In this document: one piece after another, positions 1-64,000 of the stretch
Position numbering within the stretch: position 1 is the stretch's first letter
How the letters are laid out: each line of letters starts with the position of its first letter
Source: an uncultured Anaerovorax sp.
GTDB taxonomy: Bacteria; Bacillota; Clostridia; Peptostreptococcales; Anaerovoracaceae
Direction of reading: 5' to 3'
DNA length: 64,000 bases
NCBI GenBank assembly: GCA_963521065.1
Contig: CAUQTI010000015.1
Coordinates: forward strand, 2,095 to 66,094
Position numbers and translations under genes: made by a program
Notes under the pieces: model-generated
Databases searched by the model: none
Told to the model about the DNA's origin: nothing
What the model saw: the letters and a program-made list of their open reading frames with translations, nothing else

Positions 1-1
1 T

Positions 2-244
2 GAAATTTTAATTTTAGATGAAGTATTATCTGTTGGAGATGGGGCTTTTCAAGAAAAAAGTGAGACTAAAATGAAGGAAATTATTAATGGCGGTGCAACG
101 ACATTTTTAGTATCACATTCACTGGCACAAGTTCGGAGAATGTGTGATAAGGTATTATGGCTAGATAAAGGAAAACAAATTGCTTTTGGTGAAACAAATA
201 AAATTTGTGATCAATATCAAAATTTTTTAAATAAGAAGCAGTAA
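2..244 (+). CDS. ABC transporter ATP-binding subunit of a polysaccharide/teichoic acid exporter (Wzt/TagH-like), 3' end only
   Basis: Manual translation from position 2: EILILDEVLSVGDGAFQEKS...TFLVSHSLAQVRRMCDKVLWLDKGKQIAFG...KKQ*. Walker B ILDE followed by LSVGD..F and the VSH switch are typical of Wzt/TagH. Confidence 0.85.
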   Translation, partial: EILILDEVLSVGDGAFQEKSETKMKEIINGGATTFLVSHSLAQVRRMCDKVLWLDKGKQIAFGETNKICDQYQNFLNKKQ

Positions 245-385
245 ATTTTAGTAACTGGTGGTGTCGGACATATAGGAGCTGTCGTGAAGATTCAATATTA
301 TTGTTTTAGATAATGTGTACACTGAACATAAATGAGAACTCTCAAGTGACAGGAATATAATAGTAGGAGATAGAAAGTAATTTTT
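245..385 (+). pseudogene. Degenerate 5' remnant of a GalE-like NAD-dependent epimerase
   Basis: 245-280 reads ILVTGGVGHIGA; in another frame 297-332 reads IIVLDNVYTEHK*; IVGDR occurs near 360-374. These match, in order, the GalE motifs ILVTGGAGYIGS, VVLDNLSTGH and GDIR, but with no start codon and with frameshift and stops. Confidence 0.55.
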
Positions 386-564
386 TAAGAGTTTGGAAAT
401 GCAATGTATTTATTTTTAATATGTATAAGGGCTGTTTAGGTTAGAAATTATTAGATAGATTGGATATTTAATAAAAAGTATTTTAAATTACAGGAAAGTT
501 TGTTGAATGACAATTACTTAGAAGTTAATGCAAATAGAAAGAATAAGTAAAAACGGAAGAAGTA

Positions 565-1689
565 TTGAATGTTATGAAGATTAAAAATATAAGATGCATT
601 ATAAAAATTTCAATTTTCATAAGTGGTTTAGTTGTCATATTATCCCCCCTATTGTTCTGTGGGGAGTTATATCCAATTAAATATGTGGTGAGTAAACAGA
701 TAACAAGTAAAAATCAAGTTACTTATGGATTAGCTTACGAGGATTTAAACCGTTATTATAAGCTTGAGTCATTAAAGAACAGAGACGTTTCTATTTGTGC
801 ATTAGGATCTTCTAGAGTTATGCAATTTAAAGATATTTTTTTTGAAGATTCGTTTTATAATGCTGGTGGTGCTTGTGCAGGGATCAATGAATTTGAACCT
901 TTTTTAAAGTCCTTAGATAAAGAAAGATTGCCAAAATATCTTCTTGTTTCTTTAGATGAATATTATTTTAATGAAAATTGGTCGGGGAAACTAAAAAATA
1001 TTAATAGTTCTTTTTTTCTGAAATATCCAAAGAGAAAATCGATTAACACTTTATTTCGTGAAATATGGATGGACTATAAATGCGATAAATTAAATATTTC
1101 AGATTTAATAAAGGATAAAAATAAAATTGGTATTGTAGCTAAAGTAAGAAATGACGGATTTAGAAAAGATGGGTCTTATTATTATGCGGCTAGTTATGCC
1201 GCTGCAATAGAAAATAGCAGTAAAGTTAGACCTGCAATTGAAGATACACTGGAACGAATTAGAACTGGAACAAGACGATATGAATATGGTGAAGAGATTA
1301 ATCCTGATGCATTGATTTATTTAAAATCATTTTTACAATATTGTAAGGAAAATGAGATTATTGTTATAGGATTTTTGCCACCAATTTCGTCAGTTGCGCT
1401 AGGTGAAATTAAGTATCGTCAAGAAAAATATAAATATTTTTTTGAACTATCTCCAACACTGAAAGACATATTTGATTTTTATGGGTATGAATATTATAAT
1501 TTTTCCAATGTTAGTTCGCTAGGATGTAGTGACGAATATTTCATTGATGGATTTCATGGGTCTAGTGTAGTTTACTTAAGAATGTTGAAAAGTATGTTGT
1601 TGCAAGGATCTATATTGCAAGATATTTGTGATATAGATAACTTAGAATATTGGGACAAGCATAAGAAGTCAACATATACAGTAGATTAG
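565..1689 (+). CDS. Membrane-anchored SGNH/DltD-like protein, putative glycan O-acyltransferase component
   Basis: N-terminal TM helix, LGSSRVMQF block I serine motif, C-terminal DGFH (DxxH). Confidence 0.55.
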   Translation: MNVMKIKNIRCIIKISIFISGLVVILSPLLFCGELYPIKYVVSKQITSKNQVTYGLAYEDLNRYYKLESLKNRDVSICALGSSRVMQFKDIFFEDSFYNAGGACAGINEFEPFLKSLDKERLPKYLLVSLDEYYFNENWSGKLKNINSSFFLKYPKRKSINTLFREIWMDYKCDKLNISDLIKDKNKIGIVAKVRNDGFRKDGSYYYAASYAAAIENSSKVRPAIEDTLERIRTGTRRYEYGEEINPDALIYLKSFLQYCKENEIIVIGFLPPISSVALGEIKYRQEKYKYFFELSPTLKDIFDFYGYEYYNFSNVSSLGCSDEYFIDGFHGSSVVYLRMLKSMLLQGSILQDICDIDNLEYWDKHKKSTYTVD

Positions 1690-1711
1690 ATCGAGAACTG
1701 AGGGATAAAGA

Positions 1712-3088
1712 ATGCATTTGCCAGAGGTAATTATTATTTATGAACACAAAGTAAGAGAGATTCAGTATTGCTATCTTTTGAAATATGAATTAGAGAAAAG
1801 AGGGTACCATGTAAAAGTTTGTCATCATTCCTTTGGCAAGATTGTATTATATAAATTACTTGCCAGACCGAAAGTAGTTATTTCATTATGCGGGCTGACT
1901 GTTGAGTTGCAAGATAATTGGGCTGTAATTAATCAGCACCGTGATTTTCTTAGGGGAAGATCCCCTTACTTTATTAATTTGCAGGTGGAACAACTTTTTC
2001 GTGATGAACATGCGGCATATAATGTTATATTAAACGATGAGAATGTGGAAGGTTTATATTATATTTGTTGGGGTGAGCACAGAAGAAGGCAGTTACTGAA
2101 TTTAGGTATCAATGAAGATTATATAGTTTTAGCAGGTGCTTTGCATTTAGATTTTTTGAAATCTCCATTAAATAAAATTTACTTAGATAAGCATGAAGTT
2201 GGAAAAAGATATGATTTGAATATTTCTAAACCATGGAATTTGTTTATTTCAAGTTATCCGTATGTTTCCTATGATGAAAAAACTTTAAAATGGGCGTTAG
2301 GAGTAATGAATAGGAGCGGGGTAGCGACTTCTATTGAGGAGCTACGTACTTTAAGAGAAATATCTATAAGATCTCAGGAGACTACTTTAGAATGGATAGA
2401 AACTTATTTATCCAGTGCAGATGTAGTTTTTATTTATAGGCCTCATCCGGGTGAAAAAAAGTCTGAAAAAATTTGTAACTTACTAAAGAAATACCCCCAA
2501 AAATTCTTTTATATATCAGAGCTTTCAATTCAACAATGGATATGTGTTAGTGAAGTTATAAATGTATGGGTCAGCACTGCAATTGCAGAAGTGTATGCTG
2601 CAGGTAAGATGTGTAACGTGGTACAACCATTTATGGTTCCTAATCGTTTAAAAGCGCCAATCTATGATATTTGTATACCTATTTCAACATATGAAGAATT
2701 TATAGAAGCTCAGAATCAGACAGTATTTAATAAAGACAAATTTCCCATTTCCCCAAAAGCTTTAGATGCTTATTATTATAGTGATGACATACCTGCATAT
2801 AAAAGAGTTTGCGATTTAACTCAACGACTATTAGAAAGAAAACATTGGAAGAGAGTGAGGGGTAAGTTTAGCTTCTCAAGAATTTTTAGTAGAGCTTTTA
2901 TTTATGAACTTTATACGTCTATATATGCAAAGTTTAATGTTAAGTTTAGTTATGTTTTACCTTTCAGAAAAAAAGATTTTATACGTGCTGAGAAAATTTA
3001 TGATGAACGCTATAGAGAAGAGTGCGAACTAAATGATTCAGAACAACAAATAAAAAGTATAATTAAGGAGATTGTATTCGAGGAGTAG
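1712..3088 (+). CDS. Surface carbohydrate biosynthesis protein, putative GT-B glycosyltransferase (paralog 1)
   Basis: Motifs YEHKVRE, CWG, FIYRPHPGE and STAIAE; lies directly upstream of the pse genes; clear paralog of the next ORF. Confidence 0.55.
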   Translation: MHLPEVIIIYEHKVREIQYCYLLKYELEKRGYHVKVCHHSFGKIVLYKLLARPKVVISLCGLTVELQDNWAVINQHRDFLRGRSPYFINLQVEQLFRDEHAAYNVILNDENVEGLYYICWGEHRRRQLLNLGINEDYIVLAGALHLDFLKSPLNKIYLDKHEVGKRYDLNISKPWNLFISSYPYVSYDEKTLKWALGVMNRSGVATSIEELRTLREISIRSQETTLEWIETYLSSADVVFIYRPHPGEKKSEKICNLLKKYPQKFFYISELSIQQWICVSEVINVWVSTAIAEVYAAGKMCNVVQPFMVPNRLKAPIYDICIPISTYEEFIEAQNQTVFNKDKFPISPKALDAYYYSDDIPAYKRVCDLTQRLLERKHWKRVRGKFSFSRIFSRAFIYELYTSIYAKFNVKFSYVLPFRKKDFIRAEKIYDERYREECELNDSEQQIKSIIKEIVFEE

Positions 3089-3096
3089 TAGGAAAC

Positions 3097-4494
3097 ATGC
3101 CAGAAATATTAATTGTGTATGAACATAAAGTACGAGATTATCCGAGTTGTGTATTATTGAGTGAGGAACTGAAGAGAAGAGGATATTCAGTCGGAATTTG
3201 TCACTTGAATTTTCATTATAAATGGTTATACCAAATGTTTGCTAAACCGAAAATTGTCATAGGGAGTGCAGCTAGCTTGCATGAGATTGTCCCGCGATAT
3301 ACTTTTTATGATAATATGGTTGATATGCGAAGAGGAAGGGCACCATTTTTTCTAAATTTACAGATGGAACAGGTGTTTAGAGATGGAAATGAACAATATG
3401 GAATTATTTTAGATTCAAATTATATAGATAGCATTCATTATGTCTGTTGGGGAGAAAAGCGAAAAGAACAACTTATAAAGTATGGTATAAAGGAAGACAA
3501 GATTGTTGTTTCAGGAGCAACTCATTTAGATTTTTTACAAGATTATATGGATGGATATTATTTGAATAAGGAAGAAATATCTAAACGTTATAAACTTGAT
3601 GAAAAGAAAAAGTGGATATTGTACATATCAGGATTTTTATGGGCTAGTCAGTCTGAAAGTACAGTTTTATGGCAGCATGAGATTAATAAAAAAGAGGGAG
3701 AGGAGATTGACTGCGAACGGATTATTAATGCAAGAAATGTTTGCATTCAGTCAAGAAAAATTACTTTAGATTGGGTGGAGAAATATCTAGATGAAAATGA
3801 TATTGTATTTATATATAGGCCGCACCCAGGTGAGAAGGAAAATGAAGCAATTAAACGATTGAAACATAAATTTTCGGAAAAATTTTATGTAATTCGAGAA
3901 GAGTCGGTACAACAGTGGATTAAGGTTTGTGAAACTATTGATGTTTGGACTAGTACGGCAGTAACAGAAATTTATTCTGCAAAAAAAGCTTGCAATATTA
4001 TTCAGCCAATTGAATTGGATTCAATGATTGTACCAATCGTTTTAGATGGATGTTCTGCATTAAGAACATTTCATGAGTTCAAGGTTTCTCAAAGTGAACG
4101 GGAGTTTAATGAAAATCAATTTCCTATTAATCATAAGAAAGTTCAGCAATACTATGCGATTGAAAAACAGCGTGTATATCCTGCTTATTTAAAGATTTGT
4201 GATTTCGTTGAAAAAATCATGCAAAAATCAATACCGGAAGTGGGAAATGGAAAATTTATAAAAGTACTTTTTTGCAGTAAAGAATATTGGAAATGGAGAT
4301 ATATGGGATTTTATGCAGCGACCCATGTAAGACTTAGTAAAATAATGCTATATAAGAGGAAGAGCTTCAGAGCACTGGAAAATGCCTATAATAATAGTCA
4401 TGTTCGGTTTGACTTAGAGTTAACAGAGGAAGATAAATTATTAGGAAGACGTATAAGAAGCATTGTAAATAGAATTGCTGAAATATATAAGTAA
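3097..4494 (+). CDS. Surface carbohydrate biosynthesis protein, putative GT-B glycosyltransferase (paralog 2)
   Basis: Motifs YEHKVRD, CWG, FIYRPHPGE and STAVTE; collinear similarity with 1712..3088. Confidence 0.55.
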   Translation: MPEILIVYEHKVRDYPSCVLLSEELKRRGYSVGICHLNFHYKWLYQMFAKPKIVIGSAASLHEIVPRYTFYDNMVDMRRGRAPFFLNLQMEQVFRDGNEQYGIILDSNYIDSIHYVCWGEKRKEQLIKYGIKEDKIVVSGATHLDFLQDYMDGYYLNKEEISKRYKLDEKKKWILYISGFLWASQSESTVLWQHEINKKEGEEIDCERIINARNVCIQSRKITLDWVEKYLDENDIVFIYRPHPGEKENEAIKRLKHKFSEKFYVIREESVQQWIKVCETIDVWTSTAVTEIYSAKKACNIIQPIELDSMIVPIVLDGCSALRTFHEFKVSQSEREFNENQFPINHKKVQQYYAIEKQRVYPAYLKICDFVEKIMQKSIPEVGNGKFIKVLFCSKEYWKWRYMGFYAATHVRLSKIMLYKRKSFRALENAYNNSHVRFDLELTEEDKLLGRRIRSIVNRIAEIYK

Positions 4495-4514
4495 AGAAAT
4501 TATGTGAGGTTACT

Positions 4515-5507
4515 ATGTTAAATGGAAAAACTATACTGATTACTGGCGGAACCGGATCTTTTGGTAAAAATTTTATTCGCACAGCTTTGCGTGATTATAA
4601 ACCCAAGAAAATTATTGTTTACTCTAGGGATGAATTTAAACAATGGCAATTATCCGATTCACTAAAAGAATATTCAGAAGTTATGAGGTATTTTATTGGA
4701 GATGTACGTGACAAAGAGAGGATGAAAAGAGCTTTTAATGGGGTGGATTATGTTATTCATGCAGCGGCAATGAAGCAAGTGCCCGCATGTGAATATAATC
4801 CTATTGAAGCAATTAAGACAAATATAGTTGGTGCAACAAATGTAATTGATTGTGCATTAGATTGTGGTGTAAAGAAAGTTGTAGCATTATCAACAGATAA
4901 AGCAGTAAATCCTATAAATTTATATGGGGGGACAAAGTTAGTATCTGATAAATTGTTTGTCGCAGCGAATTCTTATGCTGGAATGAATGGAACAATTTTT
5001 TCTGTCGTACGATATGGAAATGTAGCTGGTAGCAGGGGATCTGTAATACCATTTTTTAAACACTTAATAGAACAAGGGAAAACGAGTTTACCAATTACCG
5101 ATTATCGGATGAGTAGATTTTGGATTAATTTGGATCAAGGTGTTGATTTAGTCATAAAGGCTCTTGATGAGGCTCAAGGTGGAGAAACGTTTATATCAAA
5201 AATTCCTTCTTTTAAAATTACTGATCTCGCGCAAGCAATGCTTCCAGGATGTAAAATGCAGGAAGTAGGTATACGTGAAGGTGAGAAATTACATGAAATT
5301 ATGGTAACAAGAGAAGATGCTCCAAATACATTGGAATTTGATAACCATTTTGTTATTTATCCTCAAATAAAGTGGGAAAATCAGGGGCAAAGAAATTGTA
5401 ATGGAGGGATTGCCGTTATAGATGAGTTTGAATATAGTTCAGGAAAGAATAATTGGTGGCTAAGTGTTGAAGACTTACAAAAAAGATTAAATTTAATGAA
5501 TTTTTAA
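4515..5507 (+). CDS. pseB: UDP-N-acetylglucosamine 4,6-dehydratase (inverting)
   Basis: ITGGTGSFG, YSRDEFKQ, HAAAMKQVPACEYNP, LSTDKAVNPINLYGGTKL, VRYGNVAGSRGSV, GIREGEKLHE. Confidence 0.93.
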   Translation: MLNGKTILITGGTGSFGKNFIRTALRDYKPKKIIVYSRDEFKQWQLSDSLKEYSEVMRYFIGDVRDKERMKRAFNGVDYVIHAAAMKQVPACEYNPIEAIKTNIVGATNVIDCALDCGVKKVVALSTDKAVNPINLYGGTKLVSDKLFVAANSYAGMNGTIFSVVRYGNVAGSRGSVIPFFKHLIEQGKTSLPITDYRMSRFWINLDQGVDLVIKALDEAQGGETFISKIPSFKITDLAQAMLPGCKMQEVGIREGEKLHEIMVTREDAPNTLEFDNHFVIYPQIKWENQGQRNCNGGIAVIDEFEYSSGKNNWWLSVEDLQKRLNLMNF

Positions 5508-5540
5508 ATGAGAGAAATGCTAAATATTGGGAGATTTTAA

Positions 5541-6254
5541 ATGGAACAAAAATCTAGTATCGCGATAATAACAGCTAGAGGTGGGAGTAAAAGAATTCCA
5601 AGAAAAAATGTAAGACTATTTTGTGGACGTCCTATAATTGAATATTCGATAAAAGCTGCATTGGAAGCAGAAATCTTTGATGAAGTCATGGTTTCTACAG
5701 ATGATGAAGAGATTTCAGAAATAGCTAAGGAAAATGGAGCGAAAGTACCTTTTTTCAGAAGTAGAGAGTTATCTGATGACTATGCAACTACAGCGCAGGT
5801 TATAGCGGAGGTGCTATCATGTTATCATGCACTTGGGAAAGACTTTGATCAAATTTGTTGCATATATCCAACGGCACCTTTTGTTTCGCCTTTGAAACTG
5901 AGAAAGGGAATGAAGTTATTAGAGAAAGGGAACGCTGTGCTACCCGTTGTGAAATATTCCTTTCCGCCTCAACGGGCGTTTATTATTAATGAGAAGGGGT
6001 GTGCACAGTATTATTGGCCGGAGAATAAGGATGCACGTTCTCAGGATTTGGATTCTTGGTATCACGACAGTGGTCAATTTTATTGCATCAGGATGGATGC
6101 TTTCAATAATAGTCATTCATTAATTCCAAGTAGAACCATACCCATGATAGTGCCTGAATTAGAGGTTCAAGATATTGATACAGAAGAAGATTGGGAAATA
6201 GCAGAATTGAAATATCAATTAATGATAAATGATATAGTGAGGAAAGATAGGTGA
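5541..6254 (+). CDS. pseF: Pseudaminic acid cytidylyltransferase
   Basis: IITARGGSKRIPRKN, VSTDDEEI, CCIYPTAPF, RSQDL..YHDSGQFY, VQDIDTEEDW. Confidence 0.9.
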   Translation: MEQKSSIAIITARGGSKRIPRKNVRLFCGRPIIEYSIKAALEAEIFDEVMVSTDDEEISEIAKENGAKVPFFRSRELSDDYATTAQVIAEVLSCYHALGKDFDQICCIYPTAPFVSPLKLRKGMKLLEKGNAVLPVVKYSFPPQRAFIINEKGCAQYYWPENKDARSQDLDSWYHDSGQFYCIRMDAFNNSHSLIPSRTIPMIVPELEVQDIDTEEDWEIAELKYQLMINDIVRKDR

Positions 6255-6260
6255 TTTCAA

Positions 6261-7454
6261 ATGGAGAAACTCGCACTATATGGAGGTAAACCAGTCCGGG
6301 ATGAATATTTGAATTATGGGAAGCAATATATTGATGAGGAAGATATTACTGCTGTTACAGAAGTTTTAAAAAGTGAATTTTTGACATGTGGGCCTAAGGT
6401 CAAAGAAATGGAGGACTCACTTTGTAATATTACAGGTGCTAACCATACAGTGGCGGTTTCTAATGGAACTGCCGCACTACACTTGGCTTGTATGGCAGCT
6501 GAAATATGCTCTGGCGATGAAGTTATTGTATCTCCTATTACATTTGCTGCATCTGCTAATAGTATTAGATATTGCGGTGGAAAGCCTGTTTTTGCTGATA
6601 TAGATTCTAAATCATGGGAAATTTCTCCACAATGTATTGAAGAAAAGATTACAACTAAAACAAAAGCCGTAATAGCAGTGGATTTTATGGGCCAAGCTGT
6701 TAAATTAAATGAGATTTCTAAAATTTGCAGAAAATATGGATTAATACTGATAGAGGATGCAGCACACTCTATTGGTACAAAGTACTGTGGTAAAATGGTA
6801 GGGGACATTGCTGATCTCACTACATTCAGTTTTCATCCAGTAAAAACAATTACTGCTGGTGAAGGTGGTGCAGTTTTAACAAATGATGAAAAAATGTATT
6901 TAAAAGTTTTAGAAGCTAGAAGTCATGGAATTACTCGTGATAAAAATCGAATGGAATATAGGCAGGAAGGTGATTGGTACTATGAACAAAAATTCTTAGG
7001 GTATAATTATCGCATCACTGATTTACAAGCAGCGCTTTGTTGTAGTCAATTAAAAAAATTAGAAATATTTGCAGAGAGACGAAAGAAATTAGTTTCAATG
7101 TACAATGAACAATTTCAGTCGATGCCAGGTGTTCAGATTCCACTAGAAATAGAAGATTCAGATACAGTTCGACATTTATACATGATTTGGATTGATTTAA
7201 AAAGGCTAACAGCTGATAGAAAAACAATATTCAATGCATTAAGAGCTGAGAACATAGGTGTAAATGTTCACTATATACCCGTTTATTGGTTGCCCGACTA
7301 TCAGAGGTTGGGTTATGAGAAAGGGTTGTGCCCTAATGCAGAGAAGTTTTATGAAGGCGCAATTACACTTCCTTTACATTATCAGATGACTGATGATGAT
7401 ATTTTTGATGTTGTTTTAGCAGTTAAAAAAGTTTTATCGTATTTTGAGAAGTAA
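6261..7454 (+). CDS. pseC: UDP-4-amino-4,6-dideoxy-N-acetyl-beta-L-altrosamine transaminase (DegT family)
   Basis: YGKQYIDEEDI, SNGTAALHLA, EDAAHSIG, FSFHPVKTITAGEGG (PLP lysine), HGITRD, GYNYRITD, VNVHYIPVY. Confidence 0.9.
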   Translation: MEKLALYGGKPVRDEYLNYGKQYIDEEDITAVTEVLKSEFLTCGPKVKEMEDSLCNITGANHTVAVSNGTAALHLACMAAEICSGDEVIVSPITFAASANSIRYCGGKPVFADIDSKSWEISPQCIEEKITTKTKAVIAVDFMGQAVKLNEISKICRKYGLILIEDAAHSIGTKYCGKMVGDIADLTTFSFHPVKTITAGEGGAVLTNDEKMYLKVLEARSHGITRDKNRMEYRQEGDWYYEQKFLGYNYRITDLQAALCCSQLKKLEIFAERRKKLVSMYNEQFQSMPGVQIPLEIEDSDTVRHLYMIWIDLKRLTADRKTIFNALRAENIGVNVHYIPVYWLPDYQRLGYEKGLCPNAEKFYEGAITLPLHYQMTDDDIFDVVLAVKKVLSYFEK

Positions 7455-7458
7455 GAAC

Positions 7459-8502
7459 ATGAGAAAATTTGAAGAAATATTAAGTAAAAAAGTTTATATA
7501 ATTGCAGAGATGTCAGCTAATCATGCTGGTATGCTTCAGCATGCGTTAGAAATTGTCAGGGCTGCAAAAGAGGCGGGTGCAGATTGTTTGAAAATACAGA
7601 CATATACTCCTGACACTTTAACGATTCCTTGTGAGAATGAGTATTTTAAAATAAAAGGTGGACTTTGGGATGGAAGTTCTTTGTATCATCTTTATGAAAA
7701 AGCATATACTCCTTGGGAATGGCATAAAGAGATTAAAATGGAGTGCGAAAAAGTTGGATTGGACTTTTTATCTACCCCTTTTGACAACACAGCGGTTGAT
7801 TTTTTGGAAGAACTTGGAGTCGAATTTTATAAAATTGCTTCTTTTGAACTAGTTGATATTCCTCTTATACGTTATGTAGCAAAAAAGAAAAAACCTATTA
7901 TAATGTCTTGCGGGATGGCTAACGAAACGGAGATTAATGAGGCAGTTGAAGCAGCTCGTAGTGAAGGCAATGACGAAATAATTTTATTAAAGTGCTGCAG
8001 TGAGTATCCTGCAAATTATGATGATATGAATTTAGCTACCATCCCGTATATGGCCGAAATTTTTGGGTTACCGATTGGTTTATCAGATCACTCTATGGGA
8101 TACATAGCAGATGTTATAGCAGTAGCGTTAGGAGCGAGGGTTATTGAGAAACATTTTTGCATAACTAGAGATATTGAAAATCCAGACAGTAAATTTTCCA
8201 TGGAATTTGATGAATTCAAAGAGATGGTTAAGCAAGTAAGAGATGCTAAAAAGATTGTTGGATTAAGAAAATGTGAGCTAAGTGAAGCAGAGAAGGCAAG
8301 TCTGATATTTAGAAAATCTATTTTTGCTGTGAAAGATATAAAAGCTGGGGACATTTTTACTGAAAAAAATATTAGAGTGATACGACCAGGTTATGGAATA
8401 AAACCTAAATATTACGAAACTATTAAGGGAATGAATGCTTCAAAAGATATAAAACGTGGTGAACCCATTTCATTTGATTTAATAAACGGTGTAATTAAAT
8501 GA
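7459..8502 (+). CDS. pseI: Pseudaminic acid synthase (NeuB family, C-terminal SAF domain)
   Basis: IIAEMSANHAG, KIQTYTPDTLT, GLWDG..LY.LYEKAYTPWEWH, KIASFE, GLSDHSMG, IEKHF, IRPGYG. The ATG at 7459 is preferred over the TTG at 7444. Confidence 0.92.
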   Translation: MRKFEEILSKKVYIIAEMSANHAGMLQHALEIVRAAKEAGADCLKIQTYTPDTLTIPCENEYFKIKGGLWDGSSLYHLYEKAYTPWEWHKEIKMECEKVGLDFLSTPFDNTAVDFLEELGVEFYKIASFELVDIPLIRYVAKKKKPIIMSCGMANETEINEAVEAARSEGNDEIILLKCCSEYPANYDDMNLATIPYMAEIFGLPIGLSDHSMGYIADVIAVALGARVIEKHFCITRDIENPDSKFSMEFDEFKEMVKQVRDAKKIVGLRKCELSEAEKASLIFRKSIFAVKDIKAGDIFTEKNIRVIRPGYGIKPKYYETIKGMNASKDIKRGEPISFDLINGVIK

Positions 8503-8526
8503 CAAATTAAAAGTAAGGGGGCTTTT

Positions 8527-9594
8527 ATGATAGCGTTTAGGGTAGATGCTAATGATAAGGTTGGGATGGGGCATTTAATGAGAAGTGTTGCTATTGCACA
8601 GGAATTAAAAGAATTGGGTGCTCAGGTTATTTTTGTGACTTCTGATTTAAGTTCAAAAGTTTATTTGGATAGTTTCAATATTAATTCTTTACAGCTTAAT
8701 TCTAAGTGGGACAATCTAGATGGAGAAGTTGCACAAATAGTTGATGTTATTAGGGCTAAGCAAATATCATTATTGGTAATTGATAGTTACCAAGTAACGA
8801 AAAATTATTTGGATAAGATGATACAATATACAACGATTGCATATATTGATGATTTTGCAAATCAGATATGGCCTACTGATATTATAATAAATTATAATGT
8901 TTCAGCATCGGAGCAATGGTATAAGCGGAATTATAAAGAAAAAAAGATTTTAGTAGGACCTTATTATGTACCTTTAAGAAAAGAGTTTCGCAACATAAAA
9001 ATAAATCCATTAAGATTTGAAGTAAATGATATATTTATCTCAACGGGAAGTACTGATTTATATAATTTTGCAGTGCAATTTTTAAATATAGCTTTGAGAA
9101 GAGAAGATACTAGGAAACTACGGTACCATCTTATTATAGGTAAATATTTTCAAAAAATAGAACAGTTGCAACTTATTAAAGAAGAAAATGAAAATGTGTA
9201 TTTATATAAAAATGTAGAATCTATAAGTACAATTATGAGTAAATGTGACGTGGCAATTTCTGCTGCAGGGTCGACATTATATGAACTATGCGCTTGTGGT
9301 GTTCCTACAATAACCTTTAGCTTTGCAGACAATCAAATTTTGCCAAGGACTATTTTCGGGAAAAAGAATATTATGATAGATTGCGGTGATTTTAGAGAAG
9401 AACACGAGACTTGTATAGATAATATTATAGATGCTATTCATATGTTGCAATCGCTAGTATTAAGAAATACGTTGAGAGAAAAAGGTAGAAGGTTAGTTGC
9501 AGGAGGAGAGGGTGCGCTAGAATTGGCAAAACGTCTTAAAGATAAATTGGAAACGGAGGACATGAATCATGAATGCAAACATTTTGATGGATGA
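8527..9594 (+). CDS. pseG: UDP-2,4-diacetamido-2,4,6-trideoxy-beta-L-altropyranose hydrolase
   Basis: FRVDANDKVGMGHLMRS, LVIDSY, YIDD, PLRKEF, ISAAGSTLYEL..GVP, ADNQ. No fused GNAT domain is visible. Confidence 0.88.
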   Translation: MIAFRVDANDKVGMGHLMRSVAIAQELKELGAQVIFVTSDLSSKVYLDSFNINSLQLNSKWDNLDGEVAQIVDVIRAKQISLLVIDSYQVTKNYLDKMIQYTTIAYIDDFANQIWPTDIIINYNVSASEQWYKRNYKEKKILVGPYYVPLRKEFRNIKINPLRFEVNDIFISTGSTDLYNFAVQFLNIALRREDTRKLRYHLIIGKYFQKIEQLQLIKEENENVYLYKNVESISTIMSKCDVAISAAGSTLYELCACGVPTITFSFADNQILPRTIFGKKNIMIDCGDFREEHETCIDNIIDAIHMLQSLVLRNTLREKGRRLVAGGEGALELAKRLKDKLETEDMNHECKHFDG

Positions 9595-10345
9595 TATTAT
9601 AGAACAATTACAGATAGAAGCTGGAGATATTGTAATGGTTGCTTCAGATATTGTTAGATTATGGGCGGAATATAGAAGAGCTCATGGTTCGTTTTCACCA
9701 GAAGATTTAATTCGAAGCATATTAAATAAAGTTACACAAGAAGGAACCGTTTTATTTCCTACATATAGTTGGGATTTTTGTCATGGAAAAGGTTTTAATT
9801 ATTATAAAACAGCCCCTATGACAGGGGGACTTGGAAAAATTGCATTAGGAATGGAAGGGTTTATTCGAACGAGACATCCTATTTACTCTTTTGCTGCTTG
9901 GGGAAAGGATAAGGATCTATTGTATAGTATGGATAATATTAGCTCGTTTGGAGAGGATTCGCCATTTGGTTATATGCATAAAAAAAATGGTAAAAATCTT
10001 TTTATAGGAGTTCCTTTCATAAAAAGTCTTTCTTTTGTACATTATGTTGAAGAGCAAATAAACGTACCATATCGTTATCATAAAAATTTTACTGGAGAGT
10101 ATGTGGATCGGTTTGGAAGTTGTATGGAAAAAACATACTCTATGTATGTAAGGAATCTTGATATGAATATGCTACAACTGGATGCGGTTGAATCATTTAT
10201 GGAGAACATTGTACGACAAAAATTATATTTTTATAAAACAGAATTTAAGATTTTGAATTTTTTTGAAATCTATAAGATTGTAAGTGCAGATATACGAGAA
10301 AATCGAAGTAGGAATTTAGTTAGCTATATTGGACAGGAGGAATAG
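9569..10345 (+). CDS. AAC(3)-family N-acyltransferase (glycan-locus type)
   Basis: GDIVMVASD, GTVLFPTYSWDFC, RTRHPIYSFAAWG, SSFGEDSPF, FVHYVEE...VPYRYHK are Antibiotic_NAT family motifs. Confidence 0.8.
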   Translation: MNANILMDDIIEQLQIEAGDIVMVASDIVRLWAEYRRAHGSFSPEDLIRSILNKVTQEGTVLFPTYSWDFCHGKGFNYYKTAPMTGGLGKIALGMEGFIRTRHPIYSFAAWGKDKDLLYSMDNISSFGEDSPFGYMHKKNGKNLFIGVPFIKSLSFVHYVEEQINVPYRYHKNFTGEYVDRFGSCMEKTYSMYVRNLDMNMLQLDAVESFMENIVRQKLYFYKTEFKILNFFEIYKIVSADIRENRSRNLVSYIGQEE

Positions 10346-10350
10346 GTAAT

Positions 10351-11640
10351 ATGGAAGATTTTCTTGATGTTGGCCAACAAATGTATCATTTAGCAACAAG
10401 ATTATATCCAATTTGTAGAAGCATAACCGGAAATGGCGTAAGAGAAAGTTTAAGGATATTAAACGATATTTGTGAAATGGAAGTAATTGAAGTACCGTCA
10501 GGAACGGAAGTTTTTGACTGGACTGTACCTAAAGAATGGAATATAACAGAAGCATATATAGAGACATTAGCTGGAGAAAGAGTAATTGACTTTAAGCAAA
10601 GCAATTTACATGTAGTAGGATATTCGCTACCAGTTGATAAAATCATTTCAAGAGAAGAACTTTATTCTATTATTTATGTTGATGATAAACTAGTAGATGC
10701 TATACCATATGTGACATCTTACTATAAGGAACGTTATGGATTTTGTATGAGTAAGAGGCAAAAGGAGAATTTAAAAGAGGATAAGTACCATATTGTCATT
10801 AAAAGTGAAATGAAAAATGGATATCTAACATACGGAGAAATTAAAATTCCTGGAGAATCTGAGCAAGAAGTGTTTTTATCAACATATGTTTGTCACCCTT
10901 CAATGGCCAATAATGAATTATCGGGACCGTGTTTAGCTATTTACTTGGCAAAAGAATTAAAAAAGCTTATACATAGGCGTTATAGTTACAGAATTATTTT
11001 TATACCAGAAACTATTGGATCAATTACATATTTAAGCAAAAATTATTTAGAGATGAGACAGCGTACTGTAGCAGGTTTCAATATATCTTGTGTTGGTGAT
11101 GATAGAACTTATTCTTACATTGCGTCAAGATACGGTAATACGTTAGCAGATAGAGCGGCAAAAAATGTTTTAAAATTTCATTACCCTGAATATAAAGAAT
11201 ATTCTTTTTTAGAGAGAGGCTCGGATGAACGTCAATATTGTGCACCAGGTATTGATTTACCTTTATGTGGTATATGCAGATCAAAATATGGTGAATATCC
11301 AGAGTATCATACTTCAAGGGATGATCTTACGCTTATTTCCGCAGGTGGTTTGGCGGGGGCTTTTGAGGTGTATTGGAAAATACTAATGGCTTTGGAAAAC
11401 AATTTCGTTTATACGAATGTGTATTTATGCGAACCTCAACTTGGAAAGCGTGGGTTATACCCAAGTGTAAGTAAAAGAGGTATTTATGATAAGGTTAAAG
11501 CATTAACAAACTTTATTGCATATGCTGATGGAAATCAAGACTTAATACAGATGAGTGATATTATAAATGTACCTATGGATGAATTGATAGTTATAGCAGA
11601 AAAGTTGGAGCGTAACGGTATAATAAGAAAGTTGTCATGA
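10351..11640 (+). CDS. DUF4910/DUF2172 M28-like metallohydrolase with C-terminal winged HTH
   Basis: LYPICRSITGNGVRESL, VFDWTVPKEW, SNLHVVGYS, PYVTSYY, STYVCHPSMANNELSGP, PETIGSI, GSDERQYC, YPEYHTS, CEPQLGKRGLYP. Confidence 0.88.
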   Translation: MEDFLDVGQQMYHLATRLYPICRSITGNGVRESLRILNDICEMEVIEVPSGTEVFDWTVPKEWNITEAYIETLAGERVIDFKQSNLHVVGYSLPVDKIISREELYSIIYVDDKLVDAIPYVTSYYKERYGFCMSKRQKENLKEDKYHIVIKSEMKNGYLTYGEIKIPGESEQEVFLSTYVCHPSMANNELSGPCLAIYLAKELKKLIHRRYSYRIIFIPETIGSITYLSKNYLEMRQRTVAGFNISCVGDDRTYSYIASRYGNTLADRAAKNVLKFHYPEYKEYSFLERGSDERQYCAPGIDLPLCGICRSKYGEYPEYHTSRDDLTLISAGGLAGAFEVYWKILMALENNFVYTNVYLCEPQLGKRGLYPSVSKRGIYDKVKALTNFIAYADGNQDLIQMSDIINVPMDELIVIAEKLERNGIIRKLS

Positions 11641-11660
11641 GTATGTAGGAGGAGCAACAG

Positions 11661-12338
11661 TTGTATTATGAAGATAATATGTGGGTGATTTGTAAAGAAG
11701 GCATGGATGATTATAAAATTTTTCCAAGGGATAAAAGCAATATAGGAAGTTATATTAAAATACCTGCATTTGTTAACGGACATGCCATAAAAAAAATAGA
11801 TGACAGAGCATTTTTTAATTGTGACAAGTTAAAAATTTTAGAAATTGAAAATGGTATTATTGAAATTGGTAATAGTGTTTTTGGTAATTGTACTGCTTTA
11901 CGTATAGTAAACTTGCCGACTAGCATGAAGAAAATTCAAAAATGGGCGTTCTCATATTGCGAATCCTTGGAACAGCTCATTTGTTCTGATAATATGAGTG
12001 AGATTTGTGGATATGCATTTTATAGATGTCTCAATTTGAAAGAAATAAAGCTTAATGAAGGACTGAAAGCTATAGGGGATTACGCATTTTCAGAGTGTGA
12101 AAATATAAAGAATATAAGATTACCAAGTACACTGCGTGGAATAGGTATGAAGGCATTTGCAGGATGTAAATCATTGAATTGTGTTGAATTTCGCGAGGGA
12201 ATAAGGAATGTAGGAACTTATATGTTTCAAGAATGTAGGGACTTAGAGAAAGTACTTCTAACAAAGAGCATTAAGGGAATTGGCAGTGCTGCCTTTGATG
12301 GATGCTTAAAATTGGATAAGTTGGAAGTACGGTTATAG
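11661..12338 (+). CDS. BspA/TpLRR-type leucine-rich repeat protein (LRR_5)
   Basis: About 8 repeats of IgxxAFxxCxxLxxIxLpxxl; TTG start with AGGAGG RBS; no signal peptide. Confidence 0.85.
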   Translation: MYYEDNMWVICKEGMDDYKIFPRDKSNIGSYIKIPAFVNGHAIKKIDDRAFFNCDKLKILEIENGIIEIGNSVFGNCTALRIVNLPTSMKKIQKWAFSYCESLEQLICSDNMSEICGYAFYRCLNLKEIKLNEGLKAIGDYAFSECENIKNIRLPSTLRGIGMKAFAGCKSLNCVEFREGIRNVGTYMFQECRDLEKVLLTKSIKGIGSAAFDGCLKLDKLEVRL

Positions 12339-12361
12339 AGTTTTATAAGGGTGAGTAAAAG

Positions 12362-13018
12362 TTGAAGATAAAATCATTTCTAACACCATTGATAGGGTCA
12401 AATATGTATGTTATTGCAAGCAGGGAACACGGAATTATTGTTGATCCATATTTTTCGCAAGAAAGCCTTAAGTGGGTAGAAACTCAAGTTAAAAATGTTG
12501 ACTATATCTTTTTAACTCATGAGCATTTTGATCATACAAGTGGAGTTGAGTCATTTAAGAAAATATATGGGAGTCAAATTGTATGCAGTAGATTATGTGA
12601 GCAAGTCATAATAAGAGATAAAACTAGACTACATCGGGAGTGTGATATATTACTAAAAATGAGCATGAAGAAGTCTTTAAGCTTAGATCCATTAAATAAT
12701 TTTAATGCAGATATTGTATTTCAAGGAGAAACTGCATTTATTTGGGAGAATCACAATCTTATTTTCTTTGAAACCCCAGGCCATTCAATGGGGAGCAGTT
12801 GTATGTTGGTTGATAAAGCGTATTTATTTGTTGGGGATACTTTATTGAGTGATAAATTCACTATTACTAAATTTCCAGGAGGTAATGATAAGCTTTTAGA
12901 AGAGATAACAATTCCACTTTTGAAAAAATTTAGGAAAAATATCTTAGTTTTTCCGGGACATGGAATTCAATTTTATTTAAAAGACGTTATATTTAGACAA
13001 TGGAGGAATAAAAAATGA
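12362..13018 (+). CDS. MBL-fold metallo-hydrolase (glyoxalase II-like)
   Basis: THEHFDH (HxHxDH), TPGHS, FVGD, VFPGHG. Confidence 0.85.
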   Translation: MKIKSFLTPLIGSNMYVIASREHGIIVDPYFSQESLKWVETQVKNVDYIFLTHEHFDHTSGVESFKKIYGSQIVCSRLCEQVIIRDKTRLHRECDILLKMSMKKSLSLDPLNNFNADIVFQGETAFIWENHNLIFFETPGHSMGSSCMLVDKAYLFVGDTLLSDKFTITKFPGGNDKLLEEITIPLLKKFRKNILVFPGHGIQFYLKDVIFRQWRNKK

Positions 13019-13251
13019 CAAATTTAGAAAAGTACACGAATATATTTAAGGAGGCCTTTGGCATCAACGAAAGTCAAGCTGTGGCTCTGAAGTTTCAAGA
13101 TATCTCAGAATGGGACTCTGTGGGGCATATGACTTTAGTGGCGATGCTAGAAGAAGCATTTGACATTATGCTAGATACGGATGATATTATTGATTTAGCA
13201 TCATTCGATATTGGGAAAGAAATTTTAGCGAAGTATGATGTAGTGATATAG
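13015..13251 (+). CDS. Acyl carrier protein
   Basis: 78 aa acidic protein with WDSVGHM phosphopantetheine-serine motif and LEEAFDI. Confidence 0.9.
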   Translation: MTNLEKYTNIFKEAFGINESQAVALKFQDISEWDSVGHMTLVAMLEEAFDIMLDTDDIIDLASFDIGKEILAKYDVVI

Positions 13252-13259
13252 GTGTATAA

Positions 13260-14021
13260 ATGTTAGAGGGTAAAAATGTAATAATAACTGGATCAAATCG
13301 TGGAATTGGAAATGCAATTGTTAAGACTTTTGCGAAACAGGGTGCCAATATTTGGGCTTGTGCCCGACAATATAATTCTCAATTTGAAGAAGAAATGGAA
13401 AGCCTTGCATTGGAGTGCAATACAAAGATACAACCTATCTATTTTGATTTAAATAAAAGTGAAGAGATAAGAGCTGCAGTAAAAGAAATAAGGAAAGAGA
13501 AGAAACCTATAAATACCTTAGTGACTGCAGCTGGAGTGAATTCTGAGTATCGTCGCTTTCAAATGATAACTATGGATAATTATAAACATCTTCTTCAGAG
13601 TAATTTTTTAGGGCATCTGGAGCTTACACAACTAATCTCAAGAATGATGATTCAACAGCGGAATGGGAGTATTATCCATTTATCAAGTATTGCAGGTACT
13701 GATGGTTTTTTTGCAAGCTGTGATTATGTGGCTAGTAAGGCTGCCATTATGGGAGCGACTGTACAGCAAGCAAGAGAGCTAGGAATGTTTGGAATTAGGG
13801 TCAATCATATAGCGCCTGGTATAACTGAGACTGAGATGCTAAACCAGGGGAAAAAGGAAATGTTGAACAGCATTATTCCTGCAATTATGCTTGGGCGTTT
13901 TGCCAAACCACAAGAAATTGCTAATGCAGCACTATTTCTTGCCTCTGATTTGTCAACATATATAACGGCTCAAGAAATTCGTGTAGACGGAGGATGTAAT
14001 CCACCTAGAGCAAATTGGTGA
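13260..14021 (+). CDS. SDR oxidoreductase, FabG-like
   Basis: ITGSNRGIG, catalytic YVASK, IRVNHIAPG.TET, RFAKPQEIANAALFLAS, IRVDGG. Confidence 0.88.
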   Translation: MLEGKNVIITGSNRGIGNAIVKTFAKQGANIWACARQYNSQFEEEMESLALECNTKIQPIYFDLNKSEEIRAAVKEIRKEKKPINTLVTAAGVNSEYRRFQMITMDNYKHLLQSNFLGHLELTQLISRMMIQQRNGSIIHLSSIAGTDGFFASCDYVASKAAIMGATVQQARELGMFGIRVNHIAPGITETEMLNQGKKEMLNSIIPAIMLGRFAKPQEIANAALFLASDLSTYITAQEIRVDGGCNPPRANW

Positions 14022-14037
14022 GATAAAGAGGAATTTT

Positions 14038-14847
14038 ATGAATAATAAGCTTACTTTAATTTCTAGAGAAATGCGTTTAAATATACTAAAAATGTCATAT
14101 AACTGTGGAAATATGGGAGCACATTTAGGCGGTAGTATGTCTTGTGTTGAAATATTGGCTGTTCTTTACTCTAAGTTTTTAAGAATGGATAAAGAAAATC
14201 CTTATTGGGAAGAACGAGATCGGTTTATTATGAGTAAAGCACATGCCGTTATGGCACAGTATGCGGCATTAAGACAGATTGGTTTTCTTTCTGATGATGA
14301 TTTAGATCATGCGATGACATCTGGGTCTATATTACTAAAACATCCAAAGATGAACATTACGTATGGTATTGAATTTTCTGGGGGGAGTTTAGGCCAAGGG
14401 TTGTCACTTGGCGTAGGAACTGCGATTGCGTTAAAAAGAAAAGGATTAATACATTCAAAAGTATACGTATTAGTAGGTGATGGTGAGTGTGATGAAGGAT
14501 CAATATGGGAGGCGGCAGCATTAGCTGGGCATAGAAAACTGAATAACTTGGTTGTTATAGTAGATTGTAATCGTTTACAAAATGATGGAACAACCGATCA
14601 AATTTTAGATAAAGGTAGTTTAGAATTAAGGTGGAAATCATTTGGTTTTATAACTTGTACTGTTGATGGTCACAGTTTAACAGAATTAGAAGAGGCTTTT
14701 TCAACACAGTATCAAGAGAGCCCGCTCGCAATATTAGCGAATACGGTTAAGGGGAAAGGTGTTTCTTTTGCAGAAAATGTAGTAGAATGGCATGCGTCTA
14801 CTTTAACTAAGCAGTTATATGAACAGGCATTGGAGGAACTGAGTTGA
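14038..14847 (+). CDS. Transketolase-like protein, N-terminal ThDP-binding subunit (copy 1)
   Basis: HLGGSMSCVE, DRFIMSKAHA, GSLGQGLS, GDGECDEGSIWEA...N ThDP motif, VDGH, TVKGKGV, WH. Confidence 0.9.
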   Translation: MNNKLTLISREMRLNILKMSYNCGNMGAHLGGSMSCVEILAVLYSKFLRMDKENPYWEERDRFIMSKAHAVMAQYAALRQIGFLSDDDLDHAMTSGSILLKHPKMNITYGIEFSGGSLGQGLSLGVGTAIALKRKGLIHSKVYVLVGDGECDEGSIWEAAALAGHRKLNNLVVIVDCNRLQNDGTTDQILDKGSLELRWKSFGFITCTVDGHSLTELEEAFSTQYQESPLAILANTVKGKGVSFAENVVEWHASTLTKQLYEQALEELS

Positions 14848-15818
14848 TTACATATTCTAAAATAAATACCAGAATTTGGTCTATGCTGGGTACGCGGAGA
14901 GTAATTGGTGTTGCGATATCAGAACTGGCAGATCAAGATGAAAAGTTTACCTTTGTTACTGCTGATGTTGGACGATATTATGCTATAAATAAGTTTAAAG
15001 AAAAACATAGTAATAAACTAATTAACGTAGGAATTGCAGAACAGAATATGATAGGTGTTGCAGCAGCAATGGCAAAAGAAGGATTTCATGTATTTACAGC
15101 AACCTATGCTACTTTCGCTACGGGAAGAGTATTGGATCAAGTGCGTGTAAACATGGGACTAATGGGACTACCCATTAAATTAATTGGTGTAAGTGCTGGA
15201 TTAGCAGAGGGAGAAATGAGCGCTACTCATATGGCATTGGAAGACATTTCGATGTTACGTTCCATTCCAAATATTATTATTGTATCCCCTGCGGATTGTA
15301 CTGAAGCAATGAAAATTTTCGAAGCTGCCAATGAGATTCAGCAACCAATGTATATTAGGCTAACAGGAGGATTAAGTTCACCGATAGTATATAAGGAAGA
15401 CTATGAATTTAAGATAGGACATTCTATCACGCTACAGAGTGGGAGTGATATTGCTATTATAGCTTCTGGTAGTATGGTAGCGCAGTCTATAAGTGTAGCT
15501 AAAGAGTTAGAAGAGCAGAAAATTAGCTGCAGTGTGATAGACATGCATACAATCTGGCCATTGGATATCGATACATTAGATTTATTGGCAGACACTCATA
15601 AAATGCTTGTAACTGTTGAAGAACATTCAGTTTATGGAGGATTAGGGGGAGCTGTTTCAGAATATTTCTCGATTAAGTCTAATCGACTGCCAATTCTTAA
15701 AATTGGTGTTAATGGTATATATCCCGATGCGGATACTTATAAAAACTTATTAGAGAAAACAGGGCTTAGTGTTAGCAAAATTACGGAGAAGATTGAAAAA
15801 AATTATAAAGAGATTTGA
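14844..15818 (+). CDS. Transketolase-like protein, C-terminal subunit (copy 1)
   Basis: NVGIAEQNMIGVAA, THMALED, SPAD, PMYIRL, DMHTIWPLD, TVEEHS.YGGLG. TTG start overlaps the previous stop. Confidence 0.9.
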   Translation: MITYSKINTRIWSMLGTRRVIGVAISELADQDEKFTFVTADVGRYYAINKFKEKHSNKLINVGIAEQNMIGVAAAMAKEGFHVFTATYATFATGRVLDQVRVNMGLMGLPIKLIGVSAGLAEGEMSATHMALEDISMLRSIPNIIIVSPADCTEAMKIFEAANEIQQPMYIRLTGGLSSPIVYKEDYEFKIGHSITLQSGSDIAIIASGSMVAQSISVAKELEEQKISCSVIDMHTIWPLDIDTLDLLADTHKMLVTVEEHSVYGGLGGAVSEYFSIKSNRLPILKIGVNGIYPDADTYKNLLEKTGLSVSKITEKIEKNYKEI

Positions 15819-15832
15819 TGGGAGCCATTGTG

Positions 15833-16642
15833 ATGAAAAGGCAAGATTTAAACTTATTAGCTAAAGAAATACGAAAAGATATACTAAATATGGCATTGGC
15901 AGCAGGTGCGCAAGGTGCTCATTTAGGAGGGGCATTATCTTGTGTTGAGATTTTAACAGCTTTATATGGTTACCAAATGAGAAAAAAGATTGAAAACCCT
16001 TATTGGGAAGAGAGAGATCGCTTGATATTTAGTAAAGGTCATGGAGCGTTGGCATATTATTCAGCTTTAGCAGAAGTTGGGTATTTTGATAAGAATGAGT
16101 TGGCCTCATATAAATCAAATGAAACCTTTTTATATGGACATCCATCTTTAAATATGGAAAGAGGGATAGAATTTTCTAGTGGAAGTCTTGGGCAAGGTGT
16201 TTCTTTAGGAGTAGGCACTGCTTTGGCACTACGTGCAAAGGAAAATCACAATTCAAGCGTCTATGTCATCGTTGGCGATGGTGAATGTAATGAAGGTTCT
16301 GTCTGGGAAGCCTTGATGTCTGCGGCTCATTTCAAGTTAAACCGACTAACGGTTATTGTTGATAAAAATGGATTGCAGTATGATGGCATGACAGAAAATG
16401 TTATGAATCTAGGAAATTTAGTTGAGAAATTTAGAAGTTTTGGTTTTTATACAAATGAAATAGATGGACACAATATAGGTTCGCTATGTGAGTCTTTAGG
16501 AGAAATTTCAGAAAAACCAAAAGCTATCATTGCTAATACGGTAAAAGGAAAAGGCATATCTTTTATGGAGGGTAACCCAAAGTGGCATAGTTCACGTTTA
16601 TCACAATCACAATATGATACAGCTATGAAAGAGTTGGGGTAG
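15833..16642 (+). CDS. Transketolase-like protein, N-terminal ThDP-binding subunit (copy 2)
   Basis: HLGGALSCVE, DRLIFSKGHG, LYGHP, GSLGQG, GDGECNEGSVWEA, IDGH, TVKGKGISFMEGNPKWH. The start could be at 15815, 15818 or 15833. Confidence 0.9.
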   Translation: MKRQDLNLLAKEIRKDILNMALAAGAQGAHLGGALSCVEILTALYGYQMRKKIENPYWEERDRLIFSKGHGALAYYSALAEVGYFDKNELASYKSNETFLYGHPSLNMERGIEFSSGSLGQGVSLGVGTALALRAKENHNSSVYVIVGDGECNEGSVWEALMSAAHFKLNRLTVIVDKNGLQYDGMTENVMNLGNLVEKFRSFGFYTNEIDGHNIGSLCESLGEISEKPKAIIANTVKGKGISFMEGNPKWHSSRLSQSQYDTAMKELG

Positions 16643-16647
16643 AGTAC

Positions 16648-17610
16648 ATGGAATTTAATAGAAGAGAAATAAGGACATGGTCTATGCTGGGAAGTGCAGG
16701 AACTTTTGGACTAGCAGCATTAGAATTGGAAGATAGCAATATTGTAATGCTTACCGCAGATCTATGTAATTTTTCTGGCTTAGATCGTTTTAAAGAAAAG
16801 TATCCTCAAAGATTTTATAACTTGGGGATTGCTGAGCAGAACATGATAACTGTTGCAGGGGCTATGGCTAAAGAAGGTTTAGTGCCATTTGTTACAACAT
16901 ATGCTACGTTTGCAAGTTCTAGAGCTTGTGAACAAATTAGAGTTAATTTAGGATATATGAATCAAAATGTGAAAGTTGTAGGCTTAGCATCAGGTTTATC
17001 TGTTGGTATTTTAGGTCCCACGCATATCTCGTTAGAGGATATTTCAAATATGAGGAGCATTCCTAATATGACAGTTGTTTCACCTGCAGACTGTTCAGAA
17101 ATAATAAAGTGTGTTAAAGCATGTGCAGAGTGGGATGGGCCTGTTTATTTGAGATTAACAGGAGCGACTAATGTTCCTGTTATATATAATGAAGATTATA
17201 GTTTTGTAATTGGAAAAGCTATAAAGTTATGTGAAGGTGAAGAACTTGCAATTATAGCAACGGGGACAGTAGTATATCAAGCGAAAAAAGCAGCCGAACT
17301 TTTACAGGAGTATGGCATAGATACAATGGTAGTTAATATGCATACAATTAAACCGTTGGATAAAGAATTTCTGGATAGCATTCAAGGGATTAAGACAATT
17401 GTAACGGTTGAAGAACATGGGAAAATTGGTGGATTAGGGAGTGCTGTTGCAGAATTTTACGCTGGAAGAGAAAAAAAACCAAGACACATTATCATTGGTC
17501 TGGATGATAAATTCCCACATGCCGGCGAGTATAATTATCTATTAGAAAATTGTGGTTTAACTGCAGAACATATAGTGAAGAAGATATTACAGACAAGAGA
17601 GGAAGAGTAA
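16648..17610 (+). CDS. Transketolase-like protein, C-terminal subunit (copy 2)
   Basis: NLGIAEQNM, GPTHISLED, SPAD, GPVYLRL, NMHTIKPLD, TVEEHG.IGGLGSAVAE. Confidence 0.9.
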   Translation: MEFNRREIRTWSMLGSAGTFGLAALELEDSNIVMLTADLCNFSGLDRFKEKYPQRFYNLGIAEQNMITVAGAMAKEGLVPFVTTYATFASSRACEQIRVNLGYMNQNVKVVGLASGLSVGILGPTHISLEDISNMRSIPNMTVVSPADCSEIIKCVKACAEWDGPVYLRLTGATNVPVIYNEDYSFVIGKAIKLCEGEELAIIATGTVVYQAKKAAELLQEYGIDTMVVNMHTIKPLDKEFLDSIQGIKTIVTVEEHGKIGGLGSAVAEFYAGREKKPRHIIIGLDDKFPHAGEYNYLLENCGLTAEHIVKKILQTREEE

Positions 17611-17611
17611 A

Positions 17612-19009
17612 TTGATATTTAATATTGAAAACGTGGATCGCAATCGAATCGCGGCTATAGAAGAGGGTAAAACAAGTATTACTTATGGTGAACTAAGTAA
17701 TTTTTCAATAAAAATAGCAGAGGTGCTCAAAGAAAGAAGAGTGTTAATTTTTCATTTGACAACAAATACGATTGGATCATTTGCAGGATATGTTGCTTTG
17801 TTGTCAAATTATGTGGTTCCAGCATTGATTGATTCAAAATTAGATTTAAATTTACTTCATGAACTTATAAAAAAATATAAACCTCAGTATATTTGGGCCC
17901 CTCAAATGTCGGATGCTGTTCGGGGATTAGACTGCGTATTTGAGGCTTATAAATATGGATTATATCAAACAGGATATAATAGGGGATATAATATTCACGA
18001 AGATCTTGCATTAATGCTAACTACGTCTGGAAGTACAGGGAGTCCTAAATTTGTACGACAGTCATATCAAAATATTCTTAGTAATACAAAATCTATTGTG
18101 CAATATTTAAAGATTAGAGAAGATGACCGTGCCATAACAACACTTCCTATGCATTACACCTATGGTTTATCTATCATTCAAACACATCTTTCCGTAGGTG
18201 CAAGAACGATATTTACTGAAAGAAGTTTGGTTGATAAAGAGTTCTGGAATTTGTTAAGAAATGAAGAGGCAACTACTTTTGGTGGGGTCCCTTATACATA
18301 TGAAATTCTTAAAAAATTAAAATTTTCTAGGATGGATCTACCTAGTATTCGATATATTACACAAGCTGGGGGTAAACTTGGAACGGAATTACATTATGAA
18401 TTTGCATCATGGTGTGAACAGAAAGAAATAAATTTTATTGTTATGTATGGACAGGCAGAAGCTACAGCTAGGATGAGTTACGTGCCAAGTGAAATGGCAA
18501 TAAAAAAATCCGGAAGTATTGGTATAGCTATACCGGGGGGAACATTCAAACTTATCGATTCGGATGGAAAGGAAATTACTTCCAACGAAGTGATAGGAGA
18601 AATGGTTTATACTGGACAAAATGTAACTTTAGGTTATGCAGAGTCCGGTGAAGATTTAGAAAAAGGTGATGAACGAAAGGGCATCCTATTTACTGGAGAC
18701 ATAGGAAAATTTGATGAAGACGGTTATTATTATATTGTAGGGAGAAAAAAAAGATTCTTAAAGATCTTTGGCAGCCGTGTTAATCTTGAAGAAGTAGAAA
18801 TATTGCTTAAAAATGCTGGAATGGAATCTGTTTGTGTGGGAGAGGATGACCATATGAAGATTTTTACTTTGCACGAAGATATAGTAATGGTTCGTAGTAC
18901 ATTGTCCAAACTAACAGGGATACATCCTAATGCGCTGACTGTTAGCCATATCAAAGCTATCCCTCGAAATGAAGCAGGAAAGATTTTGTATGCGGCATTG
19001 GAAAGGTGA
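17612..19009 (+). CDS. AMP-binding (adenylate-forming) acyl-CoA/acyl-ACP ligase
   Basis: TTSGSTGSPK (A3), YGQAEATAR (A5), TGDIG (A7), GRKKRFLKIFGSRV (A8), PRNEAGKI (A10). Confidence 0.9.
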   Translation: MIFNIENVDRNRIAAIEEGKTSITYGELSNFSIKIAEVLKERRVLIFHLTTNTIGSFAGYVALLSNYVVPALIDSKLDLNLLHELIKKYKPQYIWAPQMSDAVRGLDCVFEAYKYGLYQTGYNRGYNIHEDLALMLTTSGSTGSPKFVRQSYQNILSNTKSIVQYLKIREDDRAITTLPMHYTYGLSIIQTHLSVGARTIFTERSLVDKEFWNLLRNEEATTFGGVPYTYEILKKLKFSRMDLPSIRYITQAGGKLGTELHYEFASWCEQKEINFIVMYGQAEATARMSYVPSEMAIKKSGSIGIAIPGGTFKLIDSDGKEITSNEVIGEMVYTGQNVTLGYAESGEDLEKGDERKGILFTGDIGKFDEDGYYYIVGRKKRFLKIFGSRVNLEEVEILLKNAGMESVCVGEDDHMKIFTLHEDIVMVRSTLSKLTGIHPNALTVSHIKAIPRNEAGKILYAALER

Positions 19010-19015
19010 GAGATT

Positions 19016-19687
19016 TTGATAACTATTATAAATTATGGGGAATATATCTTAGCAGATATTAAGAGTGATTCTATTGAAGATTGGAACTATGCACAAGCTA
19101 CTAATATAAAGGTTAATTTACCGGTAAACACGATGAATTTGGTTAATATGCAACGTAATGGATATTTATTTGTAGATCGTACATATGATGTTTCAATTAA
19201 TTTAGTAAGGTCACAAATAGATTTTGATAAACTTATACGACTAAAAGTTGTAAAAGAAAATAGGGTATCGGCACAGGTTCGCGAGATTGCATTAAAAAGC
19301 TTTCCGAATGATCGGAGATTTCATTTTTCCCCAGTTTGTAACAATAATATAGCATGTCAGGTAATTGATGACTGGCTAGAGAAATTAGAAGATATATATG
19401 TTTGCTATTATAGGGAATTACCGATAGGATTTGCTTCTTTACAATATAAGGATGATAAGCATATGTTTGTACATTTAGCAGCAGTAGATGAGAACTATAG
19501 GAGAACCGGAGCGGCACTTACACTATATTCATATCTTGCTAAATTATGCAAAGAAAATAATTGTCTTACAATGGAGGGTACAATTTCAAGTTTTAATATC
19601 CCCGTATTGAACTTATATTCCTATTTGGGAGCATCTTTTTCTAATCCAAGAGATATTTTTTTAAAGGAGGTAATGAATGAGAAATAA
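19016..19687 (+). CDS. GNAT acyltransferase, WecD-like
   Basis: HLAAVDENYRRTGAA acyl-CoA binding motif and NIPVLNLYSYLGA. SFPNDRRFH...W resembles the WecD F..SRF...W segment. Confidence 0.65.
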   Translation: MITIINYGEYILADIKSDSIEDWNYAQATNIKVNLPVNTMNLVNMQRNGYLFVDRTYDVSINLVRSQIDFDKLIRLKVVKENRVSAQVREIALKSFPNDRRFHFSPVCNNNIACQVIDDWLEKLEDIYVCYYRELPIGFASLQYKDDKHMFVHLAAVDENYRRTGAALTLYSYLAKLCKENNCLTMEGTISSFNIPVLNLYSYLGASFSNPRDIFLKEVMNEK

Positions 19688-20756
19688 TCTAGAGAAATTT
19701 CATGAAATACAACCTTATGGTCTAATGCAAACTGAAAAAGAAAAGCTTTTAGGATCTAGATTAAATGAGTTAACCTCTTGTCATTACGAGAATTGCAAGG
19801 AATACCATAAAATATTAAAAACACTGGAGGTTAATTTAGACAAAACATATGAGATTGAAGAGATTCCATTTATTCCAGTTAGACTTTTTAAGAACTATGA
19901 ATTACTTAGTGTTTCCAAAGATGACATTGCAAAGGTTATGACTTCTTCTGGAACGAGTGGACAATCAGTATCTAAAATTTATCTTAGCAAAGAGAATATC
20001 CGTTCTCAGACAAAAACATTGGCGCAAATTATATCTTCATTTATAGGTAAAAAAAGATTGCCTTTGCTTATTTTGGATACAGAACTTGTGAAAAAAGATA
20101 GGAATATGTTTTCTGCACGAGGTGCTGGAATAATCGGATTCACAACTTTTGGAAGAGATATTTGTTATGCACTAGATGAGAAAATGCAGTTAGATGTGGA
20201 TAAAGTTATAGGATTTATTGAAAAATATAAAAATGAGACAATCCTTATGTTTGGGTATACATATATGATATGGCAGTATATCGTTTTGGAATTGGAGAGA
20301 TTAGGGATCTCATTAAAAACAAAAGGTATTCTATTTCACATTGGAGGATGGAAAAAATTAAAAGATCAAGCAGTAGATACTTTGGCGTATAACAGACGTG
20401 TATGTGGTTGTTTTGGTGATGTTCAAGTATATAATTATTATGGTATGGCAGAGCAATTAGGCTCTGTTTTTGTTGAATGTGAACATGGGCATATGCATTG
20501 TTCAAATTATTCAGACATTATCATTCGAAGAGCGAAAGACTTTAGCGTAGCTGATATAAAAGAACGAGGATTAATTGAGTTGGTTTCAGCTTTGCCTATA
20601 AGTTATCCGGGACATGCTATACTCACAGAAGACGAAGGAGAAATACTAGGAATTGATAATTGTCCCTGCGGAAGAAAAGGAAAGTATTTTAAAATATATG
20701 GACGAGTTAAAGGTGCAGAAATAAGGGGGTGTAGTGATACACATGAAAGACGTTGA
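19677..20756 (+). CDS. Acyl-protein synthetase (LuxE family)
   Basis: PFIPVRLFK, MTSSGTSG, GGWKK, YYGMAEQ, SYPGHAILTEDEG, CPCGRKG, C-terminal GRV...EIRGCSD. Confidence 0.88.
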   Translation: MRNNLEKFHEIQPYGLMQTEKEKLLGSRLNELTSCHYENCKEYHKILKTLEVNLDKTYEIEEIPFIPVRLFKNYELLSVSKDDIAKVMTSSGTSGQSVSKIYLSKENIRSQTKTLAQIISSFIGKKRLPLLILDTELVKKDRNMFSARGAGIIGFTTFGRDICYALDEKMQLDVDKVIGFIEKYKNETILMFGYTYMIWQYIVLELERLGISLKTKGILFHIGGWKKLKDQAVDTLAYNRRVCGCFGDVQVYNYYGMAEQLGSVFVECEHGHMHCSNYSDIIIRRAKDFSVADIKERGLIELVSALPISYPGHAILTEDEGEILGIDNCPCGRKGKYFKIYGRVKGAEIRGCSDTHERR

Positions 20757-21906
20757 ATTTTTGGTAGGAAAAGAAGCTCCTTTAGATAAAACAGTATTAC
20801 CCCCATATAGCGATATCGTATGCAACTTTTTACAAGAGTTATCTGGTCGGTTAATAAGAGAGGCAAAGCTTTATCCAGATGTACTTTCTTTTGCGTATTG
20901 GTGTAGAAAAGCTAATTTATTAAAATTGAAAGAAAGTGCATCATATGGCCGATTGGGACGTGGAATGGTATTTCATATTACTCCATCCAATGTTCCGGTA
21001 AATTTTGCATTCTCATTAGCATTTTCATTATTAGCCGGAAATAACAATATTGTCAGAGTTAGCAGCAAAAAATTTCCTCAGGTAGATTTGATATGCAGAG
21101 TGATGAATGAAGTTCTTTTAAATCATCCTAATTTAGCGAATAAAGTAAGGATAATTCGGTATGGGCATAATCAAGAAGTAACGGCTGCACTTTCCATGCA
21201 GTCGGATGTTCGTATGGTTTGGGGCGGAGACGAAACAGTAAGTTTATTAAAGATGGAAAAGACAAAACCACAATGCTTAGATATATGTTTTGTTGATCGC
21301 TATTCAGTAGCAATGATTAGTGGGAAAGAGATACTATCATTAAGTGATAGTGAACTTATTCGATTGGCAGAGCAATTTTATAATGATACTTACTTAGTTG
21401 ATCAAAATGCGTGTTCCTCACCACAACTAGTTTTGTGGTATGAAGATGATTTATTTGGGCGTGAGCGATTTTGGAATGCAGTATATGATTGTGCAAAAAA
21501 AAGATACACATTGCAAGAAGCTGTATGTGTAGATAAATATACCAGGCTGTGTGAGAATGCGATAGATGGGATAGGAATAAAGACTAGTCAAAGGTTTGGG
21601 AATTTGTTATATCGCATGGATTTAGAAACTATAAATCTATCGACACAACAATTACGAGGTGTATGCGGAATGTTTTATGAATACTCACTGAATGATTGGA
21701 GTGAATTAAAAAAGTTTGTTTCTAATAAATATCAAACCGTTACATGCTTTGGGATAAATCGTCAGTTACTTAGAGAATTTGTAATAAATAATGGGCTCAA
21801 TGGAATTGATCGAATAGTTCCAATTGGAAAAGCAGTAGATATTGGTATTATCTGGGACGGATACGATTTGATTGGCATGTTGTCGCGCGTGGTAGCATTA
21901 GTATAA
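20734..21906 (+). CDS. Acyl-CoA/acyl-protein reductase (LuxC family)
   Basis: GRGMVFHITPSNVPVNF, LLAGNNNIVRVSS, WGGDETV, DRYS, DQNACSSPQ (catalytic Cys), YQT, GIDRIVPIG, WDG. Confidence 0.88.
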   Translation: MIHMKDVEFLVGKEAPLDKTVLPPYSDIVCNFLQELSGRLIREAKLYPDVLSFAYWCRKANLLKLKESASYGRLGRGMVFHITPSNVPVNFAFSLAFSLLAGNNNIVRVSSKKFPQVDLICRVMNEVLLNHPNLANKVRIIRYGHNQEVTAALSMQSDVRMVWGGDETVSLLKMEKTKPQCLDICFVDRYSVAMISGKEILSLSDSELIRLAEQFYNDTYLVDQNACSSPQLVLWYEDDLFGRERFWNAVYDCAKKRYTLQEAVCVDKYTRLCENAIDGIGIKTSQRFGNLLYRMDLETINLSTQQLRGVCGMFYEYSLNDWSELKKFVSNKYQTVTCFGINRQLLREFVINNGLNGIDRIVPIGKAVDIGIIWDGYDLIGMLSRVVALV

Positions 21907-21920
21907 GATGGAGATTTTTT

Positions 21921-23411
21921 ATGTTGTTTAATTCAATAAAGTTTCTAATATTTTTTCCTATAGTTTCGATAATATATTTTACGATTCCACAAAAAATAAA
22001 AAGTTTATGGCTTTTAATAATGAGCTATTTCTTTTATATGTGTTGGAATCCTAAATATGTAATCCTTATTGCAACGTCTACATTAATTACATATTATAGT
22101 GGAATTCTTATTGAAAAAGTTGAATCGATTAATTCGCAAAAAAAGAAGCAACATGGTAAGAAAATAGTTGTTATACTTAGTATAGTCAGTAATTTAAGCA
22201 TCCTCTTTTTCTTTAAATATTTTCCATTTGCAATTAATAATTTAAATGCTGGATTAAGTATTTTCAATATATCATTTAATATACCAACATTTGATATTCT
22301 TTTACCGGTAGGAATATCTTTCTATACTTTTCAGGCTTTAGGGTATACAATAGATGTTTATAGACAAGAAATACCAGCTGAAAAAAGTCTTTTAAAATAT
22401 GCTCTTTTTGTATCTTTTTTCCCGCAATTAGTAGCAGGACCAATTGAAAGATCTAAAAATCTTCTAAATCAGATTAATAAAGAAAATCATTTCGAATATA
22501 ATCGAGTTAAAAATGGTTTGCTTTTAATGATTTGGGGTTTATTTCAAAAAATGGTTATTGCGGATCACATTGCAATAGTAGTGAATCAAATTTATGATAA
22601 CTATGAACAATATACAGGCGTTTATTTAATGTTTGCAACTATTTTATTTGCATTTCAAATTTATTGTGATTTTGCTGGATATAGCAATATTGCCATAGGT
22701 GCAGCGAGAGTAATGGGATTTTCATTAATGGATAATTTTAAAAGGCCCTATTTTGCAAGGTCTGTAGGAGATTTTTGGAGAAGGTGGCATATTTCTTTAA
22801 GTACCTGGTTTAGGGACTATTTGTATATACCATTAGGCGGAAATCGTTGTTCAAAATTGCGAAAATATTTTAATTTAATGGTTACATTTTTAATAAGTGG
22901 ACTTTGGCATGGAGCAAGTTGGAACTATGTAGTATGGGGTGGAATGAATGGAAGCTATCAAGTTATAGGAGATTTTATTAAACCTTTGAGGCAAACAGTT
23001 AGCGACAAATTAAACGTTAGAAAAGAATGCTTTAGTTATCGCCTACTATGTAAAATTTCTACTTTTATTTTAATTGATTTTTCCTGGTTATTTTTTAGAG
23101 CCGATGGATTCAGAAATGGGTGCATGATGCTTAAAATAATTTTTGGAAATTTTAGTTTTGCTAGTATTTTTGATCATGTTTCATACCCCATTGGATTGGA
23201 TGGCTATGATTTTAAAATTATGATTTTAGGGATATTATTGCTAATTGTGATTGATTGTATGAGTGAGAGGCTGGATGTGTTAGAATGGCTTTCTGAGCAG
23301 AATATTTGGTTTAGATGGACAATGTATTATGTATTGATTCTTTCAATTATAATTTTTGGCGTGTACGGTATAAGCTATAATAGTGAGCAGTTTATTTATT
23401 TTCAATTTTGA
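21921..23411 (+). CDS. MBOAT family O-acyltransferase (AlgI/DltB-like), island copy
   Basis: LPVGISFYTFQ, FFPQLVAGPIER, QIYCDFAGYS, FWRRWHISLSTWFRDYLYIPLGGN, SGLWHGASW, ends FIYFQF. Confidence 0.93.
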   Translation: MLFNSIKFLIFFPIVSIIYFTIPQKIKSLWLLIMSYFFYMCWNPKYVILIATSTLITYYSGILIEKVESINSQKKKQHGKKIVVILSIVSNLSILFFFKYFPFAINNLNAGLSIFNISFNIPTFDILLPVGISFYTFQALGYTIDVYRQEIPAEKSLLKYALFVSFFPQLVAGPIERSKNLLNQINKENHFEYNRVKNGLLLMIWGLFQKMVIADHIAIVVNQIYDNYEQYTGVYLMFATILFAFQIYCDFAGYSNIAIGAARVMGFSLMDNFKRPYFARSVGDFWRRWHISLSTWFRDYLYIPLGGNRCSKLRKYFNLMVTFLISGLWHGASWNYVVWGGMNGSYQVIGDFIKPLRQTVSDKLNVRKECFSYRLLCKISTFILIDFSWLFFRADGFRNGCMMLKIIFGNFSFASIFDHVSYPIGLDGYDFKIMILGILLLIVIDCMSERLDVLEWLSEQNIWFRWTMYYVLILSIIIFGVYGISYNSEQFIYFQF

Positions 23412-23418
23412 GGTATAC

Positions 23419-24450
23419 ATGTTGCGTAATATAGAAAAATGGAAATGTATAATTTTTATAATAATACTTGTTTTGTTAATAATTTCTTTAAACTTGGTAC
23501 TTAAACCGTATAAGTATGGGTATAAAGAGTATCATTCACTGCATTCAAATACAGTGGATATTTTATTGACAGGGAGTAGCCGAATATTTACAGGCATAGA
23601 TACGATGAGGCTTTGGGAAGATAGTGGATATTCGGCATTTATTTTAGGGGGGAATGCACAACCTTATGCGGCATCATATCTGTCTGTATTAGAAGCTTTA
23701 CAAACGCAGTCACCCAAATTGTTAGTCTTGGATGGATCTGTAATTGGAATGAGAACGACTTGGAATGACTGTATATTGGCAGAAGGTACTTTCTATGATA
23801 ATTTTGATAGAATTCCTTTTTCTTTAGAAAAAGGAAAAACGGTTTTTGATTTGTTGCCAGTAAGTACAGCTAGTAAATATTTTGTTCCACTCATCAATTG
23901 TCATGATCGTTGGAAAAGCGTAACGGGAGAAAATTTTAAATTAGAGGATGCAAATAACAAAAAATATATGGGGTTTAAGGGTATAAAATTAGATTTTTCG
24001 AAAGAGACACAGGATTCTGAGACATGGATTGATAGTATTACACCATTATCGGAAAAAGATTTAAAATATTTTAACAAGAATGTAGAATTAGCTAAAAAAG
24101 CAGGAATGCAGGTAATTGTCATAGTAACACCAATGTTATATTATCAACCGCTATTTATGGAAGATTATCAACAGAGAATAAATGCATTAGGAGCATATTG
24201 CAATGATATAGGGATCACATTTTTAAATTATAATCTTATATTGAAAGATTTTGATTATACAAATAATATGTCTGATAAAATTCATTGTAATTATAATGGA
24301 GCACAAGAAGTGACAGGACATCTTAGTAAATTTATCAACGAAAATTATAAAATAGAGAATCATCTTCAGGATAAACAGTATGACCAATGGAATAAATGTA
24401 TGAACGAATATATAAAAGAATTGAAGGAGTTATCATGCAAGCCATTTTAA
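23419..24450 (+). CDS. Membrane-anchored SGNH-like partner of the MBOAT
   Basis: N-terminal TM, TGSSR, HDRW, DKIHCNYNGA (DxxHxNxxGA). ATG at 23419 has a GAGG RBS. Confidence 0.7.
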   Translation: MLRNIEKWKCIIFIIILVLLIISLNLVLKPYKYGYKEYHSLHSNTVDILLTGSSRIFTGIDTMRLWEDSGYSAFILGGNAQPYAASYLSVLEALQTQSPKLLVLDGSVIGMRTTWNDCILAEGTFYDNFDRIPFSLEKGKTVFDLLPVSTASKYFVPLINCHDRWKSVTGENFKLEDANNKKYMGFKGIKLDFSKETQDSETWIDSITPLSEKDLKYFNKNVELAKKAGMQVIVIVTPMLYYQPLFMEDYQQRINALGAYCNDIGITFLNYNLILKDFDYTNNMSDKIHCNYNGAQEVTGHLSKFINENYKIENHLQDKQYDQWNKCMNEYIKELKELSCKPF

Positions 24451-25595
24451 TTCTCGGTTCCGGCTTTGCTGGTGCCGTAGCTGCTCGCCAACTGGCAGAA
24501 AAATATAACAGAAAAGTTTTGGTAGTAGAAAAACGCAGTCATATTGGCGGGAATATGTTTGAAGCAGAAGTTGAAAACGGAATACGCGTACATAAATATG
24601 GCCCTCATCTTTTTCATACCAATTCGGATATGGTGTTTGAATATTTAAAGAGATTTGGCTTGTGGAAACCATATACGCACCGCGTTTTAGGGAAGATTGA
24701 CGGAAAACTTGTACCGATTCCATTTAATTTTAAATCCATGGATATGCTATTTTCCATAAAACCTACAAATATCTTAAAGAACAGGATACTAGAGGAATAC
24801 CCAAATCAAGAAAAAATATCCATTATGGATCTAATGCAAACGGAGGACTCCCTAATCTCAGATTTCGGAAAATATGTTTTTGAAAAAGTGTTTGTTCATT
24901 ATACGGCAAAGCAGTGGCAGCAGCCAATTGAAAAGGTAGATGTATCTGTCATTAATCGGATTCCGGTTGTGCTTAGCTATGACGACCGTTACTTTAGTGA
25001 CAAGCATCAATATATACCGAAAGATGGATATAATGAAATATTTGAGAATTTATTAAATCATCCTAATATTAAGGTAAAATTGAACTTTAATAGTAGAAAA
25101 CGCTTGCAGATAGATTATGAAGAGCATAGAGTCTATCTTGATGGAACTGAATGGAATGGTCCAATTATTTATACTGGTGCGGTCGATGAATTAATGAATT
25201 ATAGAATAGGCTATCTTCCTTACCGTTCTTTAGACTTAGTTTTTGAGCAATGTAATGCCGATTTTTATCAGCCAGGGGCCGTTGTCAATTATCCGAATGA
25301 AGAAGAGTTTACACGAATTACGGAATTTAAGCATATTACAGGACAGAAGCTAGAAGGAAAAACTGCTATTTTAAAAGAATATCCAATGAATTATGATCCT
25401 TATGCAAAGAAAGGTAATACACCTTATTATCCGATAATAAACCAAAAAAATTTAGATAAATATCATCAATATAAAGAACTTTTAAAAGGCTTTTCAAATA
25501 TTTATTTATGTGGTCGATTAGCGGAGTATAAATATTATAATATGGATCAAGTGATTGAAAGAGCGATACTTTTAGCAGATAAGCTGGGAGAATAA
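24435..25595 (+). CDS. glf: UDP-galactopyranose mutase
   Basis: GSGFAGAV.A, EKRSHIGGN, HKYGPHLFHTN, YTAKQW, YFSDKHQYIPKDGY, LPYRSL, TRITEFKH, PYYP, GRLAEYKYYNMDQ. Confidence 0.95.
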   Translation: MQAILILGSGFAGAVAARQLAEKYNRKVLVVEKRSHIGGNMFEAEVENGIRVHKYGPHLFHTNSDMVFEYLKRFGLWKPYTHRVLGKIDGKLVPIPFNFKSMDMLFSIKPTNILKNRILEEYPNQEKISIMDLMQTEDSLISDFGKYVFEKVFVHYTAKQWQQPIEKVDVSVINRIPVVLSYDDRYFSDKHQYIPKDGYNEIFENLLNHPNIKVKLNFNSRKRLQIDYEEHRVYLDGTEWNGPIIYTGAVDELMNYRIGYLPYRSLDLVFEQCNADFYQPGAVVNYPNEEEFTRITEFKHITGQKLEGKTAILKEYPMNYDPYAKKGNTPYYPIINQKNLDKYHQYKELLKGFSNIYLCGRLAEYKYYNMDQVIERAILLADKLGE

Positions 25596-25599
25596 TAAA

Positions 25600-26448
25600 A
25601 TGGAGCCGAACATCAAAATTTATGTATCCTGCCATAGACCTTCCTTTGTGCCAGATCATGCACTGTTGTACCCGCTGGAAGTCGGAACGTCGTTGAGAGA
25701 AACGCAGATAAAAGGAATTCTTCATGATAATGAGGGGGCGGAGCATATATCAGGGGAGAATCGGTATTATTGTGAACTAACAGGGCAGTATTGGGCGTGG
25801 AAAAATGAAGAAGCCGATTATTACGGCTTTTTTCATTATCGCAGATATTTCTCCTTTGCAGGAGATAATACTGTAAAGCCTTGCATTGTATTAAATTATC
25901 CAAATCAAGCCTTTTTAGAACAGTATGGTTATGATGAGATGAATTTGAGGAAAATAATTTTGCAATATGATATTATTGTTCCAATGGCAGTTGAAATGCA
26001 TGAATCGGTGTATGATTATTATAAAGATGCCGATAATCATGATATTAAAGATTTGGAGCTTGCTTTTTCTATCTGTAAGGAGCTTTATCCGCATATGGAA
26101 AAAGAAGCAAATGAGTATCTTTATAGTACAAGGTCCTATTTTTGTAACATGTATATAATGAAAAAAGAAATTTTTCATAGTTATTGCCAGTGGCTATTTC
26201 CTGTTTTAAATGAATGGGATAAGTGTAGAGGGATAACAAAGCCTGAGCGGGTAGATGGCTACCTTTCTGAACGCCTGTTTGGAGTATATTATCTATGGTT
26301 GAGCAAAAATAAAGATGTTAGAAGGCTAGAAGTGCCTAGAGTAGATTTTGAATTAAATAACAAAATTCTTACTAAGAAAAAGATATTGGATTTTATATTA
26401 CCATCTGGTAGCCGGAGACGTGTTTTTGTTAAGAAGTTTCTACGTTAG
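25600..26448 (+). CDS. DUF4422 family glycosyltransferase (putative galactosyl/galactofuranosyl transferase)
   Basis: IKIYVSCH, HISGENRYYCELTGQYWAWKN, GFFHYRRYF, CNMYIMKKE.F..YCQWLFPVL, RVDGYLSERL; adjacent to glf. Confidence 0.85.
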   Translation: MEPNIKIYVSCHRPSFVPDHALLYPLEVGTSLRETQIKGILHDNEGAEHISGENRYYCELTGQYWAWKNEEADYYGFFHYRRYFSFAGDNTVKPCIVLNYPNQAFLEQYGYDEMNLRKIILQYDIIVPMAVEMHESVYDYYKDADNHDIKDLELAFSICKELYPHMEKEANEYLYSTRSYFCNMYIMKKEIFHSYCQWLFPVLNEWDKCRGITKPERVDGYLSERLFGVYYLWLSKNKDVRRLEVPRVDFELNNKILTKKKILDFILPSGSRRRVFVKKFLR

Positions 26449-26487
26449 CTTTATATAAAACAAATATATGTATAGGATAATTTAGAT

Positions 26488-26517
26488 CTATATTCCTCCC
26501 TCCTTTTGGTTACACTA
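26488..26517 (+). promoter_or_regulatory. Putative forespore sigma-F/sigma-G type promoter
   Basis: CTATA-N15-GGTTACACTA versus sigma-F consensus GyATA-N15-GGnnAnAnTw; followed by GGAGGTG RBS and a SASP-like ORF. Confidence 0.4.
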
Positions 26518-26536
26518 CCGGCAGGAGGTGAAATAA

Positions 26537-26773
26537 ATGAGTAAGAATTACAACGACGGTATTGATCGAGGTGAGATGACCTCAAGGCAGAACGGAAATT
26601 TGACTCGCGCGATGGTGGAAAAAGGGGAGCAGTCAATGAAGGCACAGGAAGCCCTTACTGTAGAGTTTGCAAAGGAACTCGCAGATGAGGAATGCATTCC
26701 AAATGCGCTTCCCCATCAGAATTTAGGACATAATTCGAAAAAGGCCGGACTGGGTCCGAACACAAAAAGATAG
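26537..26773 (+). CDS. Small SASP-like putative spore protein
   Basis: Strong RBS. GEMTSRQNG...MVE resembles the alpha/beta SASP GxLTSRxNG motif; EFAKEL resembles the EIAxEL protease site; ends HNSKKAGLGPNTKR. Confidence 0.5.
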   Translation: MSKNYNDGIDRGEMTSRQNGNLTRAMVEKGEQSMKAQEALTVEFAKELADEECIPNALPHQNLGHNSKKAGLGPNTKR

Positions 26774-26803
26774 TTAAAAAATAAAAAAGCATAGAATTTG
26801 CGT

Positions 26804-27985
26804 TCAGATTTTTAATTGATTTTCAAGGTAAGGTGAATAGTAGCAAAGCTCCGTATATTTTGCAGTCTCATAACCGTGGCGAAGGATCAGTTCAAAATCT
26901 TCCTTAGAGGGTGACTTAAGCGTCGTCGGATAGTGTTTGACATATTCGATTTCCTTTTCACTCAACATGGACACTTCTCCGTTTTTAAAAGCGGATAAAG
27001 GGTTATAGGAAAATGCAAAAATATGCTTTTTTTTGCTTCCAATTTGTACATAATAGCCTTTTTGCGTTCGCAAGAAATAATCAATGACGTCGCGGCTTCG
27101 CAGAGAAACAACCTCATTCATATTAATGTCCAGGAGTTGACGAAGATTACGCAAAGAAAATAGGTTATTCCATTTTCGATAAGAGGAAGGTGCAGAGGCG
27201 TTGCTGACAATTAAAAAATCCAAATCACCTGTCAAATGACCGCCATCCGAGATTTTATAAAGGGCCTCTAAGCCTAAATTATCGTATACTCCACCGTCCC
27301 ATAGATGAAGAATTTTCCAATCTTGCAAGGCCGGAGAGGGAAGTCCGGCCGTTTGAAGGTCTGTTTTTTTCGGAAATCTTACCCAGTTATAATCATCAAT
27401 TAAAAGCTTGTAAGCGCCAATTAAGACAGGGAAACCTGCAGAAGCGGAGATTGCATCGGAAATAGACATTTTGGGGTGGTATACATACCCGATTTTATAA
27501 TCACCCATTTGCTGTTGACTGATACGAAAATTATTTCCCGTTTCAAAGGCGGTACAGTTAATCGACCAAAGCGGTGTCTCAGGAAGATCGCAGACTTGCC
27601 CGTGAATTTCCCATTTTTTTTCAATAATATCAGCTAAAACATTTACCTTTTGATTCCAGTTCCACGGCTTTTCTATGAGAGAAAAAATAGAATCCTGCTG
27701 GATGTTATTTTCTAATATCGTGCGCTGAACTTCTGGCAGCGTTTCTTTCAGAAAAACCTGGCTGCCTGGCCATCGATCATTGTTTTTAGCATAAATCAGC
27801 CCAATTGCTAAGCTCGCACCGGAAACAGAAGAGATGTGCCGGATATTTTCCAGTTCATTACTTTCTGCAAGCCATTTCAGCACACCCAAATGAAAGATGG
27901 CGGCACGAATGCCGCCGCCTGACAGTGAAATGCCGATTTTCTGATTTCCTGCATTGCGTTTCATTGCAATTCGGTGGTTGCGCAT
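26804..27985 (-). CDS. Patatin-like phospholipase family protein
   Basis: SLSGGGIRAAIFHLG oxyanion loop, SSVSGAS nucleophile, ASAGFP, WDGGVYDNLG. Confidence 0.85.
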   Translation of the reverse strand: MRNHRIAMKRNAGNQKIGISLSGGGIRAAIFHLGVLKWLAESNELENIRHISSVSGASLAIGLIYAKNNDRWPGSQVFLKETLPEVQRTILENNIQQDSIFSLIEKPWNWNQKVNVLADIIEKKWEIHGQVCDLPETPLWSINCTAFETGNNFRISQQQMGDYKIGYVYHPKMSISDAISASAGFPVLIGAYKLLIDDYNWVRFPKKTDLQTAGLPSPALQDWKILHLWDGGVYDNLGLEALYKISDGGHLTGDLDFLIVSNASAPSSYRKWNNLFSLRNLRQLLDINMNEVVSLRSRDVIDYFLRTQKGYYVQIGSKKKHIFAFSYNPLSAFKNGEVSMLSEKEIEYVKHYPTTLKSPSKEDFELILRHGYETAKYTELCYYSPYLENQLKI

Positions 27986-27996
27986 AGGATTCCCCC

Positions 27997-28025
27997 TTGC
28001 TCTCTTTATAGTTTTAATTTAGAAT
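27997..28025 (+). promoter_or_regulatory. Putative sigma-A promoter for the second MBOAT cassette
   Basis: TTGCTC-N17-TAGAAT, about 40 nt upstream of the ATG at 28068. Confidence 0.45.
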
Positions 28026-28067
28026 AATAGAAGCGATAAAAATCAGATTTGGAAGGAAATTTCTCTG

Positions 28068-29549
28068 ATGTTATTTAACTCATTTAGCTTTTTACTTTTT
28101 TTCCCGCTTGTGACGGGAATCTATTACTTGATACCACATCGACTTCGTTACTTGTGGCTGCTTTTTGCAAGCTACTATTTTTATATGTGCTGGAATCCCA
28201 AATATGCCTTGCTTATGGCGACTTCAACAGGAATTACTTACGCCAGCGGAATTTTGATTGCGAGAGCAGATAAGAGAAAGAAACTGTCGGAAAAGCGTCT
28301 TTGGGTTAGTATAAGTTTTCTTTCCAATCTCAGCATATTATTTTTCTTCAAATATTTTGATTTTGCAATTGAGAATTTAAATCTCATTTTTATGAAGCTG
28401 GGGGTCTCCCTCCTTCAACCGGAATTTGATGTAATCTTGCCGGTTGGAATTTCTTTCTATACCTTTCAAGCGTTAAGCTATACGATGGATGTTTATAGAG
28501 GGGATATTTATGTGGAGCGCAATCTGTTGAAATACGCACTCTTTGTTTCTTTTTTTCCACAGCTCGTTGCGGGGCCCATTGAACGCTCGAAGAACCTGTT
28601 GGTGCAGATTAACGAACGCCATTTTTTTGAGTATGAGAGGGCAAAATCCGGACTTTTGCTGATGCTTTGGGGACTGTTTTTAAAGCTGGTGATTGCAGAC
28701 CGTGCCGCGATCTTAGTCAATCAGGTCTATGGGCAGTACACATATTATTTGGGGCTTCAGGTTGTTGTGGCAACGCTCCTTTTTGGGATACAGATTTATT
28801 GCGATTTCAGCTCCTATTCTCTCATTGCAAAGGGTGCGGCTGAAGTAATGGGATTTCGTTTAATGGATAATTTCAGACAACCCTATTTTTCGCGCAGCAT
28901 ACAGGAATTTTGGCAGCGGTGGCATATTTCATTAAGCACCTGGTTTCGAGATTATCTATATATTCCGCTCGGCGGAAACAAAAAGGGGAAATTCCGAAAG
29001 TATATAAACATAATGATTGTATTTTTAGTGAGCGGTCTTTGGCACGGAGCAAACTGGACCTTTGTCATGTGGGGATTTCTTCACGGCGCATTTCAAATTG
29101 TTGGGCAGCTGCTTCGACCTTTAAAGAACACATTGACTGATTTTTTGGGAATCAACCGGAAGAATTTCAGCTATCAATTAGGACAAGGTATCCTTACCTT
29201 TTTTCTTGTAAACTTTGCATGGATTTTCTTTCGTGCTTCTCGCATGGAGGATGCGTTTGGCGTAATTCATCAGATGTTTCTCAAGTGGAATCCGATTGTT
29301 TTTGTGGATGGAACGTTATGGAAGCTTGGTCTAAATCAGCAAAACTTCCTCTTGCTTCTCGCTGCGATTTTTGTGATGGGATGCATGAGTATTGCAGAAT
29401 ACTGCGGCTTGGATTGGCGAAAAAAGACATTGGAGCAGGGATTTTTATTTCGCTGGAGTGTATACCTGCTTCTCATTTTTTCGATTGTTATTTTCGGGAT
29501 TTACGGACCGGGCTACAGCGAAAGCCAGTTTATTTATTTTCAATTTTAA
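28068..29549 (+). CDS. MBOAT family O-acyltransferase (AlgI/DltB-like), second copy
   Basis: LPVGISFYTFQ, FFPQLVAGPIER, FWQRWHISLSTWFRDYLYIPLGGN, SGLWHGANW, ends FIYFQF. Confidence 0.93.
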   Translation: MLFNSFSFLLFFPLVTGIYYLIPHRLRYLWLLFASYYFYMCWNPKYALLMATSTGITYASGILIARADKRKKLSEKRLWVSISFLSNLSILFFFKYFDFAIENLNLIFMKLGVSLLQPEFDVILPVGISFYTFQALSYTMDVYRGDIYVERNLLKYALFVSFFPQLVAGPIERSKNLLVQINERHFFEYERAKSGLLLMLWGLFLKLVIADRAAILVNQVYGQYTYYLGLQVVVATLLFGIQIYCDFSSYSLIAKGAAEVMGFRLMDNFRQPYFSRSIQEFWQRWHISLSTWFRDYLYIPLGGNKKGKFRKYINIMIVFLVSGLWHGANWTFVMWGFLHGAFQIVGQLLRPLKNTLTDFLGINRKNFSYQLGQGILTFFLVNFAWIFFRASRMEDAFGVIHQMFLKWNPIVFVDGTLWKLGLNQQNFLLLLAAIFVMGCMSIAEYCGLDWRKKTLEQGFLFRWSVYLLLIFSIVIFGIYGPGYSESQFIYFQF

Positions 29550-29567
29550 ACGGAATTGGGGACCAAA

Positions 29568-30524
29568 ATGAAGCAAAATTTTAAAATGATAGCGAGAATG
29601 ATTCGAATCCTCTGCTTTCTTCTGATTTTAACACTTTTATTTACACAAGCCAGTGCCGTTTTAGCGCGTAAAAGCTTAACGAAGCCGTGGGATATGTCTG
29701 TAAAAATCGGTGGATTTTATAATGAACCGAAAAATAGCTTTGATGTGATGTACTTTGGATCAAGCCACATGTATTGCTCCATAGATCCGGCTCTCGTAGA
29801 GAAAGAAACGGGACTGCGCTCTTATATCTTAGCGACACAGGAGCAGCCGGTCTGGGTGAGCTACTACTATATGAAAGAGGCACTCAAGACACAAAAACCG
29901 AAAATAATGGTACTGGAAATCAATATGATGACAGAAGAAAAAGAATTCCCGAAGGAGGGAACGCTGTATTCCGCGATGGACCCCATTCCTTTGTCAAAAA
30001 ATAAGATGGATATGGTTTTTGCGTCAGTTCCACAAGGAGAAAGAAGAAATTATATTTTTAATATTATGAAATATCACGACAGATGGGAAGAAGTCAGCCT
30101 TGAGGACTATAAAAGAACCTATGTGAAGAAGCGAGACCCGTACCATGGATATGTGAAATTAGAAACGGTCACTCCGATTGAAGGGCGTGCGGATGTTTCT
30201 TCTATTGCAGAGATGAGAGCGCCTCTACCAAAAACAATGGAGTATCTGGAAAAAATTTATGAATTGGCAAAAAAAGAAAAAATTACTCTTGTGTTCTTAA
30301 AAACCCCTTCTAACGCGACAGTAAAAGAACAGCGTTTTTACAATGCCGCATGGCAATTTGCAAGGGAAAGAGGGATTTTCTATGTGGATTATAATCAAAA
30401 ATATGAAGAGCTGGATTTAAATCTGGATGAAGACTTTTATGACCGCCGCCACTTGAATTTCAGAGGAGCAGAGAAGCTAACGCCAAACTTTGCGGCTCTG
30501 CTTTTACAGCAGACGGCCATTTAG
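29568..30524 (+). CDS. Membrane-anchored SGNH-like partner of the MBOAT (second copy)
   Basis: N-terminal TM, YFGSSH, YHDRW, DRRHLNFRGA (DxxHLNxxGA). Confidence 0.72.
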   Translation: MKQNFKMIARMIRILCFLLILTLLFTQASAVLARKSLTKPWDMSVKIGGFYNEPKNSFDVMYFGSSHMYCSIDPALVEKETGLRSYILATQEQPVWVSYYYMKEALKTQKPKIMVLEINMMTEEKEFPKEGTLYSAMDPIPLSKNKMDMVFASVPQGERRNYIFNIMKYHDRWEEVSLEDYKRTYVKKRDPYHGYVKLETVTPIEGRADVSSIAEMRAPLPKTMEYLEKIYELAKKEKITLVFLKTPSNATVKEQRFYNAAWQFARERGIFYVDYNQKYEELDLNLDEDFYDRRHLNFRGAEKLTPNFAALLLQQTAI

Positions 30525-30553
30525 TTGCAAAACGACGTAGATTGGCGTAGAAT
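30525..30553 (+). promoter_or_regulatory. Putative sigma-A promoter for capD-like gene and pgi
   Basis: TTGCAA-N17-TAGAAT immediately after the previous stop codon. Confidence 0.5.
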
Positions 30554-30568
30554 AAGACATATGAAACT

Positions 30569-32605
30569 ATGAAATCAGAGGAAAAAAGAATGGTAAAATA
30601 CTCGAGAATCCTGTTTCTCGTATTAGCAGATGCATTTTGTATTAATTTAGCATATATAATCGCTTTTTTGTTGCGCTTTGAATTTAGTGTAAGCAGTGAT
30701 GTTTTTGAAGGATACCTCGCGGTATATGCAAGCAATTTTATTTGGCTGACTGTGTTAAAATTATTGATTTTATGGCTTTTTGGCCTTTACAGCAGCCTTT
30801 GGAAATATGCGGGAGCGGAAGAGCTGTCGAAGGTTGCGATGGCCTCTATCTTTGCAGCCTTGGCAGCCATTGCGTATTTGGAATTTGTGCAGCAGTTTTT
30901 TCCGCGCAGCGTGTATGTCATCAGCTGCAACTTAGATATCCTTTTTTTGGCAGGGATACGTCTTCTCTACCGCTCTGTGAGGAATTTTCGCACCCCGGAT
31001 GCATTTAATACCTATTGGGATTGGAATAAGGTTAGCATCATAGAAAAAATTACCGGAAAGACTGCCGGACTTAACAAAGTGATGGTCGTGGGCGGGGGAA
31101 GCGCCGGAGCTAATATTATACGGGAAATGCGCAACCATCCCGAGTATAACAAGAAGGTCGTGGTTGTGATTGATGATGATCCGGAGAAGAGAAATAAACG
31201 CATTGCAGGCGTTAAAATCGCCGGAACACGCAAGGATATTAAAAGAATGGTCTGGAAGTACGGCGTGGATGAAATCATTATAGCGATTCCTTCCGCGGCA
31301 CAAAAGGATATTCAGGAAATCGTGGAGCAATGCAATAAGACGCGTTGCAATATGAAGATTCTTCCTTCACTGCTTGACTTAATTAATGAAAAAGTAAGCA
31401 TCAGTAAGCTGCGGGATGTAGACATTGAAGATTTGCTCGGCAGAGAGGCTGTTCAGGTCAACTTGAAAGAAATCAGCAGATATTTGGAAGGAAAGATCGT
31501 CCTTGTCACCGGAGCAGGCGGCTCGATTGGCTCAGAACTTTGCCGTCAGATAGCAACCTTTCGTCCGAGGCGGCTCGTGGCATTGGATATCTATGAAAAT
31601 ACGATTTTTGAATTGGCAAACGAAATAAAAAAGGTAAATCCATACCTTGAATTTGATATTGTGATTTGTTCCGTGAGAGATCCGCTGCGTTTGGAAGAAG
31701 TTTTTGAGAAATATAAGCCGCATGTGGTATTTCATGCAGCAGCACACAAGCATGTTCCTCTCATGGAGGAAAATCCAAAGGAAGCAATTGTAAATAATAT
31801 ATTGGGGACAAAGAATATTGTGGATTTGTCAGACAAGTATGCGGTTGAAAAGTTTGTGTTAATTTCTACGGACAAGGCAGTGAACCCAACGAATGTAATG
31901 GGAGCCACAAAGCGTGTGGCAGAGATGATTATACAAGATAAGGGCTTGAAATCCCGTACCTGCTTTTCTGCAGTACGGTTTGGAAATGTCCTCGGGAGCA
32001 ACGGAAGCGTAATTCCGGTGTTTAGAAAACAGATTGCACAGGGAGGACCGGTTACTGTAACCCATCCTGAGATCACACGTTATTTTATGACGATACCCGA
32101 AGCGGTACAGCTTGTAATCCAAGCAGGAGCTATGGCAGAGGGAAGTGAAATTTTTATTTTGGACATGGGAAAACCAATTCGGATTTTGGAACTGGCGGAG
32201 AACGTTATTCGCTTATCCGGATACATTCCTTACGTTGACATTGATATCAGCATCGTCGGTTTAAGACCAGGCGAGAAGCTGTTTGAAGAGCTTTTGCTGA
32301 AAGAAGAGGACATTCAGAAAACGTCGCACAATAAAATTTATGTAGCGCACTATATCTCACCGTCTCCTCTGATTGAGGAACTTCTAAACAAAGGAGAGGA
32401 TGAGCTTGCGCGTGAAGCGGAACGAATATTGATGAAAAATAAGGAAGAAGTAAAAGTTTGGCTGAGCAAACTTGTTCCTAATTACATAACTCAAACAGGA
32501 AAAAGAGTGCGAAAAGAACCGACCCTTCTTCACAGCCGAGAAGAGGGAAGTTTGTCAGATGAGGAGAGTGAAATGGATGCGCAGGGAAGAAATGCTGTCA
32601 GTTGA
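30569..32605 (+). CDS. Membrane-bound UDP-sugar 4,6-dehydratase (CapD/WbpM/PglF family)
   Basis: Four N-terminal TM helices, VGGGSAG, IEDLLGRE, VTGAGGSIGSELCRQ, HAAAHKHVPLME, ISTDKAVNPTNVMGATKR, VRFGNVLGSNGSV, GLRPGEKLFEEL. Confidence 0.92.
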   Translation: MKSEEKRMVKYSRILFLVLADAFCINLAYIIAFLLRFEFSVSSDVFEGYLAVYASNFIWLTVLKLLILWLFGLYSSLWKYAGAEELSKVAMASIFAALAAIAYLEFVQQFFPRSVYVISCNLDILFLAGIRLLYRSVRNFRTPDAFNTYWDWNKVSIIEKITGKTAGLNKVMVVGGGSAGANIIREMRNHPEYNKKVVVVIDDDPEKRNKRIAGVKIAGTRKDIKRMVWKYGVDEIIIAIPSAAQKDIQEIVEQCNKTRCNMKILPSLLDLINEKVSISKLRDVDIEDLLGREAVQVNLKEISRYLEGKIVLVTGAGGSIGSELCRQIATFRPRRLVALDIYENTIFELANEIKKVNPYLEFDIVICSVRDPLRLEEVFEKYKPHVVFHAAAHKHVPLMEENPKEAIVNNILGTKNIVDLSDKYAVEKFVLISTDKAVNPTNVMGATKRVAEMIIQDKGLKSRTCFSAVRFGNVLGSNGSVIPVFRKQIAQGGPVTVTHPEITRYFMTIPEAVQLVIQAGAMAEGSEIFILDMGKPIRILELAENVIRLSGYIPYVDIDISIVGLRPGEKLFEELLLKEEDIQKTSHNKIYVAHYISPSPLIEELLNKGEDELAREAERILMKNKEEVKVWLSKLVPNYITQTGKRVRKEPTLLHSREEGSLSDEESEMDAQGRNAVS

Positions 32606-33848
32606 TGTTTCAGAGGCAGTAAAGACAGCTGCTTTGAAAGAATACGAAGCCGTATTAAAAAAGAGCTGGGAAAAGCTGCAAAACGGGACAGAACCCTTTA
32701 CCGGATGGGTTGGCTTGCCTTTTCATTACGAAAAAGAAGAGCTGAAAGCCATACAAAAAACGGCCAAGCGGATACAGCAGCAATGCCAAGCATTTGTTGT
32801 CATCGGGATTGGAGGCTCCTATTTGGGAGCAAGAGCCGCAATTGAGCTTTTGGCTTACCCTACGGAGAAAAAAAGAATGGCGGAAGGAGTGCCAAAAGTA
32901 TATTTTGCAGGAAATAACTTGAGCGGCACCTATCATCGTGAACTTTTGGAGGAATTGGAAGACAAGGAAGTCTGTGTTTGTATCATTTCAAAATCAGGGA
33001 CTACAACCGAACCGAGCGTAGCATTTGCCTTGCTCAAAGAGTTTTTAACAAAGAAATACGGGGAAGCCGGTTGCCGTGAGCGCATCTATGCTATTACAGA
33101 TCGCAGCAAAGGGGTATTACGTCAGGAGGCGGAGGCGAAAGGCTATCCGAGTTTTGTTGTACCGGAAAACATCGGTGGAAGATATTCTGTTTTGAGCGCA
33201 GTAGGCCTTTTGCCGATTGCAGTCGCCGGTATTGATGTTCTTGAAATACTGGAAGGGGCATACGATATCGCCGCCGTTTTAACACAAAGTACAACAGGAG
33301 GCAGTGCAGGCGAGCTCGCCGCAATGCGAAATGACTTATATCGTCAGGGAAAAGCGATTGAAGTATTTGAATATTATGAACCTAAGCTGCAATTTTTCAC
33401 AGAGTGGCTGAAACAACTCTTTGGAGAAAGTGAGGGGAAAGAAGGAAAGGGAATTTTTCCTGCAGCACTGCAGTTTAGTGCAGACCTGCATTCAATGGGT
33501 CAATTTTTACAGCAGGGCAGTCAAATTTTCTTTGAAACTATACTCCATGTAGAAGAACCGAAAAAAGATATGACTGTACCAGAAAGCGCCGGAGAATTTT
33601 TTGCCGGACGCAGTTTAAATTCTATTAACTATGCCGCATTGACCGGAGTAATGAAAGCACATCAAAAGGAAGGGATTCCCATGATTAAGGTTGACATTCC
33701 TGCTCTGAACGCCTATCATTTTGGTCAGATGGTGTATTTTTTTGAGACCGCCTGCGCCTTAAGCGGCTGCTTGCTTGGGGTTAACCCATTCGACCAGCCG
33801 GGGGTGGAAAGCTACAAGTTAGAGATGCGCGAAGCGCTCACTAAATAA
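32592..33848 (+). CDS. pgi: Glucose-6-phosphate isomerase
   Basis: VIGIGGSYLGA, ISKSGTTTEP, GGRYSVLSAVGL, WLKQLFGESEGK, DLHSMGQ, NPFDQPGVESYK. Likely start is the ATG at 32592. Confidence 0.95.
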   Translation: MLSVDVSEAVKTAALKEYEAVLKKSWEKLQNGTEPFTGWVGLPFHYEKEELKAIQKTAKRIQQQCQAFVVIGIGGSYLGARAAIELLAYPTEKKRMAEGVPKVYFAGNNLSGTYHRELLEELEDKEVCVCIISKSGTTTEPSVAFALLKEFLTKKYGEAGCRERIYAITDRSKGVLRQEAEAKGYPSFVVPENIGGRYSVLSAVGLLPIAVAGIDVLEILEGAYDIAAVLTQSTTGGSAGELAAMRNDLYRQGKAIEVFEYYEPKLQFFTEWLKQLFGESEGKEGKGIFPAALQFSADLHSMGQFLQQGSQIFFETILHVEEPKKDMTVPESAGEFFAGRSLNSINYAALTGVMKAHQKEGIPMIKVDIPALNAYHFGQMVYFFETACALSGCLLGVNPFDQPGVESYKLEMREALTK

Positions 33849-33931
33849 ATGAAAACGATCTTTGCATGAAGATCAAGAACCCACAATTTAACGTTAGTAA
33901 AATAACGATTAAACAAATGGAGGAAAAAGAA

Positions 33932-34705
33932 ATGAGTGTAGTGGTAACAGAAAAAAAAGACAAGGTTGCAATCATTAAGATCAACCGGCCAGAGGCGATG
34001 AATTCACTGAATGGAGATGTGCTTCAGGCAATCTCTGATGCGGTGGACGCGGCTGCTTCTGATGCAGAGGTAGAAGTGCTTCTCTTTACAGGAGAAGGAA
34101 AGGCCTTTGTTGCCGGAGCCGATATTGCGGCGATGAGTGTAATGGATGAAAAAGCAGGAAATGAGTTCGGAGCATTTGGCTCTGCCGTATTTCGCAAGAT
34201 TGAGACGCTCGAAAAACCATCCATTGCAGCAGTTAACGGCTTTGCTCTAGGTGGTGGATGTGAGCTTGCAATGAGCTGTGATATGCGTATTGCGAGTGAA
34301 AAAGCAAAGTTTGGACAGCCGGAAGTAGGTCTTGGAATTACACCGGGCTATGCAGGTACACAGAGGCTTCCAAGGATTGTCGGAAAAGCAAAGGCAATGG
34401 AACTGATTTTGACGGGCGATATTATTACGGCATCGCAGGCAGCCGAAATTGGGCTTGTAAACAAAGTGGTCGCACCGGAAAGCTTAATGGACGAAGCGAT
34501 GGGCCTTGCTGCGAAGATTACAAAGAACGCACCTTTTGCTGTGCATGCTTCTAAGAAAGCGATTCAAGCAGGCGTTGAGCTTCCTATGACAGAGGCAATT
34601 GCACTTGAAACAGAGCTTTTCGGACAGTGTTTTGCCACAGAAGACCAAAAAGAAGGAATGAACGCATTTTTGGAGAAGAGAAAAGCAGAATTTAAAGGGA
34701 AATAA
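33932..34705 (+). CDS. crt: Short-chain enoyl-CoA hydratase (crotonase)
   Basis: INRPEAMNSL, AFVAGADI, AVNGFALGGGCELAMSCD, FGQPEVGLGITPG..GTQRLPR, EDQKEGM.AF.EKR. ATG at 33932 follows GGAGG. Confidence 0.92.
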   Translation: MSVVVTEKKDKVAIIKINRPEAMNSLNGDVLQAISDAVDAAASDAEVEVLLFTGEGKAFVAGADIAAMSVMDEKAGNEFGAFGSAVFRKIETLEKPSIAAVNGFALGGGCELAMSCDMRIASEKAKFGQPEVGLGITPGYAGTQRLPRIVGKAKAMELILTGDIITASQAAEIGLVNKVVAPESLMDEAMGLAAKITKNAPFAVHASKKAIQAGVELPMTEAIALETELFGQCFATEDQKEGMNAFLEKRKAEFKGK

Positions 34706-34786
34706 GAAAAATTCGTTATTTTTAACGGAAATATCTTTTCACTATTGCAATTTATGCGGTTATGGATTACTCTTATAGTAGAAGCC

Positions 34787-34804
34787 TTGTTAAAAATGTA
34801 ACAA
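34787..34804. promoter_or_regulatory. Rex (redox-sensing repressor) operator upstream of hbd
   Basis: TTGTTAAAAATGTAACAA has one mismatch to clostridial TTGTTAANNNNTTAACAA; it lies just downstream of a candidate TTGCAA-N17-TACTCT promoter starting at 34745. Confidence 0.7.
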
Positions 34805-34864
34805 ACAAATACATAGTCAAACGAGAATGGGTGTAGGACCCAACCGAAAATGGAGGAGTTTAAC

Positions 34865-35713
34865 ATGAAAAAGATTGGTGTATTAGGAACAGGCACAATG
34901 GGTGCAGGAATCATTCAGGTATTGGCTCAAAACGGTTATGAAGTTGTTCTCAGAGCAAGAAGACAGACTTCCGTTGACAAAGGACTTGCAACTGTAACGA
35001 AAAACTTAGAGAAAATGGTTGCAAAAGAAAAAATTACAGCCGCAGATAAAGATGAGATTTTAGCAAGAGTTCATGGCTCAACTGAGATTTCGATTGTAGC
35101 TGACGCAGATTTGATTATCGAAGCAGCAACAGAAGATATGGAGGCTAAAAAAGCTTTATTTAAAGAATTAGATGAACTTTGCAAGCCGGGTACCATATTA
35201 GCAACCAATACATCCTCCCTTTCTATCACTGAAATTGCTTCTGCAACAAACAGACCGGACAAAATTATCGGGATGCATTTCTTCAATCCGGTACCTGCGA
35301 TGAAGTTAGTGGAAATCATTAAAGGTCTTGCGACTTCCGAAGAGACAAAATCGACAATTTTAGAGCTTTCTGAAAAATTAGGAAAGACTCCGGTAGAAGT
35401 AGAAGAAGCTCCTGGATTTGTTGTAAATAGAGTCTTGATTCCTATGATTAACGAAGCAGTTGGTATCTTAGCTGACGGCGTGGCAAAGGCAGAAGACATT
35501 GATACTGCAATGAAGCTTGGTGCAAACCACCCTATGGGCCCTCTTGCTTTAGGAGACTTGATTGGTCTGGATGTTTGCTTGGCAATCATGGATGTTCTTT
35601 ACAGCGAATATGGCGATCCAAAATACAGAGCACACGTTCTTCTTAAGAAGATGGTTCGTGCAGGAAAGCTTGGGAGAAAGAGCGGCGTAGGCTTCTTCGA
35701 CTACAGCAAGTAA
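34865..35713 (+). CDS. hbd: 3-hydroxybutyryl-CoA dehydrogenase
   Basis: [69 protein letters not shown]. Confidence 0.95.
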
Positions 35714-35749
35714 GAAGAAAAAATTGAACGGATTTTATTAGAAAATGTT

Positions 35750-35787
35750 AAGCCCTTTTACATTCCTTGTAAAGGGGCTTTTTATTT
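35750..35787 (+). terminator. Intrinsic terminator after hbd
   Basis: AAGCCCTTTTACA-loop-TGTAAAGGGGCTT followed by a T-rich tract. Confidence 0.8.
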
Positions 35788-35932
35788 AGAAAATGTCATT
35801 TTCTTTGCTTGAAAGACAGAAAATTATTTTTTTCTTGCATTTTTGCCAAATCAGTGTAAAATATTACGGTGTATAACGAAAAATATGTGATAAAACATGA
35901 AAAGATAAAAAGGGAATAAGAGAGTTAATGAT

Positions 35933-36937
35933 ATGAAAGTATTTTTTAAGCAATTTATAATCGCATTTGTAGTCTTTACAGTGATTATGATGCCAGTGCA
36001 ATTTATGCTGAACCGCGTCAGTGAGGTCCGCATTTTTTCAGGGGAAGAAAACCTTATGGATGACATGCAGGTTTTAATTGATCCAAACAGTCCATTTTTT
36101 GAAGCCTTTCAAAATAGCCAGAGAGTCAATGTTTTGGTTCTTGGAGTAAACGACGGAATGACGGATACGATTATGCTCGGAAGCTACGATATGAAAAGCC
36201 AGCATGTGGACGTGATTTCTGTACCAAGAGATACCTACTATCCGAGAAAAGGCGTAACAAGTCCAGCTGCAAAGAAAATTAATTCCATTTATCACAGCAG
36301 CAAGGACGGCGGTGCGGTCGGAACTGCAACAGCTGTCAGCAATGTACTTTTGGGGATGCCGATTCATTACTATGCAGTGATTGATTATAAGGGTGTAGGA
36401 AACATTGTGGAGGCATTGGGCGGCGTACCGATGAATATCCCGTTTCATATGAAATATTATGATCCATATGACAAACCTCCTTTGCGGATTGATATTCCAG
36501 AGGGCGAGCAGGTGCTAACCAAGGATACCGCGATTCAGTTCCTGCGTTTTCGTCATGCAAACGCTGGATCCGGTTATAAGAGCTACCCTGAGGGAGACAT
36601 CGGACGAATTAAGGCACAGCAGGAATTTATGCAGTCCGCTTTTCGTCAGGCACTTGGCTTTAATCTGCCGAATGTCGCCAAAACGGTAATTCAAAATGTA
36701 GATTCTGATCTTGATATAGGGATTGCTGTTAAAATTGCAACCAAAGCAATGGGATTATCGAAAGAGAATATTCAGACCTATTTGACACCGGGTGTGCCTG
36801 AAACGCGTAATGGAGCTTCCTACTGGATTGCTGATGATGAAAAAGTAAAAGAAATGGTTGAAGAAATTTATTCCATTAGTGATGAAACAGCAGGCGAAGG
36901 GGAGCAAAATACAGAAAATGCGGAAAAAGAAGAGTAA
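35933..36937 (+). CDS. LCP (LytR-CpsA-Psr) family glycopolymer-peptidoglycan ligase, paralog 1
   Basis: N-terminal TM, VNVLVLG, TDTIML, ISVPRDT, KINS, QFLRFRH, GDIGRIKAQQEF. Confidence 0.9.
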   Translation: MKVFFKQFIIAFVVFTVIMMPVQFMLNRVSEVRIFSGEENLMDDMQVLIDPNSPFFEAFQNSQRVNVLVLGVNDGMTDTIMLGSYDMKSQHVDVISVPRDTYYPRKGVTSPAAKKINSIYHSSKDGGAVGTATAVSNVLLGMPIHYYAVIDYKGVGNIVEALGGVPMNIPFHMKYYDPYDKPPLRIDIPEGEQVLTKDTAIQFLRFRHANAGSGYKSYPEGDIGRIKAQQEFMQSAFRQALGFNLPNVAKTVIQNVDSDLDIGIAVKIATKAMGLSKENIQTYLTPGVPETRNGASYWIADDEKVKEMVEEIYSISDETAGEGEQNTENAEKEE

Positions 36938-36951
36938 TATCAGAAAAAAAT

Positions 36952-36985
36952 ATAGGGAATCTTAGATTCCCTATTTCTTTTTTTT
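36952..36985 (+). terminator. Intrinsic terminator after LCP paralog 1
   Basis: ATAGGGAATC-TTA-GATTCCCTAT followed by a T tract. Confidence 0.75.
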
Positions 36986-37038
36986 GAAAAAAGGGATAAA
37001 ATAATTACGATTACTTATTTCATGAAATAGAAAGGGAG

Positions 37039-38091
37039 ATGACATTGGGGAAGGGAAGTCTGAAAAGGGGAACAGGCACAAAGCAGTTTATAAAGATATT
37101 TTTTATTGCACTTATCATGTTCATCGCAATTGGAGTACCGTTTCATTGGACTTTTCGCTCTGTCGCGAAGGCACCAGTTTTTGGTACACCGGAATCGAAT
37201 TTAATGGATGAAATGTCTCCGCTGTATAACGCAAACAGTCCTTTTTTTGAAGCGTTTGAGGACAAGCAGCGTGTCAATGTATTGCTTCTTGGTGTAAATA
37301 CAGGCTTGACGGATACGATTATGCTCGCAAGCTTTGATATGGAGGCAAAGCATGTTGATTTGATTTCCATTCCACGCGACACTTACTATAAACGGCCCGG
37401 CTATGACTTTCCGGGACAGATGAAAATCAATGCCGCCTATCAGAAAGAGCCGATCAATACAGCACGGGCAGTGAGTGATATTTTACTGGGAATGCCCGTT
37501 CACTACTATGTTGTCATCACCTATGATGGCGTTGCGAACATCGTAGATGCGATGGGTGGTGTGCCTATGGATATCCCGTTTACGATGAAGTATAACGATC
37601 CATATGATAAGCCGCCGCTTAAGATTTATATACCGAAAGGGCAGCAGCTTTTGGACGGGGAGCATGCGGTGCAGTTTCTGCGCTTTCGTCATGCAAACAG
37701 GGGATCAGGATATAAAAGCTATCCAGAAGGTGACCTTGGCCGTGTCAAGGCACAGCAGGAGTTTATGAAATCTGCGTTTAAGCAGATGATGGGATTCGAG
37801 CTCCCTAAAATCGTAAAAGAAATTTTTAATAATGTAGATTCAGACATTACCTTGGGGATGTCACTGAAGATTGCGCAAAAGGCGCTGGGGATGTCACCGG
37901 ATAGCATTGAAACGTATATGATTCCGAATAAGCCGGATCCGGACCCACCTTATTATGTATATCCACAGTCCGAAGAAATTGGAAAGATGCTCACTGAAAT
38001 TTATTCAATTGAAGCACCGGAAGACTCCGGAACAGAGTCTGATGGCGAGAGCAAAGACGGCAAAAAGGTGTTAGACAGCGGTGGACTGTAA
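37039..38091 (+). CDS. LCP family protein, paralog 2
   Basis: VNVLLLG, TDTIML, ISIPRDT, KINAAY, QFLRFRH, GDLGRVKAQQEF. Confidence 0.9.
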   Translation: MTLGKGSLKRGTGTKQFIKIFFIALIMFIAIGVPFHWTFRSVAKAPVFGTPESNLMDEMSPLYNANSPFFEAFEDKQRVNVLLLGVNTGLTDTIMLASFDMEAKHVDLISIPRDTYYKRPGYDFPGQMKINAAYQKEPINTARAVSDILLGMPVHYYVVITYDGVANIVDAMGGVPMDIPFTMKYNDPYDKPPLKIYIPKGQQLLDGEHAVQFLRFRHANRGSGYKSYPEGDLGRVKAQQEFMKSAFKQMMGFELPKIVKEIFNNVDSDITLGMSLKIAQKALGMSPDSIETYMIPNKPDPDPPYYVYPQSEEIGKMLTEIYSIEAPEDSGTESDGESKDGKKVLDSGGL

Positions 38092-38114
38092 CAAAAACGA
38101 TTTGTTTTCTATCC

Positions 38115-38148
38115 GTGCCAAATGGGAAAATCCGTTTGGCACTTCTTT
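38115..38148 (+). terminator. Hairpin, putative terminator after LCP paralog 2
   Basis: GTGCCAAATGG-loop-CCGTTTGGCAC followed by TTCTTT. Confidence 0.6.
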
Positions 38149-38256
38149 AAAACTTTTTATCATTTTCATTTCAACCAAGTCGGATAAAGCAGCAAAAGAT
38201 AACTATAAAAATAAATACAAAGAAACGTTCGTCGTTATTAAAGGAGGATATTTTAA

Positions 38257-39249
38257 ATGAATTCCATGAACCGAAACCTGGGATTAAGTCTTGCGCGTGT
38301 TACAGAAATCGCTGCCATTGAGTGCGGCAAATGGATGGGGCGGGGCGATAAAAATTCTGCGGATCAGGCAGCTGTAAATGGCATGCGCCGCATGTTTGAT
38401 ACCATTGACATTGATGGAACTGTTGTGATCGGAGAAGGAGAAAAGGACGAAGCACCGATGCTTTACATAGGGGAGCAAATTGGAAAAGCCAGTGCACATG
38501 CGCCGATGGTAGACATTGCGGTAGATCCTTTGGACGGAACGACCTCCACGGCAAAAGGCCTCTCTAATGCGATTTCTGTCATCGCGGTAGCACCAAAAGG
38601 AACCTTGTATAATACCGAAGTATATTATATGGAGAAAATAGCGGTAGGACCGGAAGCGAAGGGCTGTATCGACCTGAATAAGTCATTGAAAGACAATCTG
38701 CTGGCAGTAGCGGATGCGTTAGGTAAAAATATTGAGGATTTGACAGTGACGATACAGGAGCGTGACCGCCACAATGGGTATATAAAACAATGTCGTGAGC
38801 TTGGCTGCCGGATTAAGCTGTTTCGGGACGGAGACGTCGGAATGGCAATCGCAACCTGCATAGAAGACAGCGGGATTGATATTATGGTAGGAATCGGAGG
38901 TGCGCCGGAAGGCGTGCTGGCCGCGGCTGCCATGCGATGTCTGGGCGGAGAAATTCAAGGCAGGCTCTTTCCAATGACACAGGAAGAAAAGCTGAAAGCA
39001 CCAAAAGAAGACTTCGATCGTGTATTAACGATTGATGAACTGGTAAAATCGAACGAGGTTATCTTCGTGGCAACCGGTGTTTCTGACGGTGATATGCTAA
39101 GAGGAGTCCGTTATCTTTCCGGGAGTCGGGTGAAAACCCATTCTGTGGTTATGCGGGGTGAGACCGGAACCGTTCGTTATATTGAAGCGATTCATAACAT
39201 GGATAAAAAGAGTGCCTATGCAGATGTATATGCGGCACCGGGAGAGTAA
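38257..39249 (+). CDS. glpX: Fructose-1,6-bisphosphatase class II
   Basis: [76 protein letters not shown]. Confidence 0.95.
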
Positions 39250-39251
39250 AG

Positions 39252-40757
39252 ATGAGTGAAAAAATGGACTTGATGCTCCTTCGAACGAAGAAGGTGGCGG
39301 AGCTGCGTGAGATTGCGCGGCATATGAACCTCTCCGGATTTGAAAAAATGAAGAAATCAGAACTTCTGGAGAAAATCACACATTCTGAGGAATCTAGTTC
39401 TCCGGCAGAAGAGGAGAAAGAGGAAGCGTGCAAAGAAGGCCAAAGCTCACTTAACGTAACAAAGCCAATCACACCGCAGGAAAAAGCCCAACCGGCAGAA
39501 AAAACGCTGCAGGACGCTCCGGCGGAACCGGCAGCAATCCCGGAAACAGCGAAACTTGAGCCACCCAAAGAGGAACCGGCAGTCAAAAGAGAGCGTACTT
39601 ATTCGCAGGAGGAGCGGCCGGAAGTAGAAGGTATTTTAGATATTGCAGAGGGTGGATTCGGTTTTCTGCGTTTTCATAATTTTTTAACCAGCGATCGAGA
39701 TGTTTATGTATCTCCCTCACAAATTCGCCGCTTTAACTTAAAAAAGGGAGATAAAATCCGGGGGATTACAAGAAAGCCCAATGAAGGAGAAAAGTTTGGA
39801 GCTTTACTTTATGTAAAACAAGTAAATGGAGACGAGCCGGGCGTAGCGATTCGCAGACCTGATTTTGATGAGCTGACTCCGATTTTTCCAAACAAGAGGA
39901 TGACTCTTGAAGATGGAAGAGACCTTTCCATGCGGCTGATTGATTTGGTTGCACCAATTGGAAAGGGCCAAAGAGGATTGATTGTTGCGCCGCCGAAAGC
40001 AGGTAAAACTGTACTTTTGAAAAAAGTAGCGAACAATATTGAGAAAAAATATCCGGAGGTTGAATTGATTGTTCTTTTGGTGGACGAGCGCCCGGAGGAA
40101 GTTACGGATATGCAGCGTTCCATAAAAGGAGAGGTTATTTATTCTACCTTTGATGAATTGCCTGCAAACCATGTGAAGGTTGCGGAAATGGTTTTGGCTC
40201 GCGCGCAGCGACTGGTAGAGCACGGGAAAGATGTCGTAATTCTTTTAGATAGTATTACCCGTCTCGCCAGAGCATACAATCTCGTTGTTCCGGCTTCGGG
40301 CAGAACCCTGTCGGGTGGACTTGACCCGGGTGCCCTGCACAAGCCTAAAAAGTTTTTTGGAGCCGCTCGTAATATGGAGGAAGGCGGAAGCATTACCGTT
40401 TTAGCCACAGCGCTTGTAGAGACGGGAAGCCGGATGGATGATGTAATTTTTGAAGAATTTAAGGGAACCGGCAATATGGAGCTGCATTTAGACCGAAAGC
40501 TTTCTGAAAAGAGAATCTTCCCGGCAATCAATTTAAATAAATCAGGAACAAGAAGAGAAGACCTCCTAATGTCACAGGAGGAAATGGAAGTGGTTTGGAT
40601 TATGCGGCGTGCCATGGCAAATGTCGGAACGCAGGAGGTCACAGAAAAAATTATTGACCAACTGATGCATACAAAGAACAATGAAGATTTCATACAGGTT
40701 TTGAAGAAAATTCATTTAGAGGAGAATCAAAACCAAGCAAACGGCAGAGACCGTTAA
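39252..40757 (+). CDS. rho: Transcription termination factor Rho
   Basis: [74 protein letters not shown]. Confidence 0.97.
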
Positions 40758-40767
40758 GAGGAAGACT

Positions 40768-41838
40768 ATGGATTTCAGTAAAATATTTATAAAAAGCGCT
40801 TCCCCAACGAAAGTGGGAGGCCAAGCGATTCTGGAAGGAATCATGATGCGAGGAAAGGACCGTATCGCAACCGTCCTTAGAAAACCGGATGGTGGAATGC
40901 ATATGAAAGTGGATCCGCTGAAAAAACCTAGTAAGTGGAAAAAAATACCGATTGTGCGCGGTGTTGTTGCTTTTGTGGACTCTTTGGTGACGGGAACCGG
41001 CATTCTTCTTTATTCCGCAGAAATGCTCGAGCAATTTGACACGGAAACCGTCTATGAAAAAGATAAAATGACAATATGGCTGGAAAAGCATTTTGGAGAA
41101 AAAGGCGCATTTAGTGCTATGCTTTACTTTTCCGTTGTGCTCGCAGTTCTCTTTACCGTTGGGATTTTTATTATTTTGCCGACGGCGTTGGTCAGTGCCG
41201 CAAAATATATCACAGAAAATCACATCGTATTGAATTTGATTGAAGGCATACTTCGAATCTTGATGTTCGTCGTGTACATTAGTGTGATTTCAAAAATGGA
41301 GGATATTAAAAAAGTATTCCAATACCATGGAGCAGAGCACAAGACAATCCACTGCTATGAGAATAAGCTGGAACTGACGCCAGAGAATGCACAGCAATTT
41401 GAAACCCTCCATCCTAGATGCGGAACAAGTTTTTTGATGTTTGTGATGGTAATCAGCTTACTGCTGTTTTCTCTGTTGGGATGGCCCAATCTGTGGATTC
41501 GGATTGGCTCCCGCTTACTTTTAATTCCCGTTGTTGCAGGGCTTTCGTATGAGCTTCTGCAATGGGCAGGGAGAAGTGACTCATGGATTGTAAAAGTGCT
41601 GAGTGTGCCGGGACTTCTTCTTCAGATGCTGACGACAAAGCGGCCGGATGAAGATCAGCTTGCGATTGCGATTGCGGCGATGAAGGAAGTTTTAAAAGAA
41701 GATGAGCCGCGTTCCTATGTTGCGGAATGCGGGCCGGACGGCATTTTTAAAGAAATCTTTGAAGCTGAGATTGCAGAAAGTGAAGAAATAGAACAAGAAA
41801 AGCAGGATAAAGAAACGACAGACCGAGGTGAGGACTAG
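40768..41838 (+). CDS. DUF1385 domain membrane protein
   Basis: GGQAILEGIMMRG, P.VRG, FQYHGAEHKTIHCYE, HPRCGTSF; typical rho/prmC neighbourhood. Confidence 0.88.
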   Translation: MDFSKIFIKSASPTKVGGQAILEGIMMRGKDRIATVLRKPDGGMHMKVDPLKKPSKWKKIPIVRGVVAFVDSLVTGTGILLYSAEMLEQFDTETVYEKDKMTIWLEKHFGEKGAFSAMLYFSVVLAVLFTVGIFIILPTALVSAAKYITENHIVLNLIEGILRILMFVVYISVISKMEDIKKVFQYHGAEHKTIHCYENKLELTPENAQQFETLHPRCGTSFLMFVMVISLLLFSLLGWPNLWIRIGSRLLLIPVVAGLSYELLQWAGRSDSWIVKVLSVPGLLLQMLTTKRPDEDQLAIAIAAMKEVLKEDEPRSYVAECGPDGIFKEIFEAEIAESEEIEQEKQDKETTDRGED

Positions 41839-41841
41839 CGT

Positions 41842-42735
41842 ATGGGGTTAATGATAAAAGAGTTGCTGGCAATTGCTGAAAGAAGACTTTCGGCTGCCTC
41901 CTGCATGGATCCCCGGCTGGATGCCGAGCTTTTACTCTGCGATTTGCTGAAAAGAGAGCGCAGTTTTCTCTTTACCCATATTGGAGATGATTTGGATGAT
42001 CGGCGGTGTGAATTTTATTTTGAAGTAATTGATGTGCGAGCAAGCGGAAAACCGTTACAGCACATTTTGGGCAATCAGGAGTTTATGGGACTGCGTCTCA
42101 AGGTCAATGAAGATGTATTGATTCCCAGACAGGATACAGAAACCCTCGTAGAAACAGCATTACAATATTTAAAGGAAAAAAAAGCAACAACAGGCGGCTT
42201 TGAAATTCTTGACCTGTGTTGCGGGAGCGGAGCAATCGGTATCAGCCTGGCCTATTATTTAGAAGCGGTTAAAGTAAAAATTACGGCTTCTGATTATAGT
42301 GAAAAGGCACTCCTCGTGGCAAAGGAGAACGCCTCAGGCTATCGCCCGGCAAAGGGAATTACCTTTGTAAAAAGCGATTTATTTGATGCGTTCCCTAAAA
42401 ATAAAAAAGGCAAAGCAAAGCGGCCGTTTGATCTTATTGTTTCAAACCCGCCTTACATACCGAGCGAGATTATTCCAACCTTGCAGAGAGAGGTTTCCTG
42501 CTTTGAACCTAAGATGGCATTAGACGGTGGTACGGATGGATTAGATTTTTACAGACGGATTGCGGCAGAAGCCGGAAATTATTTGAAAAAAGACGGACTC
42601 TTGCTTCTTGAAATCGGGCATGACCAGGCAGAAGCCGTGACTGAACTTTTAAGAGAAAGCGCTTTCTTTGAGACGATTGAAACAAAACAGGATTTAGCGG
42701 GGAAAGACCGTATCATATGGGCGAAAGTGGAATAA
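41842..42735 (+). CDS. prmC: Release factor glutamine methyltransferase
   Basis: PLQHILG..EF, VLIPRQDTE, LDLCCGSGAI, SNPPY, EP.MALDGG.DGL, LEIG. Confidence 0.95.
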   Translation: MGLMIKELLAIAERRLSAASCMDPRLDAELLLCDLLKRERSFLFTHIGDDLDDRRCEFYFEVIDVRASGKPLQHILGNQEFMGLRLKVNEDVLIPRQDTETLVETALQYLKEKKATTGGFEILDLCCGSGAIGISLAYYLEAVKVKITASDYSEKALLVAKENASGYRPAKGITFVKSDLFDAFPKNKKGKAKRPFDLIVSNPPYIPSEIIPTLQREVSCFEPKMALDGGTDGLDFYRRIAAEAGNYLKKDGLLLLEIGHDQAEAVTELLRESAFFETIETKQDLAGKDRIIWAKVE

Positions 42736-42792
42736 AGTGCATAATAAGATGAAAAACATCGCTGCTTGGATAAAATAAAAGCAAAAAAATAC

Positions 42793-42821
42793 TTGCGGCA
42801 AATCAGAGCTTGTGCTAATAT
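42793..42821 (+). promoter_or_regulatory. Putative sigma-A promoter for rpmE with a roughly 95 nt leader
   Basis: TTGCGG-N17-TAATAT with TG extension. The leader contains complementary TATCGTG and CACGATA. Confidence 0.45.
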
Positions 42822-42923
42822 ATAAGAGCTATCGTGTATAGGGATTCGTATCTAAGACAGATATGGCAGATAGATAATATTATTTTCACGATATGTGGAA
42901 ATACCAGGAAAGAGGTGAAAAAC

Positions 42924-43124
42924 ATGAAAGAGGGAATTCATCCAGATTACAAAGAATGCAAAGTTACATGTGCATGTGGAAACACATTTGTTACAAAATC
43001 AACAAAAGAAGAGTTGAGATTAGACGTATGTTCTGCTTGCCATCCGTTCTTTACAGGACAGCAGAAGTTCATTAATCGAGGCGGACGTGTAGAAAAGTTC
43101 AAGAAAAAGTTCAATATCGAATAG
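42924..43124 (+). CDS. rpmE: 50S ribosomal protein L31 (zinc-binding type)
   Basis: [17 protein letters not shown]...[15 protein letters not shown]...GGRVEKF. ATG at 42924 follows GAGGTG. Confidence 0.95.
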
Positions 43125-43129
43125 CAACA

Positions 43130-43165
43130 AAAAAACCTGGAAATATAGATTTCAGGTTTTTTTTT
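43130..43165 (+). terminator. Intrinsic terminator after rpmE
   Basis: AAAAAACCTGGAAAT...ATTTCAGGTTTTTTTT. Confidence 0.7.
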
Positions 43166-43243
43166 AAGCCCTTTTGTGGTAAAATAGTTCAGATATAGTG
43201 AGAAAAACCGAAAAAATATTTTTATGCGGGAGTGAATAGATTC

Positions 43244-44311
43244 ATGTACGATAAATTAAAATTTATTGAGGAAAAATACGAGGAGCTCAGCCTTAAGGTT
43301 TCCGATCCTGATGTAATCAACAATCAGGTGGTTTGGCAGAAGCACATCAAAGAGATGAGCGAAATGGAGCCGATTGTCAATAAATATAAAGAATACAAAA
43401 AAGTCAGTGATGATTTGCAGGCCACGAAAGAGCTTTTATCCGAAAATGGATTGGATGAAGAGATGCGGGAAATGGCTAAAATGGAGCTGTCTGATTTAGA
43501 AGATCAAAAGGAGAGCATCAGCGATGCGCTTCGTGTTCTTCTGTTGCCGAAGGATCCAAATGATGAAAAAAACGTTATCTTAGAAGTGCGTGCAGGAACT
43601 GGCGGCGATGAAGCAGCCCTTTTTGGTGCAGACCTTCTTCGAATGTATACACGGTATGCAGAACGACGCGGTTGGAAAACCGAGTTGATGGACTTGAATG
43701 ATACCGATATTGGGGGCATAAAAGAAGCCGTAGTCATTATAAAAGGAAAAGGCGCTTATTCTCGCTTGAAGTACGAAAGCGGGGTACACCGTGTGCAGCG
43801 TGTTCCTGAAACGGAGTCAAGCGGCAGAGTCCACACCTCAGCGGCAACCGTTGCCGTGCTGCCCGAAGTCGATGACGTTGAAGTGGAGATTAATCCAAAT
43901 GACGTTCGTGTTGACGTATACCGTTCCTCCGGAAACGGGGGGCAGTGCGTAAATACTACGGATTCTGCAGTTCGTTTGACACATATTCCAAGCGGGCTGG
44001 TCGTGACGTGCCAGGATGAAAAATCCCAGATAAAAAATAAAGACAAAGCCTTCAAGGTTTTAAAGGCAAGACTTTACGATATGGAAGTAAAAGCAAAGCA
44101 GGCGCAGGAAGCAGCTGCCCGAAAGAGTCAAGTTGGGAGCGGTGACCGAAGCGAACGAATTCGAACCTATAATTTCCCACAGGGGCGGGTTTCTGATCAC
44201 CGGATTGGTATGACAATTTATCGTTTGGATAATTTCCTTGACGGAGATATCGACGAGATTGTTGACGGACTTGTAACGACAGAGCAGGCAGAAAAAATGA
44301 AGAATTATTAA
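43244..44311 (+). CDS. prfA: Peptide chain release factor 1
   Basis: [22 protein letters not shown] (PxT), [16 protein letters not shown] (GGQ), [15 protein letters not shown]. Confidence 0.96.
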
Positions 44312-44343
44312 TTTGAACAGGCAAACATAGAAATGGAGCAAAC

Positions 44344-45372
44344 ATGGAAACCAAACTGATTGATGCAACCGATTTGAAAAAGGCAGAAGTGCAGCTGAAA
44401 GAAGCCGCATCCCTTTTGCGTACCGGCGGTTTGGTGGCTTTTCCGACAGAGACTGTGTACGGACTTGGAGCCGATGCCATGAACCCGGAGGCAGCGGAAA
44501 AAATTTATGCAGCAAAAGGCAGGCCTTCCGATAATCCCCTCATCGTTCATATCGCAAAAGAGGAAGAGCTGGGGAAGCTAACCGACGCGGTACCGGATGC
44601 CGCGAGGAAGCTGATGCAGCATTTCTGGCCGGGCCCTTTGACGATGATCTTTCGAAAAAGGGAGGACGTGCCGTATAAAACGACGGGAGGATTGGATACC
44701 GTGGCGGTGCGGATGCCGGATCATCCTGTTGCACTTGCCTTAATCTGTGAGTCAGGTTGTCCGATTGCGGCACCGAGCGCAAATCTTTCAGGAAGGCCCA
44801 GTCCGACGGAATGGGAGCATGTGTATCAAGATTTAAACGGAGCTGTCGATATGATTGTAAAGGGAGGCCCTTGCAGGGTAGGGATTGAATCGACCGTACT
44901 TGATATGACCGGAGAGGTTCCGATGGTGTTGCGTCCGGGCATTTTGACGCCGGAGCAAATCAGTAAAGTAACCGGCGGAAAGGTCATTTTAGATCCGGCT
45001 TTGTTAGTCCACAGACCGCGAGATGTCAGCGGAGAGGGAGCACCTCCTCCTAAGGCACCCGGTATGAAATATAAGCATTATGCACCGAAAGCGGAAATGA
45101 TGATCTTGCAGGGAGAATCTGACCGCATAAAAGAAAAGATGAAGCATATTGCACAAGAAATGGAAATGCAGGGAAAGAAAGTAGGCATCATTTTATTCGA
45201 AGAAAATGACTTTGAACAAGCAGCACATGACTTTTTTTCCAAGCTGCGAGAGATGGACGGAGCACAGGTCGATCTTATTTTGGCCGGTGCATTGAGCGAT
45301 GAAAATTCAATCGGATTTGCAGTGATGAACCGGATGTGGAAATCAGCGGGATATCACATCATCCATGTTTAG
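44344..45372 (+). CDS. sua5: L-threonylcarbamoyladenylate synthase (Sua5 type)
   Basis: VAFPTETVYGLGA, KGRPSDNPLIVH, WPGPLT, AAPSANLSG.PSPT, GIESTV, APGMKYKHYAP. Confidence 0.93.
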   Translation: METKLIDATDLKKAEVQLKEAASLLRTGGLVAFPTETVYGLGADAMNPEAAEKIYAAKGRPSDNPLIVHIAKEEELGKLTDAVPDAARKLMQHFWPGPLTMIFRKREDVPYKTTGGLDTVAVRMPDHPVALALICESGCPIAAPSANLSGRPSPTEWEHVYQDLNGAVDMIVKGGPCRVGIESTVLDMTGEVPMVLRPGILTPEQISKVTGGKVILDPALLVHRPRDVSGEGAPPPKAPGMKYKHYAPKAEMMILQGESDRIKEKMKHIAQEMEMQGKKVGIILFEENDFEQAAHDFFSKLREMDGAQVDLILAGALSDENSIGFAVMNRMWKSAGYHIIHV

Positions 45373-45382
45373 GAGGAAACGT

Positions 45383-46461
<1,079 letters not shown>

Positions 46462-46536
46462 AACCAATTTTTGATTTTATTTGACCGGTCCGGATAATAA
46501 TAACAACATCGAAGGATGTAAGGATAGGTGATAGAT

Positions 46537-47796
46537 ATGTATAAGATTGACGATAATGTAAGTAAACATACGAATGTATTTGACGTCTTAAAAGAAAGAG
46601 GATTTATAAAGCAGACAACACATGAAGATGAAATCCGCGAGCTTTTAGGTAAGGAAAAAATCAAGTTTTATATTGGCTTCGATCCGACGGCAGACAGCTT
46701 GCACGTAGGACATTTCATGCAGATTATTATTATGATGTATATGCAGAAGTATGGCCATACTCCTATCGTTTTGGTTGGAGGCGGTACGGGAATGATTGGT
46801 GACCCGTCCGGAAGAACGGACATGCGTCAGATGATGACAAGAGAAACCGTTATGGCAAACTGTAATCACTTCACAAGCTTGTTTAATCAATTCATTGATT
46901 TTTCCGATGAAAAGGCGATTGCAGTGAATAATGCCGACTGGCTTTGGGATTTAAACTATATTGACTTTATCCGCGACATCGGCAGACATTTTTCAGTAAA
47001 TAACATGCTGCGTGCAGAATGCTTTAAAAAGCGTTTGGAAACAGGCCTTTCTTTTCTGGAGTTTAATTACATGCTGATGCAGTCCTATGATTTTTTAGAA
47101 TTGAAAAAAAGACATGGCTGTAAGATGCAGTTCGGCGGAGACGACCAATGGTCCAATATCTTGGGCGGAGTGGACTTAGTTCGAAGGGAACTTAGTGAGC
47201 AGGTATATGGTATGACCTTCTCTCTTCTGACCACAAGCGAAGGTGTAAAGATGGGGAAAACGCAGAAAGGCGCACTGTGGCTGAATCCGGAAAAGACGAG
47301 TCCGTATGAGTTTTATCAATATTGGAGAAATGTTGAGGATGCCGACGTGCATACCTGTCTTTCCATGCTGACCTTCCTGCCGATGGAAGAAGTAGAACGC
47401 TTGTCTTCCTTGGAAGGAGCAGAGATTAATAAAGCAAAAGAAATTTTGGCTTATGAGATAACGAAACTGGTCCACGGCGAGGAAGAAGCAGAAAAAGCGC
47501 AGTCTGCCGCAAGAGCTTTGTTTGCCGGCGGCGGTGCAATGGATCATGTGCCGACGACACAGATGGATGCTTCTCGCTTTGAGGGTGACGGTGTAGGTGT
47601 TGTTTCTCTCATCAAGGAGATCGGACTTGTTCCAAGTAACACAGAGGGATTCCGCACAATTGAGCAGGGTGGATTAAGCATTGACGACGTTAAAGTAACA
47701 GATAAAAAGCTTATTTTGACAAAGGAAATGTTTAAGGACAATGCCATTCTGATAAAAAAAGGGAAGAAAACCTTCCATAGAGTAGAGTTGGTTTAA
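46537..47796 (+). CDS. tyrS: Tyrosine--tRNA ligase
   Basis: [13 protein letters not shown] (HIGH-like), [25 protein letters not shown] (KMSKS-like), C-terminal S4 domain with KGKK. Confidence 0.96.
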
Positions 47797-47811
47797 ATTT
47801 AAAAACAGAGT

Positions 47812-47866
47812 ACCGCCTTGAAAAACTGTAAAAGTTATTTTACGGGTTTTCGATGGCGGTTTCTTT
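47812..47866 (+). terminator. Intrinsic terminator after tyrS
   Basis: Long imperfect stem ACCGCC-TTGAAAAACTGTAAAA...TTTTACGGGTTTTCGAT-GGCGGT followed by TTCTTT. Confidence 0.65.
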
Positions 47867-47900
47867 GCAATTGCTGCTTTTTTAGAAAGGAATTGTATGT

Positions 47901-49880
47901 ATGAAAATGAAGCACCGGCAAAAAATTGGATTTGCAGTCTTTTTACTGCTTGCTTTGCTCATGGCAGCGGTGCCGGGTGTGAAAGCGTACATGGATCAGC
48001 AATATAAAAAAGAAATTTTGAGCCGGCTTACACAAGACGGTGCCCTGATTTACGGTGCCGATCAAAATGCGCCACCTTTACGCTTTTTAGATGAAGACGG
48101 TGTATATAAAGGGGTCGTAATTGATTTTATGAATCAGCTTTCTCTGGAGATGGGGGTAGAGATCAAAACGGTTCCCTATTTGTGGGAGGATGCGTTAACC
48201 GCGTTGGAAACAGGGGATACAGATATTTGCGATATGTTTATGGACAGCGAACGCAGCACAAAATATGCGGCGACAAAGCCCATTTATAACCTTCGAACGG
48301 TTCTTGCCATTCAAGGTGATGCAGATTTTACACTTCGAGATATTAACCGGATGCGCATTGCAACGCAAAAAGGGGACTATGCAAACGCATATTTAAAAAA
48401 GCACTATCCAAACGCCTCCTTGGTTTATGTGGCAGATGTACCCTCGGCAATGGAGCTTTTGGCGCAGGATAAAGTGGATGCGGTGATCGGTGATGAGCCT
48501 GTTGTCTACTACACGATGAGCCATGACAAGGCTTACAGTACCTTTAAATTAATCAATACCGCGTTATACGAAGAGGATGTGGTACTGGCGCTCAACAAAG
48601 AAAAGGCCGATTTAATTCCTATTTTGAACGATGCCATTGCAACGATTCGAAATAAAGGACAGCTTGAGAAGATACAGCAGAAGTGGTTTGGAATCTCGAC
48701 ACCCCTTTTAAAAAGTAATTCAGGCAGAGATTTTTTCAAATTTATAGGGATTCCTATGGGAGTCGCACTCGCTATCTTAATCCTTATTCTCTTTAACAAT
48801 CACGCATTGAAACGACAAGTAAAGGAACGCACTGCGGAGCTTGAAGACAGCCGCAACGAGCTGCAGATGATTTTTGACGGTATTACAGAATATATTGCAG
48901 TAATCAGTAAAGAGAAAAGCATCCTAAATGCCAATCAAGGATTGATGAACTGTCTGCATAAAAATCAGGAAGAGGTTTTTGGGAAGGGCTGCAAAAGTCT
49001 GTTCTTTACGCTTTGCAAGGATTGCAATTGTTGCCCGATTGATGAATGTATGGCCACTGGGGGAACTGTTAAGAGAGAAATCGCAATCGAGAGTGAAATG
49101 TATGAAATGGCTGTTTATGGACTTGCGGACACTCAAAGTGGAGTTTTAATCACATTGCGAAACATTTCCCTTGAAAAGATACGGCGTAACCAGCTTTTGC
49201 AATCCTCAAAGATGATTGCGATTGGACAGCTCGCCGCGGGAATGGCGCATGAAATCCGAAACCCGCTCGGAATCATAAGAACCCAGAGTTATCTATTGCG
49301 AAGCGGTGAACGTTTATCAGAGACGGCGAATAAGTCATTAGACTTCATTGATGCAAACATCAAGCGCGCAGGGGGAATCATTGATAATGTGATGAAGTTC
49401 TGGAGAGTTTCTGATGATCAGGCCGAACGCCTAAACCTGAGAGAAAGTATGGAGGATATGATAACCCTTCATAGTGAAGAGACAAAGAAGAAAAAAATCA
49501 CGATCTCCCTTGAGTGCGATGTGGATATTTGGGTCGATTGCAGTATAGAAACCTTGAAGCATATCCTGTTGAATTTAACCGCAAATGCCATTGATGCACT
49601 TCACGAAGGCGGCTTGCTCCGAATTTCAGGAGAACGACGCGAAGCCTCCTTTTGCATTATTTGCGAGGATAATGGAAGCGGTATTGATGAAAAGCATCTG
49701 GAGAATTTGTTTAATCCATTTTTTACGACAAAGGAACCGGGAAAAGGAACGGGCCTAGGACTTTTTATTGTATATTCTGAGGTGCAGAGGTTAAATGGAA
49801 CGATTGCCGTTGACAGCAAAATTGGAAAAGGCACGAAATTTACAATTGTAATTCCGCAGGAAGAGGAGGAAAAGGGATGA
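47901..49880 (+). CDS. Sensor histidine kinase with extracellular family-3 solute-binding domain and PAS-like region
   Basis: GADQNAPPL.F...G..ID...KWFG SBP_bac_3 pattern, TM helix, AAGMAHEIRNPL H-box, NLTANAIDA, DNGSGI, FNPFFTTK..GKGTGLGL. Confidence 0.9.
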   Translation: MKMKHRQKIGFAVFLLLALLMAAVPGVKAYMDQQYKKEILSRLTQDGALIYGADQNAPPLRFLDEDGVYKGVVIDFMNQLSLEMGVEIKTVPYLWEDALTALETGDTDICDMFMDSERSTKYAATKPIYNLRTVLAIQGDADFTLRDINRMRIATQKGDYANAYLKKHYPNASLVYVADVPSAMELLAQDKVDAVIGDEPVVYYTMSHDKAYSTFKLINTALYEEDVVLALNKEKADLIPILNDAIATIRNKGQLEKIQQKWFGISTPLLKSNSGRDFFKFIGIPMGVALAILILILFNNHALKRQVKERTAELEDSRNELQMIFDGITEYIAVISKEKSILNANQGLMNCLHKNQEEVFGKGCKSLFFTLCKDCNCCPIDECMATGGTVKREIAIESEMYEMAVYGLADTQSGVLITLRNISLEKIRRNQLLQSSKMIAIGQLAAGMAHEIRNPLGIIRTQSYLLRSGERLSETANKSLDFIDANIKRAGGIIDNVMKFWRVSDDQAERLNLRESMEDMITLHSEETKKKKITISLECDVDIWVDCSIETLKHILLNLTANAIDALHEGGLLRISGERREASFCIICEDNGSGIDEKHLENLFNPFFTTKEPGKGTGLGLFIVYSEVQRLNGTIAVDSKIGKGTKFTIVIPQEEEEKG

Positions 49881-51253
49881 TACCGGAAAATAATTTTAAA
49901 ATTCTCATTGTGGATGATGATGCGGATTATCGCGAAACGTATCAGATGCTACTTTGCAGTAAAGGCTATGAAATTGTTACGGCAGCGTCTGCGAAGGAAG
50001 CACTTGCGATTTTAGAGGAAGAATATTTTCCTTTGGTGATTACAGATATCCTTATGCCCGGCATTGACGGAATTGAATTTTTAAGACAGATAAAAAGTAT
50101 TTACAACAATGCGATTGAAGTGATTATGGTAACCGGATACGGGAGCATTGAGACCGCGGTACAGACAATGAAGATGGGGGCATTCGGTTACTTTATAAAA
50201 AGCCATGATCCGGAAGAAATGGTTATGGAGATACAAAAAGTAGAAAAGCTGGCAGAGCTTACAAACCTGAAAAGCAGCAATGAAATGCAGATTGAGAAAG
50301 ATGCACTATTTGGAAGCAAGAATAAGGAAATGCAGGAGCTGTGGGATCTTATACAGCAAGTTGCTGCATCGAAAGCCAGCATATTGATTATGGGAGAATC
50401 CGGTGTTGGGAAAGAAATTGTGGCAAAAAGGCTGCATCAAATCAGCGGGAGAGGAAAACGGCCGTTCATCCCATTGAATTGTCAGCATTATCCACAGAAT
50501 CTGATTGAATCGGAGCTGTTCGGCCATGAAAAAGGCGCATTTACGGGTGCTTTGACCAAACGAGTAGGGAAACTTGAAGAAACGAGCGGCGGTACTATAT
50601 TTCTTGATGAAATTGGAGATATGGACTTGGGAACTCAGGTAAAGCTTCTGCGCGTATTGGAAACAAGGCAGATTGAGAGAATCGGTTCGAACCGTTTGAT
50701 TAATGTGGATTTTCGCCTCGTTTCAGCCACAAATAAAAATGTATATGAGAAAGTAAAGCAGGGAAGCTTCCGCGAAGATTTTCTCTACCGTATCAACACC
50801 ATTGAGATTTACATTCCTCCGCTCAGAAAACGGCGCGAGGATTTAGAAGACTTTATTTTATTTTTTATCCATCGCTTCAGCAGGGAAACCGGAAAAGTGA
50901 TCTTAGAAGTAGAAGCAAAGACAAAGGAATTCTTATTAAATTACGATTACCCGGGAAATGTGAGAGAACTGAAAAATATTGTAGAGCGCCTGGTTATTTT
51001 AAGTAATGACGGCACTTTGAAAATGAATCAATCTGTACAGATAGAGACTTTTGAAAAAAATACTTCTTCATTAGAACAGGAAGGACTACTTTCTTATAAA
51101 GCAGCAAAACAAGAGTTCGAAAAAAAATATATTAAAGAGGCACTTTCCGCCTGCGGGAACAATATTACAAAAACCGCAGAGAAAATGGGAATGAGCAGGA
51201 GGCAGCTCTTTAATAAAATTGCAGAATATAAGATTGATACCGGTGAAAAATAG
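49877..51253 (+). CDS. Sigma-54-dependent response regulator (NtrC family)
   Basis: Receiver domain (VDDD, TDILMPG), [42 protein letters not shown], Fis-type HTH. Confidence 0.93.
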
Positions 51254-51264
51254 AGAAGAACGGA

Positions 51265-51320
51265 AAAAAAATACCATGCAAAAAATTTCCACTATGAATT
51301 TTATTGCACGGTATTTTTTT
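51265..51320. promoter_or_regulatory. Long imperfect palindrome: terminator and/or enhancer (UAS) for the NtrC-type regulator
   Basis: AAAAAAATACCATGCAAAAAATTTC...GAATTTTATTGCACGGTATTTTTTT with TGCA half-sites, about 200 nt upstream of the sigma-54 site. Confidence 0.55.
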
Positions 51321-51510
51321 ATGCATAAATTGAAACTGCAAATAATAAAATACATAGAATTTCTTTAAGTTGGACAAATTCCTCTTCAGAAAAAAATATC
51401 AGATTGAAAATGCTTGATTTGGAAGGGATAAAAGATTTTTCGCTGTATAAAAAGCGAACAAGAAAATGAAAAAATTAAAAAAATCTCTACCCTACTATGG
51501 GAGCTGTATG

Positions 51511-51527
51511 TTGGCATAAGGCTTGCT
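51511..51527 (+). promoter_or_regulatory. Sigma-54 (-24/-12) promoter
   Basis: TTGGCATAAGGCTTGCT = TGGCAnn-N4-TTGCT with canonical spacing, downstream of a GAFTGA activator gene. Confidence 0.88.
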
Positions 51528-51580
51528 ATATTATAAAAGTGAAATTATAGTTACAAGATATTTTTAATAGGAGGTAATTT

Positions 51581-53014
51581 ATGAAAAAAGAAACAAAGCG
51601 TTTGGAATTTTATGGCGGCGTATGGATGTCTTTTCTGCCGTTTATCGTGTTTTTGACGTTGATTGTCTTGACGACCTTTCATTGGGCATCTATTTCAGAC
51701 GGCGCCTTGTGGGTTCCTGCATTTGCGGCGCTGGCAATTCCTTTCTTCCTCGCAAAGAATAAGAAAGATTACGCGGATGCGGTCATTGAAGGGATGGCAA
51801 GCAAAGAAGCCATTATTCCTGTAGTCTGCTGGATTTTTGCAGGCGTATTCTCAAGAATTTTACGCATGTCTGGCCTTGCATCTGGTGTTGCGGGTGTTGC
51901 AGCCGGATTAGGGGTAAACAGTACTTTGTTCGCAGTGATTACCTTCATTGCATCCGCAGTCTTTGCAACGGCATCGGGAACTGGTTTCGGTACCATTGCA
52001 GCCGGAATGGGAGTTCTTTATCCGGCCGGTGTTGCGCTTGGAGGAAATCCGGGTCTGTTAGCGGGTGCCATCATATCCGGAGCTGCATTCGGGGACAACC
52101 TTGCACCTGTATCAGATACTACTATTTGCTCAGCGACTTCGCAAGGTGTTGACGTGCCGGGTGTTGTGCGTTCCAGACTAAAGTATGCTTTGGCAGCAGG
52201 AGCAATTACCATTGTAAGTATTTTGATCTATGGAATGATCAGCGGAGGGAGTGCCGGTGTTGTAAGCTCTTATGCGTATGATCCAAAGACATTAATGATG
52301 TTTATACCAGTTGTGATTACAATCTATGTAGCAATTAAAACAGGAGATATTATTATCGCAACCACAATCGGTTCTCTGATTGGAATCGTGACGGCCTGTG
52401 CATTTGGTCTTTTCGACTTTGTTCAGATTGATGCAGTGAATCCTACGGTTCCGGCAGTTATTTCAGTACATGGCGAAGGACTGGATCGTACGGTTGACGG
52501 GGTTATTTATACCGGCATTGCGAGTATGCTGCAAGTCTGTATTTTAGCACTTCTGTTGTTCGGCTCCATTTCAATCATGAGAAAAGGGCAAGGCGATATT
52601 CAATTACTGAATGCACTGGGGAAAGTAGCAAAGACTCCATTTTCAGCAGAGGTCACAATTTCGTTAATGGTTATTATACTTTCCGCACTGATGGGGCTCA
52701 ATGCACCTGCGATTTTGGCGGTCGGAGCTTCCTTTGCAAAACCAATGGCAAAGCAGCATGGGATCAGCCCTTACCGGACTGCAAATCTTATGGATGCACA
52801 ATCCAACACCTTATGCTATTGTCTTCCTTGGACTCCGGCGATGATTTATACGCTTGGATTCGCAGCGGACAGCAATGCACCGCTTAGCGCAGTTCAAATT
52901 ATGCCATTTGTATTCTATTCCTTTGCAATGCTAGCTGTCATGTTTATCAGTATGGTTCTTGGAATTGGAAGATACGATTTTATGGATAAAGTAAAAGAGC
53001 AGGAAGCGGCATAA
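51581..53014 (+). CDS. NhaC-family transporter (probable amino acid/organic solute transporter)
   Basis: Polytopic membrane protein with ATASGTGFGT and GAIISGAAFGDNLAPVSDTTI..A NhaC signature. Confidence 0.85.
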   Translation: MKKETKRLEFYGGVWMSFLPFIVFLTLIVLTTFHWASISDGALWVPAFAALAIPFFLAKNKKDYADAVIEGMASKEAIIPVVCWIFAGVFSRILRMSGLASGVAGVAAGLGVNSTLFAVITFIASAVFATASGTGFGTIAAGMGVLYPAGVALGGNPGLLAGAIISGAAFGDNLAPVSDTTICSATSQGVDVPGVVRSRLKYALAAGAITIVSILIYGMISGGSAGVVSSYAYDPKTLMMFIPVVITIYVAIKTGDIIIATTIGSLIGIVTACAFGLFDFVQIDAVNPTVPAVISVHGEGLDRTVDGVIYTGIASMLQVCILALLLFGSISIMRKGQGDIQLLNALGKVAKTPFSAEVTISLMVIILSALMGLNAPAILAVGASFAKPMAKQHGISPYRTANLMDAQSNTLCYCLPWTPAMIYTLGFAADSNAPLSAVQIMPFVFYSFAMLAVMFISMVLGIGRYDFMDKVKEQEAA

Positions 53015-53038
53015 ATTTAAAACATGCCCCCCATATAC

Positions 53039-53148
53039 TTGAAATAACCTTCCTTCAAGACGATTTGAAGCGGCATTCTGTTTCGCATTTGATAGAGCTG
53101 ACTTGAAGAACATGAGAGATGCGAGCGAGGCGGAGGAAGGTTTTTCAA
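53039..53148. repeat. About 110 bp element with terminal inverted repeats and internal stems
   Basis: TTGAAATAACCTTCCT at the left end pairs with AGGAAGGTTTTTCAA at the right end; internal TCGCATT/GATGCGA and CTTCAA/TTGAAG stems. Confidence 0.5.
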
Positions 53149-53311
53149 TATTATAAAAAGTTAATAGAAACTTAAGGAAAGAGGAACTCCGTTATGATAA
53201 AATAAAAAAAGGAGTTCTTTTTTGTCGAAAACAAATAAATGATTTGTAATAACATAAAAAATATTTTTTACCATTGTTTTTGGAAAAAAGATAAAAAATT
53301 TATAATTTCTT

Positions 53312-53340
53312 TGAAACATTTTAGGGATAAAGAGCGTCTA
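53312..53340 (+). promoter_or_regulatory. Putative ECF sigma promoter (SigM/W/V-like)
   Basis: TGAAAC-N17-CGTCTA ending 35 nt upstream of the ABC ATPase start. Confidence 0.6.
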
Positions 53341-53375
53341 ATTATATACAAGATGGGTAAAAGGGGACTTGCAAA

Positions 53376-54116
53376 ATGGGAAATCAGACGGTGCCGTCTT
53401 CCAGTGGTGAAAGAAAACCATTGATTGAAGTGAAACATGTACGGAAAATATACCGAATGGGCGATGAAAAGGTCGTCGCTTTAAACGATATCAATCTTAC
53501 AATTGAAAAGGGTGAAATTGCGTGTTTTCTTGGCACGTCGGGATCGGGAAAATCCACATTTCTCAATATGGTAGCCGGTTTGGAAAAGCCGACAAGAGGT
53601 GAGATTTTTATCGGGGGGATTCCGATTCATAAACTAAATGAAGCGAATGTAACTTTGTTTCGTCAGAAAAATATCGGTTTTATATTTCAGGCATATCACC
53701 TGATGACAATGATGACAGCGGTAGAGAATGTAAGCTTGCCGCTGATTTTTCGTGGAGTGGAAAAAAAGAAGCGCAACGCAGTGGCGAAGGAAATGCTTCA
53801 AGCGGTGGGACTGAAAGGCTACGAAAAGCGAAAGCCGTCTCAAATGTCGGGGGGGCAGCAGCAGCGCGTTGGAATCGCAAGAGCACTCGCAGGCAATCCT
53901 AAAATCATTTTTGCGGATGAGCCTACCGGTAATTTGGATACCAATACAACCAAAGAAGTGATGGATTTGATTGTGAATCAAGTAAGAAGGCACGATCAGA
54001 CCCTGATTCTGGTAACACATGATCGGAGCATTGCAAGTTATGCAGATAAGGTCGTTACCATTCAAGATGGCGATATTGTAAACATAGAACTGAAAAAGAA
54101 CGAAAAAAAATTATAA
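53376..54116 (+). CDS. ABC transporter ATP-binding protein (MacB/LolD-like)
   Basis: GTSGSGKST, IGFIFQ, MSGGQQQRVGIARAL, IFADEPTGNLD, VTHD. Confidence 0.93.
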   Translation: MGNQTVPSSSGERKPLIEVKHVRKIYRMGDEKVVALNDINLTIEKGEIACFLGTSGSGKSTFLNMVAGLEKPTRGEIFIGGIPIHKLNEANVTLFRQKNIGFIFQAYHLMTMMTAVENVSLPLIFRGVEKKKRNAVAKEMLQAVGLKGYEKRKPSQMSGGQQQRVGIARALAGNPKIIFADEPTGNLDTNTTKEVMDLIVNQVRRHDQTLILVTHDRSIASYADKVVTIQDGDIVNIELKKNEKKL

Positions 54117-54145
54117 GAGGGGACGAAGGAGGAAATTTCGTAACA

Positions 54146-56182
54146 ATGAATGGTGTGAATCAAAAAGAAACGCTGAGAGGATCAAAGCGTATGAGACAAT
54201 TTTTTAGCGGCTTTTTAGCGCTGTTATTAGCAGTCGGCTTTTTAAATTTTCCGGATGCTGTTTACGCGGCAGGCTCAATTAATATTCGACATATGGGAGG
54301 TTATTCCGGCGCACAAGGCGAAGAAGTAACGGTGAATATGGTAGTGGAGAATGCAACTGCTGATTCTCTGGAATTTGATAAAGCTACCTTGTATCTTTCC
54401 GGAGATGGGGTGTCTTCAAAAGAAATTAGCGGCAGTAAAATTACTGTGCTTGCAGGGAAAAATTACAGCTTGAATTTTAAAGCCAGTATTCGAAACTCGG
54501 CTGAAGTTGGGGACAGCAATTTGACAGTTACTCTGTACAACAATGACAAGGTGGTGGCATCCCAGTCGTTCAGTGATGATTTTGAAGTATATGATAAAAG
54601 TTCTGTGCCAAGCAGCGGCTATACAGGGGACTATATCGTCAGCTTTGACATTGAGTGTAATACCAACCATGCAGAGGGCCTGCTCGCCGGTTCCGATAAT
54701 GTTTTAACGGTAGAGCTCTTCAACAGAGGGAATACCTATGTAAAAAATACGGAGATCAGCTTGACTCTGCCGGAGGGAATTACGCCTTATCATTCTGCAG
54801 CTTCTGTGAATGCCGGTTATATTACAATCGGCAGCCGTTACACTGCGAAATTTCCGCTGACGGTCGATTCTAAGATGGAAAGCAAGAACTACCCGATTGA
54901 AGTAAACATATCCGGAGCGGATACAAGAAATTCTTCTCAAAGTGTAAAAAAAGTATTTTATCTGCCTGTTGTTGCAGGGAACAGTACATATTCCACAGAC
55001 AACGTCGAGGTTACGGACGTATCCATACCGAACCAGGTGCTTGGCGGGGATGATTTCACCCTTTCCTTTGCGGTAAAGAATCAAGGCAGTACAGATGCAA
55101 GTGATTTAAAAATATCGGTGGAAATGCCGGAGGGGATCGTCAATAAAACGAAAAATGTATTTTCTTTAAAGAAATTAGAGAAAAACAGTACAAAGAACTA
55201 TAGCGTTACCATGGTGTGTCCGGACAAGACAACCGAAAAATATTACTCCTTTAAGATTAGCGTAGAGCCGCTGAGCGGAAAAGAAGGCAGCGCCGTTTCC
55301 CAATTCGCAGGAACGCTTGTAAAGGGTGTCGCAGGGAATTCAAAGACGCCGCAGCTTATGGTGGAATCTTATAACTATGGAGGTTCTTATGTGCAGGCCG
55401 GGGATGAATTTATACTAGACTTAGGGATTTATAACACGAATAAAACACAGGATTTACAAAATATTAAGGTCACCGTTACTTCGGAAGATGGAACCTTTAT
55501 CCCTGTGCAGAGCAGTAATTCCTTCTATGTAGACGAGATAAAGGCGAAGCAGCGAACTGCACATTCTCTTCATATGACGACAAAACGTGACTCTGAGCAG
55601 AAAACCTCAAGCTTGACCGTCGATATGAGCTATGAGGACGGGGAAGGCAACGCACTTACCGCAAAAGATATTATTTCAATTCCGATTATGCAGGAAACGA
55701 GGCTTGTGATTGACGATATTATTGCTCCTTCTGAGCTTTACGCCGGAATGCAGACAGGAACTTCCTTAAAGTTTTACAATATGGGAAAAACCGTTTTAAA
55801 TAATCTGCGTGTGGATGTGAGCGGCGATTTTGACACGATGGAATCCAACCTCTACTACGTGGGGAATATGGAGGCCGGAAAGAGCGATTCCTTTGATTTC
55901 TCTTTTACGCCGAGGCAGGAAGGTGCAATGACGGGTATCGTTACCTTTATTTATGAAAATGCATCTGGGGAAGAAATGCGTTTTGAGAAGCCGTTTGAAT
56001 TTCAGGTTATGTCAGAAATGCCATTTGAAGACCCCGAAATGATGCCCGAAGAAGAAGTTAAAAAGAAGCCGTGGCTGGCAATTGGGATTGGAGCGGCAGC
56101 TCTGGTTGTAATCGGCGGATTTATTTTCTGGAAAAAGAGAAGGCAGAAAAAGCTTCATCAGGAGATGGAAATCGATGAATAA
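54146..56182 (+). CDS. COG1361-like protein: signal peptide, tandem Ig/CARDB-like domains, C-terminal membrane anchor
   Basis: Signal peptide ending AVYA, repeated beta-rich units (N.G...L.N..V), C-terminal TM followed by KKRR; lies between ABC ATPase and permease. Confidence 0.7.
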   Translation: MNGVNQKETLRGSKRMRQFFSGFLALLLAVGFLNFPDAVYAAGSINIRHMGGYSGAQGEEVTVNMVVENATADSLEFDKATLYLSGDGVSSKEISGSKITVLAGKNYSLNFKASIRNSAEVGDSNLTVTLYNNDKVVASQSFSDDFEVYDKSSVPSSGYTGDYIVSFDIECNTNHAEGLLAGSDNVLTVELFNRGNTYVKNTEISLTLPEGITPYHSAASVNAGYITIGSRYTAKFPLTVDSKMESKNYPIEVNISGADTRNSSQSVKKVFYLPVVAGNSTYSTDNVEVTDVSIPNQVLGGDDFTLSFAVKNQGSTDASDLKISVEMPEGIVNKTKNVFSLKKLEKNSTKNYSVTMVCPDKTTEKYYSFKISVEPLSGKEGSAVSQFAGTLVKGVAGNSKTPQLMVESYNYGGSYVQAGDEFILDLGIYNTNKTQDLQNIKVTVTSEDGTFIPVQSSNSFYVDEIKAKQRTAHSLHMTTKRDSEQKTSSLTVDMSYEDGEGNALTAKDIISIPIMQETRLVIDDIIAPSELYAGMQTGTSLKFYNMGKTVLNNLRVDVSGDFDTMESNLYYVGNMEAGKSDSFDFSFTPRQEGAMTGIVTFIYENASGEEMRFEKPFEFQVMSEMPFEDPEMMPEEEVKKKPWLAIGIGAAALVVIGGFIFWKKRRQKKLHQEMEIDE

Positions 56183-57512
56183 TTGGGATTTAATCAGTCT
56201 ATGCGGAAGAAACCTTCTGCGGAGGCGAACCAGAACTCTGTTGGCAATTATGGGAGTTGTTGTGGGGACCTGTGCAATTGTTGTTATGCTCTCCATCGGT
56301 TTCGGGTTGTCTGCCAGCTTTCAGGAACAAATCGAAAGCTATGGGAATCTGCATCTGGTGAATGTCCGCACGGGAGGCGGCGGAATGGGTTCTAACGCGA
56401 GTGGAGATAAGAAGCCCGCAGTACTGGATAATAAAACAATTTCAGAGATTGAGCGGATTGAAGGTGTAGATGCGGCTTCTCCAACGATCTCAGAATATTT
56501 AACTCTTGTTATTGGAAAATATATTGCACAATCAGAAGTGATTGGGATTCGTCCGGAAGTCATGCAGAAGTTTGGATACGATGTCGAGGACGGCCGCCTT
56601 TTACAGCAGGGAGATAAGTACGCTGTTGTCTTTGGAAATCAAGTGCCGACATGGTTTTACAACCCCAAGAAAACGCAGGATTATAGCTGGGGTGGTGAGC
56701 CTCAGGTAGATGTTCTTACCAACAAACTAATGATTACGGGAGATTATGAATACGGGCAGAAAAGACAAAGCTCTCCCGATGAAGAAAAAATTATATATCC
56801 GGAATACAAGGCAAAAGGCGTGGGGATTTTAGCAAATCCTAATGATGAGTCCGCGTGGAGCGCGTATATGAGCTTAGAGGGGCTGGAGCAAATTCAAAAA
56901 GATTTGAAAAAAGCAAGGAAAGAGAATACAGGTTTTCAGACAAAGGGATACGAGCAGGTTATGGTTTACGTTGGAAATATTAACGACGTGGAGGCCGTAA
57001 GTGAAACGATAAGAGGCATGGGCTTTCAGACAGACAGTTTGAATGACTGGCTAAAATCTATGCAGGATACGGCACGCATGATTCAAGGCATCTTGGGAGG
57101 AATCGGAGCGATTTCCCTTTTAGTGGCAGCACTTGGTATTACGAACACTATGATTATGTCTATTTATGAGAGAACGAAGGAAATTGGCGTCATGAAGGTC
57201 ATTGGTGCAAATTTGCGAGACATTAAAAGGATGTTTTTATTAGAAGCCGCAATGATTGGTTTTCTGGGGGGAATTACTGGATTGGCATTAAGCTATATCT
57301 TGTCGCTTTTAATGAATACAGTGCTCTTAGGAGCAATGAGCAGTGTTCTGGGAAGCATAGGCGGAGGAATGGGATCGACGGTTTCCATCATTCCATGGTG
57401 GGTTGCCGTAGGCTCGTTGATTTTCTCTACCTCAATTGGTGTTCTTTCTGGATATCATCCTGCACGCCGTGCGATGAATTTAAGTGCGTTAGAAAGCTTG
57501 AAAAATGAATAA
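56175..57512 (+). CDS. ABC transporter permease (MacB/FtsX family)
   Basis: RNLLRRRTRTLLAIMGVVVG, GITNTMIMSIYERTKEIGVMKVIGA, FLLEA, GYHPARRAM.L..LESLK. Confidence 0.92.
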   Translation: MNNWDLISLCGRNLLRRRTRTLLAIMGVVVGTCAIVVMLSIGFGLSASFQEQIESYGNLHLVNVRTGGGGMGSNASGDKKPAVLDNKTISEIERIEGVDAASPTISEYLTLVIGKYIAQSEVIGIRPEVMQKFGYDVEDGRLLQQGDKYAVVFGNQVPTWFYNPKKTQDYSWGGEPQVDVLTNKLMITGDYEYGQKRQSSPDEEKIIYPEYKAKGVGILANPNDESAWSAYMSLEGLEQIQKDLKKARKENTGFQTKGYEQVMVYVGNINDVEAVSETIRGMGFQTDSLNDWLKSMQDTARMIQGILGGIGAISLLVAALGITNTMIMSIYERTKEIGVMKVIGANLRDIKRMFLLEAAMIGFLGGITGLALSYILSLLMNTVLLGAMSSVLGSIGGGMGSTVSIIPWWVAVGSLIFSTSIGVLSGYHPARRAMNLSALESLKNE

Positions 57513-57551
57513 TAAAAATGGTTATATCCTGTGGAGTTAGGTGGTGGATCT

Positions 57552-57998
57552 ATGGAAAAAATCAAACAAAAAATTGGGAAGCTGGCAAATTTAGTCTTTT
57601 ACTTATGCAGTCTTTTGGAGGGGATTATTTCAATCATTATCTTACTGGTCATCGTGATAGAAACTATTTTTTTGGTAGAGCGGTTCGATGTCCTTGATTT
57701 TCAGAATATAGCGTCTGGGCAGATTAATTCACTTCTAGGCAGTATCCTTTGGCTGGTTATTGGATTGGAGTTTATTAAAATGCTCATGGAGCATTCACAT
57801 GGAGCGGTGTTAGAAGTCTTGCTTTTTGCGATTGCGCGGCAGATGATTGTCGAGCACACGTCTATGGTAGAAAATTTTTTCGCCGTTGCTGCGATTGCAG
57901 GTATTTTTGCAATCCGAAAATTCTTATATAATAAGGATGAGGACAAGGAGCCTGTTTTGGGAAGTAAGTTCTTCCCACCCAAACAAAAGCAAGAGTAA
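57552..57998 (+). CDS. Small membrane protein, PsiE-like
   Basis: Four TM segments with LVIGLEFIKML...H...VLEVLLFAIARQMIV pattern. Confidence 0.6.
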   Translation: MEKIKQKIGKLANLVFYLCSLLEGIISIIILLVIVIETIFLVERFDVLDFQNIASGQINSLLGSILWLVIGLEFIKMLMEHSHGAVLEVLLFAIARQMIVEHTSMVENFFAVAAIAGIFAIRKFLYNKDEDKEPVLGSKFFPPKQKQE

Positions 57999-58018
57999 AT
58001 GATGGAACAATAGAAAAA

Positions 58019-58053
58019 GAAGCGCGGTGACAAATCAATCACTGCGCTTTTTC
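58019..58053. terminator. Bidirectional terminator between convergent genes
   Basis: AAGCGCGGTGA-loop-TCACTGCGCTT flanked by A and T tracts. Confidence 0.7.
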
Positions 58054-58088
58054 GTATGTACAGAAAATAAAGTTTAACTGTTTTTAAA

Positions 58089-59204
58089 TTAGTTCTCTTG
58101 GAACAGATAGGCATTTACTGGATTTCCGAAATCAACACCATCCGCAACGTTTCCCCAAATCTCACTGTCGAGCGCAATGGAGAGCCAAGGTCTTTTTGAT
58201 TCCCCATCATAAAGATAAAAGGTATATTGTGTTCCGTGGGTAATATAATTTTCCCTATAAATCATTCGTCCTTTATCATCATAATGTATTTTGCCAAAGG
58301 AGTCAGCCGTTCCATATACCTCATCAGACCGTGTATAGTCTACGGTGCGAAGAAGACCATTTTTTTGGTAGGTGAGATTAATCTCGTTTAGAATATCAGA
58401 TTTGTTATTTGTGGCATCTGCAATTTTCACAAGCTTTTCGGATGTATCATAGGTGCATGTAAAGTCACGTCCGGGATTATTATTGTATAAATCAGCAGTA
58501 TAAGCAGTCCATTTTCCGTCGTCATCAAATTCAGTATAATCTTTGTAAATCCAAAATTTTTGATTTATGTTCAGGACATCCGCAGCAATACCATTATTAT
58601 TTCCTGTATTTTCATATTTTGTAATGAAAGGAAATGGAAGACTGCTTAGATACTCATAATCGATTGCAGCGACCAAATTTTTCTTTGTATCGAGCAGGCT
58701 CTCGTGACTTGTACGTTGTTGAGAGTCACAAGTGTAGGAAAGATAGCCTATGTTTTGAAAGTCACTTGAATTTATGGTTGTACAGATGATTGCATTCTGT
58801 GTTACATCTGCATTTTCAACCTGAATACCAGAAGGGCTGCCATAAAGGTAAAAAACAAAACTCATTTTCCCTTTTGCTTCTTCTGAATAATGCTCCACAA
58901 GGGGGCGTCCGTTATCGTACGTTACAGAGTCCGGAGCTTCTTTATAGGTTTCCGCTTTTTGAAGGTATTCCTTAATAAGCAGTTTTTTCTGTTTTTCTTC
59001 TAGAGAAGAAGAGAGATAAATTGTATCACGAAGTTTTTGCTCTCTTGCCTTTGAGTCAGAATCCCCCTCAAAATTATTATTAAAAGAGAGAATCGTCTGC
59101 ACCGCTTCTGGGGCGGGACTTTCCGTGTTATCGCCTGAATTTTGACTGGCACACGATGTAAATAAAATAGTGAAAACTACAATTGAAAACAAGATTCGTT
59201 TCAT
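58089..59204 (-). CDS. Hypothetical lipoprotein with YD-like beta-hairpin repeats
   Basis: Lipobox LFTSC after a short signal peptide; repeats such as YDTSEKLV, YQKNGLLR, YDDKGRMI, FDDDGKWT; RBS AAGGAG. Confidence 0.65.
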   Translation of the reverse strand: MKRILFSIVVFTILFTSCASQNSGDNTESPAPEAVQTILSFNNNFEGDSDSKAREQKLRDTIYLSSSLEEKQKKLLIKEYLQKAETYKEAPDSVTYDNGRPLVEHYSEEAKGKMSFVFYLYGSPSGIQVENADVTQNAIICTTINSSDFQNIGYLSYTCDSQQRTSHESLLDTKKNLVAAIDYEYLSSLPFPFITKYENTGNNNGIAADVLNINQKFWIYKDYTEFDDDGKWTAYTADLYNNNPGRDFTCTYDTSEKLVKIADATNNKSDILNEINLTYQKNGLLRTVDYTRSDEVYGTADSFGKIHYDDKGRMIYRENYITHGTQYTFYLYDGESKRPWLSIALDSEIWGNVADGVDFGNPVNAYLFQEN

Positions 59205-59347
59205 ACAAGTACTCCTTCACAGTATATAAGTGATTCCAGCAAACTAGCTCTTTCGGGGATTGTGCAATTTGTAAAGAACACATAAAAATTCCGAAGTATG
59301 CAAGCCTTTTTGCCGGATCAGTTGGCGCTTACATTTGTTGCTGTGTT

Positions 59348-59376
59348 ATTATACCAAAATATTCCGACAGATACAA
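59348..59376 (-). promoter_or_regulatory. Putative sigma-A promoter of the lipoprotein gene
   Basis: Minus strand TTGTAT-N17-TATAAT with extended -10 TG. Confidence 0.55.
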
Positions 59377-59449
59377 TAAATAAAATCTGAAGGAAGTGAT
59401 GTCAAGCGGTAGGTCGATTTATGTAATCGGCAAACTTAGAATAATCAGC

Positions 59450-59478
59450 TTGACTTACTTAGAAAAACAGAATATAAT
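59450..59478 (+). promoter_or_regulatory. Sigma-A promoter of rplM-rpsI
   Basis: TTGACT-N17-TATAAT, near consensus. Confidence 0.8.
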
Positions 59479-59484
59479 ATTCAT

Positions 59485-59660
59485 GCATTATGTGCAAAAT
59501 GTAATATTATATAAAAATACTAAGAGATCGTGTAAAGAGCCCTTTTACCGGGGGTTTTTAACATAAGGTACAGGCTGGTTACCGGCCGAGGCCGAAAGAA
59601 GTTATTGCAGTGTAACCGAACACGATTGCTAAAGCAATCTCAGTAGGTATGGAGGTAAAA
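59485..59660 (+). ncRNA. Structured rplM 5' leader (possible L13 leader)
   Basis: About 175 nt leader with hairpins GAGCCCTT..GGGGGTTT and GGCTGGT-T-ACCGGCC. Position fits an r-protein autoregulatory leader; not compared with a covariance model. Confidence 0.35.
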
Positions 59661-60089
59661 ATGAAGTCATTTATTGCAAAGCCTCATGAAGTGGAAAGAA
59701 AGTGGTATGTAATCGATGCTGAGGGAAAAACTCTCGGACGTTTAGCCACAGAAGTCGCTTCTGTATTAAGAGGAAAGAGAAAGCCAATCTACACACCGCA
59801 TGTGGATACAGGTGACTATGTCATCATTATCAATGCAGAGAAGGTAGAAGTAACCGGAAAGAAAAGAAAAGAGAAAATTTATAAGAGACATACGGGATTC
59901 CCGGGTGGTCTTCGTGAATTGACTTTTGAAAAGTTGCAGGCAAGAAAACCAGAAGAAATTATTCGCCATGCGGTGAAGGGCATGATGCCGAAGGGACCTC
60001 TTGGACGTGAAATGTACAAGAAGCTTAAGGTTTATGCAGGCCCAGAGCACAATCATGCAGCACAGAAACCAGAAATCTGGAATTATTAA
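59661..60089 (+). CDS. rplM: 50S ribosomal protein L13
   Basis: [60 protein letters not shown] at 59661 follows GGAGG. Confidence 0.97.
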
Positions 60090-60107
60090 TAAAGGGAGGA
60101 ATCAGAA

Positions 60108-60500
60108 ATGGCAAAAATGCAGTACTGCGGAACAGGCAGAAGAAAATCATCCGTTGCTAGAGTTCGATTGGTCCCTGGCAAAGGCACAATTACAATAAAC
60201 AAGAAGCCACTTGAAGAATACTTCGGGATGGAAATTGTTAAGAGAGAAGTAAGAAGACCGTTGGAAATCGCTGGTGTTGAAGGTCAATTTGACGTCATTG
60301 CTACGGTAAGAGGCGGCGGATTCACTGGTCAGGCTGGTGCGTTAAGACATGGTGTCTCCAGAGCACTTTGCGTTTTGGACATCGCGCATAGACCTGCTTT
60401 GAAATCAGCAGGGTTTTTAACAAGAGACCCAAGAATGAAGGAAAGAAAGAAATATGGACTGAAGAAAGCAAGAAAAGCTTCCCAGTTCAGCAAGCGTTAA
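60108..60500 (+). CDS. rpsI: 30S ribosomal protein S9
   Basis: [53 protein letters not shown]. Confidence 0.98.
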
Positions 60501-60513
60501 TTTGTTTCCATGT

Positions 60514-60542
60514 GGCGGCCGTATTTACGGTCGCCTTTTTTC
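60514..60542 (+). terminator. Intrinsic terminator after rpsI
   Basis: GGCGGCCGT-loop-ACGGTCGCC followed by a T tract. Confidence 0.85.
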
Positions 60543-60571
60543 ATCTAATGAGAAACATCGATTTTTATTAG

Positions 60572-60692
60572 ATGAAAAAAAGGTGGGCAGAGGGGGCACC
60601 CCTCGCCGAAAAAGGAGGGTGCTCAGCTCGCGCAGCGGGTGCCGAAGGGAACCATAGGGTTCCCTAGCGGAGTGGAGAAGCCACTTTTTCAT
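60572..60692. repeat. GC-rich multi-hairpin intergenic element (REP/MITE-like or structured RNA)
   Basis: Ends ATGAAAAAAAGGTGG and CCACTTTTTCAT are near-complementary; internal hairpins GAGGGG-GCA-CCCCTC, CTCGC-GCA-GCGGG and AGGGAACC-ATAG-GGTTCCCT. Confidence 0.55.
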
Positions 60693-60727
60693 ACAAAAGA
60701 AACAATAAGGGGAGGGAAAGATAGAAA

Positions 60728-61531
60728 ATGAATGAAGATATTCAAAGAGAATTAAAAGCCGTAGAGAAAGCAGGAATTCTAATCGCCAGAAAATTTATAC
60801 TTCAAAAAGTTGTGCTTCTCATTGTGGCGATGGTTGCTATTCTTGCCAGTGTTCAGCTGTACAGCGCACAGGTTTATCTTCTTGTGGAGCTTTTAATTCT
60901 ATTTATTGTCTTACGCTTTGTAAGAAAAAATCAAATGAAATTTCAGATTGCCCTTTATGAAAAATGTGATCCTTATCTGCAGTATACAGTAGTTGAATAT
61001 TATTCAAAGCATTGGAGGATTCTTCCTAGAAACTCTAAAAATCAATTGCTGATTGCTATGGCGCAATGTATGGTGCTTGCAGGTGAGCCGCAGGAGGCAA
61101 TTGCTATTTCAAATCGGATTGAAAATCCTTCTCGTATGAGGATTGCGTATCGGGCGATTTATTATAATAATCTCCTTCATGCTTACGGCCTGTTCGGATG
61201 GGAGCAAAAAAGAAGCGCTTTAACAAAAGAAATTCGGGAATTGGCGCAGAAATGCGGCAAAAAGGATGCGATGTATTTGGATGTTATCTTGCGTCTCGAG
61301 GAATTACACCGGCATAGAGAGAACTTAGACCTTGATTTTGTGAAGAAGTATTTTGAGATGAATCCGGCGCGGCATTTATTTCAAAAAGTAGCGATGCATT
61401 ATTACATTGCAGTCATTTTGATTCAAAGCGGGAGAAAAGAAGAAGCTGAAGAGGCAATTTCCTTTGTAATGAAGTATGGGAATAAGCTTTATTATAAAAA
61501 AGAGCTGCAAAAACTTCTTAAAATGGTATAG
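60728..61531 (+). CDS. Hypothetical membrane protein with TPR-like helical C-terminus
   Basis: GGAGG RBS, two N-terminal TM helices, helical repeats such as AQCMVLAGEPQEAI and AVILIQSGRKEEAEE. Confidence 0.55.
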   Translation: MNEDIQRELKAVEKAGILIARKFILQKVVLLIVAMVAILASVQLYSAQVYLLVELLILFIVLRFVRKNQMKFQIALYEKCDPYLQYTVVEYYSKHWRILPRNSKNQLLIAMAQCMVLAGEPQEAIAISNRIENPSRMRIAYRAIYYNNLLHAYGLFGWEQKRSALTKEIRELAQKCGKKDAMYLDVILRLEELHRHRENLDLDFVKKYFEMNPARHLFQKVAMHYYIAVILIQSGRKEEAEEAISFVMKYGNKLYYKKELQKLLKMV

Positions 61532-61561
61532 AATAAAGGCATCACAGAGGAGGAATGGAAT

Positions 61562-61930
61562 ATGAATTTTACACTGACACACAATTGCATTAATGTATTA
61601 GATCTGGAGCGTTCTATGCATTTTTATGAACAAGCTTTGGATATGAAGGAAGTAAGACGGCTGACCGACGAGGAAGGAAGCTATATCTTGTCCTTTATTG
61701 CCAATGAAAATGCATCCCATCAGATTGAACTTACCTGGCTAAAGGACCGCACAGAGCCATATAATCTCGGCGATAATGAAATCCACATGGGCTTTGTAAC
61801 AGATGATTATGAAGCGGCTTTGGCAAAACACAAAGCAATGGGTGTAGTCTGCTTTGAGAACCCAAAGTTCGGAGTATATTTTATCGAAGATCCGGATGGA
61901 TACTGGGTCGAAATTGTCCCTCGCCGTTAA
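61562..61930 (+). CDS. gloA: VOC family protein, lactoylglutathione lyase (glyoxalase I)-like
   Basis: HNCINVLDLERSMHFYEQAL, IELTW, YNLGDNEIHMGF, YFIEDPDGYWVEIVP. Confidence 0.75.
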   Translation: MNFTLTHNCINVLDLERSMHFYEQALDMKEVRRLTDEEGSYILSFIANENASHQIELTWLKDRTEPYNLGDNEIHMGFVTDDYEAALAKHKAMGVVCFENPKFGVYFIEDPDGYWVEIVPRR

Positions 61931-62000
61931 GAATGCGATGCGACTGATTCCCTTTCTATTTTCATTTCTAGAGTAGCGTCGGAAAGAAGGAGAAAAGAGC

Positions 62001-63260
62001 ATGAGAGAAATAAGAGAACTGACAAAAGCACAAATTGATGAGTATACGGAGATTGCCTACAATGCATATCCCAGCTTTAAGGACTTCAGCAAGGATTCTG
62101 TAGAGAAGTATAAAAAAAATGTTGCAGAAATTATGGACAACGATCCGGACGTTACTTTTTTCGGACTGTTTGAGGAAGAAGAACTGCTTGCTGTCATGCG
62201 GCTATTTGATTTTCAGATGAATTGCTTCGGAAAAGTGATTCCAGTCTCCGGCTTAGGATTTTTGGGAGTCCACTTAATGCATAAGAAGGAAAAAGTAGCA
62301 AAGGCCATGGTGACGTTTTATGAAGAGCACTATCAGAAAAAAGGCCTGCCGATTGGAACCCTCTTGCCGTTCCGTCCGGATTTCTATAAAAAAATGGGGT
62401 ATGGAATCGGAACAAAAATGAATCAATATCGCCTTGCACCACACCAAATCCCTGCTTACTTTGAGAAGAGTGATTTGCGCTATATAAAAAAGCAGGAATT
62501 GGACTCTGTTTTTGCCTGTTACAGCCGTGTGGCAGAGAAAACGCATGGGATGATGATGAAATTCGGTGACGAGATTCGAAATATGAGAGAAGAGGAATTT
62601 GACCGAATCATCGGCTGCTATGACGACAGCGGAGCCTTGTGCGGTTATATGGTATTTCGCTTTCAAAATGGGAGAGAAGGAAATTATACACAAAACAATA
62701 TCAATGTGAAAGAATTGGTCTATGAAGACACGGTGACGTTGCGAAAGCTTCTGGGATTTTTGCGTAAGCAAGAGGACCAAGTGCAGCTTGTGATTTTTAA
62801 TACCCAAGATGAAAATTTCCATTATTTATTTGACAATCCAATCAATGATAATATGAGTTATATTCCATTTGGAAATATAGAGACGAATCTTCAGGCAGTG
62901 GGCATTATGTATAAGATCTTTGACGTAGAGAAAGCCTTTGAGCAGTGTGCACATAGAAATTATAATCATACCAATCTTACGGTCTGTTTTTATATTGAAA
63001 ATGAGCTGTATGGTACAAAAAGCAAAACTATAGTGCAGTTTAAAGAAGGGAAGGCACTTGTTCTCAGGCAAAATGAGAAAAAGGTGGATGTGACACTCTG
63101 TGCAAAGAGCAGCTATTTTTCCTCTCTATTTTTAGGAAGCGTATCGATAAAAGGACTCTATGCATTGGGACTGGTTGAGTTGGACCAAATCGAGTTTTTG
63201 GAAGAACTGGACAGAGCATTTTATTGCAGTCAGAAACCAATCGGCAATACCGATTTTTAG
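62001..63260 (+). CDS. Eis-like GNAT acetyltransferase with C-terminal SCP2-like domain
   Basis: GLGFLGVHLMHKKEKVAK, LLPFRPDFYKKMGYG, about 420 aa two-GNAT plus SCP2 layout, ends in DF like Eis-family proteins. Confidence 0.82.
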   Translation: MREIRELTKAQIDEYTEIAYNAYPSFKDFSKDSVEKYKKNVAEIMDNDPDVTFFGLFEEEELLAVMRLFDFQMNCFGKVIPVSGLGFLGVHLMHKKEKVAKAMVTFYEEHYQKKGLPIGTLLPFRPDFYKKMGYGIGTKMNQYRLAPHQIPAYFEKSDLRYIKKQELDSVFACYSRVAEKTHGMMMKFGDEIRNMREEEFDRIIGCYDDSGALCGYMVFRFQNGREGNYTQNNINVKELVYEDTVTLRKLLGFLRKQEDQVQLVIFNTQDENFHYLFDNPINDNMSYIPFGNIETNLQAVGIMYKIFDVEKAFEQCAHRNYNHTNLTVCFYIENELYGTKSKTIVQFKEGKALVLRQNEKKVDVTLCAKSSYFSSLFLGSVSIKGLYALGLVELDQIEFLEELDRAFYCSQKPIGNTDF

Positions 63261-63302
63261 AAAAAAAGCCGTCATCTTATTTTAAGGATGACGGCTTTTT
63301 TG
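63261..63302. terminator. Bidirectional terminator overlapping the mrpG 3' end
   Basis: AAAAAAAGCCGTCATCTT-loop-AAGGATGACGGCTTTTTT between convergent genes. Confidence 0.8.
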
Positions 63303-63642
63303 TTTTTTGTAGTTCATCTACTACGCTTTCTTTCCACATAGGGACGCCACTTCGATATGCAGCTTTCACCATTATATGTGAGCCAAGCGGTACCGTAATC
63401 ACTAAAAAAATAATTGCAAGTACACCCTTTAGAGAAAATCCCAAATCGGTATAATACAGAAAAAGGATGTATGCAATAATTAAGTTGAAAATGCCGAGAG
63501 TTACGGGCTTAGATAAGGCTTGCATACGGCAGTAAATATCCGGGAAGCGTAAAAGACCAACGCTGCCCCCGAAGCAGAAAATCGCACCAATGATTAAAAA
63601 TGCACAAATAGAAAATTGCCAGAAAATATCATAAAGCTGCAT
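63277..63642 (-). CDS. mrpG: Monovalent cation/H+ antiporter subunit G
   Basis: GLLRFPDIYCRMQALSKPVTLG, ITVPLGSH..VKAAYRSG. Confidence 0.9.
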   Translation of the reverse strand: MQLYDIFWQFSICAFLIIGAIFCFGGSVGLLRFPDIYCRMQALSKPVTLGIFNLIIAYILFLYYTDLGFSLKGVLAIIFLVITVPLGSHIMVKAAYRSGVPMWKESVVDELQKTKKPSSLK

Positions 63643-64000
63643 TAAGATTCTCCTCCTTTGCCTTTCTTGCTTGACACAGTCTCGTCCGCAGGGTCTGCTT
63701 CCTTCGGATATTGCTTTAATGGATAGAGAACATCACCTTGCTGCATGTATTTACTCCAAACGACCATTGCAACAAATCCTAAAATAGAAAGGACTAAAAC
63801 GGCATCCATATAATAAGCCGTACCGTGCTTGAAAGCATATAAAATGATGAGCGCGAGCGTCTGCGTGCTGAGTGCGTCTAAACCGACAACGCGGTCTGCA
63901 AGTGTTTTCCCGGTGACGATAGTAAGCAAATTGATGACCAGTGAGATGGAAATAAATACAAGGACGAGATTAACTACAAGGTTAATAATGGGATAATCGT
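63642..64000 (-). CDS. mrpF: Monovalent cation/H+ antiporter subunit F (5' end outside the window)
   Basis: GKTLADRVVGLD, YMDAVLVLSILGFVAMV. The frame stays open to the window edge (DYPIINLVVNLVLVFISISLVIN...). Confidence 0.85.
   Translation of the reverse strand, partial: DYPIINLVVNLVLVFISISLVINLLTIVTGKTLADRVVGLDALSTQTLALIILYAFKHGTAYYMDAVLVLSILGFVAMVVWSKYMQQGDVLYPLKQYPKEADPADETVSSKKGKGGES

Follow-up and report, generated by a model that had tools for sequence, protein, structure and literature searches.

The window, a stretch of 64,000 nucleotides from an uncultured Anaerovorax, carries pseB-F-C-I-G followed by 14 genes that encode, in order, an AAC(3)-fold acyltransferase, a DUF4910 hydrolase, an LRR_5 protein, an MBL-fold hydrolase, an ACP, an SDR, two split transketolases (TK-N, TK-C, TK-N, TK-C), an AMP-binding ligase, a GNAT, LuxE, and LuxC. 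All 19 open reading frames run in the plus direction, with −26 to +33 bases between neighbors (Table 1), in the order that the preliminary description had given. Directly after a PseH-type GNAT gene upstream of the window come wzm and wzt; no glycan genes surround the flagellin gene on contig C8. Of the two TIGR04396-like proteins, the first is, judging by its family match, likely a nonulosonate glycosyltransferase. The LRR protein has a relative in just 1 of 80 ACP-containing loci. GC content is 33% both here and in an rmlA-rmlB-wecE locus on contig C3, versus 41% genome-wide, and the pse locus is likely a horizontally acquired, low-GC cell-surface polysaccharide cluster.

Table 1. Genes of the pse locus (positions in the window, or on contig C15 where so marked)
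Feature	Position	Strand	Basis and remarks
PseH-type GNAT, RimJ type, 158 aa	C15:276-752	+	first gene of locus, upstream of window
wzm	C15:813-1592		upstream of window
wzt 3' end, ABC export ATPase	1..244	+	wzm and PseH-type GNAT upstream
Membrane-anchored protein	565..1689	+	no family match; one hydrophobic stretch
Surface-carbohydrate protein, TIGR04396-like	1712..3088	+	121 bits vs cut-off 125; Atlas clusters of same name
TIGR04396-like protein no. 2	3097..4494	+	38% identity to the first
PseB	4515..5507	+	TIGR03589, 525 bits vs cut-off 408
PseF	5541..6254	+	TIGR03584, 291 vs 206
PseC	6261..7454	+	TIGR03588, 475 vs 424
PseI	7444..8502	+	TIGR03586, 474 vs 340
PseG, unfused, 355 aa	8527..9594	+	TIGR03590, 203 vs 154
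AAC(3)-fold acyltransferase	9569..10345	+	PF02522; RxRHP and HxxE motifs
DUF4910 peptidase-fold hydrolase	10351..11640	+	PF16254/PF09940/PF16221; PDB 3k9t, E 5e-107
BspA-type LRR protein	11661..12338	+	LRR_5; no hydrophobic leader
MBL-fold hydrolase	12362..13018	+	PF00753, GloB-like matches
ACP, WDSVGH type, Ser35	13015..13251	+	weak ACP match, E 3e-4
FabG-like SDR	13260..14021	+	family match
Split transketolase pair 1	14038..15818 (TK-N 14038-14847, TK-C 14844-15818)	+	
Split transketolase pair 2	15815..17610 (TK-N 15815-16642, TK-C 16648-17610)	+	
Adenylating ligase	17612..19009	+	PF00501 (AMP-binding)
WecD-like GNAT	19016..19687	+	weak WecD match; distinct ~220-aa subfamily
LuxE-like acyl-protein synthetase	19677..20756	+	Cys352 kept
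LuxC-like reductase	20734..21906	+	Cys227 kept
MBOAT O-acyltransferase, SGNH-like protein, UDP-galactopyranose mutase, DUF4422 protein	21921..26448	+	remainder of locus

All five Pse proteins in the window exceed their NCBIfam cut-offs, and PseG carries no fused PseH, as first described. The preliminary description had found no PseH at all; this holds inside the window but not for the locus, where the PseH-type GNAT gene stops 1343 bases short of the window and 5.9 kb upstream of pseB. Its sole NCBIfam match is to TIGR03585 (PseH), at 38 bits versus a cut-off of 93, and an unrelated GNAT on contig C2 reaches 44.5 bits, over model positions 51 to 155 only. The genome-wide profile search recovered no canonical PseH (none of eight matches above the cut-off) but did recover the weak PseH-type GNAT at the head of the locus. 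This protein is 33% identical over 127 aa to the C-terminal GNAT domain of a PseG fusion (P0122), which likewise misses TIGR03585 (E 1e-6), and 34% identical to a GNAT encoded directly 3' of pseI in locus L027. It is also the genome's top match to a 46-sequence profile of locus GNATs, support that is weakened by the profile having been seeded from the protein's own BLAST matches. Its homology to PseG-fused and pse-linked GNATs marks it as the putative PseH-type GNAT of this locus, and the pathway to pseudaminic acid (Pse), a bacterial sialic acid-like sugar, is likely complete. With a PseH-type gene first in this locus, and a PseH-type GNAT in 36 of 37 other loci that have both pse genes and the carrier module, the idea of the module as a substitute for an absent PseH is not supported.

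The AAC(3)-fold enzyme shares its RxRHP and HxxE motifs with relatives in Pse loci, and the DUF4910 motifs are kept in 11 relatives. The two genes were met together beside pseH in other genomes; in other Pse loci the DUF4910 partner is an AAC(3)-type enzyme or a formyltransferase. The adjoining aminopeptidase-like hydrolase and AAC(3)-type transferase, set among pse genes, match the Cj1295-type arrangement, and we take DUF4910 to be linked to Cj1295 from a published family description. By this analogy the pair likely deacetylates and re-acylates N5, with DUF4910 the likely N5 deacetylase and the AAC(3)-fold enzyme, from its motifs, the likely N5 re-acylating transferase. G495 and the Aeromonas loci L055/L079 combine the pair with an FkbH(-ACP) donor of their own; TIGR01686 (FkbH) had no match in our genome, in a search whose controls were also silent. 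The adjacent ACP would then be the sole carrier here. The nearest AAC(3) relatives (48%, 39%, and 34% identity) sit in Pse loci in which no ACP was seen, one of them in a genome without LuxE, so the enzyme may use acyl-CoA. The 14 genes had been read as one assembly line; since AAC(3) and DUF4910 occur without the carrier module or with their own FkbH-ACP, the block is better viewed as two separable modules, this pair and ACP-SDR-ligase-LuxE-LuxC.

ACP, ligase, and LuxE genes occur together in 76 of the 80 ACP loci, 37 of them beside pse genes. The proposed tie to amino sugars was borne out by co-occurrence: within 10 kb of the core, 55 of the 76 loci encode a DegT-family aminotransferase or carry pse genes, and in all six genomes checked from the remainder wecE lies elsewhere in the genome. 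The carrier-protein gene set is a widespread, recurrent cassette tied to amino-sugar loci, and its likely product is an acyl side chain rich in hydroxyl groups for an amino sugar. It cannot be called a new system, as it had been, because the five-gene core beside pse genes was already published for Aeromonas with a predicted role (PMC7874193, PMC4875605). The ACP serine and the active-site cysteines of LuxE and LuxC are intact, and the genome has a single phosphopantetheinyl transferase gene (PF01648). Scores on the LuxCE models are below the equivalog cut-offs (69/550 and 38/750 bits), and no luciferase genes (luxAB/luxD context) were seen among the flanking proteins. The MBL-fold hydrolase, which recurs in the carrier module of other loci, is likely an editing thioesterase; locus L096 has a thioesterase-domain gene. 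In Aeromonas, strains that have this five-gene core next to pseH carry a Pse of 376.14 Da, the mass of Pse with an acetyl swapped for dihydroxybutyryl (376.148 computed), a fit that is not unique, O-methylglyceroyl being an isomer of the latter group. In three module loci (L004, L007, L124) there is a dehydrogenase of the LDH fold whose malate-specificity position is Arg; this locus has no malate-type dehydrogenase, which counts against the route proposed below. Elsewhere the same cassette holds NeuB-like aldolases (12/80) or ALS-like ThDP enzymes (8/80), as would be expected if an aldehyde were the branch point.

The split transketolase is an add-on to this cassette (13 of 80 loci), and no second locus with two tandem pairs was seen. 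The two pairs share 51% and 44% identity. Both TK-N proteins keep H26, H66, H100, H261, and the Mg site, and the ThDP/Mg motif and the catalytic Glu and His are intact in both enzymes. Residues H461, D469, and R520, which we take from the E. coli numbering to be the acceptor phosphate and 2-hydroxyl sites, are replaced by S/M/G in pair 1 and A/L/A in pair 2; pair 1 keeps the R358 equivalent, and pair 2 has lost that as well. Among 24 module TK-C sequences, E411 and H473 are kept in every one and H461, D469, and R520 in none, while the housekeeping split transketolase of the same genome (contig C4) keeps all these residues. Such losses beside intact catalytic residues would fit a non-phosphorylated aldehyde acceptor, and they make a pentose phosphate role unlikely. 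The acyl group had been proposed to be sugar-derived and loaded by transketolases as in quinocarcin synthesis, where QncN/QncL work with a lipoyl-bearing E2-like partner; this idea is not supported, as most cassettes have no transketolase and a lipoyl/E2-like protein was found neither among the 14 genes nor among the 31 proteins scanned. In transketolases, H100 contacts the hydroxyl of the donor, and altering D469 shifts preference toward aliphatic aldehydes (bioRxiv 719906).

We put at about 0.5 the probability that, in a locus whose Pse pathway is likely complete, ACP, SDR, transketolases, ligase, LuxE, and LuxC build a polyhydroxylated acyl group that replaces the N5 acetyl of Pse. PseB and PseC would yield the UDP-4-amino sugar, which the short PseH would acetylate at the future N7. 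The ligase would load a dicarboxylic acid, most likely malate, onto Ser35 of the ACP, and LuxE and LuxC would convert its free carboxyl to an aldehyde. This aldehyde, non-phosphorylated and lacking a 2-hydroxyl, could then be extended by a transketolase with a two-carbon ketol, and the SDR would reduce the ketone. One round would give a C6 chain of the 3-deoxy-hexonoyl type and a Pse residue of ~436.17 Da (434.15 if unreduced); the second transketolase could give a longer or branched chain (C8, ~496.19 Da) or a second product, and the MBL hydrolase would clear mis-loaded carrier. DUF4910 would strip the acetyl from N5 and the new acyl would be installed there by the AAC(3)-fold enzyme, at a place relative to the PseG, PseI, and PseF steps that is not fixed, and the WecD-like GNAT may also hand the acyl group to a 4-amino sugar nucleotide. 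PseG, PseI, and PseF would complete CMP-Pse, and the two TIGR04396-like proteins would transfer its sugar into a Wzm/Wzt-exported, Galf-containing glycan. The combination of Pse genes, transketolase, and Lux module recurs in L027, L028, and G495. Several observations count against this reading: of the 13 loci with a transketolase in the set of 80, just 2 are Pse loci, the only known Pse with the predicted C6 skeleton is from a Treponema denticola strain that has no module of this kind in its gene table, and a WecD-like GNAT occurs in none of the 37 other Pse-plus-module loci. That the acyl group ends on a nonulosonic acid, as originally proposed, is plausible and has a serious rival.

Pse N5 is the best candidate destination, and the WecD-like GNAT may instead acylate dTDP-Fuc4N from the wecE locus. 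The carrier module would then serve dTDP-4-amino-4,6-dideoxygalactose made by the contig C3 genes, and Pse would be tailored separately by AAC(3) and DUF4910 from a CoA donor, a reading that we consider unlikely but deserving of weight. The GNAT scores 22.6 bits versus the NF008212 cut-off of 219, its module-GNAT family profile aligns full length to WecD (PDB 2fs5, E 1e-4), and contig C3 encodes a true WecE (615 versus 435 bits), although it also carries a GNAT of its own. Other genomes of the class rarely have wecE (34 of 398, and 0 of 17 in the same order), and the C3 and pse loci share their 33% GC content in a 41% genome. The window GNAT is the genome's only match (62 bits) to a module-GNAT profile built without it, yet it falls in a sister subfamily (38 to 65 bits on that profile). 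All four strong class matches of the family, from one genus, have wecE, whereas 30 of the 34 wecE genomes lack this GNAT family. Where GNAT-module genomes have no wecE within 10 kb, six of six have it elsewhere, as a lone gene in the three neighborhoods read, compared with one of four control module genomes without the GNAT; however, five of the six look closely related. Its one mapped close relative, in G986 (GNAT 40%, LuxE 68%, same gene position), has a DesI-like aminotransferase and neither wecE nor pseI, a more distant relative in G138 lies beside a PseC-like aminotransferase in a genome without wecE, and no WecF-family transferase was found. Equally tentative is a single carrier line in which the LuxE/LuxC aldehyde from malyl-ACP and the two transketolases yield a C6-C8 polyol acyl, so far undescribed on sugars, that feeds both AAC(3), for Pse N5, and the WecD-like GNAT, for dTDP-Fuc4N of the unlinked locus. 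Such a line would be one member of a combinatorial family whose shared aldehyde intermediate is taken up by transketolase, NeuB-like, or ALS-like enzymes.

It is improbable that the WecD-like GNAT places the carrier-built acyl on the PseC product, at N7 of Pse, replacing or competing with the short PseH. The GNAT gene shares an operon with pseC, its family appears to adapt to varied 4-amino sugars, the transferase adjoining the ACP in Aeromonas-type loci is the N7 enzyme PseH, and the upstream PseH-type gene scores weakly. That gene is nevertheless present, Pse modules use a long PseH (PseH-type GNAT in 36/37, WecD-like type in 0/37), and most mapped relatives of the GNAT accompany dTDP-linked pathways. 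Least probable is that the transketolases branch a nucleotide 4-keto sugar or give the carrier a two-carbon starter while the Lux module makes C4 dihydroxybutyryl only: transketolases with the same residue losses do occur with no ACP nearby (L093, L094), one beside a sugar dehydratase, and in 67 of 80 loci the core does without a transketolase, but where module loci were read one gene at a time the pair usually adjoins SDR, ACP, ligase, or LuxE, the quinocarcin-type lipoyl/E2 gene is absent from the block, and the reductase and transferase that a branched sugar would call for are not evident.

Among known systems, the nearest solved structures to the transketolases are the split enzymes of Carboxydothermus hydrogenoformans (PDB 6yaj/6yak; E 1e-58 and 1e-66), with ThDP and catalytic residues kept. 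The tetronate genes of Vibrio cholerae O1 (rfbK-O/wbeK-O) encode a LuxE-domain protein, RfbN, and provide an N-acyl group, 3-deoxy-L-glycero-tetronate, described as malate-derived, on an amino sugar; the analogy drawn at the outset stands, by description rather than by sequence. An ACP, a ligase, and a reductase are said to have been assigned roles there by Morona in 1995; the reductase is presumably an iron alcohol dehydrogenase, where our locus has an SDR. Our locus also differs in its separate LuxE and LuxC, its added transketolases, and another sugar and transferases. Compared with WecD/WecE of the dTDP-Fuc4NAc pathway, the GNAT lies inside a carrier cassette and wecE on another contig. 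In Campylobacter jejuni, Cj1295, an aminopeptidase-like protein of the same size beside the N-acetyltransferase Cj1296-7 in a Pse locus, likened here by description, is required for 5-N-(di-O-methylglyceroyl)-Pse, and its authors propose cleavage of the C5 acetamido group (PMC3068675); deacetylation and reacylation at N5 would be alike, with di-O-methylglyceroyl as the Campylobacter group. Closest are the Aeromonas group II flagellin glycosylation island (PMC7874193) and enterobacterial islands (PMC4875605), which have the same ACP, 3-oxoacyl-ACP reductase, AMP-dependent synthetase, LuxE, and LuxC by pseH, interpreted in those papers as genes for fatty acids or liposugars. In Aeromonas loci L055 and L079 the AAC(3)-DUF4910 pair is shared too, with proteins 27 to 54% identical to those in the window. 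Unlike the Aeromonas island, the Anaerovorax locus has no FkbH found (search controls silent) and no long PseH next to the ACP, has a WecD-like GNAT inside the module, adds two split transketolases and an MBL hydrolase, and is associated with a Wzm/Wzt glycan rather than flagellin.

The locus is real but combinatorial, joining a known pseudaminic acid (Pse) pathway and an acyl swap of known type at N5 to a putative carrier cassette already noted in print, with an unusual double transketolase. The preliminary description had read it as pseB-F-C-I-G followed by 14 genes; all 19 open reading frames are real, on the same strand and tightly packed, and family searches bore out the families of the 14 genes after PseG, while PseB, PseF, PseC, PseI, and PseG exceed their NCBIfam cutoffs. 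The block was likely acquired, because its island has 33% GC in a genome of 41% GC and its LuxE was not found among 100 relatives; vertical inheritance was rejected on that absence and on the presence of LuxE in only 6 of 398 genomes of the class, two of the six in a non-glycan context. Identity as a flagellin island was also rejected, as no glycan genes surround the flagellin gene. In an attempt to join contigs, contig C15 was found to begin in a repeated end that it shares with four contigs. A promoter scan gave counts at chance level. A BspA-type leucine-rich repeat protein within the operon has no hydrophobic leader. An MBOAT gene paired with an SGNH-like gene occurs twice (the copies are 55% and 28% identical): the low-GC pair belongs to the island, and the other is at genome GC behind a minus-strand patatin gene.

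Coordinates of features in the window, its genome (G000), and compared gene neighborhoods (L numbers)
Feature	Sequence	Position
PseH-type GNAT	G000, contig C15	276-752
Block of 19 genes	window	4515..21906
AAC(3)-fold acyltransferase and DUF4910 hydrolase	window	9569..11640
BspA-type leucine-rich repeat protein	window	11661-12338
Transketolase pair 1	window	14038..15818
Transketolase pair 2	window	15815..17610
MBOAT plus SGNH-like pairs	window	21921-30524
Second low-GC glycan locus (L108)	G000, contig C3	21280-40715
LDH-fold dehydrogenase	L004	13842-14750
LDH-fold dehydrogenase	L007	15219-16193
LDH-fold dehydrogenase	L124	17861-18805

The pathway had been described as lacking PseH, a claim that fails: the locus opens with a PseH-type GNAT of 158 aa, followed by wzm and wzt, ahead of the window, which starts at position 2095 of C15. 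A TIGR03585 search of the genome gave eight weak matches, this GNAT among them, and none above the cutoff. The sole NCBIfam match of this GNAT is PseH, at 38 of 93 bits. The C-terminal domain of a PseG fusion, which also falls below the TIGR model, shares 33% identity with it, and the GNAT directly behind pseI in L027 shares 34%. When 46 GNATs of related loci were combined into a profile, this GNAT was the top genome match, a rank that is partly circular because the profile was seeded from its own BLAST hits. A GNAT on contig C2 reaches 44.5 bits on TIGR03585, covering only part of the model, and lies in an unrelated context and matches six other families. Judged by its genes, the Pse pathway of the locus is likely complete. 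The AAC(3)-fold enzyme was rejected as a PseH substitute, as it is also found beside full pseH.

The module had also been tied to amino-sugar pathways, and the ACP-probe scan agrees. Among the best 80 of at least 134 confirmed loci, many of the 80 interrupted by contig ends, ACP, ligase, and LuxE occur together in 76, LuxC in 73, SDR in 68, a split transketolase in 13, a NeuB-like aldolase in 12, and an ALS-like enzyme in 8. Within the 76 ACP-ligase-LuxE loci of this best-80 set, pse genes or a DegT-family aminotransferase lie within 10 kb in 55 and at least two pse genes are present in 37; a PseH-type GNAT accompanies 36 of these 37 and a WecD-like GNAT none. This core cassette spans many phyla, adjoining Pse or other amino-sugar genes, and is annotated as fatty-acid synthesis; we found no biochemical test of it in the literature. 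Genome G495 belongs to another class and comes close to the window in its parts list, although it has a single transketolase pair; its genes are spread over two contig pieces that a repeated element flanks. A NeuB-like gene (about 32 to 36% identical to PseI) lies within ten cassettes (L005, L007, L011, L019, L022, L023, L027, L030, L031, and L035), often adjoining the ACP and often accompanied by an ALS-like ThDP enzyme; these genes are likely misannotated as sialic-acid synthases and are candidate PEP-dependent chain extenders. Five cassettes (L026, L027, L028, L097, and L099) carry two LuxE/LuxC sets and a transketolase with Tyr or Glu at the H100 equivalent, which suggests a second reduction round and a different donor. 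LuxE and LuxC are fused in L096, L097, and L099. In two class genomes, ACP-ligase-LuxE-LuxC with a more distant ACP occurs in non-glycan contexts (L101 and L102).

Two tandem transketolase pairs were seen in none of 29 transketolase-bearing loci; in L087, a second pair lies far from the first, on the opposite strand. The window pairs are 51% and 44% identical, the N-half tree gave no resolution, and a quick C-half tree placed them in a common nine-row clade, not as sisters; neither identities nor trees support a recent duplication. H26, H66, H100, H261, and the Mg ligands are intact in each N-half chain. The C-half chains both keep E411 and H473 and lack H461, D469, and R520; in pair 2, R358 is lost as well (the alignment has an ambiguous register at S385). 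Across 24 module C-half rows, H461, D469, and R520 are kept in none and R358 in 14, and the housekeeping pair on contig C4 retains all these residues. Five further C-half rows show the same losses, two of them without any ACP; because such rows share them, the losses mark a subfamily and are no proof of carrier use. Residues are numbered as in E. coli, where the lost residues other than D469 have a phosphate role. According to the accessible text of bioRxiv 719906, changes at D469 of E. coli transketolase favor aliphatic aldehydes as substrates, and the donor hydroxyl is bound by H100. The residue pattern fits C2 addition to a nonphosphorylated aldehyde: the transketolase would add a C2 ketol to an aldehyde lacking phosphate and 2-hydroxyl, for example, malate semialdehyde on ACP. 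LuxE Cys352 and LuxC Cys227 align with the catalytic cysteines of a solved complex. No account of the transketolase version was found in the literature within reach, including PMC13317340, bioRxiv 2022.03.25.485807, and the accessible part of PMC13663882 (this literature excluded most subscription papers and the supplements on bioRxiv). If the model is true, this is a natural transketolase subfamily for nonphosphorylated aldehydes, an enzyme-engineering goal.

LDH-fold dehydrogenases beside the module in L004, L007, and L124 have LDH as best family match and Arg at the malate-specificity position, where Arg marks malate dehydrogenases; from these residues, they may supply the starter unit.

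Three acyltransferases are present in the locus: the short PseH-type GNAT, the AAC(3)-fold enzyme, and the WecD-like GNAT within the module. We rank N5 of Pse first as acceptor of the carrier-built acyl group, with a probability of roughly 0.5. DUF4910 action followed by AAC(3) would fit acyl exchange at this position. From its published description, we take Cj1295 to be a DUF4910 protein. Formation of N5 di-O-methylglyceroyl-Pse depends on Cj1295, which was proposed to cleave the N5 acetyl group (PMC3068675, in part) and correlates with pse genes (accessible text of PMC13130089). AAC(3) plus DUF4910 is a module independent of the carrier cassette, since it occurs with its own FkbH (L055, L079, and G495) or in loci with pseH or pse genes and no ACP (two plasmids and genome G683); in L047, L106, and L107, DUF4910 is partnered by a formyltransferase. 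No FkbH was found in G000 by a search whose controls were silent, and given this the adjacent ACP would be the nearest carrier for AAC(3); against this route, the nearest relatives of the window AAC(3) have no ACP beside them.

Fuc4N, ranked second, is an unlikely acceptor, though compatible with Pse N5, and both can hold at once. A family related to the window WecD-like GNAT tracks wecE in 4 of 4 strong class matches (one genus), and all 6 of the 6 genomes that were tested by way of their GNAT-module loci have wecE, as a lone gene in all three neighborhoods read; G000 itself has a true wecE, together with rmlA and rmlB, whereas only 34 of 398 class genomes have the gene. However, the window GNAT falls in a sister subfamily with 17 other clusters; a search of 261 genomes gave a relative in one (G986), the only one mapped, which sits in a module with the same ligase-GNAT-LuxE-LuxC order, one transketolase pair, and neither wecE nor pseI, and a distant relative adjoins a PseC-like aminotransferase. 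Viral contigs and plasmids yielded no relative of this GNAT. From these mixed contexts, the acceptor therefore appears flexible. N7 of Pse, third, is more improbable still; acetylation there is what the short PseH-type GNAT would fit.

In L120, L121, and L122, a lone wecE lies far from any glycan cluster, with the WecD-like GNAT in a carrier module elsewhere in the genome. The module closest overall to that of the window, L124 (G986, contig C91), adjoins an NDP-hexose 2,3-dehydratase, a Gfo/Idh/MocA reductase, and a DesI-like aminotransferase, neighbors that point to a likely trideoxy amino sugar in an ABC-exported glycan. The wecE locus of G000 (L108) has Wzx/Wzy-type genes and also a set of LicD, GNAT, class V aminotransferase, and cytidylyltransferase-oxidoreductase genes, which together look like amino-alcohol phosphate decoration.

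Among known systems, the V. cholerae tetronate pathway and its step order form the background. The accessible parts of PMC4772473 and PMC10746206 cover its RfbN and the derivation of tetronate from malate. Flagellin Pse of T. denticola bears a 2-methoxy-4,5,6-trihydroxyhexanoyl group (PMC13439194, in part), whose C6 skeleton is that predicted by malate plus C2. The accessible RNA-seq gene table of this strain lists, by annotation only, a single transketolase, and LuxE, acyl-protein synthetase, acyl-CoA reductase, and any extra ACP are missing from it (PMC12070737); with no such module annotated, T. denticola was rejected as a precedent. The five-gene core stands beside pse genes in 98 Aeromonas strains, described as fatty-acid genes, and the mutants in the accessible text spare the core genes or lose them along with pse genes (PMC7874193); the core also occurs in enterobacterial islands (PMC4875605, in part). 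In core-bearing Aeromonas strains, Pse occurs in derivatized forms weighing 376 and 422 Da (accessible text of bioRxiv 2024.05.20.594992 and 2024.06.23.600306). By mass arithmetic, which isomers fit equally, replacing acetyl with dihydroxybutyryl on Pse gives 376.148 and adding glyceroyl gives 422.154. The flagellin glycan of A. piscicola AH-3 carries a 102-Da moiety matching a dihydroxybutyryl residue (C4H6O3), a group also fitting the 376-Da sugar (PMC7874193 and bioRxiv 2024.05.20.594992, both in part). If the model is true, it shows how bacteria place polyhydroxy acyl groups on surface sugars and offers candidate structures for these Aeromonas flagellin sugars, dihydroxybutyryl-Pse (or an isomer) at 376 Da and the same plus glyceroyl at 422 Da.
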